The notes under the pieces: generated by a model
The model's input: only the letters and a program-made list of their open reading frames with translations
Databases searched by the model: none
What the model was told of the DNA's origin: nothing
Part shown: positions 1-64,000 of the stretch, one piece after another
How the letters are laid out: every line of letters starts with the position of its first letter
How positions within the stretch are numbered: the first letter of the stretch is position 1
Position numbers and translations under genes: made by a program
Origin: Octopus sinensis
Lineage: Eukaryota
Length of the DNA stretch: 64,000 bases
Direction: 5' to 3'
Assembly: GCF_006345805.1 (NCBI RefSeq)
Contig: NC_043021.1
Location: forward strand, 11,904,001 to 11,968,000

Positions 1-338
1 TAAGGTTTAATAAATGTTGCTTACTGCAAGTTATGGATGATTCTTTTATGACTTCATTGCTTTCAGGCTTAGCTTAAGGTATTTTCGTGCTCGACATCAC
101 AAAATACATCTGAATAAACATTGCCGGACAGCAAATAGAGACTCGGACATTGCTTAGAAAATAATTTTCATTTTTAACCTTGTATATAGTACGCACTAGG
201 GATTTTGACCTTTAAATTTTGGGGGAAAAAATGCGGATTATACTTGAGGATTTATGGTATTCATCTTCAAAAAGCATAACTGGACAAGAGTAATTAGTTC
301 TGAATGAAAGCTCGTCAGGTAGTCTATGATAACTGTTC

Positions 339-1472
339 TTATACGATGTGAGTCAATCTATGGGTGTTCAAACTGTATGTGTAGGAGTAAGCTTTACCAC
401 AAATTTCACAGCAGTATGGCTTCTCTCCTGTGTGTGTACGTACATGTTTGTGTAAGTCTGTCTTAAAAGTGAATGCTCTGCCACAAATCTCACACTGGAA
501 TGGTCTCTCCCCTGTATGGACAAAATTATGTCGTTTTAAATTGTTCTGAGAGAAAGACTTACCGCAAATATCACAGTGGTACGGTTTTTCTCCCGTGTGA
601 ATCTGAACGTGTCGTGTCAGATTGCTGTTTGCTGCAAATGACTTACCGCAAATCTCGCAGTGGTATGGCTTCTCCCCGGTATGAATTCGCAGGTGCACAG
701 TTAAATTTCGTTTGTTAGAAAACTTCCGCCCGCAAACTGCGCAAGATGGTTTCGCTTCTGGGTGAGCAAGCTTGTGTCGGTGCAAAAGGCTCCTCTGACA
801 GAAAGTCTCCTCGCAGTAATTGCAGCTGTACAGTTTGTCACCCACGTGCGACGATTCGTGATTGGTCAAATGGTTTTTACAATAAAACGATTTGCTGCAG
901 ATGTCGCAGTGATGCGACTTTTCCAAATGAGTCACCGAGTGGTAGGTCAGGTTCTTCTTGAAGGAAAAGGTTTTGCCGCAGATTTCACAGATGAACGGTT
1001 TCGTCTCGATGTGCGTCATTATGTGTTGGGATAAATAGCTATTTTGCGAAAAAGACCTACCACAGATTTCACAGCAAAATGGGTTCTCGCCCGTATGGGA
1101 CCATTTATGGACAGACAGTAAACTATTACGAGAAAACGCTTCACCACAGATGTCACACTGAAATGGCTTCTCCCCCGTATGAATCCTAACATGTAAATTC
1201 AATCTGCTCTTTTTAGAAAACGTTTTATCACAAAACTGACATTGGTGTGGCTTGTTCTTGATATGTATCCATTTATGATCAGTCAAATACCGGGCTACGG
1301 AAAACGCTTTATCACACACCTCACATTTGTATGGTTTCTCACCTGTATGGGTACGTTTATGTATCGTCAATTCACTGTTTCCAGAGAATGCTTGTCCACA
1401 AATTTCACAAACACATGTTTTTTTCCGATTTCTTCTTTGATCACCAAACCTACTTCGAGATTTTCTTTTCAT
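339..1472 (-). CDS. Tandem C2H2 zinc-finger protein, 13 fingers, no recognisable effector domain (377 aa)
   Basis: Uninterrupted ORF with 13 CxxC-x12-HxxxH units and TGEKP(Y/F) linkers. Finger 11 has an 11-residue spacer. An in-frame stop at 1497-1499 lies upstream of the ATG. Confidence 0.93.
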   Translation of the reverse strand: MKRKSRSRFGDQRRNRKKTCVCEICGQAFSGNSELTIHKRTHTGEKPYKCEVCDKAFSVARYLTDHKWIHIKNKPHQCQFCDKTFSKKSRLNLHVRIHTGEKPFQCDICGEAFSRNSLLSVHKWSHTGENPFCCEICGRSFSQNSYLSQHIMTHIETKPFICEICGKTFSFKKNLTYHSVTHLEKSHHCDICSKSFYCKNHLTNHESSHVGDKLYSCNYCEETFCQRSLLHRHKLAHPEAKPSCAVCGRKFSNKRNLTVHLRIHTGEKPYHCEICGKSFAANSNLTRHVQIHTGEKPYHCDICGKSFSQNNLKRHNFVHTGERPFQCEICGRAFTFKTDLHKHVRTHTGEKPYCCEICGKAYSYTYSLNTHRLTHIV

Positions 1473-2177
1473 TTTGTAAGGTTGCCTAAATTTCTTTTAA
1501 ATTTGCAATTTCAATAAGAATCCGTCAACGCCATTAATTTATGGAGAAAGAAATCCAACATGAATCTCCAACACAAATTTTACCACAATGGGGTCTGTTT
1601 TCTTCTGATGCAATTTCTTCTCCTTTGATACGTCAAGATTTTCTTTTCATTTTGTAAGGTTGTTAAAATTTAGTTTTTCTTTAAATTTTAATTTGCAATT
1701 TCAATAAGAATCCTTTAATTTAACACCAATAAATTAAGGATGAAGAAACCCAACATGAAACTTGAACAAACATTTCCCATGATGGGGTTTGATTGTTGTT
1801 GGTTTTTTTGTTTTGCATTGGTTTCTTTTTTTATTTGTTACAATGTCCCCAAAGAGTTTTGTTACCATACTTGCATCCATTAATAATTAAAGAATTCACC
1901 TAATTTTATCGACTGGAGTTAACGAAATATGAAAATATTCCATCAGTTTTCTTAAAAGAGTTATACATGGAGTAAAATTTTCAGTCTCAGAAGAAAAGCA
2001 TTTCACTTCTGATTGGAAGTGAAGAAATCCAGAGAGAAGGCTGGAGGAAGCTATAGCACAAATTCATAGAATTTCCAGACTCATTGTTTAAACTACTGCA
2101 TTCCAAATGGCAAATGTATTCTTACAGTTTAATGTGTAGAAAGAGAATTTCAGGCATTTCTCCTCATTTGTGGATAC

Positions 2178-2190
2178 CTAAAATAGAAAA
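2178..2190 (-). promoter_or_regulatory. Putative splice acceptor of the ZNF1 terminal exon
   Basis: Minus strand reads TTTTCTATTTTAG|G (AG at 2179-2178), ~700 nt upstream of the ZNF1 ATG. No transcript evidence. Confidence 0.4.
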
Positions 2191-2310
2191 TTTACGTTAG
2201 GATAGTTAAAGATATGGTGGAAAGTAAAACAAGTTAAAGTTAGTGTGAGGGATCTGTGTTATGAATATGGTGTAGGTAAGGATTAGGTCTGGGCTCAAAT
2301 GATTATACAT

Positions 2311-2945
2311 AGTGTGTGTGAGCGAGTGAGCATGTGGGTGATTGAGCGAGCGCGCGGGCAAATGAGTGAGTGCGTGGGCGGATGAACGAGCACACGGGTG
2401 AGTGAGCAAGCACAGGGGCGAGTGAGTGAGCGAGCACGTGGGCAAATGAACAAGCACATGGGCGAATGAACGAGCACGTGGGCGAATGAACGAGCACGTG
2501 GGCGAATGAACGAGCACGTGGGCGAATGAGCGAGCACGTGGGCGAATGAGCGAGCACGTTGGTGAGTGGGCGAATGAGCGAGCGCGTTGGTGAATGAGCG
2601 AATGAACGAGCGCGTGGGCAAATGAGTGAGCACGTGGGTGAATGAACGAGCACGTGGGCGAATGAGCGAGCACGTGGGCGAATGAGCGAGCACGTGGGCG
2701 AATGAGCGAGCACGTGGGCGAATGAACAAGCACGTGGGCGAATGAACGAGCACATGGGTGAATGAACGAGCGCGTGGGCGAATGAACGAGCGCGTGGGCG
2801 AATGAACGAGCAAGCACGTGGGCGAATGAACTAGCACGTGGGCGAATGAACGAGCACGTGGGCGAATGAATGAGCACGTGGGCGAATGAACGAGCACGTG
2901 GGCGAATGAATGAGCACATGGGTGAGTGAGTGAGCATATGAGCAA
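2311..2945. repeat. 20-bp CpG-rich minisatellite (GGGCGAATGAACGAGCACGT)n
   Basis: About 30 imperfect tandem copies, homogeneous in the centre and degenerate at the edges. Explains the spurious ORFs at 2206-2945. Confidence 0.97.
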
Positions 2946-3881
2946 GTGTGTGAAGACACAGAGTAAAGTGAAAGATGTTTGTGAATGTGTGTGCAGAAAT
3001 GTGCCCTGGTTTAGAGAGCCCTAATTGAAAAGGCTTTGATCAAATGTATTCTAATTGTGATTGTCACATCTTATTTTTTTAGGTGGGGATTGGGTGGGAA
3101 TAGGAAGGATCTTCTCTCTGGAACTTCCTAATATGCCCTTCCCCTTTTCAGAGAGTAGGTTGTGATTTCAGTGACACTTGATAGCTATTTCTAACAGGTC
3201 TAGCAAGCCTGCGGAGGCTCTTTTGTAGACTAACACAGAAATAGGTCATAGCATTATTTCACATCTGGTTTACCAATAAAAAAAGTGGGAGGAAAAAAAG
3301 GACAAAGTTATGATTGGAACAGAAAAGTAACAAATGAAAATGGCTTGGAATTTTGGCCAGTCATATTGCCCTAGCATGGCTACAGCTGGAACAGGTAAAA
3401 GTGTAAAGGGTTGACCCCTTAACAAGTAAATTTAGTTTGCGATTATGAACCAGCAATATGTAAGAAAAGGAAAATATATCAACCATGCATTAGTTGCATT
3501 AATTTATGTTTATATTTCAGCTTCAGTCTTTAACCCTTTAAAGAGTATAGACCCCTTTCAGTCATGAATGACCATGGGATTGCATCTAGAAAGTTCCCCT
3601 CTGAGGCACAAGTCTGGGCAAGGTTGTTTGTGGAAGACCAGCAGTTACCCATGCATACCAGCCACCGATGTTATTCTGTCGGTTTCTTTTGCCGAACTGC
3701 TAAGTTATGGGGATGCAAACACACCGGCCTGATAACAAAAATGGCAGTCAAATCCTCAAATTTGTTTATTTGAAGTGTTAAATTTGAAAGGTTGACACGG
3801 ATACAAAGAAATAGGAGAAAAGAGGAAAAGAAAAAGGGGTAGTTGGAGGGGGCAAGGCAGAGGAAGAGAATGCGATGGGCC

Positions 3882-4060
3882 ACATACCACAGAACAAGTG
3901 GGGTGTTAAGTCGCATCTCGCGATAATGACGGCGATGGCCCGCAACACTCGTGCAGTAGCCATTCCATCATGCGGGGTTCGTTTCTCCGACGGGCCAACG
4001 TTATCAGTTTTGCGGAGATCTGTTAAGTGCACAAACTATCGTCTGATTTGGAGTTTTCAA
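3882..4060 (-). promoter_or_regulatory. Candidate promoter / first exon of ZNF1
   Basis: Locally CpG-rich non-repeat segment with TCTCGCGATA (3916-3925) and a minus-strand donor GTG|GTATGT at 3888/3887. Confidence 0.35.
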
Positions 4061-4511
4061 AAATAAAAAAAATAATGAAATGCAATTAAGCGGAACAGGT
4101 CGCGTCTACTTCCATTAGTGGAGAACATTTTTTTTCATCAACTACGGGAGGTAACTCTGAATACTTTTTGTCATTTCTTAGGTTTCTCAGTATTAAATAG
4201 CTTCGGGGGGAAACGGACAAATATTACATCTGGAGTTGTCTCCCTTGTTTATCATTAAAAAGAAAAGGTGAATGGATCATTAATTAGCGTCTAATGTTTT
4301 TTCTTCTTGGTAACCCACCCTAAGACAAGATCTTTGAGAAAACATGTTCCGGCTATGATCAACACCTTTTTTGAAGGCAATGTATCTAGAACCACATTAT
4401 CGAACGTTAAACATTTTTTTTATTACGTAGATAGGGTTTGATTAAATTGGACCTTTTTAACAAGTCCTAAGTAAACAAGGGCCTAGCAGTTGCGTGCTTG
4501 GGGTGCACCTG

Positions 4512-4883
4512 ATGGAAGCACTCCGTCGGTTTCAACGACGAGGGTTCCGGTTGATCCGAATCAACGGAACAGCCTGCTCGTGAAATTAACGTGTAAGTGG
4601 CTGAACACTCCACAGACACGTGTACCCTTAACGTAGTTCTCGGGGATATTCAGCGTGACACAGAGAGTGACAAGGCCGGCCCTTTGAAATACAGGTACAA
4701 CAGAAACAGGAAGTAAGAGTGAGAGAAAGTTGTGGTGAAAGAGTACAGCAGAGATCACCACCATCCCCTGCCGGAGCCTCGTGGAGCTTTAGGTGTTTTC
4801 GCTCAATAAACACTCACAACGCCCGGTCTGGGAATCGAAACCGCGAGTCCGCTGCCCTAACCACTGGGCCATTGCGCCTCCAC
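4512..4883 (-). mobile_element. tRNA-derived SINE, family B (GTGGAGGCGCAATGG head)
   Basis: tRNA-like head GGAGGCGCAATGGCCCAGTGGTTAGGGCAGCGGACTCGCGGTTTCGATTCC. Near-identical copy at 59825-60190. Confidence 0.9.
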
Positions 4884-5187
4884 TAGGGGGTACACATATC
4901 CCCCCCACAAAACAACGAATATTTAATTTTACAAATCAGATAGTGCGACTTAAAATTTACTACTTTAGTTTTATCGCTTAAAGGACTTTTCAAGTTGGGA
5001 GTTTAAAGAATTTGTTTGGTGGTAGCTTCAAATTTTAATGCGGGCCAAGACTACCACCACCACCACCACACACACACACACACACACTATACCAAAACTT
5101 AGAGGGAGATTTGTCTGCTACTTCTAACAGGTCGATCGGCCGTGCTGAAGCTCCCCTCGTTGGCTCGTACATAATAATAGTCGACTT

Positions 5188-5415
5188 GTGGATGACGTTC
5201 AAGACAGATTTCGTCTGAGTATGCATATACTTAGGGACAAGACTATCATCCATTCTCTTTTGCAGTCTTTCAAGAGAAAGTATTCAGTCTCAAACATGAC
5301 AACTCTCTTCACCCTGCGGTACAGGAAAAGTTTGCCAACGCAAACCACCGAAAGTTTCGCTGAACGCTGTGTACGTACATACAATAAGTCAATGATTCCG
5401 ACAGTTCAAAAGTGA
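5188..5415 (+). pseudogene. Possible C-terminal fragment of a non-LTR (L2/Crack-like) ORF2
   Basis: HILRDKTIIHSLL...TESFAERCVRTYNK resembles the C-terminal region of L2/CR1-group RT proteins. Weak similarity, judged by eye. Confidence 0.35.
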
Positions 5416-5765
5416 CAAATGGCGTTCGGATATAGCCGGCCGTTATTCGCGTCAACGCTTTCGCTATCTTGTCCGCAGGTCGAAGATCAACAAGTCCTAC
5501 TCTATGATCGATCCAAATAAGTTACGAGGAAACCGCGTAAAAAGTGGGGAACCAATTTAGTTTCAAGAGACTGAAAGTGCAGAAGAACACAGAAACCGGA
5601 GATTAATCTGTGCCCATTCCGTATATGCCACTTATGTAGATATTGAAAATTGCCGATTTGGTTGTATTTATTATGATATAAAGGGATTTGGGCAGAGTTA
5701 TAGGAAAGATGCACCCCACCGCTTGCTGGGGGAGCGGGGTATAGTGTAGGGCTTCTTTATTCTAT

Positions 5766-6160
5766 TTTACTCTTATACTTGTTTCAGTCATTTGACTGCG
5801 GCCATGCTGGAGCACCGCCTTTAGTCGAGCAATTCGACCCCTGGACTTATTCTTTTGTAAGCCCAGTACTTATTCTATCGGTCTCTTTTGCCGAACCGCT
5901 AAGTAACGGAGACATAAACACACCAGCATCGGTTGTCAAGCAATGCTAGGGGGACAAACACAGACACACAAACACACACACGCATATATATATATACATA
6001 TATACGACGGGCTTCTTTTAGTTTCCGTCTACCAAATCCACTCACAAGGCTTTGGTCGGCCCGAGGCTATAGTAGAAGACACTTGCCCAAGGTGCCACGC
6101 AGTGGGACTGAACCCGGAACCATGTGGTTAGTAGACAGGCTACTTACCACACAGCCACTC
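5766..6160 (-). mobile_element. tRNA/CORE-like SINE, family A
   Basis: Head GAGTGGCTGTGTGGTAAG...GGTTCAGTCCC, CORE-like CACCTTGGGCAAGTG, internal microsatellite, tail CCAGCATGGCCGCAGTCAAATGACTGAAACAAGTA. Many copies in the window. Confidence 0.92.
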
Positions 6161-6786
6161 TTTATTTTATTTTATATATTTATTTATTTTAATGTTTGTG
6201 GATTTCACAAAACGGTAATTACGATTTCTGAAAATAAAATTTTTTATCAAGAATTTCTTTTTCTGTTTTTAATGTTTTTCACCATTTCGACCTCCTTTCT
6301 CACAAGGGGAACCTGTTCTTTTCCCATAGGACGGATATCCCGAAACTTTGCCGGGTTTTGCCACGGTGAAGGCAAGTGATGGATTTCCAACCTCACCAGA
6401 GGGTGGTTTGGGTGTAATTTCTAGCAGGTCAAGCGAGGTTCCTTCGCTAGTATGGTTATGCATTGAATAAATTTGATAAACACACACACACACACTGGAA
6501 GGCTAAGCAGGTCTAAATTTCGAAGTAATTTTCAACACTAGATTTTTTAAAGAATAATATGTACTTTACAAAAAAGTATTGCCTAATCCTTCAGCTTAAT
6601 GTTAAACTGTTTTTATTATAATTCGACATCTCTTGTCAAGAGTACAGGCGACAGTCAGATCGCTGATGTTTGTTGTGTACTCCGCTGTCGTTATTTGATT
6701 GCTGTTATTCTGAGTATCTGTATGTAGAGATCAGTTGTGTTTTGCAGGGTTGCTTTATTTTTACCTTTAACTTAGAAATTGCTGTT

Positions 6787-6972
6787 GTGTCTGGGGAGAG
6801 TCATTTTCTTTTTGTGCCTTATAATTTATCACACTCACCGGTAAAATTTCCACTTATTCCTTATTTTTATTTTCCTAAAATTTTCGTTGCGTCTTGCAAC
6901 CCTGTGGAAATATTACCGGTGTGTGTGTGTTAAATTATAAGGCACAAAAAGAAAATGACTCTCCCTAGACAC
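6787..6972. repeat. Near-perfect inverted repeat (hairpin or MITE)
   Basis: Arms ~6787-6842 and ~6915-6972 are reverse complements (GAGAGTCATTTTCTTTTTGTGCCTTATAATTTA / TAAATTATAAGGCACAAAAAGAAAATGACTCTC). Confidence 0.85.
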
Positions 6973-7848
6973 AGCAGAATATGCTTCAATACACGAACTC
7001 ACATAAAGAATCTTGCAAACCAAATATTAGAAATTGCTAGATATAAAAAGGGGTAAGCCATTTGAGGCTAGAAATATTGCGGGAAAACGTGAAATTCTTC
7101 GAACAGGCATGTCTTATGCGAAATCCATGATGAGCCAGAGTGACGCTGATCACCTGGAGTCGCCTCTGATTATATATATATATATTATATATATATATAT
7201 TAGGCATAATAAATGTCAAAAATGGAGACATATACAACGTGACACGCAGCAGAGAGCATGCTCTAAGACTAAAAAAAACATAAGATGTGGTTTGAATTAC
7301 ACCTCAGATCACAAATTAAACGCCAAAAACCTTTACCAGTTCAGCTACTTCGCCTTTATCCAACTCGAACCATAACATGTCACCTTTTAAAACGAAGGAT
7401 GCACAGCACTATGTGATATCAGATTTATAAAAAAAATTGTATGGTCATAGCTGGAACGCCTTCGAGCAAAACTACTACCTCTGTTAGCAAGAAATGGTGG
7501 AATTCTGGTTTAAGCCCCTGCCCCATATATTAATAACTCTCCATAACTGTTTCTAGTTTGAGGAATTTTCAAAAAACTTCTTCGAGTTTTGTGTTCTACA
7601 CAGAAAGTTTTTTTAAAACGCACCCCAATCCTAAAATTTCCGCTCTTTTTTCGAATTTTGAAAAACATTAATACATGTCAGAGTGACAAATAAACGGGAA
7701 AGGTGCTAGGTGGTCATAACAGTAAAACTTAGAAGTTTAATAATTCCGTTGGACTAACAAACAACAACAAAGCTAAGCTGATTGGATTATTTATCATTTA
7801 GATCATTTATTTTTATCAAGGGTGTGTGGAATCAGGCACGAAATAAGC

Positions 7849-8100
7849 GCAGGGATAGCAGTATGGAAAGAAGTTTGTTTCCCGTCCAAATGATTCAGGG
7901 TTCGGTCCTACTGCGTGGCCCCTTAGGCCGGTCGAAGTCTTGAGTCGATTTGGTAGACGGAAACAGAAACACGTATGTGTGCGCGCGTGTCCTTGTGTTT
8001 GACTCTCTGCCGTCCTCATAACTGTGCAGTACTCTGACCGATTTGTTCAGCTAAAACCCTCCGAGGCGGTTCTCTAGCATCGCCGCGTTCCATTGACAAA
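7849..8100 (+). mobile_element. Degenerate SINE family A
   Basis: Decayed head plus GATTTGGTAGACGGAAAC motif. Confidence 0.6.
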
Positions 8101-8380
8101 CAGAAGATAGAAAAATCTCCGAACGGAACTAAAAGTTGCGGCCTCCCCGCCAGACTGTTCCCTCATAAATACCGCAAAAATGAAAGTTGTCAAATGAAAT
8201 TTTCTACAAATATCCTTCAGATGGTGTAGATTCCAATTATATTATTTTATTCATTAATTCGTTTCAGCCATGCAGTTGCGGTCATGCTGGAGCACCACCA
8301 TGTAATCGGAATTTGTTGTAAGAATTTCCATAGATGGCGAGAGGAATTTCGGAAAATTCACAATAGTCGACTTTGTTTAT

Positions 8381-8781
8381 TCTTTCATTTGTTTCAGTTA
8401 TTTGACTGCCACCATGCTGGAGCACACTCTTGAAGGGTTTTCGTCGAACAAATCGCCCCCAGGACTAATTTTTTTTTAAAGCCTAGTATTTATTCTATCA
8501 GTTTGTTTTGCCGAACCGCTAATGTTAAGGGGACGTAAACGCATAAACAGCGGTTGTCAAGTGGTGATGTGAGGACAAACACAGACACAAACGCACACAT
8601 AGATATATACATAAATATATATACGACGGGCTTCTTTCAGTTTCCGTCAACCAAATCCCCTCACAAGGCTTTGGTCAGCCAGAGACAATAGTAGAAGACA
8701 CTTGCCCAAAGTGCCATGCAGTGAGACTGAACGCAGAACCATGTAGCTGGAAAGCAAGCTTCTTACCACACAGCCACGCCC
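8381..8781 (-). mobile_element. SINE family A
   Basis: Full head-to-tail similarity to the 5766-6160 copy. Confidence 0.88.
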
Positions 8782-9006
8782 GTTTCCTCAATTAAAAAAA
8801 AAAAAAAAAAAGGTAATCTTTTAATGAAATTTTTCTACCAGTAACCTTTCAGAGAGTGTAGATTATAATTACATCGAACACATCACATATCTACAAAACT
8901 TGAAATTTTGAGAAGAGTTCAAATTCTGCCGGTTCCACTTTTGCTTCAGTTCCTTTGGGGGCGATAAAAATGAAATACCAGTCAAATAGTTCCAACGTTC
9001 TATGCT

Positions 9007-9399
9007 CTTTACTCTTTTACTTGTTTCAGTCATTTGACTGCGGCCATGCTGGAGCACCGCCTTTAATCGAGCAACTCGACCTCAGGACTTATTCTTTTGT
9101 AAGCCCAGTACTTATTCTATCGGTCTCTTTTGCCGAACCGCTAAGCAACGGGGACATAAACACACCAGAATCGGTTGTCAAGCAATGCTAGGGGGGCAAA
9201 CACAGACACACAAACATATACACACACACACATATATATACATACATATATACGACAGGCTTCTTTCAGTTTCCGTCAACCAAATCCACTCACAAGGCAT
9301 TGGTCGGCCTGGGGCTATAGCAGAAGACACTTGTCCAAGGTGTCACGCAGTGGGACTGAACCCGGAACCATGTGGTTGGTTACTTACCACACAGCCACT
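9007..9399 (-). mobile_element. SINE family A with a 55-bp target-site duplication
   Basis: Full-length copy flanked by direct repeats 8952-9006 and 9400-9454 (one mismatch). Confidence 0.92.
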
Positions 9400-9469
9400 C
9401 CTTTGGGGACGATAAAAATGAAATACCAGTCAAATAGTTCCAACGTTCTATGCTATCGACCTTTTTTAT

Positions 9470-10540
9470 TAAACTAGTACTTTATTTTTCTCGTCCTCGG
9501 AGGAAACGGCAAGCAAAGTTGACCTCGGCGGGGAATTTGAACGCAGAACGTTAAGAACCGGAAAAGGCATTTCTTCCCCCAACGTTCTAACGATTAACAG
9601 CCTGCCGCCCAAAGCATAAAGCCAACAATTTTGTGGAGAGAGGATATTAGTGCGATAAGGTCAGCCCAACTATTTGACTGGTTTTTCATTTTTATCGTCC
9701 CCGTAGGAACTGAAGCAAAAGTGGAACCGGCAGAATTTGAACTCGTAATGTAAAACAATGAACAAATACTAAAGAATATTTCTTCTCGACACTCTAATAT
9801 GTCAGTCAACACATCACACTAATGTCAATGTTTAATAATAACAACAACAACAATAATTTTTTCTACTATAGGCACAAGGCCTGAAATTTTGAAAGAACAT
9901 GGTTCGCCCATTAGATCGACTCCAGTGCTGGTAGTTATCGACCCCGGCAGGATTTGAACTCATTACACGTAAAGACAAATAATAATAATAATGCATTTAA
10001 ATTTTGGCACAAGGCTAGCTATTTTGAGACAGGGGTAAGTCAATTATATCGACCCCCCCCCCAATACTCATCTGGTACTGTTTTTTTTTTTTTATCTCGA
10101 AAGGATAAAAGGCAGATATTTGACATTTATGTGACAAATATCGAAGGGTTGCCTAATAATAAAAATTTCAAATTTTGGTACAAGGCCAGCAATTTCAGGG
10201 AGGGGTAAATTGACTGCATGAACCCTAGTGAATCACTGGTACTTATTTTATCGACCCCGGAAGGACGAAAGGCAAAGTCGACCACGGCGGCATTTGAACT
10301 CAGAACGTAAAGACAAATAACAATAATAACAGCAATTATATATTTCTTTACTACCCACAAGGGGCTAAACACAGAGGGGACAAACAAGGACAAACAAAAC
10401 GGATTAAGTCGATTATATCGACCCCAGTGCGTAACTGGTACTTAATTTATCGACCCCGGAAGGACGAAAGGCAAAGTCGACCTCGGCGGCATTTGAACTC
10501 AGAACATAACGACAAATAATAATGATAACAGCAATTATAA
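9470..10540 (-). mobile_element. Cluster of SINE family C / C-variant fragments
   Basis: Repeated AAAGGCAAAGTCGACCTCGGCGG(A/C)ATTTGAACTC and GACCCCAGT...ACTGGTACT blocks, all in one orientation. The 10342-10515 copy has the GCCCCTTGTGGGTAGTAAAGAAAT tail. Confidence 0.85.
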
Positions 10541-10723
10541 TAACAGTCTTGATTCGTTGTATTGTCAATATGTCGAATGTGTGAGAGAAAGAGGGAGGAA
10601 AAAAAAAAAACTTACGCTGCATGTTTTGGTTTTCATTGAGTTGACATTAGGTTCATGAAATGTACAACTTTTAGCAAAATCCTGTCTAGCGTGTTATTAC
10701 GAGGAGAAAATTATTACTGTTAA

Positions 10724-10954
10724 CCCCTTGTGGTAAATATAGAGAGAGAACATTATTGTTGCAATTATTATTTTAAGAGGACGGAGCATTTCTATGAAGA
10801 CTTGGCGGTTGGGGAAAATAATGAAACATTTTCTTTTTCACATAAAAAACACGTGTTATGGCCGACCGGAAGTACAGACTTGACTAATCGCTTGCGGAAT
10901 ATTGATTGGTTCGTTCATATTTAAATGTCTCTAATGTTCTATTTGCCACAAGGG
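10724..10954. mobile_element. Possible MITE with ~27-bp imperfect TIRs
   Basis: CCCTTGTGG(T/C)AAATA...GAACATTA inverted at both ends. TTAA is present on the left side only. Confidence 0.45.
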
Positions 10955-21239: not shown

Positions 21240-23265
21240 AGGTATCAAGCTGTTGGATCAGGTAATGAAAGTCATGGAGAGGGTCATAGCCCAACTAATT
21301 AGGGAGAGAGTCAGTTTGGATGGGACGCAGTTAGGTTTTGTGTCAGGGAAAAGCACCACTGATGCTATATTTCTGGTAAGACAGCTGCAGGAGAAATACT
21401 TAGCCAAAGATAAGCCCTGTACCTCGCTTTCGTTGACATGGAGAAAGCCTTTGACAAAGTCCCCCGATCCCTTATCTGGTGGTCAATGAGGAAACTAGGG
21501 ATAGATGAATGGTCAGTGAGAGCTGTGCAAGCCATGTACAGGGATGCTGTCAGTAAGGTGAGGGTTGGCAATGAGTACACTGAAGAATTCAGGGTAGAGG
21601 TAGAGGTCCACCAAGGTTCAGTCCTCAGCCTCCTCCTATTTATCATAGTCGTCCAGGCAATAATGGAGGAATTCAAGACAAGATGCTCCTCTATGCTGGT
21701 GACCTTGCTCCAATTGCTGAGTCACTATCAGAACTAGAGGAGAAGTTTCAAGTGTGGAAACAAGGATTAGAATCGAAGGGCCTTAGAGTCAACGTAGCTA
21801 AAACCAAAGTCCTAATAAGTAGTAAGGCAAGCAAACCACAAATCCTTTCAGGTAGATGGCCCTGCTCGATCTGTAGTAGAAACTCTATAAGATGTACCCA
21901 GTGTAAGCTATGGACACATAAGAGGTGCGGTAATATTAAAGGAAGGCTAACTGGGAAGATAATTTTTGCATGTGGCAGATGCTCAGGAGCAATAAACACT
22001 GAAAATGTGCAGAGAACAGCTTCTGTCACATTCCAAGAAGAAAAACTAGAAGTAGTTGATAGCTTCCGTTACCTAGGTGACCAAGTCAGTAGTGAGGGTG
22101 GGTGCTCTGAAAGTGTAGCTGCTAGAATAGGAATAGCCTGGCCAAAGTTCAGAGGGCTCCTACCTCTGCTGGTGACAAAGGGCCTCTCCCTCAGAGTAAA
22201 AGGTAGACTGTATGATACATGTGTGAAAACTGCCATGCTACATGGTAGTGAAACTTGGGCTGTGACTGCTGAGGGCATGCATAAGCTTGCAAGAAATGAA
22301 GCCAGTACGCTCCGTTGGATGTGTAATGTCAGTGTGCATACTCAACAGAGTGTAAGCGCCCTGAGAGAAAAGTTAGATTTAAGAAGCATCAGATGTGGGG
22401 TGCAAGAGAGACGACTGCGCTGGTATGGCTATGTGTTGTAAATGAATGAGGACAGCTGTGTGAAAAAGTGTCACACCCTAGCGGTTGAGGGAACCTGTGG
22501 AAGAGGTAGACCCAGAAAATCTGAGATGAGGTGGTGAAGCACAACCTTCAAACATTGGGCCTTACCGAGGCAATGACTAGTGACCAGGACCTTTGGAGAT
22601 ATGCTGTGCTTGAGATGACCCGACAAGCCAAGTGAGACCATAGTCTATGGCCTATGCCAGTGGGTGTAACCAGCCCATTTATTAATACCCCTCATTCATT
22701 GGACAATAAACCTTGTTTGTGAAGACCTATTGAGGCACGTCAAATCAAAATTGCTGACGACAGTACTTCTGATTGGCACTCATGCCAGTGGAACGTTAAA
22801 AGCACATCCAAACGTGGGGTGTAACTGGGCCACTTATGAGTACCACTCATTCATTGGACAATGAACTTTACTTGCGATGACCCATTTAGGTAAGTGTAAG
22901 CAAACCAAAATCACTGACGTGGCTGATGACAGTACTGCCTGATTTGCACTCATGCCAGTGGAACGTTAAAAGCACATCTGAGCATGACCGTTGCCAAGAT
23001 CATGGATTGGCTCATGTGCCTGTGACACCTGAAAAGCACCATTCAAGCATGATTGTAGCCAGCGTCGCTTTACCAGCACGAGCCAGTGGCATGTAAAAAG
23101 CACCCACTACACTCTCGGAGTGGTTGGCATTAGGAAGGGCATCCAGCTGTAGAAACTTTGACAGACCAGATTCAGCCTAGTGCAGCCTCTGGCTTGCCAG
23201 TCCCCAATCAAAACGTCCAACCCATGCCAGCATGGAAAGCGGACGTTAAACAATGATGATGATGA
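21240..23265 (+). mobile_element. 5'-truncated RTE-clade LINE (frameshifted RT, long repetitive 3' UTR, (GAT)n tail)
   Basis: STTDAIF, DMEKAFDKVPR, HQGSVLS, LLYAGDL, RRLRWYG motifs. 3' UTR carries a ~160-bp internal direct repeat (22680-22980). Confidence 0.95.
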
Positions 23266-23379
23266 TATCAGATATCTATATAATAGAAACTGTGGGAACT
23301 AGTAGATGTACAAGTGGTACTGTTATGTTTGTTAGAAATACATGTAGATTATCATAATACAGACTGCTTCCTGCATAAT

Positions 23380-23928
23380 TATCAGGTTGAGGAAAAAGTT
23401 TGTGCATCATGTTAAAATCATGCTTTTGTATATATTTTTGTGATGTGTGTGTTCATTCAGTTCATGTCATGTTCAGTGGTGACTTACTGTGGGTTTGTGT
23501 GTATCCAATACTTGCTCGTTAAAAATGTGCTTTGTTTCAACTAGACAATGGAAAGCCACATATTGCCAGAGAGACCAGTAACAAGATTAGAGACTTGGAC
23601 AGTGTTGAAGTTCTGCCACATCCAGACTTTAGTCCAGGCGTTGCTCCATCTGGCTACGGTCTCTTCCGATCAATGCAGCACTTTATGGAAGGTCACCGAT
23701 TTGAGTCATTCAATGAAGTTGAAGAAGCCTGTAAAGAATTTTTCAATTCAAAGCCAAAGGATTGATACTTTGACCAAAATCAGAAGGCTTGTAGGTCATT
23801 GGCAGAAGGTTGTAGAAAACGATGGTCTTTATTTTGAAGAATAGTTGTTGTTGTTTTTGAATAAATTCTTGCATAAAATAAAAATCATTATTTTAACATG
23901 GCACACAAACTTTTCCCTCAACCTAGTA
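23380..23928 (+). mobile_element. Internally deleted mariner element with both TIRs
   Basis: DNGKPH and HPDFSPGVAPSGYGLF (HPPYSPDLAPSDYHLF-like) motifs. ~43-bp TIRs at 23382-23422 and 23884-23926, flanked by TA. Confidence 0.9.
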
Positions 23929-24021
23929 TTAAGTAAGTTCTATAATAAGTAGTATTATTAGTTACAAACTACAGAGTAAATGTAGGAGAAATAAGGATAA
24001 ACTCAGAGTTATATGTAACTT

Positions 24022-24213
24022 GTGGAGGCGCAATGGCCCAGTGGTTAGGGCAGCGGACTCACAGTTTCAATTCCCAGAGCGGGCGTTGCATGTGTTTATT
24101 GAGTGAAAACACCTAGAGCTCCACGAGGCTCCGGCAGGGGGTTGTGGCGACCCCTGTTGTACTCTTTCGTCCCAACTTTCTCTCACTCTTTCTTCCTGTT
24201 TCTTGAGTAACGC
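24022..24213 (+). mobile_element. SINE family B, 3'-truncated
   Basis: Head and body match the other family B copies. Confidence 0.85.
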
Positions 24214-25400
24214 TGGAAGGGGATGGGAGAGTTTCTGAAAAACAGAGTTTCGGATCAGACGACCCACATAAGTTGAAATTTTTCCGTTTTGATGGGAGAT
24301 ATTTTCCAATTTTTTTCAAGAATTCTTCAGAATGATGGGAAGCATCTTTTCACAAAAAAAAAAGAAGAAAATTTTGAAAATTTTTTTTAACCTCGTCACC
24401 CCCTACCACCCTGATCCGGACTGATTTTGACCCTTTTTTTTCACTACGCACTTACAACCCATGAGAAAAATATTTTGTTTTAAAAGAGAAATTGTTAATA
24501 ATTTCAATAGAAAATGTGTAATTTGAGAGAGATCTGGCTATTGTTTCTAGCATACCCAAAGACCTTCTTCCTAGTTTCTTTTTCACTCTCACAGCTATTG
24601 AGGTTTTTCAATATTTTACTCCCCATAAACACATTTTATGGAATGATGATGCCAAAGTAATACATGGGATATAAACAAAGAAAAACAAATGGTAATTTAA
24701 ATTTTTACACACACCCCAACCGAGCGAGGTCGTGTATGGGTGTGTGTGTGTAAGAAAAAAACATTTTCTAACAGAAAATTATGCTATCAAAATAAATCAT
24801 CTTTTACATACCTCTTATTAAAATCAAAACCACTCTGGATAAATCCCAGCAATAATCTTCTCAGGCTCTCCAATATTTTAGAATTATATAATCAGAAACA
24901 ATAGCGGACAGGGAGTGGGGCTAAGAAAAAATCATAAGTTTTCAAAGTTTTCTTTTTTTATATAGCATAAATGTGTTTTTTGGGGAAAATATTGTAAAAC
25001 ATCAATACATATTTGGGTGAGAGTAAAAAGAGGGTGTTATTGCGATGTGCTACAAACAATAGCTAAATCTCCCTTAAATCACACACGTTTTTTCTTCTGA
25101 AAAGATATTTTTTTAATCGAAAAGGTTTCTCCCATGTTTTGTTTTTTTAAGTGCGTAGAGGAAAAAAAAAGTTTTAATGGTTCAAATCGGTCCGGACTGG
25201 GGTGGGAGTGAAAAAAAAAAAAAATCATAAATTTTCAAAATGTCTTTCTTTTTTTTTTTTCGTGGAAAGATGCCTCCCATCATGCCGAAGACTGTGCTGA
25301 TAAGTTCGAAAAAATCTCCATCAAAACAGAAATTCCAACTTATGTGGACCGTCTGATCCGAAACTTCGTTTTCCAGAAACTATCCCAACCCCGCCCCTCC
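24214..25400. repeat. Foldback-like element with ~430-bp imperfect inverted arms
   Basis: ~24214-24640 is the reverse complement of ~24965-25400 (e.g. GTTTCGGATCAGACGACCCACATAAGTTG / CAACTTATGTGGACCGTCTGATCCGAAAC). Confidence 0.85.
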
Positions 25401-26377
25401 CAAAAACTTTTTGCCTACAAATTTTTTTGTAATCGTAATTTACACCGTTTCAAAGGTATCTGTATAAAATTTAATTAAAAAATACCTATTTTCCTGAAAG
25501 TTAATTGGGGGGTGGGTGGAAATGTCGGGTCGTGTGAATTTTGCGAAACTCCTCTCCCGAAATCCTCGGAAATTTTTTTTTTTTTCCAACAAATCTTTAC
25601 AAACACTCGATCTACAGGATCTAAGCGATAATTTGTTGAAAAGTTTTGTAAAAAAAAAAAAAAGTATCGATTTTTCTGGAAGTTATGAGACAACAAAACC
25701 CATGGGGTATACATCTGTAGTTATGTCCTTAAAAGCGGGCACGATATTCGAACTTACGAACGTAATTTAAGTTGCTTGATCTTTCCGAAATAACAACCAA
25801 ATCTCCCTCAAACCGATTTCTTCTTCTTTTCTTTTCTTTTTTTTTTTTTTAGTATACATTAAATAATATAATTGGTGTTATATTATGTGTCTAGAAAAAT
25901 AAACCCGGATACGCTTTGATCCAATACACCTGCATGATCATATCTCAAATAAAAATCTCGGTAAATCAAACAAATTCAACAATCTCCATTTACAAGATCA
26001 GCATCGTTACCGATGTAATTCAATATTAGCAAGAGACTTTTTTTTTGTGACCAGATGCAAAATAATACTTACGGTCGATGTAGACATTACTTTAGTCGTT
26101 ACCAAACACGAGGATCACAAGTTGAACTTTGAAAGCAAGGCGTGTACGAGTCAAATAAATAAAAAAAAGAAACGGTGTAGAAAGGAATGTTGTTCCCACT
26201 GCTAATAAAAATCAACCCTAAGAAATACTTTAAAGATCAGCAAATAGTCAATGAAAGGCATACAATTACGACACTGGCTCGATCTTTGTTGGATTCAGCG
26301 ACTTGTATTGCTTGGTGCGCCCGTCTCAGATTGTTGAAGAATTCTCACATACGCCCAGGGCGTAACTTTATTTAAAA

Positions 26378-27186
26378 CTAGCAGTATCGCCCGGCGTTGC
26401 TCGGGTTTGTTTCGACCCTTTAGAATTGGAATTTTTGAAAAGTAAAAATTTTGCATTATGTAGCTTGTTATTCTCTTTGAGTGAACATTTTTCTGGTTGA
26501 AATACACCGAAAAATGACAACACTGCAGTCAAAAAATCGTAAAAAATAGGGATTTTCATAGAAAAAAAAACACCTTTTTGATGTAAATAATTTTTGGGGA
26601 TCTTTTCGGTTTGAACGGCAGTCTTTTAAAAATAATCTCCACGTAACTAAACACTTTTAAACTTCGTATACTGGTAGAATGGGTTTATAAAACATCTTTT
26701 TCTCTTGGCTTTATTGAGAAAATTCTATAGTTTGTAAGATATTTGTTGTTGTTTTTTCTTCGATTTCTGCAATTTCAACCAATGAATGACGTCTATTGGG
26801 GTGAAAACATTTTGTGCCGTATGATTATGTCCCTCGTTTAAGAAACAGATTGGGTTTATTTACATTTCTAAAGAAAAAAGATACCCTTCCCCCATCCCTA
26901 ACCCTAAAACTGATTGGAATGCAATAGATCGATACTAGGGTCATAATTATGGGTGACAATTTCATATGACACCGCTAGAAAAAACTGCCGTTCAAACCGA
27001 AAAGATCCATTTTTGGTCTTAACATGGTCCGATTTGAATTTTTTTCTTCTACGGAATGAAGAGCAAGCCTTCTTCTATCATACTCTCAAGTTTGGTCAAC
27101 TTGCGCTGCAGGGTCTCGGAGGAGTTAGTGTTAGTTGAAGGCTACCAAACCTGTCACACACAGACAACTTCAGCTTTATATATATA
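26378..27186 (-). mobile_element. Non-autonomous Helitron (Lep1-like termini)
   Basis: Minus-strand 3' end CCCGAGCAACGCCGGG hairpin + CGATACTGCTAG|T. 5' end is TATATATATAAAGCTGAAGTTG, TC-degenerate. Confidence 0.75.
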
Positions 27187-27823
27187 CTAGCAGTATCGCC
27201 CGGCGTTGCTCGGGTTTGTAAGGGAAATAACTATATAAGCATTTTTAGAGAGTTATAGCCAAAAAATAGCAAAAAATGCATTAAAAATGGAAAAAATATG
27301 ATGGTAAATTTTTTTTTAAATCGTTGACTCATCGTAGACATTTTTAGAGAGTTACTTCCCTTATATAATAGCGAAAAAATGCATTAAAATGGAAAAAAAA
27401 CGATGGTAATTTTTTTTTAAATCGTAGACTCATGTAGACGCTTTCTTAGCCATTTCTGTTTTGGTGTCTTCAAGCCATGAAGTCGTTGTTCTAAAAGAAC
27501 ACTGGTCTCCTTGACAACGCATTACGACGTTGATTTCCTTACACTCCCTTCCCCACAGGTGCAGGTGTGAGCGTGGACGCCAACTCCGCCGCCATCGACA
27601 CACGAAAAATTATGCATTAAAATGGAATAAAAAATGATGTTAAATTATTTTTAAAAATCGTAGACTCATCGTAGACGCGCGCTAATATTCAGACGGGCTC
27701 GATATGAATCACGACTATAAGCTACCCGAATTTGGTTAAACTGTACCGCAAAATGTGGGAGTAGTTAGGAATCTAAATCGAAGGGGACAGACACTCACAC
27801 AACTACAGTTTTATATATATAGA
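27187..27823 (-). mobile_element. Non-autonomous Helitron, tandem to the previous one
   Basis: A|TCTATATATATAAAACTG 5' end, the same hairpin+CTAG 3' end, and three internal ~70-bp sub-repeats. Confidence 0.8.
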
Positions 27824-27879
27824 TATACATAGCGCAGTAGTGGTGAGATATGACAGCAAAGAAAAGCATACATTCACTC

Positions 27880-28200
27880 TCTGCATGCAATTAGACTCGG
27901 AAAGTTCGTGAGGAACCCATTGACCCAATTTGCTGACTTTTCCGATAGCACACAGGTGTCAATGAATGGTTGAATGACCAAATCCAAGCTTCTCTGCTAG
28001 TTCCTCAACAGTTACGATGATATTTTGTTCCTGCAGGGTTTTCAGGATGTCCTTGTCGAGTTCTACAGATCTTTCAGGATGAGGCTCGTCTTCTAGGCTG
28101 TAGTTTATGGCTCGGGATTTCTGGAACCACCATTGACACTGCCTTATGCTTATTGTCCAATCCCCATATACTGCATTAATATTTCTTGTACTTTGCACAC
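27880..28200 (-). pseudogene. Mariner transposase N-terminal (HTH) fragment
   Basis: NINAVYG...RQCQWWFQK...LEDEPH...TVEELAEKLG...STIH and WVPHEL motifs. Confidence 0.85.
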
Positions 28201-28257
28201 ATTTATATTCTGTTATTCTTTTATATGTTTCAGCCTTGAGGTTGTGGCCATGCTGGA

Positions 28258-28478
28258 TCATGTGTGTGTGTGTGTGTGTGTGTGTGTCTATCTGTCTGTC
28301 TGTCTGTATGTATATATGTATATGTATGTGTGTGAACAATAATATTTTCAACAGATGTGTTGCAAATGTATCTGATTGTTCTCAAGCTTCAATACTGTGT
28401 GTGTGTGTATGTGTGTGTGTATGTATGTATGTATGTATATGTATGTATGTGTGTATGTATGTATGTGTGTGTGTATGT

Positions 28479-28518
<40 letters not shown>

Positions 28519-28525
28519 ATGAGTG
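28258..28525. repeat. Compound (TG)n/(TATG)n microsatellite
   Basis: Visible directly; explains the low-complexity ORFs here. Confidence 0.95.
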
Positions 28526-29354
28526 TATGTTTACTTTATTACTAATTACTCTCTTCCAAGAACATTTTCACTCACTCTTAGCTTCCCATACATTTTACTC
28601 ATGTATCTGTCAGCGTCATAGACAGAATACTTTCACTTTAGTCTTCCTCAAATCACTCTGTCGCTATTTACTTTCATTTTATTCGTTGCCCACTGTGTGT
28701 GTGCGTTTGCGTGTGGTGTAAACCAGACTAAGAAAAGCATTTGACACACACACCAGAATGTGAGTTTTCTGTAAATTTTGCTTAATTGGAGTTTAAATTT
28801 TAAAAACTGGACCTGGCATGACGCGATGCATTGTACTCTTAAAACTGCTAGGTAAATTGTAATTGAAGAAATCCTATATTGTAGATTTGTATAACTCCCA
28901 AAGGGAGGCAGATAAAATCTGCCTTTTATAATAAGAGATATATATATAGATAAGATTAACATTTTCCCCGTTTTTTTTTTTTTACTCGCTGTTCGTAGCG
29001 TGTATCATTTATAATTATGAAATATCTAACTGAAATAAACTTTTTGAATCACATGATTTTACGAACGTCAAATTAAGGACTTTCCGAGATTGGTTATTTG
29101 GCAGACCTGTAATAGAATGTTGGACGGATTGCCAAGTGGTAACAACTCCGGTCATTTACATTCTGATGGATACTCTTACTCTTTTACTTGTTTCAGTCTC
29201 GTACATAAAAAGTTCATGTACTTTAGTTACATAATCCACATTAAAATACAAATCCCAAACCGAAGTCAGCGCAAACGTGAAGGAAAGAAGAGAAAAATGT
29301 TCTTTAATAGCATACTTGTAGGTAAGCCTAGATTCGAAACCGAATCCAGGAATT

Positions 29355-30003
29355 CCAAAGCCTTGTGAGTGGATTTGGTCGATGGAGACTGAAAGAAGCC
29401 CCTCGTACATATATGTGTGTGTATCTTTGCGTCTGTGTTTGTCCACCCCCCACCGCCTGACAGTCCCCCCCAAAACTTAGCGGTTCGGCAAAAGAAACCG
29501 ATAGAGTAAGTACCAGGCTTTAAAAAATACGAGTACTGGAGTTGATTCATTCGACAAGAAATCCTCAAAGCAGTGCTCCAGCATGGCCGCAGCCTAATGA
29601 CTGAAACAAGTAGAAGATAAAAGATAGGCATGGCTGTGTGATAAGAAGCTTGCTTCCCAACCAAATGGTCTTGGGTTCAGTCCCACTGCGTGGCACTTTG
29701 GACAAGTGTCTTCTACTATAGCCTCGGGCTGACCGAAGCCCCTTGTGAGTTGATTTGGTAGACGGAAACTGAAAGAAGCCTGTTGTATATGTATATGTTC
29801 GTATGTCTGTTTGTCCACTCCCCTCCCCCATTGCTTGACAACCGATGTTGGTATGGTTACATTCCTGTAACTTGGCGGCTCGGCAAAAGGGTACGATAGA
29901 ATAAGTACTCGGCTTACAAAGAATAAGTCGTGGGGTCGATTTGTTCGACTAAAGGCGGTGCTCCAGCATGGCCGCAGTCAAATGACTGAAACAAATAAAA
30001 GAA
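29355..30003 (+). mobile_element. Two tandem SINE family A copies (29355-29625 5'-truncated; 29627-30003 full)
   Basis: Two successive CCAGCATGGCCGCAG...GACTGAAACAA tails. Confidence 0.88.
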
Positions 30004-32199
30004 TATTGCGCAGAAAAGAAAAAGAAAGTCCTTTGGACATCATGATTTGAACCTGAAATCTTTTTTTCACTTATTCGTTGTATAGGGTAAAGAAATGTGG
30101 AAGTGTAAAGTTTGTTTTTAACAATAGACTCAACCCCATAACCCATTATTTGAAGAATTCTTTGGCTATAATGGTTTCGCCAGGCCAACACCCAAAATAG
30201 AAATAAAAATTTGCGAACTTAAAAGGAATTGTGAAAATAAATCTAGAAGGTACGACAAAGATAAGAAATGTATCTTGACACGTCTTTTTATGTACCCCAC
30301 GTTTTGTGTTGACTGTCCTTGCGATGTCCCCCTCAATTTTGATGAGATAAGCACAACGGGGATTAAGAACTGTGGAAGGTTGACTTGGACAAGGAAAGGC
30401 TCCCACGGAATATGGATTTCATAGAACTGAAAAAGAAATATAACATAGACATCAGCATGGCCGCAGCTCTAAGCTGAAACAAGAAGAAAAAAATAATAAT
30501 GGAGAGCAGGAGAAAGGAAGCAAGTGATGTCAGTTGATGGGGCAGGTAACACCATTTTCATTTTAACATTCTTTTTCATCTTTCATTGTATCATACGTTT
30601 CATTGTGTTTATGAAAAAACCAAAAAAAAAGAGTAAAGCTATAGATGCAAAGAGACTAAAACCCCGGATTATAAAACGGACAGTAAGAACGTTTAAATGG
30701 TACCGCATGTGAGTGGGGCGCATGCAGCCATTTCATTTCCATCAATTTTATTGTACGTATTACCATTTTTCGTTTTGCATTCGTTTTATGTTTTTGTCTG
30801 CACTGTGCAGACGTCTAATTTTCTGACGCTGCAACATAGTAACCACTGTTACCATATTTTTTTTTAATCTTTTCTATAACAATGACTGTATAGGTAGATG
30901 ACTTCATGTATACCATTTCTTTAAGTTTTGGCTATTATGGCAACATTTTAAAGCGTAGTTCTTTAAAATTGGGCTATACTTTTCTTTTGTAGGTGAAAAT
31001 AAACCGGTGTCTCTGAACTATTCCTGCTACCTAACGCGTAGACGTTATCAAGAATTTTTTCCCTGTAACATTACAGTTGCTACAAGCTTGCTCTAATTTC
31101 TTCACCTACACTTTACTCTGGCTATGAATGCATAAACTGATTTCAAACGAGATGAATTTTCTCGTATCAATATCGACTCAACACTTTGATCTAAAAACAC
31201 ATCATTTACTTCACCAAGTCCATTAATGTGAACAACCCGACTAAACAGGTCTTGGTTTCTTGTCTGTAACTTAACTGAACAGTAGAAATGAAATTGGTCG
31301 TTTGAAAACCAAAACCTTGGAATTTCCAAATATATACTGCTTACGTTTTGTCCAGATTTTTTTTTTTATCAAAAGCAACGAAACTCAAGTTACATCTTCA
31401 GCTGGGATTATATCGATACTTTTTTTCCCTTGCATATCGGTATTTTTGTCTGCCGTTCACTTGGAGAAACTTCGCAACCAAATAATTGACATCACTTCAT
31501 TTTTGTTGATTGGACGTGAAGCCTTCCTTTTTAAGGTAGTTTGCTGACAACTATAAAAGGCTTCGACGTAAAGCTTTCATCCAACAGGTTATAATCACGA
31601 GATACAGTAATAAAACGACTTAGCATTGGCCACCAATGTGCGTTCATAACTTTTGTGTCGGTCAGTGATAGAGGATTTCCTTTTATTATATAAGGACTGG
31701 CCATTGTACCTGAATGCTTTGCGAGTGATATCTTAGCGATATCGTCCTTCATCTCATCTATTTTTTTTAATTCAACAGTTGTTCATGGAACAGGTAGCCA
31801 GCCATCAAAATGGCCGAGTGTTCGACATTTGCTGACACCATCAGATCTTCTCGTCTTTTCAAAATAAGTTAACTTTTTGAAATTCAAATGAATCACTGGA
31901 TCATATTTTGCGAAGAAAAATTCGAATAAACGCCTGACAACCCATCTTCATATCTTCCATTTATCTTCTGGAAGAGGATTTAAATGCTCGGCTTTGCAAT
32001 GAAATCATGGGTCTATGTTTCTTGCGATTTGTAATTAAGACTTGCATCACACTTGAGCGCGACTCTCAATGCTAGAACTGTTCTCAACGCAAATTCTCGA
32101 CCACGTACGTAAAAAAAACAACCTATTTGTCAGATAAGTTGCCCAGTCTTACTGGCTCATTTTACAACAAATTGTGCTCCTTTTACTGTTACTAACACT

Positions 32200-32732
32200 G
32201 CATTTATTTCTCTACCACTAACAGTCTCTCGGCCCTTTTCGATCTTTAACTGACACATACCACCCTTGTCTAACCTCAGTGATAAGTTTTTTCTGTCTCT
32301 CAAATTACAAGGTTTTGTTTTTTTTTTTTTTGGTGGGGTCGATTTTTAAAAATCAATGGCAGAATTGCCAAGACCTCAGGCCAAATGCCTTGCTGTGTTC
32401 GTCTCATCTTTTTACGTTTTGCGATCAAACTCCTCCTTCTCCGCTATTGCACACTTAGGCGGTGGAACTCGTTACAGGTTTTAACATTATAACCCGTCAT
32501 CTTTGAAAGGGATCCACACTGCTGCAAGCATTCTAGCTAGGTTTTTGGCTTGAGGATATCTTCCTCTGTCCCTCCTACCAATCTTGGAGGCCTTGGAACT
32601 GGTCATGTGCGCTACTTGCACTCCTGTCGAAAAGAGGAAAAAAAAGATAAAAGCCATGTAATATTTGTAATTTATACAGCTTTTATTTCCAGTTCGAAAA
32701 GCCTCGCACTGTCAGTATTTTACTATTTTTAT

Positions 32733-32764
<32 letters not shown>

Positions 32765-35700
32765 GTTGCTAGCCATTCAAAAATAAGTTTGGTCATGATC
32801 TTATTAGATTTTGAAAAACTTTTCTTTGAGTCCCTGGTCGAACAAATTTATGATGAAATGTGTTCCAGCCATGTTTGTTTCTCTTTGCTGTCAAAGCAGT
32901 AATTTGGTTGTTTTTTTTTGTTTTTTTTTAGCTTTTTTAAAACCCTAGGCTTCAAATTCTAGCTGGTCGACCATTCAAAATTTCCCAAAAGATTGGTCGA
33001 TTTGTATAAAATATCAAAAGATCGGGGTGGGTGGGGATATCAAGCAAATTACCAACGCTGATTCCGACTCTACTTTCGATATTTGAAAGATTTCTAGTCT
33101 TACAAACATTAAAAAAGACCCCTTCAACCATAATCAACATCACTAAATTTTGTCATTGAATAGAACATGGTTTGCTGACGTGGTCGAAAAAAAACTCAGC
33201 AAACTGTCTATTGGCATTTGTGATGGAAATCCGTGTCCGGAAAAAGAAAACGCTCGTTGAGTTTCGAGACAAGATCTACTCCAATCTAAATTGTCCAATA
33301 TTTTCCAGAAATCTCAACTGATTTGACTGGAATTATCTCCGTTGCTTGATCTTGATCTTTAAATACTCTAAGAACAGACTTCTTTTTGCATAATCTCAGT
33401 TAATCAGATTTGTCTTAAATTACATAAAACGCTACATTTCCAAAAATGTTTCCTCTTCATGCTAAGAGCAATTTTTTTTTCCATAATCATAGGTATTTTG
33501 ATATCTAAATTAATTACAGAATAAATTCAGGACTGCTGGCATTGGTAATTTTGATTTCTATTCAAGATTAGACTTAATATCCTTTGACCGTAAGGATTCT
33601 CGTCAGGAATATCTTGGTCTGCTATTTTTCTAGGAAAAATACTTAGCAACATTCTGTCCGTCTTCACTTTCGGAGTTGAAATTCCGTGGAGGTCGACACT
33701 GCCTTTCATCCTTCCGGGATAGATAAAATAAATACCAGTCGAACTCTGGGATGATTAAATCGACTTTTCTCTTGCCCCGAAATTGCTAGCCTTGCACCAA
33801 AATTTGAAACCAATATTCTTTAATAAATTGGTTTATTTTATTTTTTATTAGCTCAACATAAATTTTAATACATTTACTGGATACTAGATGGTTTCCGTGT
33901 TGAAGCTCCTATGAGCTTGTTTCACAGGGCCTTTTCCACTAGTACAATTTGTCATGTGTAGTACAACACTTCGACAGTTGTTTTAATCTTGGAAATATTT
34001 TCCTTATTCTAAGCATCTTTTAGTAACTTAGTAGCAATATGCAATGTTCATTGGTAACAGATGTGAAAATGCTTTTCGTGTCTTTACTCAAGACAAGTTC
34101 ATTCAGAGAAGCAAACACTTACGTTGTAACAATTTCATTTTGGTTTCTAATTACCTTAATACCAATTGCAAGCTTCTGTGTTATTTCTTAGATATGTTGA
34201 CGTATTCTTAGACATGCAGTTCGAAGTGTTAGTTTGTATTCTTTAGATGAGAGTTGTCTCTGGCCCTCAACTTTCTTTTGAATCATGGGTATGTCCTCTT
34301 AACTGTACTGTATACTAGTTTTTCTTCGACTGTCTTGGCTACGTGTCACAGCTTCTGTCTTCTAACGATTTGCCTGTCTGAATTTTGCTGTTGTTAGTCC
34401 ATTCGTTGTTTTTCTGACCTTTTTTTTTTATACCTCCTGAATGTTTTCCGTCCTACGTTTCATGTGGTCGTTTGGGAGTATTCATTTACATCGTAATCAG
34501 ATTTCGTCATTTCTCTTGGTCTTCTGTTTGAGACTGCAAAATTGAAGTCTGTGAACTCTCTCAATCCGGACGACGATCGTTCCGGCATGGAGTCTTATCT
34601 GGTTGTCGTCATGAATGTGTGTACACGTTAGCTGTATCATGAGCAAATTATCAATGTTTCGCCCATTCCTCTTCAAGCTGTTGGCCATAGCCGTATTCTT
34701 CTACTTGAGCCACGTCTTCGCCCCGAGCGCTAAACTGTTTGTAGTGTGGAGGAAAAGGACAACAGAAAAAAAGAAGCAAACGGGATAAAGATATACAAAA
34801 GGCCTTACCTGTTGACCTCGGCGGAATGAGCGATCACACTGAAGAAATAAACACGTCTTTCCTCGCTGCCTGTTTCTTTATTACCCATAAAGGGCTACAC
34901 AGAATGGACAGTACAAACATTGGGGACACAAAACATCACAATATGGATAAATGAATTATGAAAATGATAGGTGAAAGCGATGCCAACGGCCCCATCCGCT
35001 AGTATCACTTACCTGTCCTTCAGTCGTCAGTCCCAAACAAATACCCCTTGCTCAGTCCCAATATAATATACCTCCATCTCTATCCTTCTCTCGAACCTCT
35101 CTTCCAATTCCTTCACCGTCTCTTCATCCATTTTCACTTTAAATATTTCCCAGTCCTCCCTTTCACACCTTTCCATAAACTCATCTACTTGTTCCTTTGC
35201 AATTACTGCGTATCTACTCCATCCCTTATCACACCATTGGTAGTATACCATTGTCTTTTTTATCTCCTCCTTCCCTGCAATACATAAAATGTTGGGCCTA
35301 GGTTCTTTTTTTGGTGTCTTGGCTGTGTGTATCTTTTGACCATAACGATTCCTGTGAGGAATATCTCGGTCTGATAAAATTTTCTTCATGCGTTGACTCA
35401 ATGTGGATGTACAGATATAAATCTGAGAATTTTATTGAACGTTATTTTTATGTTGGTCAAAAGTTGAGGCAATGGCTGTGACATTTTAGTTGCACTAAAA
35501 TAAGATGTCGTCCCGAGTGAATCAGAATGTTCTAATTCAGAATTGATGGCCTTGAGATAGTTGTTGAAGAGTTTTTGTGGGGCCCTCAGGTTAATTCGTA
35601 AGCAGCTTTTTAGAGGTATTCCAGCTGTGATCATTGTTTTAAATGGACCACATTCTCCAAAGAGTGCTTTCATTATTTAAACACAACGAAAGTAAAATTT

Positions 35701-36279
35701 GAATGGAATTTGGCTGCTATTCCAAGCATATCAGCTAATCTTCACGAGTGGTTGTGAGTTAGTGGTTGTAGCGTGTTGGTGAGTGAATTGTTACCGCAAG
35801 CTGCTGCAATGATCTTATTTTTGATCCATTCAAATGTTCTATGTATAATATGTATAGTAGCAACACTATTGTCTTTGCATATATGGGTAGTAGCTGTTTG
35901 ACTAGGCCTTTCTATATATGTCATCAAGCAGTGTATTACTTGTTCGTCGGAAAGATTGTCTATTTTCGTGCTTACTGTAGCATTCAGGCAATAACTGATG
36001 ACTTTTCAGACATTTCTTTTTAAGAGTATCCTGGTGTAGAGTTGGTTAGGTGAGATATGTGCATGATTTGGTAGAATATCCTGTTATCTTTCAACGGCTT
36101 TAAATGCTAGGGTGAAATATTGGAACTTGAACGAAAATTTTCTGTAGTCTAGTGTCATGATGGCACTCACTGGCAATTCCAAGCACATTCTCTGTTGGAG
36201 AACTGCATAGATCGAAAAACTAAACCTGGAAATTGTTTCTGCTAATTTCCATGCTCATGTAAGTGAAACATATGAGATA
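32200..36279 (-). mobile_element. Old degenerate non-LTR element Q1 (continues at 52773-53100 after a nested insertion)
   Basis: RT-like TAGIP...LFNNYLKAINSEL followed, after a frameshift, by FTRDDILF. Colinear similarity with 53150-56240. Confidence 0.55.
34873..35330 (-). mobile_element. 5'-truncated ORF1-only element W
   Basis: NILCIAGKEE...FKVKMDEETVKELE aligns with Z (HILCFVKKED...IKVTFSDERIKEYE). 3' UTR shares GGCCCCATCCGC...CACTTACCTGTCCTTCA with Z and ends in GCCCTTTATGGGTAATAAAGAAA. Confidence 0.75.
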
Positions 36280-36769
36280 CTAGTAGTATTGCCCGGCTCA
36301 ACGGGGATTTCAGGGGAGAGTTTCAGGGAGTCGCTGACGATGTATCGTGATGATCAAAAATCCGGCCTGCTAAAATTTGGTTAAAGTGATTCAAACTGCA
36401 GACTCAACGCTAAATGGTCACATTTAATTCAAAGTGTTAAAAATGTTATGAAAACAATTGGTATGCGTTCACAAAGTCCAAACGATTAATACGAAAAAAC
36501 CCTCCAGGCTACATCCCGAAACTTCATTTCTTCGCCGAATTTCTATTTCTTTATTACCCACTAGGGGCGACACAGAACGTACAGAACAAGACATTGGGGA
36601 CATAGAACATTACAATTAAAAGTATGGAGAATGAATTTTTTTAATGAAAATGATATGGAAGTGATGCTGACGGCCCCATCCGCCAGCACCACTTACCTGT
36701 CCTTCATAACCCATCGTCATTTATCATCTATCAAAAGCCCATCTTTTCTTATCATTTTCTCACTTAACC

Positions 36770-37272
36770 GCAGGAGTGGCTGTGTGGTAAGTAGCTTGCT
36801 AACCAACTACATGGTTCCGGGTTCAGTCCCACTGCGTGGCACCTTGGGCAAGTGTCTTCTGCTATAGCCCCGGGCCGACCAATGCCTTGTGAGTGGATTT
36901 GGTAGACGGAAATTGAAGGAAGCCTGTCGTGTATGTGTATATATATATATATATTATATATTATATTATATATATTATATATTATATATTATATTATATT
37001 ATATTATATTATATATTATATTATATATTATATATTATATATTATATATATATATTATATTATATTATATATATATGTGTTTGTTTGTCCCCCTACCATT
37101 GCTTGACAGCCGATGCTAGTGTGTTTGCGTTCCCGTCACTTAGCGGTTCGGCAAAAGAGACCGATAGAATAAGTACTGGGCTTACAAAGAATAAGTCCCG
37201 GGGTCGATTTGCTCGACTAAAGGCGGTGCTCCAGCATGGCCGCAGTCAAATGACTGAAACAAGTAAAAGAGT
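36770..37272 (+). mobile_element. SINE family A with an expanded AT-rich microsatellite
   Basis: Full head and tail; inserted into Z. Confidence 0.92.
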
Positions 37273-37988
37273 AACCTTTCATACTCTTTTATCCTCTCAT
37301 CCGAAAATGTCACCTTAATCACTTTTATACCCTCATTTACACACATCATCATTGTGTCCATTACTTCACCTGCCATCACCATGTAACTCCCATCTTCTCT
37401 CTCATACCATGCATCTTTACCAAAGATTCTTTACGAATTCTCATTGTCTTCCTTTTTTACAAAACATAAAATATGGGACTTGGGATTTTGTTTACTTTGT
37501 GTGTCATTATTTTTTGGTTTTCTTGTAGGCGGGGAGTGGGTGGGATCTTTGTTTGCAGGGGAAGGATGGGGCTCAGAGGGTGCGGGTGGTGTTGGGGTTC
37601 CACATAGTTCGATTTTTCTTTTTCTTTTTTTCCTTACATTCTCCCATTTCGTCTGGCCTTCCTTCTCCTCCTCCGTTTCTTCCTCCTCAGCTTTTTCCTG
37701 CTCCACCTCCTCCTTTTCCTGGTTTACAGTTTCTTGTGGGGGGAGGGCAGTAGGCTCTTATGTGGGCCCCTCAGGCCACACTTATAGCACCTTGGTGCTC
37801 TGCCCTCCACCCACACACTCTCATTACTATATTCCCCAAGATTATGTTCTCCGCCATCTTTTCTAGTGCACCCTCCTCTGCTTGAACGCTCATCTCTAGC
37901 GTTTTGCCACGTAAACCTTCATTTTTTTTTTTACGGTCGCTTGCAAAATGTCCGTCTCTTCTTCCACATCTTTTATAATCGCCGTGAC

Positions 37989-38074
37989 GATTGGTTAAAG
38001 TGATTGGTTAAAGTGATTGATTGGGTTAAAGTGATTGGGTTAAAGTGATTGGGTTAAAGTGATTGGGTTAAAGT
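37989..38074. repeat. 13/14-bp tandem repeat GATTG(G)GTTAAAGT x6
   Basis: Visible directly; interrupts Z ORF1. Confidence 0.95.
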
Positions 38075-39031
38075 GAATCGCCCATTCACCCTCTGTGTGT
38101 GTGGGGGGGAATCCCTTCAACTCTTATTCTATTTATTCTTTGGTTCATGTAGGATGGTAATAATATTACTTTTTCAGTTTTTATTGTCTTCGTTGCCATT
38201 TTCTTTGCTATATTTTTGTTTCCAAACTGCACTATTATAGTTCCGAACTTGTTTCCTCTTGTCATGAATGTGATTTCTTCCTCCTCCTCTCTCCTTAGCG
38301 CCTCCTCAATATCTTTCATTTTTATCATTTCTACTTTCTTATTTTCTTTTCCATATGTCCGGTATTTTATAATTCTCTTCATAAACCATTCTTCGCGTTT
38401 CTCTGGAAGTAGTTTTACCTCGCCACCTTCTTTGGTTATGTAAGCTTGAAAACCTGGCAATTTTTCTAGGTTTATCTCTTTTTTTCCTCTGCTGCTCCAG
38501 CGTACGTTTTCCCGGCTTTAATATCCATATTATTCACAGCGCCGATCAGCTCGTCCTCAGAGGTCGATGCTTCTGACAAGGTCTCGAATAACCATTCCTC
38601 CTCCGACTCTTCCATTAGGGAGGGGTCGTCCATATCCTTTTGTCTGTCTCACCACAGACAGACAACGGCCGCCAGAGCAGAAACAGTACAACAAGAAACC
38701 GTATCAACAAACGTACAATAACAATAACAATTTTTGCAACTTACAATTCCAGGAGCGTTCAAAAACAACCGACGTTCTCAAAAATTCTTTGCCGAATTTC
38801 TAATTCTTTATTATCCACTAGGGGCGACACAGAAATGAACATTACAATCACGAATGATGATACATTAAAATGCTATTTTGGGGGTCAATTAACATTTTTT
38901 TTTCTTTTGTGATACATAAAATTCCAATGAAATACAAAGACAGTTTTACAAAATTGACGAATGCAGTGGGGCGGGTCCGCGGACCCCACGCTCCCCGCCA
39001 CGACACTTAGCCTTGTTTTTCTTTTACGGGT

Positions 39032-42000
39032 CTATCTCGTATTTGTGAGGGACCTTTTACTCGCCACATTTTTCCACCTTTCATCAAACACTTTCTTACT
39101 CAGGTTCCTCCTCTCCAGTTCTATTTGTCTTTTCAGGTGGAATTTGAAGTATTCCACCAGACTAGAACCGGAGATGAAGTCGCCTGTTAGCATTCCTTTC
39201 ACCCTTGTCTTCCATACTGCCTGTTTCGCAGTTGAAACCACAGAGAAAACAATTCTTACCTTCTTTCGTTAAGTCAGGTGGGCTGATTTTTACAATGGAT
39301 TCGGCTGATAGCTGTACTCTTTCTCCACTTGACATCAGTTGTTCGGCGTAAACCCACATGTCTGTCACCTCCGGGCACTGCACGATCGCGTGCGAGACGG
39401 TTTCCCTGTCTCGCCCACATCTCGCGCAGGTCGGGCTGACTGGGGCACCATGCCTTGCAAGTTTGTCTCGAACAGGTAAGGCTCCTCGGTAACACTGCCA
39501 AACCAGACTTCTGGATATTATCCAGTGCCTTCGGCCCGAATGTACGTTGGAACAGACTGGCCAGCTGATTATCGTCGAAACCTAGGGTTTCCCCTAGCGT
39601 ATCATCGTTACCGGCCTCTACCAACCCTCTATAAAACACAGCGGTAGAACCACTGCCGCAGGCATTGCCCGAGCGACGGAATAGTCGGAGTGCCTTACGA
39701 CACTCCGTGTACCATGTACCCAACTTCGATCTACGATTATACCAGTCTTCCCGTCCACCGAAACTGGCGAACCTGGGGAACATCTGCTTCGCCAGCGGAG
39801 ACCACACCCGTTCACCATCCAGATGGATCCACAGGTGCCTTAGCCTCAGCGCATTTCTGCGCATCATTAGCCACGGCATCCCTAGTCCACCCTTTAACGG
39901 TTTTTGACAACAAATAGAGCGTCTCACAAGTGGTTTCGAGCCCTTCCACAAAAAGTGAAAGAGCTGTCTCTCCAACTTGTTCAACCACGAATCCGGGCAA
40001 GGCAAGGCGGTAGGTGATCACCGATGCGATAAACACATTGGCTACCTCCGCCCTACCTTTCAGGGATAACCACCGCCAAGACCAGGTCTTGACTACTGCG
40101 GCCACCCTGCTCGATACCTCGCTCCAGTTCTCCTCTATTTGGAGGCCTGGTCCAAACCAGACCCCGAGCAACTTAATCGGACCCTCCGTCCAACGTCCCA
40201 CGACGTTGTCTGGAGGCATCGACTTGCCTCTCCAGGTGCCGAGTTGCAAGCCGACCGACTTTTCACGATTAACTTTTGCTCCTGTCACCGTCTCGTAAAC
40301 CTCTATGGCCTTGCCTACTTTACGTATGTGGTCCACTTCAGTCACGATGATAGTGATGTCATCCGCGTACGCCGAAACCGACATATCACGTCCTAGTTGC
40401 CTCGGGATGCCGCTCAGTTTTCGCAGCAGCGGCTCAAGAGCCACTACATACAAAAGCGAGGAGAGCGGACATCCCTGGCGGACCGAGCGTTTGACTTTGA
40501 ACGGCTTAGAAAGAAAGCCGTTCACCCGAACTACCGAGTCGACGTTGTCATACATTTCTAAGATCCACCTGAGGAAGCCAAGACCCAGGCCGAACTGAGC
40601 CTGAACGGACACCAGGTAGTGATGGTCGACCCTATCGAAAGCTTTTGACTGGTCTAAATGGACCACTGCCCCTCCCTTGCCGGGATCATTATTTATTCCC
40701 TCTAGCGTGTATCTAATAAGATGGAGATTATCCTGAATGGCTCTGCCTGGTACGGCGCACGTTTGCGCTTTCTCAATCAGTCCATTCGCGACACGCGCCA
40801 ATCTGTTCGATAACACTTTGGCCAAAATCTTCAGCTCTGAGTTAAGCAGTGATGGGCCTGAAATTATATATTACATCCCCCTTGCTCTGGTCCTTCTTGA
40901 TTAGCGTCACCACTCCCCGGCGCACAGATCTGGGAATAAACCCATTCTGCTGCCAGTTTGCGTAGACGTTCGTCAGTAAGTCCCCGAACAAGGCCGGCAT
41001 ACTTTTATAAAGCTCGTAGGGCAGACCATCCAGTCCCGGCGCCTTACCCGCACTGCAGTCTGCCATGGCCTCTATTACCTCCTCAGGTGTGATCGGCTTC
41101 TCACTACACTCCGTGCCCTGCCCCGAGAGGCGCGGCAGCCCGTCGAGGAGGTCCGTAAGGTCCCTCCTCTCATCCGCCCCCCCCCAAAAGAGCTGGGCGA
41201 AGTGGTCCTGAAAAGCTTGACACATCTCCTCGGGTTCGTCTGTCAACTTACCTTGTTGGTTCGTCAGAGATCGAATTGTGGCATCGTTGCCACGTTGGGC
41301 TTCCACCACTCGGGCCCATCCCGCGGCATTAATTCCTTCGCTCCCCATTGTACGTTGTCTAGCCCTGACAATGCAACCCATGTGTTTGGCTTCGAGGTGC
41401 TGGTTTAAAACCAGTCTCTTGGCCTTCACCTGAGCCGCGTTGCCAGTTCGCATTGCTTCCTCTAGGTCCTTAACTAGAGTAGTTTCTTTTCTAGCCTCTC
41501 TAGCTACGAGATCTGCACTATACCTAATACTCATATTTTATGGTTCGCTTGAGGGCATACCACCATTTGTTGTTAATAATGGAACCGGTCAATGCCCTCT
41601 GGATCATTAACCTAATCCTGTCACTGTACTCCTTAATCGCCAAAAGGGACGTATTAAGTTTCCAGTAACCAGGACCTTTATTTATCTTATCTACGTCTAG
41701 CTTACAGGTGACCATCTTGTGGTCACTGTAGCTGACTGTGGAGCTGTGGACTCTTAACTAGGTTTCTATCTACCTTCCTAATTAAAATCCTATCTATGTA
41801 AGACCTTGACGATCCGTCGCTGTTTGATCATGTCCACAATGGAGCGTCCGGATATTCCAGTCTATATGGATCTACCAGCTCAAAACGTCTTAGTAGATCC
41901 AGGAAGCCAGCGTTTCCTTTCCTATTCGTTTGCGAGCCTACACAGTCTACCTGCACATCGCAGATTGTGTTGAAGTCCCCAAACATTACTACAGGGTACG

Positions 42001-42391
42001 ATGTACTCAGAAACTTCTCCAGATTCCGAAAATAATCACTTTTCCCGTTACCGGAGGGTGCGTAAACCGCAACCAGCCTGATTGTCTTACGACTGCTGAA
42101 CGTCAACTCAACGACGACCAGCCTACCTTCTGGATCTGCAAAAATCAACTTTTTCCCAGAAACCCGGTTCTTTTTAACCAGGACCAACACCCCGCTTCCG
42201 CTGCCCGCCGGGTTCGGAGAGATAATTCCCTCGTAGCCGTCGAACAACGGGAGCAGATCTCTTGGCCCCTTTAACCGGGTTTCTGTGGCAACATCTAAAT
42301 CCCGTGACCTGATGTCATTTAGGAGGCGCCCTTGCTTCCAGCTCGTCATCAGGCCACGCACATTTAAACACCCTACACAAATGCGAGACAT
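39032..42391 (-). pseudogene. Tx1 ORF2 (endonuclease + reverse transcriptase), several frameshifts and a stop
   Basis: ORF fragments 41828-42391, 41524-41715, 40842-41534, 39812-40825, 39274-40005, 39162-39383 and 39032-39241 are colinear. Confidence 0.93.
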
Positions 42392-42571
42392 TATTTACCT
42401 TATCAGTTTTTTCCTGCTCTGGTGGTCGTGAGGGGGAAGTTCGCTTTAAATAATGACTCGTGAGGGTCGAGTCGCGGACCCTTAATGTCCCCCCCCGGGT
42501 ACTCCTCTCTTATATTATAGTTCATTCTGTCAATCTTGAAAACCTCGACATTCTTGGGGAGTACCCTATGT

Positions 42572-42864
42572 TGTTTTATTATTACCCACAAGGGGCGAAC
42601 ATAGATGGGACAATACAATCTGATGATGGGGTCAGATACACGAATGGGTTTTACAACAAAGCGAATTTTAAAAATTTACAAAAAATTACAAAATATAAAA
42701 AATCGAATGGAGAACAGACCGGAAGACATTACGGATGGAGTGGGAGCGGGTTTAGCTCGGACCCCACGAGCCCCGCCTCCCCACTGATACTTTGGTTTCG
42801 TCCGGTTTTACATTTATGTGGTAACATCCATTCGCAACTTTCGTGCTACATTTTTCCATCGTTC
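42572..42864 (-). mobile_element. 293-bp 3' fragment T of a related Tx1 element, flanked by ~160-bp direct repeats
   Basis: Encodes ERWKNVARKLRM (host ORF2 end: DERWKNVASKRS) plus a 3' UTR and GCCCCTTGTGGGTAATAATAAA tail. Repeats at 42411-42571 and 42865-43024. Confidence 0.88.
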
Positions 42865-44173
42865 TTCCTGCTCTGGTGGTCGTGAGGGGGAAGTCCGCTT
42901 TAAATAATGACTCGTGAGGGTCGAGTCGCGGACCCTTAATGTCCTCCGGGTACTCCTCTCTTATTATATTATAGTTCATTCTATCAATCTTGAAACCCTC
43001 GACATTCTTGGGAGTACCCTATGTGTGTTGATCTTGTGTGCCGTTGGGACATTGTCCAGATATTTAGTTAGTCTGTCGTTTGCATTGTTTATAGAAATGT
43101 ATACTGTCTCGAACTCTATTATTTTTTCCCCTTTTTGTGGGAAACCAAGTTTGGGAGGGGTGGGTTTCCCCCCCTGGGTGTTAGTCTTTTTTATGTCAGG
43201 GTTTGGTGTGTTCGTGTCTGCGTTTTTCCTTTTCTTCACTTTCCTTGGTGTTATAAATTCGTCTTGTGTTTTCTCTGCTGTTACGGTCTTATTTTTCCTC
43301 CTCTCCTCTTCTGTTTTTCTCTTCTCTTCTTCCTCCTTCTTGCGGGCGGGGCATTCTGCTCGGATGTAGCCCTTTTCGCCACACCCGTAGCATCTGGGCT
43401 TACGCCCTTCTACCACCACCCGCAAATTTATATCGTCCTCGAAGTCGATACTTTCAGGGACCTCTTCTAATGTTTCCGGTGTTGCCTGCACTATTACCTG
43501 CAGCGCCTGTCCCCTTCCAGTTCTCCTTCTGAATCTTCGTTATGTTAATAATTTTTATTCCTTCCGGCCCCATAAATAGGGCTGGAATGAGGCACTTTAC
43601 CTCAATTTCAATCGGGATCTCTTCTGTTTTGATTTTCGATGTACGCCTCCCCATATAGGTGGGGAGGAGAATTATTTCATTCGTTTTAATGGGGTTGATT
43701 GAGTGGATCTTTGCTTTTTCTTCCTCTTTGAAGTATACCACAATTGTGGCATACTTCCTTCCCCGTGTCACGAATTCTATGTCTGACCAAATTGGTTTTA
43801 AACATTTTTCCGCTTGTTCTTTACTGATTTTTTTTTTTTCCTATTTTTTTTTCCTTGATTAAAAATGATTTTAAAATCAGTTTTTTTTTTTTTCATTGTT
43901 TATCTTAATTTCTTCTTGGAGGGTAGCCTTTATGCTGCTCCCCTCCCTCTTAAACGTTTCCTTGTATTTTTCAAAGTCTATATCTTCTGGTTTGATGTCT
44001 TCTGTCTTTGTCTTTCTGCCTGCTGCGGCTGCAAAGTTGAATTTCTTTTTTCTTTTTAATTGGTGAACTTGTTTCAGCCTCTTCTGTTTTGTTTCCTTTT
44101 GTAGGTGAACCTACATTCTTTTCCTTCAAAGGTGAACCTTCATTGGTAACGACTTCGTTTTTTTGTTATCCAT
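42752..44173 (-). pseudogene. Tx1 ORF1 (RRM-like + zinc knuckle), frameshifted
   Basis: ORF fragments 43454-43771, 42976-43491 and 42752-42979. Similar to ORF1 of Z and V. Confidence 0.85.
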
Positions 44174-44188
44174 TTTTCACAAATGGAT

Positions 44189-44552
44189 GCAGGAGTGGCT
44201 GTGTGGTAAGTAGCTTGCTAACCAACCACATGGTTCCGGGTTCAGTCCCACTGCGTGGCATCTTGGGCGAGTGTCTTCTGCTATAGCCTCGGGCCGACCA
44301 ATACCTTGTGAGTGGATTTGGTAGACGGAAACTGAAAGAAGCCTGTCGTATGTATGTATGTATGTGTTTGGGTGTATGTGTTTGTTCCTCTAGCATTGCT
44401 TGACAACCGATGCTGATGTGTTTGCGTCCCCGTCACTTAGCGGTTCGGCAAAAGAGACCGATGTAATAAGTCCCGGGGTCGAGTTGCTCGACTGAAGGCG
44501 GTGCTCCAGCATGGCTGCAGTCAAATGACTGAAACAAGTAAAAGGGTAAAGA
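44189..44552 (+). mobile_element. SINE family A inserted in the 5' UTR of X
   Basis: Full copy; duplicated at 50596-50958. Confidence 0.92.
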
Positions 44553-44792
44553 TATATATATATATATATATATTTTTTTTTTTTTTAAATTGTGTTGACA
44601 CACAAAATATATTTCACAATATTTCCCCTCCTTAAAGGAGGGGAATAACAAAGTTATCTGGTTCACAAAACCAGACAAAGTTCAACACAATAAATCAACT
44701 GACAATTTTCAAACACGGAAATTAAACACAATTTTAACAATTCACTAGCTCACCTTCAAAAACACAACCGACGCCTTCAAAAATTCTTTGCC

Positions 44793-47700
44793 GAATTTCT
44801 ATTTCTTTATTACCCACTAGGGGCGACACAAAAATTACAAAACAATCACGAATGATGAAATACATTAATATGCTTTTTGAGGGCAATTAAATATCTGAAT
44901 GATAAATAAAATCGAATGAATACACAATTACATAGACAGTTCTACAAAATTGACGAATGCAGTGGGGCGGGTCCACGGACCCTACGCTCCCCGCCACGAC
45001 ACTTAGCCTTGTGTTTTTCTTTTACGGGTCTATCTCGTATTTGTGAGGGACCTTTTACTCGCCACATTTTTCCACCTTTCATCAAACACTTTCTTACTCA
45101 GGTTCCTCCTCTCCAGTTCTATTTGTCTTTTCAGGTGGAATTTGAAGTATTCCACCAGACTAGAACCGGAGATGAAGTCGCCTGTTAGCATTCCTTTCAC
45201 CTTGTCTTCCATACTGCCTGTTTCGCAGTTGAAACCACAGAGAAAACAATTCTTACCTTCTTTCGTTAAGTCAGGTGGGCTGATTTTTACAATGGATTCG
45301 GCTGATAGCTGTACTCTTTCTCCACTTGACATCAGTTGTTCGGCGTAAACCCACATGTCTGTCACCTCCGGGCACTGCACGATCGCGTGCGAGACGGTTT
45401 CCCTGTCTCGCCCACATCTCGCGCAGGTCGGGCTGACTGGGGCACCATGCCTTGCAAGTTTGTCTCGAACAGGTAAGGCTCCTCGGTAACACTGCCAAAC
45501 CAGACTTCTGGATATTATCCAGTGCCTTCGGCCCGAATGTACGTTGGAACAGACTGGCCAGCTGATTATCGTCGAAACCTAGGGTTTCCCCTAGCGTATC
45601 ATCGTTACCGGCCTCTACCAACCCTCTATAAAACACAGCGGTAGAACCACTGCCGCAGGCATTGCCCGAGCGACGGAATAGTCGGAGTGCCTTACGACAC
45701 TCCGTGTACCATGTACCCAACTTCGATCTACGATTATACCAGTCTTCCCGTCCACCGAAACTGGCGAACCTGGGGAACATCTGCTTCGCCAGCGGAGACC
45801 ACACCCGTTCACCATCCAGATGGATCCACAGGTGCCTTAGCCTCAGCGCATTTCTGCGCATCATTAGCCACGGCATCCCTAGTCCACCCTTTAACGGTTT
45901 TTGACAACAAATAGAGCGTCTCACAAGTGGTTTCGAGCCCTTCCACAAAAAGTGAAAGAGCTGTCTCTCCAACTGTTCAACCACGAATCCGGGCAAGGCA
46001 AGGCGGTAGGTGATCACCGATGCGATAAACACATTGGCTACCTCCGCCCTACCTTTCAGGGATAACCACCGCCAAGACCAGGTCTTGACTACTGCGGCCA
46101 CCCTGCTCGATACTCGCTCCAGTTCTCCTCTATTTGGAGGCCTGGTCCAAACCAGACCCCGAGCAACTTAATCGGACCCTCCGTCCAACGTCCCACGACG
46201 TTGTCTGGAGGCATCGACTTGCCTCTCCAGGTGCCGAGTTGCAAGCCGACCGACTTTTCACGATTAACTTTTGCTCCTGTCACCGTCTCGTAACCTCTAT
46301 GGCCTTGCCTACTTTACGTATGTGGTCCACTTCAGTCACGATGATAGTGATGTCATCCGCGTACGCCGAAACCGACATATCACGTCCTAGTTGCCTCGGG
46401 ATGCCGCTCAGTTTTCGCAGCAGCGGCTCAAGAGCCACTACATACAAAAGCGAGGAGAGCGGACATCCCTGGCGGACCGAGCGTTTGACTTTGAACGGCT
46501 TAAAGAAAGCCGTTCACCCGAACTACCGAGTCGACGTTGTCATACATTCTAAGATCCACCTGAGGAAGCCAAGACCCAGCCGAACTGAGCCTGAACGGAC
46601 ACCAGGTAGTGATGGTCGACCCTATCGAAAGCTTTTGACTGGTCTAAATGGACCACTGCCCCTCCCTTGCCGGGATCATTATTTATTCCCTCTAGCGTGT
46701 ATCTAATAAGATGGAGATTATCCTGAATGGCTTGCCTGGTACGGCGCACGTTTGCGCTTTCTCAATCAGTCCATTCGCGACACGCGCCAATCTGTTCGAT
46801 AACACTTTGGCCAAATCTTCAGCTCTGAGTTAGCAGTGATGGGCCTGAAATTATATATTACATCCCCCTTGCTCTGGTCCTTCTTGATTAGCGTCACCAC
46901 TCCCCGGCGCACAGATCTGGAATAAACCCATTCTGCTGCCAGTTTGCGTAGACGTTCGTCAGTAAGTCCCCGAACAAGGCCGGCATACTTTTATAAAGCT
47001 CGTAGGGCAGACCATCCAGTCCCGGCGCCTTACCCGCACTGCAGTCTGCCATGGCCTCTATTACCTCCTCAGGTGTGATCGGCTTCTCACTACACTCCGT
47101 GCCCTGCCCCGAGAGGCGCGGCAGCCCGTCGAGGAGGTCCGTAAGGTCCCTCCTCTCATCCGCCCCCCCCCCCAAAAGAGCTGGGCGAAGTGGTCCTGAA
47201 AAGCTTGACACATCTCCTCGGGTTCGTCTGTCAACTTACCTTGTTGGTTCGTCAGAGATCGAATTGTGGCATCGTTGCCACGTTGGGCTTCCACCACTCG
47301 GGCCCATCCCGCGGCATTAATTCCTTCGCTCCCCATTGTACGTTTCTAGCCCTGACAATGCAACCCATGTGTTTGGCTTCGAGGTGCTGGTTTAAAACCA
47401 GTCTCTTGGCCTTCACCTGAGCCGCGTTGCCAGTTCGCATTGCTTCCTCTAGGTCCTTAACTAGAGTAGTTTCTTTTCTAGCCTCTCTAGCTACGAGATC
47501 TGCACTATACCTAATACTCATATTTATGGTTCGCTTGAGGGCATACCACCATTTGTTGTTAATAATGGAACCGGTCAATGCCCTCTGGATCATTAACCTA
47601 ATCCTGTCACTGTACTCCTTAATCGCCAAAAGGGACGTATTAAGTTTCCAGTAACCAGGACCTTTATTTATCTTATCTACGTCTAGCTTACAGGTGACCA

Positions 47701-50700
47701 TCTTGTGGTCACTGTAGCTGACTGTGGAGCTGTGGACTCTTAACTAGGTTTCTATCTACCTTCCTAATTAAAATCCTATCTATGTAAGACCTTGACGATC
47801 CGTCGCTGTTTGATCATGTCCACAATGGAGCGTCCGGATATTCCAGTCTATATGGATCTACCAGCTCAAAACGTCTTAGTAGATCCAGGAAGCCAGCGTT
47901 TCCTTTCCTATTCGTTTGCGAGCCTACACAGTCTACCTGCACATCGCATTGTGTTGAAGTCCCCAAACATTACTACAGGGTACGATGTACTCAGAAACTT
48001 CTCCAGATTCCGAAAATAATCACTTTTCCCGTTACCGGAGGGTGCGTAAACCGCAACCAGCCTGATTGTCTTACGACTGCTGAACGTCAACTCAACGACG
48101 ACCAGCCTCCTTCTGGATCTGCAAAATCAACTTTTTCCCAGAAACCCGGTTCTTTTTAACCAGGACCAACACCCCGCTTCCGCTGCCCGCCGGGTTCGGA
48201 GAGATAATTCCCTCGTAGCCGTCGAACAACGGGAGCAGATCTCTTGGCCCCTTTAACCGGGTTTCTGTGGCAACATCTAAATCCCGTGACCTGATGTCAT
48301 TTAGGAGGCGCCCTTGCTTCCAGCTCGTCATCAGGCCACGCACATTTAAACACCCTACACAAATGCGAGACATTATTTACCTTATCAGTTTTTTCCTGCT
48401 CTGGTGGTCGTGAGGGGGAAGTCCGCTTTAAATAATGACTCGTGAGGGTCGAGTCGCGGACCCTTAATGTCCCCCGGGTACTCCTCTCTTATTATATTAT
48501 AGTTCATTGTCAATCTTGAAAACCTCGACATTCTTGGGGAGCACCCTATGTTGTTTTATTATTACCCACAAGGGGCGAACATAGATGGGACAATACAATC
48601 TGATGATGGGGTCAGATACACGAATGGGTTTTACAACAAAGCGAATTTAAAATTTACAAAAATTACAAAATATAAAAATCGAATGAGAACAGACCGAAGA
48701 CATACGGATGGAGTGGGAGCGGGTTTAGCTCGGACCCCACGAGCCCCGCCTCCCCACTGATACTTTGGTTTCGTCGGTTTTACATTTATGTGGTAACATC
48801 CATTCGCAACTTCGTGCTACATTTTTCCATCGTTCTTCCTGCTCTGGTGGTCGTGAGGGGGAAGTCGCTTTAAATAATGACTCGTGGGGTCGAGTCGCGG
48901 ACCCTTAATGTCCCCCCCGGGTACTCCTCTCTTATTATAGTTCATTCTGTCAATCTTGAAAACCTCGACATTCTTGGGAGTACCCTATGTTGTTTTATTA
49001 TTACCCACAGGGGCGAACATAGATGGGACAATACATCTGATGGTGGGGTCAGATACACGAATGGGTTTTACAACAAAGCGAATTTTAAAAATTTACAAAA
49101 ATTTACAAATATAAAAAATCGAATGGAGAACAGACCGGAGACATTACGGATGGAGTGGGAGCGGGTTTAGCTCGGACCCCACGAGCCCCGCCTCCCCACT
49201 GATACTTTGGTTTCGTCCGTTTTACATTATGTGGTAACATCCATTCGCAACTTTCGTGCTACATTTTTCCATCGTTCTTCCTGCTCTGGTGGTCGTGAGG
49301 GGGAAGTCCGCTTTAAATAATGACTCGTGAGGGTCGAGTCGCGGACCCTTAATGTCCTCCGGGTACTCCTCTCTTTATATATAGTTCATTCTATCAATCT
49401 TGAAACCCTCGACATTCTTGGGAGTACCCTATGTGTGTTGATCTTGTGTGCCGTTGGGACATTGTCCAGATATTTAGTTAGTCTGTCGTTTGCATTGTTT
49501 ATAGAAATGTATACTGTCTCGAACTCTATTATTTTTTCCCCTTTTTGTGGGAAACCAAGTTTGGGAGGGGTGGGTTCCCCCCCCTGGGTGTTAGTCTTTT
49601 TTATGTCAGGGTTTGGTGTGTTCGTGTCTGCGTTTTTCCTTTTCTTCACTTTCCTTGGTGTTTAAATTCGTCTTGTGTTTTCTCTGCTGTTACGGTCTTA
49701 TTTTTCCTCCTCTCCTCTTCTGTTTTTCTCTTCTCTTCTTCCTCCTTCTTGCGGGCGGGGCATTCTGCTCGGATGTAGCCCTTTTCGCCACACCCGTAGC
49801 ATCTGGGCTTACGCCCTTCTACCACCACCCGCAAATTTATATCGTCCTCGAAGTCGATACTTTCAGGGACCTCTTCTAATGTTTCCGGTGTTGCCTGCAC
49901 TATTACCTGCAGCGCCTGTCCCCTTCCAGTTCTCCTTCTGAATCTTCGTTATGTTAATAATTTTTATTCCTTCCGGCCCCATAAATAGGGCTGGAATGAG
50001 GCACTTTACCTCAATTTCAATCGGGATCTCTTCTGTTTTGATTTTCGATGTACGCCTCCCATATAGGTGGGGAGGAGAATTATTTCATTCGTTTTAATGG
50101 GGTTGATTGAGTGGATCTTTGCTTTTTCTTCCTCTTTGAAGTATACCACAATTGTGGCATACTTCCTTCCCCGTGTCACGAATTCTATGTCTGACCAAAT
50201 TGGTTTTAAACATTTTTCCGCTTGTTCTTTACTGATTTTTTTTTTTTTTCCTATTTTTTTTTCCTTGATTAAAAATGATTTAAATCAGTTTTTTTTTTTT
50301 TTCATTGTTTATCTAATTTCTTCTTGAGGGTAGCCTTTATGCTGCTCCCCTCCCTCTTAAACGTTTCCTTGTATTTTTCAAAGTCTATATCTTCTGGTTT
50401 GATGTCTTCTGTCTTTGTCTTTCTGCCTGCTGCGGCTGCAAAGTTGAATTTCTTTTTTCTTTTTAATTGGTGAACTTGTTTCAGCCTCTTCTGTTTTGTT
50501 TCCTTTTGTAGGTGAACCTACATTCTTTTCCTTCAAAGGTGAACCTTCATTGGTAACGACTTCGTTTTTTTGTTATCCATTTTTCACAAATGGATGCAGG
50601 AGTGGCTGTGTGGTAAGTAGCTTGCTAACCAACCACATGGTTCCGGGTTCAGTCCCACTGCGTGGCATCTTGGGCGAGTGTCTTCTGCTATAGCCTCGGG

Positions 50701-50964
50701 CCGACCAATACCTTGTGAGTGGATTTGGTAGACGGAAACTGAAAGAAGCCTGTCGTATGTATGTATGTATGTGTTTGGTGTATGTGTTTGTTCCTCTAGC
50801 ATTGCTTGACAACCGATGCTGATGTGTTTGCGTCCCCGTCACTTAGCGGTTCGGCAAAAGAGACCGATGTAATAATCCCCCGGGTCGAGTTGCTCGACTG
50901 AAGGCGGTGCTCCAGCATGGCTGCAGTCAAATGACTGAAACAAGTAAAAGGGTAAAGAGTAATA

Positions 50965-51026
<62 letters not shown>

Positions 51027-51197
51027 TGTTAAATTGTGTTGACACACAAAATATATTTCACAATATTTCCCCTCCTTAAAGGAGGGGAATAACAAAGTTA
51101 TCTGGTTCACAAAACCAGACAAAGTTCAACACAATAAATCACTGACAATTTTCAAACACGGAAATTAAACACAATTTTAACATTCACTAGCTCACCT
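44793..51197 (-). mobile_element. Near-identical tandem duplicate M of X, with the Y-type 3' UTR and two copies of insert T
   Basis: Body matches X apart from mostly 1-bp indels. 3' UTR matches 51235-51450. The R-T-R-T-R array spans 48393-49434. Confidence 0.9.
50596..50958 (+). mobile_element. SINE family A (duplicate of 44189-44552)
   Basis: Same position in the duplicated unit and the same diagnostic variants. Confidence 0.92.
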
Positions 51198-51234
51198 TCA
51201 AAAACACAACCGACGCCTTCAAAAATTCTTTGCC

Positions 51235-52543
51235 GAATTTCTATTTCTTTATTACCCACTAGGGGCGACACAAAAATACAAACAATCACGAATGATGAAA
51301 TACATTAATATGCTTTTTGAGGGCAATTAAATATCTGAATGATAAATAAATCGAATGAATACACAATTACATAGACAGTTCTACAAAATTGACGAATGCA
51401 GTGGGGCGGGTCCACGGACCCTACGCTCCCCGCCACGACACTTAGCCTTGTGTTTTTCTTTTACGGGTCTATCTCGTATTTGTGAGGGACCTTTTACTCG
51501 CCACATTTTTCCACCTTTCATCAAACACTTTCTTACTCAGGTTCCTCCTCTCCAGTTCTATTTGTCTTTTCAGGTGGAATTTGAAGTATTCCACCAGACT
51601 AGAACCGGAGATGAAGTCGCCTGTTAGCATTCCTTTCACCCTTGTCTTCCATACTGCCTGTTTCGCAGTTGAAACCACAGAGAAAACAATTCTTACCTTC
51701 TTTCGTTAAAAAATCAGGTGGGCTGATTTTTACAATGGATTCGGCTGATAGCTGTACTCTTTCTCCACTTGACATCAGTTGTTCGGCGTAAACCCACATG
51801 TCTGTCACCTCCGGGCACTGCACGATCGCGTGCGAGACGGTTTCCCTGTCTCGCCCACATCTCGCGCAGGTCGGGCTGACTGGGGCACCATGCCTTGCAA
51901 GTTTGTCTCGAACAGGTAAGGCTCCTCGGTAACACTGCCAAGCCAAATACTTCTGGATATTATCCAGTGCCTTCGGCCCGAATGTACGTTGGAACAGACT
52001 GGCCAGCTGATTATCATCGAAACTGGGGTTTCCCCTAGCGTATCATCGTTACCGGCCTCTACCAACCCTCTATAAAACACAGCGGTAGAACCACTGCCGC
52101 AGGCATTGCCCGAGCGACGGAATAGTCGGAGTGCCTTACGACACTCCGTGTACCATGTACCCAACTTCGATCTACGATTATACCAGTCTTCCCGTCCACC
52201 GAAACAGGTGAACCTGGGGAACATCTGCTTCGCCAGCGGAGACCACACCCGTTCACCATCCAGATGGATCCACAGGTGCCTTAGCCTCAGCGCATTTCTG
52301 CGCATCATTAGCCACGGCATCCCTAGTCCACCCTTTAACGGTTTTTGACAACAAATAGAGCGTCTCATAAGTGGTTTCGAGCCCTTCCACAAAAAGTGAG
52401 CTGTCTCTCCAACTTGTTCAACCACGAATCCGGGCAAGGCACGACGGCAAGGCGTTAGGTGATCACCGATGCGATAAACACATTGGCTACCTCCGCCCTA
52501 CCTTTCAGGGATAACCACCGCCAAGACCAGGTCTTGACTACTG
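51235..52543 (-). mobile_element. 5'-truncated Tx1 LINE Y
   Basis: ORF2 C-terminal part and 3' tail, with private substitutions relative to X/M. Similarity stops abruptly at 52543. Confidence 0.92.
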
Positions 52544-53149
52544 AGTAAAGTTCACTATTCAATGCATGGGATAAGGCCTAAACAAGCACATTATCGATTT
52601 TTGCACTTGCGAGATGGATTTCGGAACAGAAATAGCGCGGTTCAATTTTCATTCGCCTAAACTTTAAGTGACCCATTTTTGGTGGTTCTATGATTTGTTG
52701 GCTAGGAGATGTGCCGGGAAGTTAAACACACACACAAGTTGAGTTTTATATATATATATATATATATATAGATAATTCCACAGTCACGAATAGACTTATA
52801 TTCTCTTTGTGTATATGTATAAGCTCAAAGCTGGAGAAACAGCTATAGATTTAAAAAGAAAACTGCTGGCCTATTGTAATGCATCCTGCAAAAGAAATGG
52901 AGCCTGTAAATGATCAGTTAGTTGTCCACAAGTCAGGAAGAAAAACTCCCCTCCCCCCACATGCAGTAATAGAGCAGTTGTATTTTTATATATCGTTTAG
53001 CAGAGTATGTTCTGAACTAGTGAGGAGGGGACACTTTCCATACATACCCTGCAGTATTTAATACTACAAGGCTTCGTTATATATGACGGCGAGGCGCACA
53101 CTTGTGAAGATATAATTTAATGTTTGAGGTTTCTTTCGTTAGTATGCCA

Positions 53150-56100
53150 TTTGTCAATGTAATGTTCATTTTACAGTGAATTATACCCTTTTTGCTTCTA
53201 CTAACATGGCGTTTGTTTCTCCATCATTAAGTCTCTCAGCCCTTTTCGATCCTGGTTTGACACATTCCCACTCTCATCTAGCCTTAGGTCTCTTTGTTCT
53301 CGTCCTTTCTGAAGTTGTTTAAAAAAAAAAAATCTATCCAAACCAGTGGAATGGCGGAACTGCAGGGACGTTAGACCAAGTGGAATGGCGGAACTGCAGG
53401 GACGTTAGACCAGAGCCTTGTGGTCTTCATTTCATTTTTGCATTTTGAGTTCAAACCCACCGCTATTGCCCACTTGGGTGGTAGACTTAACCTGCTACCA
53501 AGTTTAACAACCTGGTCTCTTTGAAAGAAATCCACACTGCTACAAGCATTCAAGTACTGTTTCTTTGATATGTTGACGTATTAAGAATATACAATTCAAA
53601 GTGTTAGTTTGTATTCTTCAGATGGGAATTCTCTGATTCTCAACTTTCGATGGAAATATGGTATTCTCGTGACTTTACCGTAGACCAGTTTTTTCCCATT
53701 GTCTTGGCTGTGTATCACAGCTCCGCTCTTCTTTTAACGATTTGCTTCTCTAATTTTGATGTTGTTTGTCCATATTTTTCATTCTGATTCTCTTTTTCCC
53801 TCTCTCAACGACTTCTTGAGTGGTTTTCCAAAGGTCACTGGATCTTGATCAAGATCTATGCAATTGTAGCTTTTCTTTGAGGTTCAGTTGGATGTTGCTT
53901 TCCAATAAGGTAGTAACCTTTTTCCGTTCACACTTCTGTTGCATGATTTATAGGTATCTTATAATTCCTAAATTTACAGGATTTTAGCAGTATACACCAA
54001 ACTCAGTGGTGACGAGGTATCTCCTGCATCGTAACAATTTTATCTTGGATGGGAATTGTCTTTATCCCTCAGATTGCACTGGAAACATGAGTATCATTTT
54101 GACTTTACACTAGTTTTCTTTCACTGTCTTGGCTGTGAAACAGCTCGGTCTTCTAACGATCTGCTAGTTTTGTCTGATTGTACATCTGTCAGACTTGCCT
54201 TTTTCCCTCTTAGAACAGCTTCTTGAACAGTCTCTCCAAGGTCACTGGATCTTGTACAAGATCTATATATATATCATAGCTTCACCGTTCTGAAACCTTC
54301 ATGAGGTCCAGTGGGATGTTCCTTTCTTCTTTCCTACCTTTTGACCGTGAGATTATTGACATTATAATCAGATTTCATCACTTTTGGTATTCTACTGCTC
54401 TCTGTCGGTGAAATTGAGGTCTGTCCACTCTGTTAACCTGGGCCACGATCATTCTGATGGATTCTCGTCAGATTTTCATCATGAGTATCTCGCGAAAGTT
54501 AACTGTCACGTGATCAAATTAGCTTGATGGCACCCATTCCTATCCGAGCGGTACAAGTATAATCACATTTGTACTTGCTTAAATATATTTGTTCGTTGTG
54601 AGTGTATAAATTTAAGAACATTTAATTGACGTGAGTGAAATTGCGTTTACTCGACGTGGATGTACAAATATAAATTTGATAACTTTATTGCATGTTTGAC
54701 TTGATCAAGAGTTGCAGATGTGCTTATTAAGTTTTAGTTACTCAGAAATGACAGTTGCATACTCCCGTTCACTTAGGATTTATCGAATTCAAGAGTTGAT
54801 GGCATTAAAGTTTAACCACCGAACAAGCAGACCTTCCCAAACGTATTCCAGCTGTGACCATCCATCATTTTAGATGGACCACATTCTCCGAGTTCTTAAT
54901 AAAAACAGCGGAAGTAAAACTTTAGGGAGATTTGGCTGCAATTTCCAGTATGTCAGTTGACGTGATCTCGGTGGTTGTAGCATGTCGGTGAGTGAATCGT
55001 TGCCACAAGTTGCTGTAATGATCTTATTTCAGATCCTCTCAAATGTTAAGTTAATTTTTTGGCTCAAAAAGCAAGGCCATGTAGGGGGACATGGAGTTAT
55101 ATACAGAGAGGGTGTTCATGCAAAGAGTTCAGGCCATTTCTGGTCAAGAGAGACTTTGAACCGAGCGGTCGTCGGCATCTTCACTATCTCGTCCGGCAGC
55201 TTATTCCACGGATCCACAACCCGGACGGAGAAAGCCCCTCTCCTTCGATTGAGATGAAATCATCGCAGATAGAGCTTTCCGGAGTGACCCCGCAGCCGAC
55301 GCTCTAGAGCTCTTTCAAGAGGTTACACTTTCCGCTTATGATGTTGTGAGTGAGAATGAGATTACCACTGCGTCGTCGTTTATTCTAGAGAATAAAGGTC
55401 AAGCGTCTTCAGCCTTTCTTCATAAGACAAATGCTTGAGGCCAAGAAACATGCGAGTGGCCAGCTTCTGAACATATGTACTATGCATATGCGGGTAGTGC
55501 TCTTTTATCTGTTTCGCTTGACCTTTTTATGTATATCATCAGGCAGTATATTACTGGTTACAGCATGGAACTAGTCAGAACGATCGTCTGTTTTCACGCC
55601 TACCATTCGAGCAATAACTGCTGACTCTTCAGACGTCTTTTTCAGATGCATCCTGATGTAGAGTTGGTTAGGCGGCGTCTGTTTGATATGGTAGAACATC
55701 CTGTTATATCCTTAGGTGGCTTTCAATGCATTTTTTCCTTCAGTCCAGCTTCATGATGCCCTTACCCCACCCACAGTCAGTCCCAAGCACTTTTTTTTTT
55801 TTTGTTGTTTTTTTAATACATTCTTTGTCAGAGAGCTGCATAGATAACCAAGCAACTAACTCGAAAGTTGTTTCCACTGACGTTCTCTTGTTCGGAACAC
55901 CTCTGAGGTTATAAAACTTTTATACACAAAGAATATAATAAAAGTCCTTTTGTGACAATGTGCAAGTGCATAGGTGAAGAAATGATCATAGAATACTAAC
56001 CACGTGCTGGCCTATTGTAATCATCTGAAACAAAAGAGCCTGTAACTTATCAGTTAGTCGTCCAAAGTCAGAAAAACAAAAAAACACAACCTCCCCCCCC

Positions 56101-56233
56101 CCACCCACACACACACACACTGTACGAGTGAGAGCACATATTCTTATATATTGTTCAGTTGTGTATATTCTGAACTCGCAAGGAGGGGACAACTTTACAT
56201 AACCTGTGGTATTTAATGCTACAAGGCTTCACG

Positions 56234-56240
<7 letters not shown>
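53150..56240 (-). mobile_element. Old degenerate non-LTR element Q2, homologous to Q1
   Basis: Colinear matches, e.g. 53560-53780 with 34180-34400, 54360-54540 with 34500-34690, 55640-55910 with 36020-36279. MVTAGI...AINS RT-like motif. Confidence 0.55.
55075..55475 (-). mobile_element. CR1-clade LINE 3' fragment
   Basis: Translates as VQKLATRMFLGLKHLSYEERLKTLDLYSLE ... RLRGHSGKL ... FSVRVVDPWNKLPDEIV. Confidence 0.9.
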
Positions 56241-56280
<40 letters not shown>

Positions 56281-56281
<1 letters not shown>

Positions 56282-57290
56282 CTCTTCTTCTGTTATTTGT
56301 TTCTCCTCTTCTTCAGTGTCTTTCTCTTGAGGTTCCATCATGATTTCCCTTTCCTTTCCTTTGGTGGGGGTGGGCAGTTGGCTCTTATGTGGCCTCTCTG
56401 GCCACGCTTATAACATCGTGGGGCCCTGCCCTCCACCCACACTCTCATAATAGCGTTCCCCATCCTTATGTTTTCTGTCAGTCTTTCTATTGTTTCCGCT
56501 TGTCTGTACATTCATGTCTAAGGTGGCACCCCTCAAGCCTTCATATTTCATGGTGGTGTGGAGGATGTCCACCTTTTCCTCGTACCCCTTGATTACTGCT
56601 GCCGTTATGTATTCTCCCTCTAGGTGTGGGGGTATCCCCTCCACCCTAATTCTTGTCATTTTCCTATTTAGATACGATGGAAGTAAGTGTATCTTTGTTT
56701 TTACCACCTTGGTTGCCATTTTTCTGGCGACATTCTCACTTCTGTATTGAACCGTCACAGTTCCATACTCCATCCCTCTTGTCAAAAAAATTATTTCTTC
56801 TCCAGTCCGCTTTAATGCCTCTTCAATGGCTTCCATATTCACTATTTCAATCCTTCTTCCTCCATTAACGTACACTCCATATTTGATGGTTCTACGGTTG
56901 AACCACTCGCCACGCTTTGCTGGATGTGACAGCTCGACTTCGCCGTTCTCCTCCTCTTTCATAAAATCCTGGAAGCCTGGCAATTTAGCCAGGTCCACCT
57001 CTCTTTCTTTCGACCTCCTCATCACTCCTGCGTACGTACTTTCAAGCCTCCTGTCCATCTTTTCCACTGCTCTTTCCAACTCCTCCTCAGATGTCGATAA
57101 TTCCGACAAACTTTCAAACAAATTCTTCCCGGCCATCTCACCCATTAGGGAGAGGCGGTTCATAATCCTTTGTCTGTCTCACCTCAGACAGACAACGGCT
57201 GCCAGAACAGACGCCGTGTGACGCGAAACCGTATCAACAATTATTCAAATAACAAATATTCAAAAAACAAATATGGCAACTTAGAATAGA
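56281..57290 (-). mobile_element. Element V of the Z family (5' UTR + ORF1; 3' part missing)
   Basis: ORF 56408-57163 (FLTRGMEYGTVTVQY, LLPSYLNRKMTRIRVEGIPP) and a frameshifted RCYKRGQRGHIRANC knuckle. 5' UTR is similar to Z. Confidence 0.85.
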
Positions 57291-57632
57291 AATACTCCAG
57301 CTCCTCAAAACACGTGCGACCTGAACAAAAGGCTCTCAGAGTGAAAGAGTCTGGAAGTGAACGCTTAAATTTATATCTAATGTAGGATAAAAATTTTTCC
57401 GAAAAAAATATTCTTTTCCAAAAAAAATTTTATCAATGGCCAGCATATCAAAAAATACCTTTTAAAGGTTAAATCTATAAACAGTTCATAATTAAGGGCA
57501 AACGAAAAATTTCTAATGCCAGATATGCCGAAAAATTGGACATATTGTCCATTAACCATATAATTTTTTCACAATATGCACGCTACTCGAAAAAAGGTCG
57601 ACAGAAATTTCTAAAACATTCCATTATTGCCA

Positions 57633-57685
57633 TATCGGACCGATTTCAGGGTTAGCTTATAACAGCCCTCCCTTCGTCAGTGATA
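57633..57685 (-). ncRNA. Degenerate type I hammerhead ribozyme motif
   Basis: TATCA-CTGACGA-AGGG...CCCT-GAAA-TCG-GTC-CGATA, with a GUC triplet and one mismatch at the base of stem I. Confidence 0.55.
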
Positions 57686-58139
57686 AATGTGGCAAAAAGA
57701 AATGAGATACTTACTCACACCCATGGAAGAAGCGAACACTAAGTCATGAGCACAATTAAGTACCTCAAATACATCCAAAATAGAAATACTCCAGCCCATT
57801 CAAGACACGTGCGATTTGAACTAATGCTCTCACAGAATATTTTTTCGGAAAAAATTTTATCCTACATTAGATATATATATATATATTTTCATATAGAGAT
57901 AGTAGGACCCTTCATCCCACCATATAAAAGAATTTTAATTTAAATACTTACTATTTATATCTCGGCTACACGTGTTTCTTGAGGTTCATTTCCCGGTTCC
58001 TTAACCACGCCGTGTTTTGCTGGAGCCTTTCTTAAAATATAGCCCCAATCATCAGGCCTCTACATCACTTTATCATAGTTTGATACTAAAAATTGTTTTA
58101 ATTTTTTAAACAAATATGTGTAAATAGGTTTGCCGGACC

Positions 58140-58540
58140 CTACTGTACAAGGTTGGCATATGAAGGTGCGAATTTTGTACCCATAGCCGTGCCCTTTATC
58201 TGTCAGTATGTCTTAAATGAGAATGTGTTTTCTTCAAGTATTAATTGGGTGGCTTTGGTGATAGTCGGTTTTGAAACGTTTATCTATGAGTTCCCTGTAT
58301 TTTTCTATGTGTGGTATGTTCGTGTATAAGTTTGTGACATCGAAGCTTGCAAATATGGTGTTTTCCAGAACTGAATTTGGAATGTGTTTGAGGAAGTCTG
58401 TCATCCCTTATGTAGCTTGGTATCAGTGGGCATAAAGATTTAAGGAGTACATCTATGAAGTGGCTTAGTTGTTGTTGGCGCCTGGGACCCTGCCACTATT
58501 GGTTTCATTGTGAGGTCTGCGGGCCTTTGAATTCTTATAG
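58140..58540 (-). pseudogene. Penelope-like element reverse transcriptase fragment
   Basis: TIFASFDVTNLYTNIPH and LILEENTFSF..Y*QIKGTAMGTKFAPSYANL. Confidence 0.9.
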
Positions 58541-58609
58541 TGGTTCCTCTCTTCTTTTATGCTTATAAATATCTGTAAATATAAGACCATCCAGATTTCT
58601 GAGTACCTC

Positions 58610-58611
<2 letters not shown>

Positions 58612-58697
<86 letters not shown>
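58612..58697. repeat. (TA)n microsatellite
   Basis: Visible directly. Others at ~15617-15657, 18712-18752, 50962-51018 and 56236-56280. Confidence 0.95.
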
Positions 58698-58699
<2 letters not shown>

Positions 58700-59170
58700 T
58701 TTTTCTTTTCCCCCGTCTGTCTTGATAGACAATGGGTCGCGCCAAGGGTGGGGCCTACTTTGATGATGAGCAGCGTCTGCTGTGACTGAACAGTCCAATT
58801 CTAGAGTGGCAGTCCCTGGTACAGTTGCTGCCCACGAACATCGATGGGTGCGTGTGGGGTGTTGCTGCAGTTGTCCTCCTCCTGTCCCGCCTGTCCGACC
58901 ACAGCTGTGCTCTCCTTTCCTCAGCCATGGAAACGCCTTTCCTCACTGTCCGACGCCAGGTAGAGCGGTCAGCAGCTGTTACCTCCCACGTGTCCACACA
59001 GATGTTGGCAGTCCTCAGGTCGCGCTTGCACACATCCCTGTATCGTAGCTGTGGACGTCCCTTGGGTCGGGATCCCGTGGTGAGTTCGCTGTACAGGATG
59101 TCTTTAGGCATGCGACCGTCCTGCATGCGGCAGACGTGTCCGAGCCAGCGCAGTTTATATCTCGAGGTCG
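58698..59170 (-). mobile_element. RTE-clade LINE 3' fragment
   Basis: LRWLGHVCRMQDGRMPKDILYSEL...GRPQLRYRD...CHSRIGLFSHSRRC plus a short 3' UTR. Confidence 0.93.
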
Positions 59171-59570
59171 CTAGTGATGGCAACCCTCAAAATATATAAG
59201 ACTGGAATAGTAGTGCTCAAATGAGCTGTATTCAGTTATTAATCCGAGAGGGGGCAATGTGAGCCGCAACTAAAGGAACATTACAAAATCCACAGAAAGA
59301 TCAAACACATACATATATTCAATTATATCTACAGAACAGATATAAGGTCCGACGTTTAAAAATATAGTCATATATAAACATCATATAAAAATATATAAGA
59401 ATCAATGTTGTATATATATACGCTTAAAATCATAAAACATTTGGTATAAATTTGTCAAATTAAAAATTTGGAATTTTAATACGTCATTTTAATGTCATTG
59501 TATATTTTATTACCCCAGAGAAAACTACAGAGAAGGTAAATATAGAAATTTACAAAAATACATATATGTT

Positions 59571-59646
59571 CATCTACGGTTTCGGAGACGCGCCAATTAA
59601 TATGAAACATCATATATTTGAAATTGACACTCCCCTCGTCAGGATG
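59571..59646 (-). ncRNA. Type I hammerhead ribozyme candidate with an extended stem II
   Basis: CATC-CTGACGA-GGGGA...TCTCC-GAAA-CC-GTA-GATG, with a perfect 4-bp stem I and a GUA triplet. Confidence 0.7.
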
Positions 59647-59824
59647 TTTTTTTTTTTTTTTATACACAACACATAGTACATGGAAACAAATGCACAATTA
59701 CATACCAGCTATATGCGAAAGACCAGACATTACGTACTACCCCCAACCCAAAAAAAAAAAAATGGTGGAATGAAGGGGCCTACTATCTCTAAATGAATAT
59801 ATATGTATGTGTGTATATGTGTAT

Positions 59825-60190
59825 ATGGAGGCGCAATGGCCCAGTGGTTAGGGCAGCGGACTCGCGGTTTCGATTCCAAGACCGGGCGTTGTGAGTGTTT
59901 ATTGAGCAAAAACACCTAAAGCTCCACGAGGCTTCGGCAGGGGATGGTGGTGATCCCTGCTGTACTCTTTCACAACTTTCTCTCACTCTTACTTCCTGTT
60001 TCTGTTGTACCTGTATTTCAAAGGGCCGGCCTTGTCACTCTGTGTCACGCTGAATATCCCCGAGAACTACGTTAAGAGTACACGTGTCTGTGGAGTGCTC
60101 AGCCACTTACACGTTAATTTCACGAGCAGGCTGTTCCGTTGATTCGGATCAACCGGAACCCTCGTCGTCGTAACCGACGGAGTGCTTCCA
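59825..60190 (+). mobile_element. SINE family B, full length
   Basis: Matches the reverse complement of 4512-4883. Confidence 0.9.
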
Positions 60191-60354
60191 TCCATATGTG
60201 TATAAGTATATATGTGTGTGTGTGTGTGTGCGTATGGCAAGGTATACTTGTGAAGGTACGATTTAATGTTTGGGATTTGGGATTCATCGGAACTGCATTT
60301 GTCAATGTAAAGGGTTTTTACTTTCGTAAAAGTAAAGCACTATATTTGTTGGCA

Positions 60355-60579
60355 GTGAGCTGGCAGAAACGTTAGCACGCCGGGCAAAATGCTTAGCGGT
60401 ATTTCATCTGTCGTTACGTTCTGAGTTCAAATTCCGCCGAGATCGACTTTGCCTTTCATCCTTTCGGGGTCGATAAATTAAGTAACAGTTTCGCACTGGG
60501 GTTGATGTAATCGACTTAATCCCTTTGTCTGTCCTTGTTTGTCCCCTCCGTTTAGCCCCTTGTGGGTAGTAAAGAAATG
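60355..60579 (+). mobile_element. SINE family C with a 10-bp TSD
   Basis: TTTGTTGGCA at 60345-60354 and 60580-60589. Confidence 0.92.
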
Positions 60580-60608
60580 TTTGTTGGCATTAGTAAGCAC
60601 ATCAACTG

Positions 60609-60639
<31 letters not shown>

Positions 60640-61429
60640 AAATAAAACAGGCGTCGGAACTTGATGGGATCCTGGTTTTGCCAGCTCCTGTCAAGCCGTC
60701 CAACCTATTCCAGCATGGAAAACGAGTATGTTGTTTTGCTGTGAATTTACCTGACTGTAGATAAGCTTTGTCTATTTAGAATTAACCCATGGACCTTGCT
60801 AATACACCTATACCCCAACCTTTTCTCATAACTCTGAGGAAACGGGATGGGTCTTTTTTTTTTTTTTTTTTTTTTTTTCTTCTCTCTCTAATGAAACTTT
60901 CAGGCATAGTTTACAATTATATTAGAATTTAACGTGGGAAAGATTGGTGCGCACGCATTCGTACATCACATAATTTTTCTCAAAATGTGATTTAGTGGCT
61001 CCCATTGACTCAATTTTGTCATTTGCGAGGTCTTTTTCTTTGACTTTTAGGTAACCTGACATTTTAAGGATCGTAAGATACCTCGGAGAAAAATCAGGTT
61101 ACCTCTATAAATCGGTATATAACCAAGTGGTTTTCCTATGGCAAAATATTTTTCGGTACAAAACCAACACGTCTCCAATTCTTCGACATGATTCAGTATT
61201 TGTTCTTAAATTACAAATTCCTCCCATTTTCTGAATTTTTTGTGTCTACGTTAACTGATCGTTAATTTCTCTCTCTTTATCTTCACTTCGACATTCCGTC
61301 TCGAGTGTCTACCTTACGTTTCCTTTTCAAGGGAGGTAACTTCAACATTAGCTTTTAACTCCCTTGTGATGTATTCTATCATTTAACATTTTCCAAGCGG
61401 GCATAGGTTGGACGATTTGACGAAAGGCG

Positions 61430-61632
61430 ACGAGCTGGCAGAAACGTTAGCACACCGGGCGAAATGCGTCTGTCGTTACGTTGAGTTCAAATTCTGCCGA
61501 GGTCGACTTTGGTTTTCATCCTTTCGGGGTCGATAAATTACCAGTTACGCACTGGGGTCGATGTAATCGTCTTAATACCTATGTCTGTCCTTGTTTGTTC
61601 CCTCTGTTTTTAGCCCCTTGTGGGTAATAAAT
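61430..61632 (+). mobile_element. SINE family C
   Basis: Full head to tail, with an imperfect TTTGAC(G/A)AAAG TSD. Confidence 0.9.
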
Positions 61633-61981
61633 AGGTTTGACAAAAGCTAGCAAAATTAGGAGCCACGCCAGGTTTCATAGTCCGTTTTAGCATGGTTTTC
61701 CCTGCTCGATGCCCTTTCTAATGCCAACCACTTTACACATCTTGCTTTTAGATCAACTACAGTTAAAACCCTTTACGTTGACTAGTAGTGTCAATGAATC
61801 ACAAAATCCTAACATTAAATGGTGTTAATACAAATTAGATGCCGTGAATATTAAACGAGCAAATCGCATCAGAAGCATTAAATTTCACATATGGCAGCAG
61901 TCTGCTCTCAAGTATAGCTAGACCACTTCAAGCACAAATATAGCTTTAGTTCCTTAAGTGAGAACTGGTATGACTTTTGAG

Positions 61982-62207
61982 GCGGCGAGCTGGCAGAAAT
62001 GTTAGCACGCCGGGCGAAATGCGCAGCCATATTTCGTCTGCCGTTATGTTCTGAGTTCAATTTCTGCTGAGGTCGACTTTACCTTTCCTTTCGGGGATCG
62101 ATAAATTAAGTACCAGTTACGCACTGGAGTCGATATAATCGACTTAATCCTTTTGTCTGTCCTTGTTTGTCCCCTCTGTTTAGCCCCTTGTGGGTAGTAA
62201 AGAAATG
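61982..62207 (+). mobile_element. SINE family C with a 15-bp TSD
   Basis: GGTATGACTTTTGAG at 61967-61981 and 62208-62222. Confidence 0.93.
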
Positions 62208-62589
62208 GGTATGACTTTTGAGCCCAGATACTCTTTAAAAAATATCTAAGATATTGCAAATGCATCTCTTCAGAATCTGTTTCAGCTTTTTTTTTTTTTT
62301 TTTGTATCATTTGAGTGTTTTGATCTCTCTTTTGACCTCCGGAGGATTTGCACATTTTTTGCCAAAAATGATACTAAAAAGCATTTTGTATAAAACGATG
62401 GTATCAAGAGTTAATGCTATTTGATTGTAAACGAGAATTTTCCCTGGGTACCCTTACAGGAATTTTCTCCCGACTAGCTCTTTTATCAAGCACATAGCAT
62501 AACATGTTGAATAGTTTACTTGTGGCCGTCTTTGCTTCTTTTTCCACATTTTGTCTTGTCAATCGCTTGGAAGCTGGTAGTCTGCTTTG

Positions 62590-62716
62590 TATCTTGCGAG
62601 CCCGTTTTATCTTGCGAGCCCGTTTTATCTTGCGAGCCCGTTTTATCTTGCGAGCCCGTTTTATCTGGCGAGCCCGTTTTATCTGGCGAGCCCGTTTTAT
62701 CTGGCGAGCCCGTTTT
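62590..62716. repeat. 18-bp tandem repeat TATCT(T/G)GCGAGCCCGTTT x7
   Basis: Four T-variant copies followed by three G-variant copies. Confidence 0.97.
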
Positions 62717-63463
62717 CTCTCGCAATCATTAGCAAAAATTACGTTGGAATTTACTAATCTGCCATGGACTGACCAATTCTACTATATACATAGATACATA
62801 TGGACATTTGAATTTTCCACTTGAATTGGTTGGAAACTGGTAGTCTGTTTCGTATCCTTTCAATTTCCTGCAGATAAAGCCGTTTTTCATGTTGGGCAAA
62901 GCTATTGGAATCGATATCATTGTTTGTCTGGCAAAGCACCTGATCAACAAAAGGAATGCAATTTAGAAATGAAAAAAAAAAAACCCAGTGAACTTACTCA
63001 AAAGTTCAATGCCAACTTGCCTCTTTATCTGACAATCTATTGGCAAAAATGACATTGAGAATTATTAATCTGTCATGGCCTGACCCATTATACCATGTCA
63101 ATGGACAGTGCTGTTTTCTGTCTCAAATTAAATGTACAAGTGAAAGTTGCTTTGGTACGCATTTGCCGGATTTAGGATAAACTTGTGATTCATTCAGCAT
63201 TAATCCATGAACCATGGATTAATACAGGCTATGTTATCTTCCAATCTTCAACACTCATAAATTTAAACTACAGTGATACCACACAGCATGAATTTAATTC
63301 ATTCCATGACTGAGCTCATCTTATTTACTCGTTTTACAAATCAATTTTACTTGTTGAAATCAACTAAAACGTAATCTGTTCTAGCCCTCAAAAATAATTT
63401 TTAAGGGTTTTAAAACAAAAGCTGTTTCAAGTAAAATGACGATTACAAAAAATGTAAAAATAT

Positions 63464-64000
63464 GTAAACTGGTTTTATTAAATGAATTACCCTTAAAGCT
63501 GGGATGGTTTGTAAACTAGTTTTATTAACTGAATTACCTTAAAGCTGGGACAATTTATAAACTGGTTTTATTAACTGAAGTACCTTAAAGCTGGGACAAT
63601 TTATAAACTGGTTTTATTAACTGAAGTACCTTAAAGCTGGGACAATTTGTAAACTGGTTTTATTAAATGAATTACCCTTAAAGCTGGGACAATTTGTAAA
63701 CTGGTTTTATTAAATGAATTACCCTTAAAGCTGGGACAGTTTGTAAACTGGTTTTATTAAATGAATTACCCTTAAAGCTGGGACAGTTTGTAAACTGGTT
63801 TTATTAACTGAATTACCTTAAAGCTGGGACGGTTTGTAAACTGGTTTTATTAACTGAATTACCTTAAAGCTGGGACGGTTTGTAAACTGGTTTTATTAAA
63901 TGAATTACCTTAAACCTGGGACGGTTTGTAAACTGGTTTTATTAACTGAATTACCTTAAAGCTGGGACGGTTTGTAAACTGGTTTTATTAAATGAATTAC
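63464..64000. repeat. 46/47-bp satellite running off the window end
   Basis: About 11-12 copies of GTAAACTGGTTTTATTAA(A/C)TGAATTACC(C)TTAAAGCTGGGAC(AA/GG)TTT. Confidence 0.97.

Follow-up and report, generated by a model that had tools for sequence, protein, structure and literature searches.

Head-to-tail stacking of site-specific L1/Tx1-type LINEs at a fixed Helitron target in Octopus sinensis

How four LINE units come to stand in single file inside one small DNA transposon is the question raised by this locus of Octopus sinensis, which lies within the 64,000-nt stretch of contig NC_043021.1 (positions 11,904,001 to 11,968,000) that we call the window and whose numbering is used throughout. 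The layout given in the original prediction, a Helitron holding a head-to-tail, minus-strand chain of four units joined at one junction motif, was confirmed by the ends of the transposon and by four copies of the motif. The evidence taken together argues rather strongly for a low-copy family of L1/Tx1 type that would insert by target-primed reverse transcription at a fixed Helitron-N site and stack via the duplicated target, one of the units (M) being the probable product of a crossover.

The Helitron host and the units that divide it

The host is a non-autonomous Helitron of about 600 bp on the minus strand, with its 5′ TC at 52772 and its 3′ CTAG at 36281–36284. Read on that strand, the 5′ end is A followed by TCTATATATA... 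at 52772, and the 3′ end is ...GGGCAATACTACTAG followed by T at 36281. Among 29 other copies of the host (L002–L030), CTAG and then T forms the 3′ terminus in all 23 that have this 3′ end, TC after A forms the 5′ terminus in the 10 copies that could be classified, and the element starts as A followed by TCTATATATATAAAACTCAAC in 10 of 10. The 3′ variant found in the window ends in CTAG with a following T in 69 of its 71 genome matches. These termini are those expected of a Helitron (5′ TC, 3′ CTRR), as is insertion between A and T without target-site duplication; the flanks of the copies are otherwise unrelated. The only hairpin near the 3′ end is CCCG-N6-CGGG, 11 nt before CTAG (dG −2.8 kcal/mol, z −0.5 versus shuffles), which is conserved in the divergent 3′ variant L005. 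An Rfam search of the Helitron and the array gave only sub-threshold matches on TA repeats and nothing meaningful, and the target is therefore not a known RNA gene.

In the window, the 5′ part of the Helitron (52544–52772, minus strand) starts TCTATATA..., with A at 52773 before it, and is homologous to the left half of the 29 intact copies, while the 3′ part (36281–36527, minus strand) ends ...CCCCGTTGAGCCGGGCAATACTACTAG, with T at 36280 after it. It had been proposed that 36280–36536 and 52544–52772 would prove contiguous in uninterrupted copies. The two segments (the first taken from 36281) are indeed the halves of one Helitron family, but in intact copies they lie about 113 nt apart, a distance made up of 102 nt missing from the window and of part of the 17-mer described below.

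Between the halves lie, in minus-strand order, the units Y, M, X and Z. X (38802–44783) is a full-length but dead LINE, whose 5′ UTR starts TTTTTGAAGGCGTCGGTTGT and whose 3′ end reads ...CCCCTAGTGGATAATAAAGAATT. It contains ORF1 remnants (42976–43840), a 442-bp repeat region (42408–43029) and ORF2 remnants (39162–42394), as well as a plus-strand SINE insertion (44190–44543). In ORF2, Pfam recognizes an Exo_endo_phos (APE) domain at 41828–42394, RVT_1 (RT) at 39812–40870 and zf-RVT (PF13966) at 39162–39581. A phmmer search against the PDB returned human L1 ORF2p as the top structure (E=6.5e-65, residues 2–862, spanning APE and RT), whereas R2 proteins matched at only about 1e-22 and in the RT region only. 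The ORF1 remnant holds CYGCGEKGYIRAEC, a CCHC knuckle in which Y replaces H in this dead copy. The elements thus combine an N-terminal APE before the RT, a C-terminal zinc-binding domain, an ORF1 knuckle and target specificity, all features of the L1/Tx1 group; target-sequence specificity is typical of many members of the Tx1 clade without being obligatory. Judged by domain and structure matches, they are APE+RT LINEs of L1/Tx1 type, for which the Tx1 clade proper, as against the wider L1 group, is a candidate placement. Only one relative bears a clade name, a coral protein (38% identity) whose similarity-based annotation is ‘Transposon TX1 149 kDa protein’, and named homologues are too few for clade placement. 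For O. vulgaris, 13 L1-Tx1 families with recent activity appear in the repeat annotation (PMC13282606).

Z (36545–38784) is a non-autonomous, ORF1-only relative. It has the 3′ terminus and the 5′ terminal nucleotides (about 27) in common with X, and the sharing of about 36 nt between the 5′ ends of Z and X, proposed from inspection, was borne out by comparison. Within Z are an ORF1-like frame (38086–38517), a 14-bp minisatellite (37989–38076) and a plus-strand SINE with (TA)n (36770–37274). A Z-like copy of 1.7 kb, 89% identical, occupies the same Helitron site alone at G000:C16:42374047–42375777.

Y (51243–52543) is a 5′-truncated LINE of which the last 1.3 kb or so remains, namely the end of ORF2 with zf-RVT and the 3′ UTR. 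Its joint with the Helitron shows a 4-nt microhomology, CAGT, and 102 nt of host sequence are deleted. The lack of a clean target-site duplication (TSD) at Y had already been noticed and had left room for terminal addition; the TSD is indeed absent, but the reason is that Y is 5′-truncated and joined by CAGT microhomology with the 102-nt host deletion.

M (44801–51225) is a full-length unit with an X-like 5′ portion and a Y-like 3′ portion. The junctions at 44792 and 51234 had been named as duplicates of each other; X and M are themselves nearly identical duplicates, which differ by 10 substitutions in 5,668 aligned nt and by 38 indel events, mostly of 1 nt, and share the same SINE (50597–50949 in M). 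M carries 2.4 copies of the 442-bp internal repeat (48393–49439), as compared with 1.4 in X. M equals X from its 5′ end to the interval 45014–45202 and equals Y over the remainder, as far as its 3′ end: upstream of the breakpoint 27 informative columns group M with X and none with Y, whereas downstream 54 group it with Y and 4 with X. On the strength of these columns, M is shown to be an X(5′)/Y(3′) recombinant and not an insertion, and the window thus records three insertions, not four. M came from an unequal crossover or possibly from a misassembly.

One target position in a Helitron family

Every element junction in the window contains one copy of a 17-mer, AGAAATTCGGC(A/G)AAGAA. A motif search finds it exactly four times, always on the minus strand, where none would be expected by chance: between Y and M (51226–51242, AGAAATTCGGCAAAGAA), between M and X (44784–44800), between X and Z (38785–38801) and continuous with the 3′ part of the Helitron (36528–36544, AGAAATTCGGCGAAGAA). 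The 17-mer is Helitron sequence and not element sequence; intact copies read ...AACATTGTAGAAATTCGGCAAAGAAATGAATTT, and at least 838 empty sites in the genome contain it (matches with at most one mismatch in 33 nt). The possibility that GGCAAAGAA is the element's own sequence was rejected because it is present in every empty Helitron. The original prediction was accordingly right that one motif is present at all joints but drew the cut in its middle, and the whole 17-mer belongs to the host. Nor do the elements supply the motif anew from their own 5′ ends, as had been supposed; it acts as an ordinary TSD, of 16–17 bp, left by each insertion. The distal copy reads GGCG as compared with GGCA in the three internal ones, a difference that needs one later mutation.

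This specificity extends throughout the genome, where 17 of 17 tails and 17 of 17 full-length 5′ ends of the LINE family lie exactly at the 17-mer. Flanking sequences are thus non-random, and the proposal of a site-specific system acting on a Helitron motif is upheld. In every one of the 17 tails the 17-mer comes after the 3′ terminus, ...CCCCTAGTGGGTAATAAAGAA(A/T)T, and beyond the 17-mer lies the downstream Helitron in 10 cases and the 5′ end of the next element in 7; a genome-wide pattern search gave about 14 tail-to-host junctions. Upstream of the 5′ end TTTTTGAAGGNGTCGGTTGT stand the Helitron and the 17-mer at 9 loci, and another element's tail and the 17-mer at 8, one of these upstream elements being a 25-nt remnant. 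Where an element sits alone at another locus, it is flanked by the target on either side. The LINE family is therefore strictly specific for a single position within one family of Helitrons. Closely related LINEs of the same genome, whose last 1.4 kb share about 92% nucleotide identity, use other fixed sites, and they offer natural material for studying how the specificity of APE endonucleases changes.

Origin and growth of the array

The junctions suggest how such an array may arise. Autonomous elements of about 5.3–6 kb and the 1.7-kb ORF1-only derivative would insert by target-primed reverse transcription at one Helitron-N site, the endonuclease nicking the bottom strand between ...AACATTGT and AGAAATTC... 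and the top strand being nicked some 17 nt downstream, after ...GGCAAAGAA. Nicks staggered in this way would leave each full-length insertion flanked by a 16–17-bp duplication of (A)GAAATTCGGCAAAGAA. The duplicated target stays usable on this view, and further elements would insert into the duplicate, building head-to-tail stacks in which exactly one target copy parts each unit from the next. In the window, three independent insertions of different subfamilies (Z, X and Y) would have entered one Helitron, Y in 5′-truncated form, joined by microhomology and with loss of 102 nt of upstream Helitron sequence; later, Y would have undergone unequal crossover with the 3′ part of X, to which it is homologous, producing M and enlarging the array.

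Stacking, which had been proposed for this locus, recurs at five loci, with 9 tail-to-head junctions genome-wide. Adjacent units in tandem are separated by exactly one target copy of TSD length, both at the three internal joints of the window and at the 9 joints genome-wide. Comparison of Y, X and Z shows them to be independent insertions of different subfamilies. The same independence is seen in the arrays on C5, C6, C8 and C15, where no unit has its neighbour as its closest relative (comparisons covering 1.4–1.5 kb at each element end), and it is lacking in M. As to the direction of growth, in all 5 adjacent pairs the upstream unit stands nearer to its closest relative than the downstream unit does to its own, a crude proxy for polarity on which the window itself is uninformative, and a truncated member with host deletion forms the upstream end in both cases encountered among the five arrays (Y of the window and L071). 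On balance we lean towards new copies entering the TSD on the 5′ side of the resident element.

The 21 insertions fall in only 13 loci despite at least 838 near-perfect empty sites (P ~3e-10 versus random), a distribution that fits an effective pool of only about 15–30 sites. Simple re-use of the regenerated site is thus insufficient, and a further factor is needed, for example accessibility, local preference or multi-template events. A special, targetable Helitron subfamily was considered as the cause and rejected, no diagnostic differences being found in the 120 nt upstream. The longer 3′ Helitron variant, although enriched among occupied copies, was likewise dismissed, since its 284 copies in the genome are far too many. 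A tentative reading, to which we give rather little credence, is that occupied sites are actively preferred over some 840 equally good empty ones, array building being a property of the integration mechanism. The promoter-proximal 5′ junction of the resident may possibly be a better or more accessible substrate, or a single priming event might serve the copying of several RNAs; the sister families, with arrays of up to 8 units, would fit such a preference. If true, this LINE group of the octopus would generate self-extending ‘safe-harbour’ arrays, and nascent satellites, at dispersed transposon targets.

Other histories must be weighed against sequential insertion. The duplication of X and M might be an artefact of assembly, produced at a true Y–X–Z locus when the assembler looped through the Y and X 3′ regions, which are about 95% similar. 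Indel events, mostly of 1 nt, outnumber substitutions (38 against 10 in 5.7 kb), a pattern typical of noise in long-read consensus sequence, and what look like haplotig duplicates of another insertion are present in the assembly (C8, C9549 and C9043; 99.4–100% identity). Against this, the breakpoint pattern is exactly that of a real crossover and the copy number of the 442-bp repeat differs (1.4 versus 2.4), although both are compatible with an artefact too; we hold this explanation of M to be unlikely, if by no means negligible. Amplification of a single insertion at the DNA level, by unequal exchange or replication slippage and with no repeated targeting, has M as a demonstrable product and follows a known route from dimer to array (PMC5932611). 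It is contradicted for Y, X and Z, as Y and X are about 14% apart at the end of the 3′ UTR and Z is ORF1-only with another interior; moreover, in other arrays the closest relative of a member is found at a different locus, and unequal exchange requires at least two starting copies, which leaves this history very improbable for the array as a whole.

The entire chain might alternatively have been laid down at once, the reverse transcriptase, on reaching the 5′ end of an element RNA, jumping on to the 3′ end of the next within a single target-primed reaction, with RNAs whose target-derived ends (from read-through or upstream-initiated transcripts) supply one ‘TSD’ per joint. Template jumping is known for the R2 reverse transcriptase, and such a concatemer would account for stacking orders of magnitude above random re-targeting as well as for the most upstream position of the truncated, host-deleting member in two of the five arrays (Y and L071). 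However, array members belong to subfamilies of differing within-family divergence and tend to be younger upstream, which points to different times of arrival; a separate SINE insertion is present in X and another in Z, with none in Y, the target sequence on the RNAs is an assumption only, and the R1 tandems that form the precedent are accounted for by sequential insertion. A single event thus seems to us improbable. Telomere-like terminal addition of the HeT-A/TART kind at a broken end that was later internalized would fit the head-to-tail order, the mixture of autonomous and ORF1-only units and the missing TSD of Y. It is hardly conceivable here, being contradicted by the presence of both Helitron flanks, from one copy, by the single target copy in every joint and by the target on both sides of single insertions elsewhere; what Y lacks is accounted for by truncation, microhomology and deletion. 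Sequential, site-specific insertion followed by recombination hence remains our preferred history of the locus.

Comparison with known systems

The likeness to arrays at Drosophila telomeres that was drawn at the outset proves superficial. HeT-A/TART/TAHRE arrays are also head-to-tail mixtures of autonomous and gag-only non-LTR elements, but they grow by addition to the chromosome end, without target sequence or TSD, whereas the joints described here each contain a TSD and the internal target keeps its flanks on both sides. True precedents are found in tandem R1 arrays and in tandems of SINEU-3 driven by Tx1-type LINEs, whose mechanism is matched here with a Helitron as new target; we found no report of a Helitron as target of a site-specific LINE in the searchable literature.

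In the R1 tandems of Drosophila 28S rDNA, units are separated by a 14-bp TSD and are formed by insertion into the 5′ TSD (Stage & Eickbush 2009, PMC2718515); an R1 array with 33-nt rDNA spacers has been described (McGurk & Barbash 2018, PMC5932611), and double insertion followed by unequal exchange has been proposed (PMC5932611). The octopus arrays resemble them in that a strictly site-specific, APE-type LINE is arranged head-to-tail with a target piece of TSD length between units, in the explanation by further copies entering the TSD at the resident 5′ end, with later enlargement by unequal exchange, and in the 2–3 copies found on average per occupied unit. They differ in target, a dispersed Helitron-N family of at least 838 sites instead of a tandem rRNA gene, in the TSD (16–17 bp as opposed to 14 bp) and in their elements, which are of L1/Tx1 type and not of the R1 clade, several subfamilies and an ORF1-only derivative being mixed in one array. 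Because the target is dispersed (at least 838 sites empty, about 13 occupied) and not homogenized rDNA, the preference for occupied sites can be quantified and is very strong (P ~3e-10), which makes testable the old question of why R1/Tx1-type elements stack. Double insertion and unequal exchange, the steps of the path proposed to lead from transposon to satellite DNA, can both be seen at this one locus.

SINEU-3, mobilized by a Tx1-clade LINE, forms tandems that sandwich a 16-bp TSD in the crocodilian Mariner-N4_AMi, attributed to sequential insertion (Kojima 2015, PMC4494074). The Tx1-type machinery, the single site in a non-autonomous DNA transposon, the length of the TSD and the TSD-sandwiched tandems are all paralleled in the octopus, although there SINEs are stacked in a mariner host and here full-length LINEs and an ORF1-only element in a Helitron. 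As cited in the same source, Tx1L of Xenopus laevis has its only insertion site inside the non-autonomous DNA transposon Tx1D, forming ‘composite’ elements (PMC4494074); this, too, is a Tx1-type LINE with its site inside such a transposon, Tx1D being of piggyBac type and the present host a Helitron. The octopus array thus adds to these systems a clean and countable case of target-specific LINEs outside arthropods and vertebrates, in which the safe harbour is a Helitron.

The Helitron host and the origin of the junction motif

Within the window, G000:C25:11904001-11968000 of a 2.72-Gb assembly, the minus strand reads from the 5′ part of the Helitron (52772, A|TCTATATA..., down to 52544) through the LINE units Y (51243–52543), M (44801–51225), X (38802–44783) and Z (36545–38784) to the 3′ part of the Helitron (36527 to 36281, ending in ...GGGCAATACTACTAG|T). 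The motif AGAAATTCGGC(A/G)AAGAA, for which no chance occurrence is expected in the window, is found there four times, on the minus strand every time (51226–51242, 44784–44800, 38785–38801 and 36528–36544). Since the Helitron ends, the order of the units and the four motif copies were all recovered on re-reading, the coordinates and junction strings of the original prediction are correct.

The host of the LINE array is a Helitron-type element. For its 3′ half the assembly holds 1,146 candidates, among which at least 40 scored copies are 95–97% identical; copies measure ∼560–835 bp, most of them ∼600 bp. The start, TCTATATATATAAAACTCAAC, lies immediately 3′ of A in 10/10 sampled copies, and the end, ...CCGGGCAATACTGCTAG, immediately 5′ of T in 23/23, with unrelated flanks. 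The only 3′ hairpin found, CCCG-N6-CGGG, was no better than those of shuffled sequence. After ...CCCCGTTGAG, the family has at least three different 3′ continuations (flanks of the fetched loci L019, L027–L030, L032, L036, L038, L042 and L045): a short end with 71 copies genome-wide, in 69 of which CTAG is followed by T; a long variant, AAATACTGATCTAAAAGAA..., with the same target region and 284 copies; and AAA followed directly by TCTATATATA..., which at L028 runs into the 5′ end of a further Helitron copy, so that the Helitrons themselves stand head to tail. The majority of LINE-occupied copies are of types other than the short CTAG one.

Intact Helitron copies read ...ACTTTACTCAGT CAGCTG...(102 nt)...AACATTGT AGAAATTCGGCAAAGAA ATGAATTTTCGGG... 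and therefore contain the entire 17-mer found at the joints, which is thus host sequence; genome-wide, the 33-nt site occurs empty 838 times with no more than one mismatch. It had been proposed that the motif is regenerated at the elements' own 5′ ends, an origin that gives way to target-site duplication (TSD). The Helitron halves on either side of the array do belong to the same family, as anticipated, but they are not contiguous, since the 102 nt are missing.

At their 3′ end the elements themselves terminate in ...GTCGCCCCTAGTGGGTAATAAAGAA(A/T)T. Within the family most similar to X, the 17-mer directly follows all 17 fetched tails, and beyond it comes the downstream Helitron in 10 cases and TTTTTGAAGGNGTCGGTTGT, the 5′ end of a next element, in 7. 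It also lies directly upstream of 17/17 full-length 5′ ends, where it is preceded by Helitron sequence in nine and by another element's tail in eight, one of these tails (L071) being reduced to a 25-nt remnant. Genome-wide pattern counts gave ∼14 tail-to-host, 9 host-to-5′ and 9 tail-to-head junctions, the last confined to five loci (the window and contigs C5, C6, C8 and C15). With tails and 5′ ends all at the 17-mer, a full-length single insertion is therefore flanked on either side by (A)GAAATTCGGCAAAGAA. This duplicated sequence is a 16–17-bp TSD, one copy of which is retained per stack joint.

The LINE units and their relatives

Despite numerous stops and frameshifts, X retains Exo_endo_phos, RVT_1 and zf-RVT domains together with an ORF1 remnant bearing a zinc-knuckle-like motif. 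Its ORF2 read-through matches human L1 ORF2p across both APE and RT (E = 6.5e-65) and R2 proteins at ∼1e-22 at best; the database proteins most similar to it, at 61–63% identity, are unnamed sequences from cephalopods, and a coral protein named 'Transposon TX1' by similarity is 38% identical. Argonauta hians is among the best protein matches, which, like the tRNA-type SINEs dispersed across the window, suggest an octopod cephalopod as the source. The domains, the L1 match and the nearest proteins support assignment of the family to the L1/Tx1 group, the Tx1 clade proper being a candidate placement on these protein comparisons. Relatives with open frames of ∼1,126–1,135 aa exist, members of the C5 array among them. 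In the zinc knuckle of X ORF1 (43230–43275; CYGCGEKGYIRAEC), Y stands at the position of H in CCHC knuckles, which may be a mutation of a dead copy.

Z lacks ORF2, shares its termini with X and has an ORF1-like frame 46% identical to X ORF1 over 57 residues. A 1.7-kb copy on contig C16, 89% identical to Z, is solitary at the same Helitron site. Downstream of the ORF1-like frame, Z carries a 14-bp minisatellite (GATTGGGTTAAAGT, ∼6 copies; 37989–38076).

A tRNA-type SINE of ∼350–400 bp with an internal microsatellite is dispersed across the window. Copies lie antisense within Z (36770–37274, including a 139-bp (TA)n expansion at 36938–37076), X (44190–44543) and M (50597–50949), and elsewhere at 5763–6163, 8376–8783, 9005–9405, 20300–20688 and 29627–30005. 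Self-comparison also revealed a short-period tandem array (2318–2940) and a tandem repeat of ∼46-bp period (63459–64000) that continues past the right end.

Sister LINE families have an identical 3′ terminus, of which there are 468 exact tails genome-wide, but other recurring flanks: AGGTATTTCGTCTG, A/CAGAAACGTCACCAC, TGGCATGGTTTGTCC and AAGACAACTCATTTACCGATACCC... (loci L048–L060; G000:C9:70499073-70514875; C2:57146888-57158792; C2:193350645-193362814; C3:86302749-86308041). They too form head-to-tail arrays, of four units with a 5.4-kb period on C9 and of up to eight with a ∼1.7-kb period on C2. One of them, family C, shares ∼92% identity with the family that targets the Helitron across the final 1.4 kb, but uses a different site.

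Insertion, recombination and the excess of stacking

Not every unit in the window needs an insertion of its own. Only 10 substitutions separate X from M over 5,668 aligned nt, and the two share a SINE insertion, whereas their final ∼280 nt are only ∼86–90% identical. The sole large structural difference between them is the copy number of a 442-bp tandem repeat between ORF1 and ORF2 (∼1.4 copies in X, 42408–43029; ∼2.4 in M, 48393–49439). In a three-way alignment with Y, M agrees with X in 27/27 informative columns upstream of 45014–45202 (M coordinates), and downstream with Y in 54 columns and with X in 4. At the level of sequence, such a switch is what unequal exchange between Y and the homologous region at the 3′ side of X leaves behind. 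Rather than the inserted Tx1 unit it had been taken for, M is an X-to-Y recombinant, whether a product of recombination or an assembly artefact of the same topology; it did not arise by retrotransposition. Y, X and Z are independent, since Y and X diverge by ∼14% at the end of the 3′ UTR and Z is another element altogether. The absence of a TSD at Y is explained by its start within ORF2, joined to the Helitron via CAGT microhomology with 102 nt of host deleted.

In arrays elsewhere, neighbouring members have their nearest relatives at other loci and not in each other (in the C5 array, E1 is closest to a C9 copy, E2 to C2 and E3 to C15), so that these arrays are stacks of independent insertions. 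There are 21 independent insertions over 13 loci, as against at least 838 empty sites. G000:C8:80039125-80044460, C9549:19120-24453 and C9043:27277-32610 were tallied as one; these copies of a single insertion with its flanks are 99.4–100% identical, two lie on small scaffolds, and haplotigs or duplication in the assembly are the probable source.

Equal targeting predicts ∼0.25 coincidences, and eight were observed (P about 3e-10); an effective pool of just ∼15–30 sites would fit the data. Upstream of the site, no diagnostic sequence difference was found between occupied and empty Helitron copies. The long 3′ variant is commoner among occupied copies, but restriction to its 284 copies fails as a cause of stacking, as the excess persists. 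The upstream member was the nearer to its closest relative in 5/5 adjacent array pairs, and in both arrays with a truncated member, that member stands furthest upstream and is accompanied by a deletion of host sequence. These patterns, a proxy only, would fit array growth at the 5′ TSD, as proposed for R1. Sites that already hold an element are very strongly favoured, beyond what simple re-use of a regenerated target explains.

Comparison with known systems

The interpretation as a site-specific chain in a Helitron was largely right, apart from the origin of the motif, the insertion of M and the contiguity of the Helitron halves. Stage and Eickbush described R1 tandems with a 14-bp TSD between elements, ascribed to insertion into the TSD at a resident R1's 5′ end; in some species an occupied unit holds two to three copies (PMC2718515). 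Kojima found that Tx1-mobilised SINEU-3 targets Mariner-N4_AMi with a 16-bp TSD, forming tandems 'sandwiching a TSD', and also cites Tx1 inside the piggyBac-type Tx1D (PMC4494074). McGurk and Barbash proposed a route from double insertion through unequal exchange to arrays (PMC5932611). No report of a Helitron-targeting LINE was found in the literature searched. All the features described for R1, SINEU-3 and the double-insertion route are present at the octopus locus, which is unlike R1 and SINEU-3, and new, in its Helitron target, its octopus host and its mixture of several subfamilies with an ORF1-only element.

Follow-up and report, generated by a model that had tools for sequence, protein, structure and literature searches.

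The window, that is, the whole stretch of 64,000 nucleotides of Octopus sinensis DNA analysed here, contains a head-to-tail row of LINE-type elements, indicated as W, Z, X, M and Y, all on the minus strand, together with dispersed copies of a SINE family, SINE C. Exact protein matches of its ZNF genes place the window on CM016883.1 of GCA_006345805.1. LINE copy X (tandem unit 1, 38802..44783), recognized by Pfam domains, a PDB match and its ORFs, includes an ORF1 at 43771-42976, with a CCHC-like knuckle (CYGCGEKGYIRAEC), and an ORF2 interrupted by several frameshifts, whose APE, RT and zf-RVT domains lie at 42391-41828, 40825-39812 and about 39506-39165, respectively. Copy M (tandem unit 2, 44801..51225), identified by self-BLAST, by tblastn with pieces of the X ORFs and by its tail, shows in order a 5' UTR, ORF1, three copies of an inter-ORF segment (A) alternating with two pieces of T (see below), a broken ORF2, a 3' UTR of about 229 nt and the tail, with its hairpin at 44812-44824; an antisense CORE-type SINE is found at 50598-50956, within its 5' UTR. 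Of copy Y (51243..52562), detected by self-BLAST and tblastn, only the 3' 1.3 kb is present, from about RT residue 237 to the tail. By self-BLAST, the three units are 97.7-98.4% identical; X and M have an internal SINE insertion and a T insert in common, and one frameshift is found in all three. For these reasons X, M and Y, which the first-pass annotation had treated as separate instances, represent a single dead LINE copied in tandem at the DNA level, and are counted once, as one event. No intact LINE copy was found within the window.

By Pfam, the ORF2 matches PF03372 (APE, 6.8e-06) and PF00078 (RT, 5.2e-24), and, on the Y copy, PF13966 (zf-RVT, 8.7e-11), a domain also present on two relatives (P0001 and P0002). 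Among solved structures, to which the comparison is limited, the best PDB match of the LINE is human L1 ORF2p (1e-18), with R2 behind at 1e-13. On the basis of its APE, RT and zf-RVT domains and of the CCHC knuckle in its ORF1, the LINE is assigned to the L1 clade. Its proposed placement in L1/Tx1 is supported as far as the clade is concerned; the Tx1 subgroup is suggested by domain architecture, the CCHC-knuckle ORF1 and published octopus annotation, in which L1-Tx1 is the only L1-like group (PMC13282606). A profile search of JGI metagenomes for relatives of the ORF2 C-terminus returned one distant, uninformative locus.

Three further elements are related to the LINE. T (42576..42861, minus strand) consists of the last 48 nt of an ORF2 (RWKNVARKLRMDVTT*) and a 238-nt 3' UTR, with hairpin GCCC-CTTGT-GGGT, and sits between two copies of the 168-bp segment A; its duplicates in unit M are located at 48556-48832 and 48995-49274. 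T is a truncated or ORF2-deleted LINE 3' end. Z (36545..38784, minus strand) is an ORF1-only derivative, which measures about 1.74 kb without the CORE-type SINE of 503 bp located in it at 36772-37274. Its 5' UTR is homologous to the X one, its ORF1, with knuckle CYKCGLRGHIRAYC, is decayed, and its 3' UTR is followed by the same tail sequence as in M. W (34872..35040, minus strand) comprises the 3' portion of an element, about 165 nt, 79% homologous to the tail region of Z, with hairpin GCCC-TTTAT-GGGT; upstream of it, no similarity to ORF1 or ORF2 was detected. An older relative of Z, Q, is found at 53166-57287, where no tail was detected. The Z, W and Q regions gave no remnants of ORF2 when searched, and exact protein look-ups of the APE ORF of the window and of the ORF1 of Q returned no record.

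The tail, described by the pattern TGTNGCCC-N5-GGGTARTAA(AGAAAT), occurs 13 times in the 64-kb window, against about 0.6 occurrences expected by chance. The pattern GGGTARTAAAGAAAT, with up to 2 mismatches, produced 10 matches against 0.49 expected, a number reached in none of 100 shuffles; the match at 11200 is unrelated and is not a tail. The longer pattern TGTNGCCCNNNNNGGGTARTAA, with up to 3 mismatches, produced 14 matches against 0.62 expected, 13 of them being real tails. LINE-type tails are located at 34878 (W), 36551 (Z), 38808 (X), 44807 (M) and 51249 (Y), all on the minus strand, and those of T at 42579, 48559 and 48998; SINE C tails are located at 10348 and 19686 on the minus strand and at 60551, 61609 and 62179 on the plus strand. 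Eight of the 13 fall between 34.8 and 51.3 kb. All together they correspond to about 9 independent events (5 dispersed SINE copies and 4 LINE-type elements). The common tail reported by the first-pass annotation was therefore borne out, with coordinates right within about 8 nt, as were the G>A substitution in the X tail (GGATAA) and the TTTAT loop of W; the T tail, placed at 42572, proved real, while its two further copies had been missed. An exact-pattern scan for the tail in JGI metagenome contigs gave no match, nor were the SINE and tail sequences found as text strings in the searched literature.

SINE C is represented by five non-coding, dispersed copies of 180-228 bp. Three of them lie on the plus strand: one at 60351..60578, with a TSD of 10-12 bp (TTTGTTGGCA), one at 61981..62206, with a TSD of 15 bp (GGTATGACTTTTGAG), and one at 61425..61634, which carries internal deletions, a TSD of 11 bp (TTTGAC(G/A)AAAG) and a tail ending in ...GGGTAATAAATAGG. 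On the minus strand, no TSD was found for the copy at 19680..19905, which has a 1-nt deletion in the hairpin (GGCCCTTGTGGGT), and the 5'-truncated copy at 10342..10520 is followed by an odd 119-bp repeat of its own upstream part, running into a SINE of the C2 type described below. The TSDs of 10-15 bp initially attributed to the whole family are thus present in three of five copies; located at unrelated targets, they indicate separate retrotransposition events. Copies are only about 84-91% identical among themselves, and are hence old. As to the original label of tRNA-SINE, no tRNA was detected in the head by ARAGORN, also under relaxed settings, or by Rfam; a B-box-like GAGTTCAAATTCC was recognized by eye only.

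The module common to LINE-type elements and SINE C is about 45-50 nt long, longer than the 25 nt or so first proposed, and starts with a C-rich block and a spacer, after which come a G/C hairpin, whose CU(U/A)GU pentaloop has a C-G closing pair, and AAUAAAGAAAU; the X-type LINE tail terminates in ...AAAGAAAT. The hairpin is tiny, with a stem of 4 bp. Within the last 45 nt, SINE C is 70-80% identical to the LINE-type elements (80% to Z and 77% to T), and similarity ends upstream of the module. One homologous 3' module thus ends an L1-clade LINE, its ORF1-only derivative Z and a SINE, as had been anticipated; of the two or more classes of passenger then envisaged, Z and the SINE do share the module, and T, being a LINE 3' end, does not form a class of its own. 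It is highly unlikely, and already largely refuted, that duplication, gene conversion or mis-assembly in one repeat-rich cluster produced the sharing as a local artefact. The duplicate nature of X, M, Y and the T copies and the concentration of eight tails in one region would suit this explanation, but SINE C is found at 10, 19 and 60-62 kb, on both strands and with distinct TSDs, the tails of W, Z, T and X diverge by 17-26%, and the same module is present on LINEs from other assemblies.

No A-run follows the tail at any copy, poly(A) being absent throughout. AAUAAA or AGUAAA is found in every tail and in all relatives, and genomic copies stop 5-9 nt past AAUAAA; since they do so without poly(A), reverse transcription appears to begin inside the module and not on poly(A).

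The conservation of the hairpin was analyzed in relatives with located 3' ends, and the same structure was found 12-50 nt from the end in L001, L002, L005 (two copies), L004, from the cuttlefish Acanthosepion pharaonis, L007 and L008. In the distant relatives L006, L009 and L010, whose element ends were not delimited, no such hairpin was found by using four loop patterns and a stem of at least 4 bp. Across lineages, it is the stem that covaries, the CUUGU loop and the C-G pair that closes it being constant, which is the reverse of the initial description of a kept stem and a varying loop. The expectation of covariation at the 3' ends was itself confirmed by compensatory changes in the relatives: 95% of the cells are paired and 3 of the 4 pairs are changed on both sides, in a set including two hairpin-bearing relatives initially found by a search requiring pairing. 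Neither the score nor the paired fraction was reached in 500 shuffles, and slid controls showed 27-50% pairing. The covariation corresponds to few evolutionary events, as there are about three stem states. RNAalifold, run on 13 tails, predicts only the tail hairpin, and the MFE of the tails of the window is no better than that of shuffles (z from -0.5 to -1.1), thus providing no standalone support for the hairpin.

The unremarkable thermodynamics and the constant presence of AAUAAA or AGUAAA would both fit a tail shared by descent and acting as a 3'-end processing or stability module, with mobilisation being relaxed or due to another feature. We regard this as improbable. Copies end shortly past AAUAAA without poly(A), so that reverse transcription starts within the module; a Pol II polyadenylation signal would be useless to a Pol III-type SINE; the stem covaries; and three SINE subfamilies each carry a lineage-specific version of the whole module.

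In addition to SINE C, these subfamilies are C2, found at 10152..10340 on the minus strand and, as a second copy, at 33642-33809 on the plus strand, and C3, found at 12052..12260 on the minus strand. Both have the head and body of SINE C; the C2 tail (...GCTGGCCTTGTACCAAAATTTGAAATTTT) resembles L007/L008-type LINE tails, and the C3 tail (...CCCTCCCCCAAAATTTCAGGCCTTGTTCCTAAAGGAGAAAAC) L002/L005-type ones. In the C2 and C3 copies, the closing pair of the hairpin is broken. C2 and C3 have kept the SINE body and carry the tail types of other LINE lineages. By extension, the CUUGU-pentaloop hairpin might be the template signal of a Tx1-like lineage spanning octopus to cuttlefish, with Deu-type SINE subfamilies having repeatedly swapped tails among its sub-lineages, a generalization that we advance only tentatively. 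If true, the octopus-specific SINE expansion would have been partly driven by stringent L1/Tx1 elements, and support would be given to stringent recognition being ancestral in the L1 clade and independently relaxed in mammals and plants.

A 17-mer, AGAAATTCGGCRAAGAA, lies directly after the Z tail (36528..36544, minus strand), and identical 17-mers follow the tails of X (38785-38801), M (44784-44800) and Y (51226-51242). The one behind X is, at the same time, immediately ahead of the 5' end of Z, which has the 17-mer on both flanks. None was found upstream of the 5' break of Y. The 17-mer was rejected as a candidate 5' terminus of the elements, as the old copy Q lacks it before its 5' end; it may be either a target site used more than once or a 3' extension peculiar to the LINE. 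According to the former explanation, the endonuclease would re-nick AGAAATTCGGCRAAGAA, or its TCGGCRAAGAA part, and the site would be regenerated as a TSD, with elements piling up head to tail, like other members of the Tx1 group at the targets specific to them. In its favour, the 17-mers flanking Z are of a TSD-like length and identical at 16 of 17 positions; the 17-mer is found exactly after the four tails, with 4 matches against 0.5 expected; beyond the 17-mer, sequence similarity continues only if a homologous 5' UTR comes next; a weakly similar AGGCAGCGAGGAAAGA follows W; Q excludes a simple 5' terminus; and Tx1-group elements are known as target-specific (PMC4494074, PMC3472496). Against it, neither the flanks nor the TSDs of the five SINE C copies are related to one another, Y has no 17-mer at its 5' side, and, X, M and Y being duplicates, only about 2-3 junctions are independent. 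Moreover, in the two L005 copies the shared sequence continues for about 15 nt past AATAAAG before the flanks diverge, and the 17-mer could accordingly be a LINE-only 3' extension, with cleavage about 17 nt after AAUAAA and then an A-rich stub. Site re-use, which is compatible with the main explanation and would add a targeting step to it, is possible but doubtful. Tandem duplication of DNA built one part of the W-Z-X-M-Y row (X, M, Y); its remainder would come from a process by which new elements are placed precisely at the edge of older ones, and the X-type subfamily may have re-targeted its own insertion site, building head-to-tail arrays.

The main explanation is that of a stringent-type SINE/LINE partnership within the L1/Tx1 clade, which would add a new case to a kind already described, and which we consider the probable one. 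Transcripts of an L1-clade, Tx1-like family would end without poly(A), in the module of about 45-50 nt; the hairpin and its flank would be the cis-signal for the ORF2 protein, directing both the choice of the template and the start of target-primed reverse transcription, with a stringent recognition like that of eel UnaL2 and zebrafish ZfL2. Any RNA bearing the module could then be copied in trans, candidates being SINE C, the fragment W and Z, the last as a deletion product of HAL1 type. The analysis shows homologous tails, a conserved and covarying hairpin, the absence of poly(A) and TSDs of the SINE; binding of the protein and tail dependence of mobilisation are inferred, as is the LINE subfamily which would drive SINE C.

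As to this subfamily, SINE C and T have a CTTGT loop, X, M, Y and Z a CTAGT loop plus the 17-mer, and W a TTTAT loop. Compared with SINE C, the X-type tail differs by an A for U in the loop and by the extra 17-mer. With a likelihood somewhat short of even, the driver of SINE C could thus be a sister subfamily, T-like or outside the window, instead of the X/M/Y-type LINE. The shared loop of SINE C and T, both lacking the 17-mer, and the age of the SINE C copies point to it, as do the 13 recently active L1-Tx1 families reported in O. vulgaris (PMC13282606); on the other hand, the last 45 nt of SINE C are as close to Z as to T, and the comparison relies on one truncated T-type copy.

The partnership favoured here may be compared with several known systems. 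More than a tenth of the octopus genome consists of SINEs (PMC13282606), and the searched literature yielded no LINE named as their partner; a structured tail on L1/Tx1-type LINEs would, if true, name such a partner. HAL1 (half-L1) and other ORF1-only LINEs (cited in PMC5786205) are similar to Z, which keeps 5' UTR, ORF1 and 3' tail and has no ORF2. Unlike HAL1, Z has a Tx1-like parent with an RRM/CCHC-type ORF1, and is seen as one decayed copy with its older relative Q. In crocodilians, Tx1-Mar LINEs and SINEU (Kojima 2015, PMC4494074) also represent a Tx1-group LINE mobilising a SINE, with a target preference; there, however, the partners were linked through the targets and the snRNA-derived 5' heads that they have in common, and not through a shared 3' tail.

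A 3' stem-loop without poly(A) is found in UnaL2/UnaSINE1 and in ZfL2-1/ZfL2-2, where it is needed for retrotransposition and short terminal repeats take the place of poly(A) (PMC4176376). Unlike the octopus LINE, these elements belong to the L2 clade and have a longer stem, and their function was established by experiment, whereas that of the octopus tail is proposed from its sequence. Recognition in ZfL2 is specific for the loop and generic for the stem (PMC4176376), a mode which the conserved loop and covarying stem observed here fit. A small, fixed-loop hairpin would also be a handy target for binding and retrotransposition assays.

To our knowledge, shared-tail SINE/LINE pairs in the L1 clade have so far been described in plants and in one green alga. 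According to Ohshima 2012 (PMC3472496), these are maize and sorghum SINEs with LINE1-1_ZM, and Chlamydomonas SINEX-3_CR with L1-1_CR. Because such pairs and Tx1-mobilised SINEs (PMC4494074) are already known, the contrast with relaxed L1 drawn by the first-pass annotation is less novel than it had seemed. The octopus system resembles the plant and algal pairs in combining an L1-clade LINE and a SINE with a conserved 3' hairpin and compensatory changes; it differs from the Chlamydomonas pair, which ends in poly(A), in having tails without poly(A), and from all of them in its animal host, which is a cephalopod, its conserved CUUGU pentaloop and its several tail-swapped SINE subfamilies. If true, it would be an animal case of stringent recognition inside the L1 clade, making the "ancestral stringent, repeatedly relaxed" model of Ohshima testable in animals.

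A 15-nt sequence, GGGTARTAAAGAAAT, is matched 10 times in the window with at most 2 mismatches, against 0.49 expected, and a longer pattern including the hairpin 14 times against 0.62, 13 of the 14 matches being real tails. Five of them end copies of SINE C, a short element (10348 and 19686, minus strand; 60551, 61609 and 62179, plus strand), and five end LINE-type elements: the 3' fragment W (34878), the ORF1-only element Z (36551) and the LINE copies X (38808), M (44807) and Y (51249). The other three belong to T, an insert within the LINE units (42579, 48559 and 48998); the last two had been missed by the first-pass annotation. When the last 100 nt are aligned, all classes are homologous over about the final 45-50 nt but not upstream of that. 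Over the last 45 nt, pairwise identity is 70-91% overall, and 70-80% between SINE C and LINE-type tails. No A-run follows the tail at any copy in the window. The tail common to LINE-type elements, T and SINE C, proposed earlier from sequence as a sign of stringent L1/Tx1 LINE-SINE sharing, is thus confirmed as an observation, while its interpretation is only partly supported.

Within the window, the GCCC/GGGU stem is constant, and the loop reads CUAGU in X, M, Y and Z, CUUGU in SINE C and T, and UUUAU in W. Since this pattern includes no covariation, the tails of related LINEs from other assemblies were examined, their element ends being set by copy-to-copy comparison. Relatives with located 3' ends have the same hairpin 12-50 nt from the end: GGCC-CUUGU-GGCC, then AAUAAAAGAAAU, in L001 (JGI contig, ORF2 62% identical); AAGGC-CU(U/C)GU-GCCUU in L002 and two L005 copies (ENA ERZ21867824); UGGC-CUUGU-GCCG in L004, from cuttlefish; and GGC-CUUGU-GCC in L007 and L008. 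Across these lineages, neither the loop nor the closing C-G pair changes, and the remaining pairs alternate between C-G and G-C, so that the earlier description, "stem kept, loop varies", applies inside the window only. In the hairpin alignment 95% of cells are paired and both sides have changed in three of the four pairs, figures that represent only about three stem states, hence few evolutionary events, and include two relatives initially found by a search requiring pairing. Neither the covariation score nor the paired fraction was reached by any of 500 shuffles, and slid controls were 27-50% paired. RNAalifold, run on 13 tails, predicted this hairpin alone, with three of four pairs compensatory. 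Folding energies of the window tails were not better than those of shuffles, and in more distant relatives a narrow search did not find the hairpin. Experiments on ZfL2 show loop recognition to be specific and stem recognition generic (PMC4176376), and a constant loop on a covarying stem is the pattern that these would lead one to expect. In L001 (1994-2105), the closest relative, C(ATT)n extends from the tail, ...GGCCAATAAAAGAAAT, to the contig end; it represents either repeats added terminally at initiation or a microsatellite that served as target.

ORF1 of the LINE encodes a CCHC-type knuckle, intact in Z (CYKCGLRGHIRAYC), changed H>Y in X and M, and C>R in an older ORF1-only copy, Q; ORF2 includes APE, RT and a C-terminal zf-RVT. 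The solved structure that the RT matches best is that of human L1 ORF2p (1e-18), followed by R2 (1e-13), and this match, with the domain set, argues for the L1 clade, as annotated at first. The narrower label, Tx1, is suggested by the ORF1 type and by the published annotation of octopus, whose only L1-like group is L1-Tx1 (PMC13282606). Among named relatives of the LINE protein, the closest belongs to the cuttlefish Acanthosepion pharaonis. An RT fragment at 21432-22441 (+), followed by a Cys-rich stretch, belongs to a different LINE (28% identity to the X RT, 81 residues); the shared tail was not found near it.

In Z (36545-38784, minus strand), a 5' UTR that shares homology with the one in X precedes the decayed ORF1, which is followed by a short 3' UTR, split by a CORE-type SINE, and by the tail. 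As previously claimed, an ORF1-only element bears the tail, and Z is a HAL1-like derivative. Similarity between W and Z is restricted to the last ~165 nt of W, and no coding similarity was found upstream of W. T, regarded at first pass as a further class of passenger, does not qualify as one: it opens with RWKNVARKLRMDVTT and a stop, homologous to the C-terminus of ORF2, continues with a 238-nt 3' UTR, and is the 3' end either of a related LINE or of a derivative that lost ORF2.

Identity between units 38758-44754 and 44755-51196 is 97.7-98.4%; a third unit, 51197-52543, is partial. X and M have in common the T insert and an antisense CORE-type SINE in the 5' UTR (44191-44554 and 50598-50956), and X, M and Y one ORF2 frameshift, which turns the RT frame into ...YRLALPGFVVEQ where relatives have ...LPCPDSWLNK. 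X, M and Y thus arose by tandem duplication, at the DNA level, of a single element, dead beforehand. T was also duplicated, and unit M has an additional 443-bp repeat. This leaves about nine independent events that involve the tail: five SINE C, one LINE, Z, W and T.

On the minus strand, W, Z, X, M and Y form a head-to-tail array, in which a 17-mer, AGAAATTCGGCRAAGAA, immediately follows the tail in Z, X, M and Y. The copy past the X tail adjoins the 5' end of Z, which is thus flanked on both sides (16/17 identical); beyond the 17-mer come ~29 nt of 5' UTR common to X and Z, while past the 3' copy of Z the sequence is unrelated. The 17-mer may be the target site duplication (TSD) of a repeatedly struck target, in keeping with the known target specificity of the Tx1 group (PMC4494074), although SINE C targets are unrelated and Y has no 17-mer upstream. 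It may instead be a LINE-only 3' extension, as in a related family that runs ~15 nt past AATAAAG in two copies with different flanks. A third reading, the 17-mer as the 5' end of every element, is disfavoured, since Q lacks it. Region 53166-57287, colinear with 32157-38747 at 63-76% identity, is an older duplicate and contains Q, a second, Z-like ORF1-only copy (ORF 56408-57163); the tail segments of Z and W are both absent from it, and no tail is recognisable there. In a related genome, L008 (4596-13629, ENA ERZ21867824) contains two Tx1-like LINEs in one orientation, the second beginning with its 5' UTR at most ~100 bp past the tail of the one before it, and head-to-tail placement may therefore be common in this lineage. 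At 42408-43029 and 10222-10539, tail pieces lie between long direct repeats of a resident element (168 bp around T, 119 bp around the SINE copy at 10342), a layout which suggests that the 5' junction formed by annealing to a homologous element already in place, or that unequal crossing-over came later.

SINE C is ~228 bp long and, as first annotated, has clean TSDs of 10-15 bp, in three copies, with unrelated target sequences. Its supposed tRNA origin was not upheld: neither ARAGORN, relaxed settings included, nor Rfam detected a tRNA in the head, where only a B-box-like motif is visible. Two subfamilies have the same head and body with other tails, C2 (10152-10340, minus strand; 33642-33809, plus strand) ending in ...GCTGGCCTTGTACCAAAATTTGAAATTTT and C3 (12052-12260, minus strand) in ...CCCTCCCCCAAAATTTCAGGCCTTGTTCCTAAAGG. 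By inspection, the C2 tail resembles those of L007/L008-type LINEs and the C3 tail those of L002/L005-type; these tails have in common a C-rich block, a spacer and GGCCTTGTNCC. One SINE body has thus acquired at least three versions of the module, which is hard to explain unless the LINE machinery needs it. A fourth copy of this C2/C3 group (11893-12051, minus strand) is interrupted by a CORE-type SINE.

The window is repeat-dense. The CORE-type tRNA-like SINE (~400 bp) is present in eight copies (5766-6160, 8376-8777, 9008-9404, 20305-20685, 29631-30002, 36772-37274, 44191-44554 and 50598-50956) with an internal CA/TA microsatellite, three of the eight lying antisense within LINE-type elements; since its tail, ...CAGTCAAATGACTGAAACAAGTAAAAG, differs from the shared one, it presumably has a different LINE partner. 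A full-length U6 snRNA match (14170-14278, plus strand; 91 bits, gathering score 44) is surrounded by inverted and direct copies of a ~210-bp repeat (13633-13858, 14286-14496, 14650-14875), also found at 23082-23266. Two intact, multi-finger C2H2 zinc-finger ORFs (339-1472 and 16795-17850, both minus strand) are 47% identical. Exact matches to both proteins, with the same 16,456-bp spacing, occur on CM016883.1 of GCA_006345805.1, an Octopus sinensis assembly, and the protein of the former is identical in GCA_951406725.2, an O. vulgaris assembly, so that the window represents chromosomal DNA of the common octopus. Tandem arrays comprise a satellite of ~46-bp period running past the window end (63459-64000), an 18-bp-period array (62586-62720) and a repeat (2318-2936) within ORFs at 2206-2945.

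Tail homology, structural conservation, TSDs and absence of poly(A) are features of the sequences themselves; binding by ORF2p and dependence on the tail are what we infer. In the proposed mechanism, the LINE RNA would terminate in the tail module, ORF2p would bind the hairpin, and reverse transcription would begin a few nt past AAUAAAG, thereby yielding copies without poly(A). Other module-bearing RNAs, from ORF1-only derivatives and SINEs, would be copied in trans.

Shared SINE/LINE tails and the distinction between stringent and relaxed recognition are established. Stringent L1-clade pairs are described in maize, sorghum and Chlamydomonas, 3 of the 58 pairs surveyed (PMC3472496); crocodilian SINEU are thought, from shared targets, to be moved by Tx1-Mar LINEs (PMC4494074), and HAL1 is a known example of an ORF1-only derivative (PMC5786205). 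The literature searched yielded no paper that assigns octopus SINEs to a partner LINE or describes the structure of their tails. The case is most fittingly regarded as a further instance of known SINE/LINE tail sharing, to which it adds the deeply conserved loop and the swapping of tails among sub-lineages.
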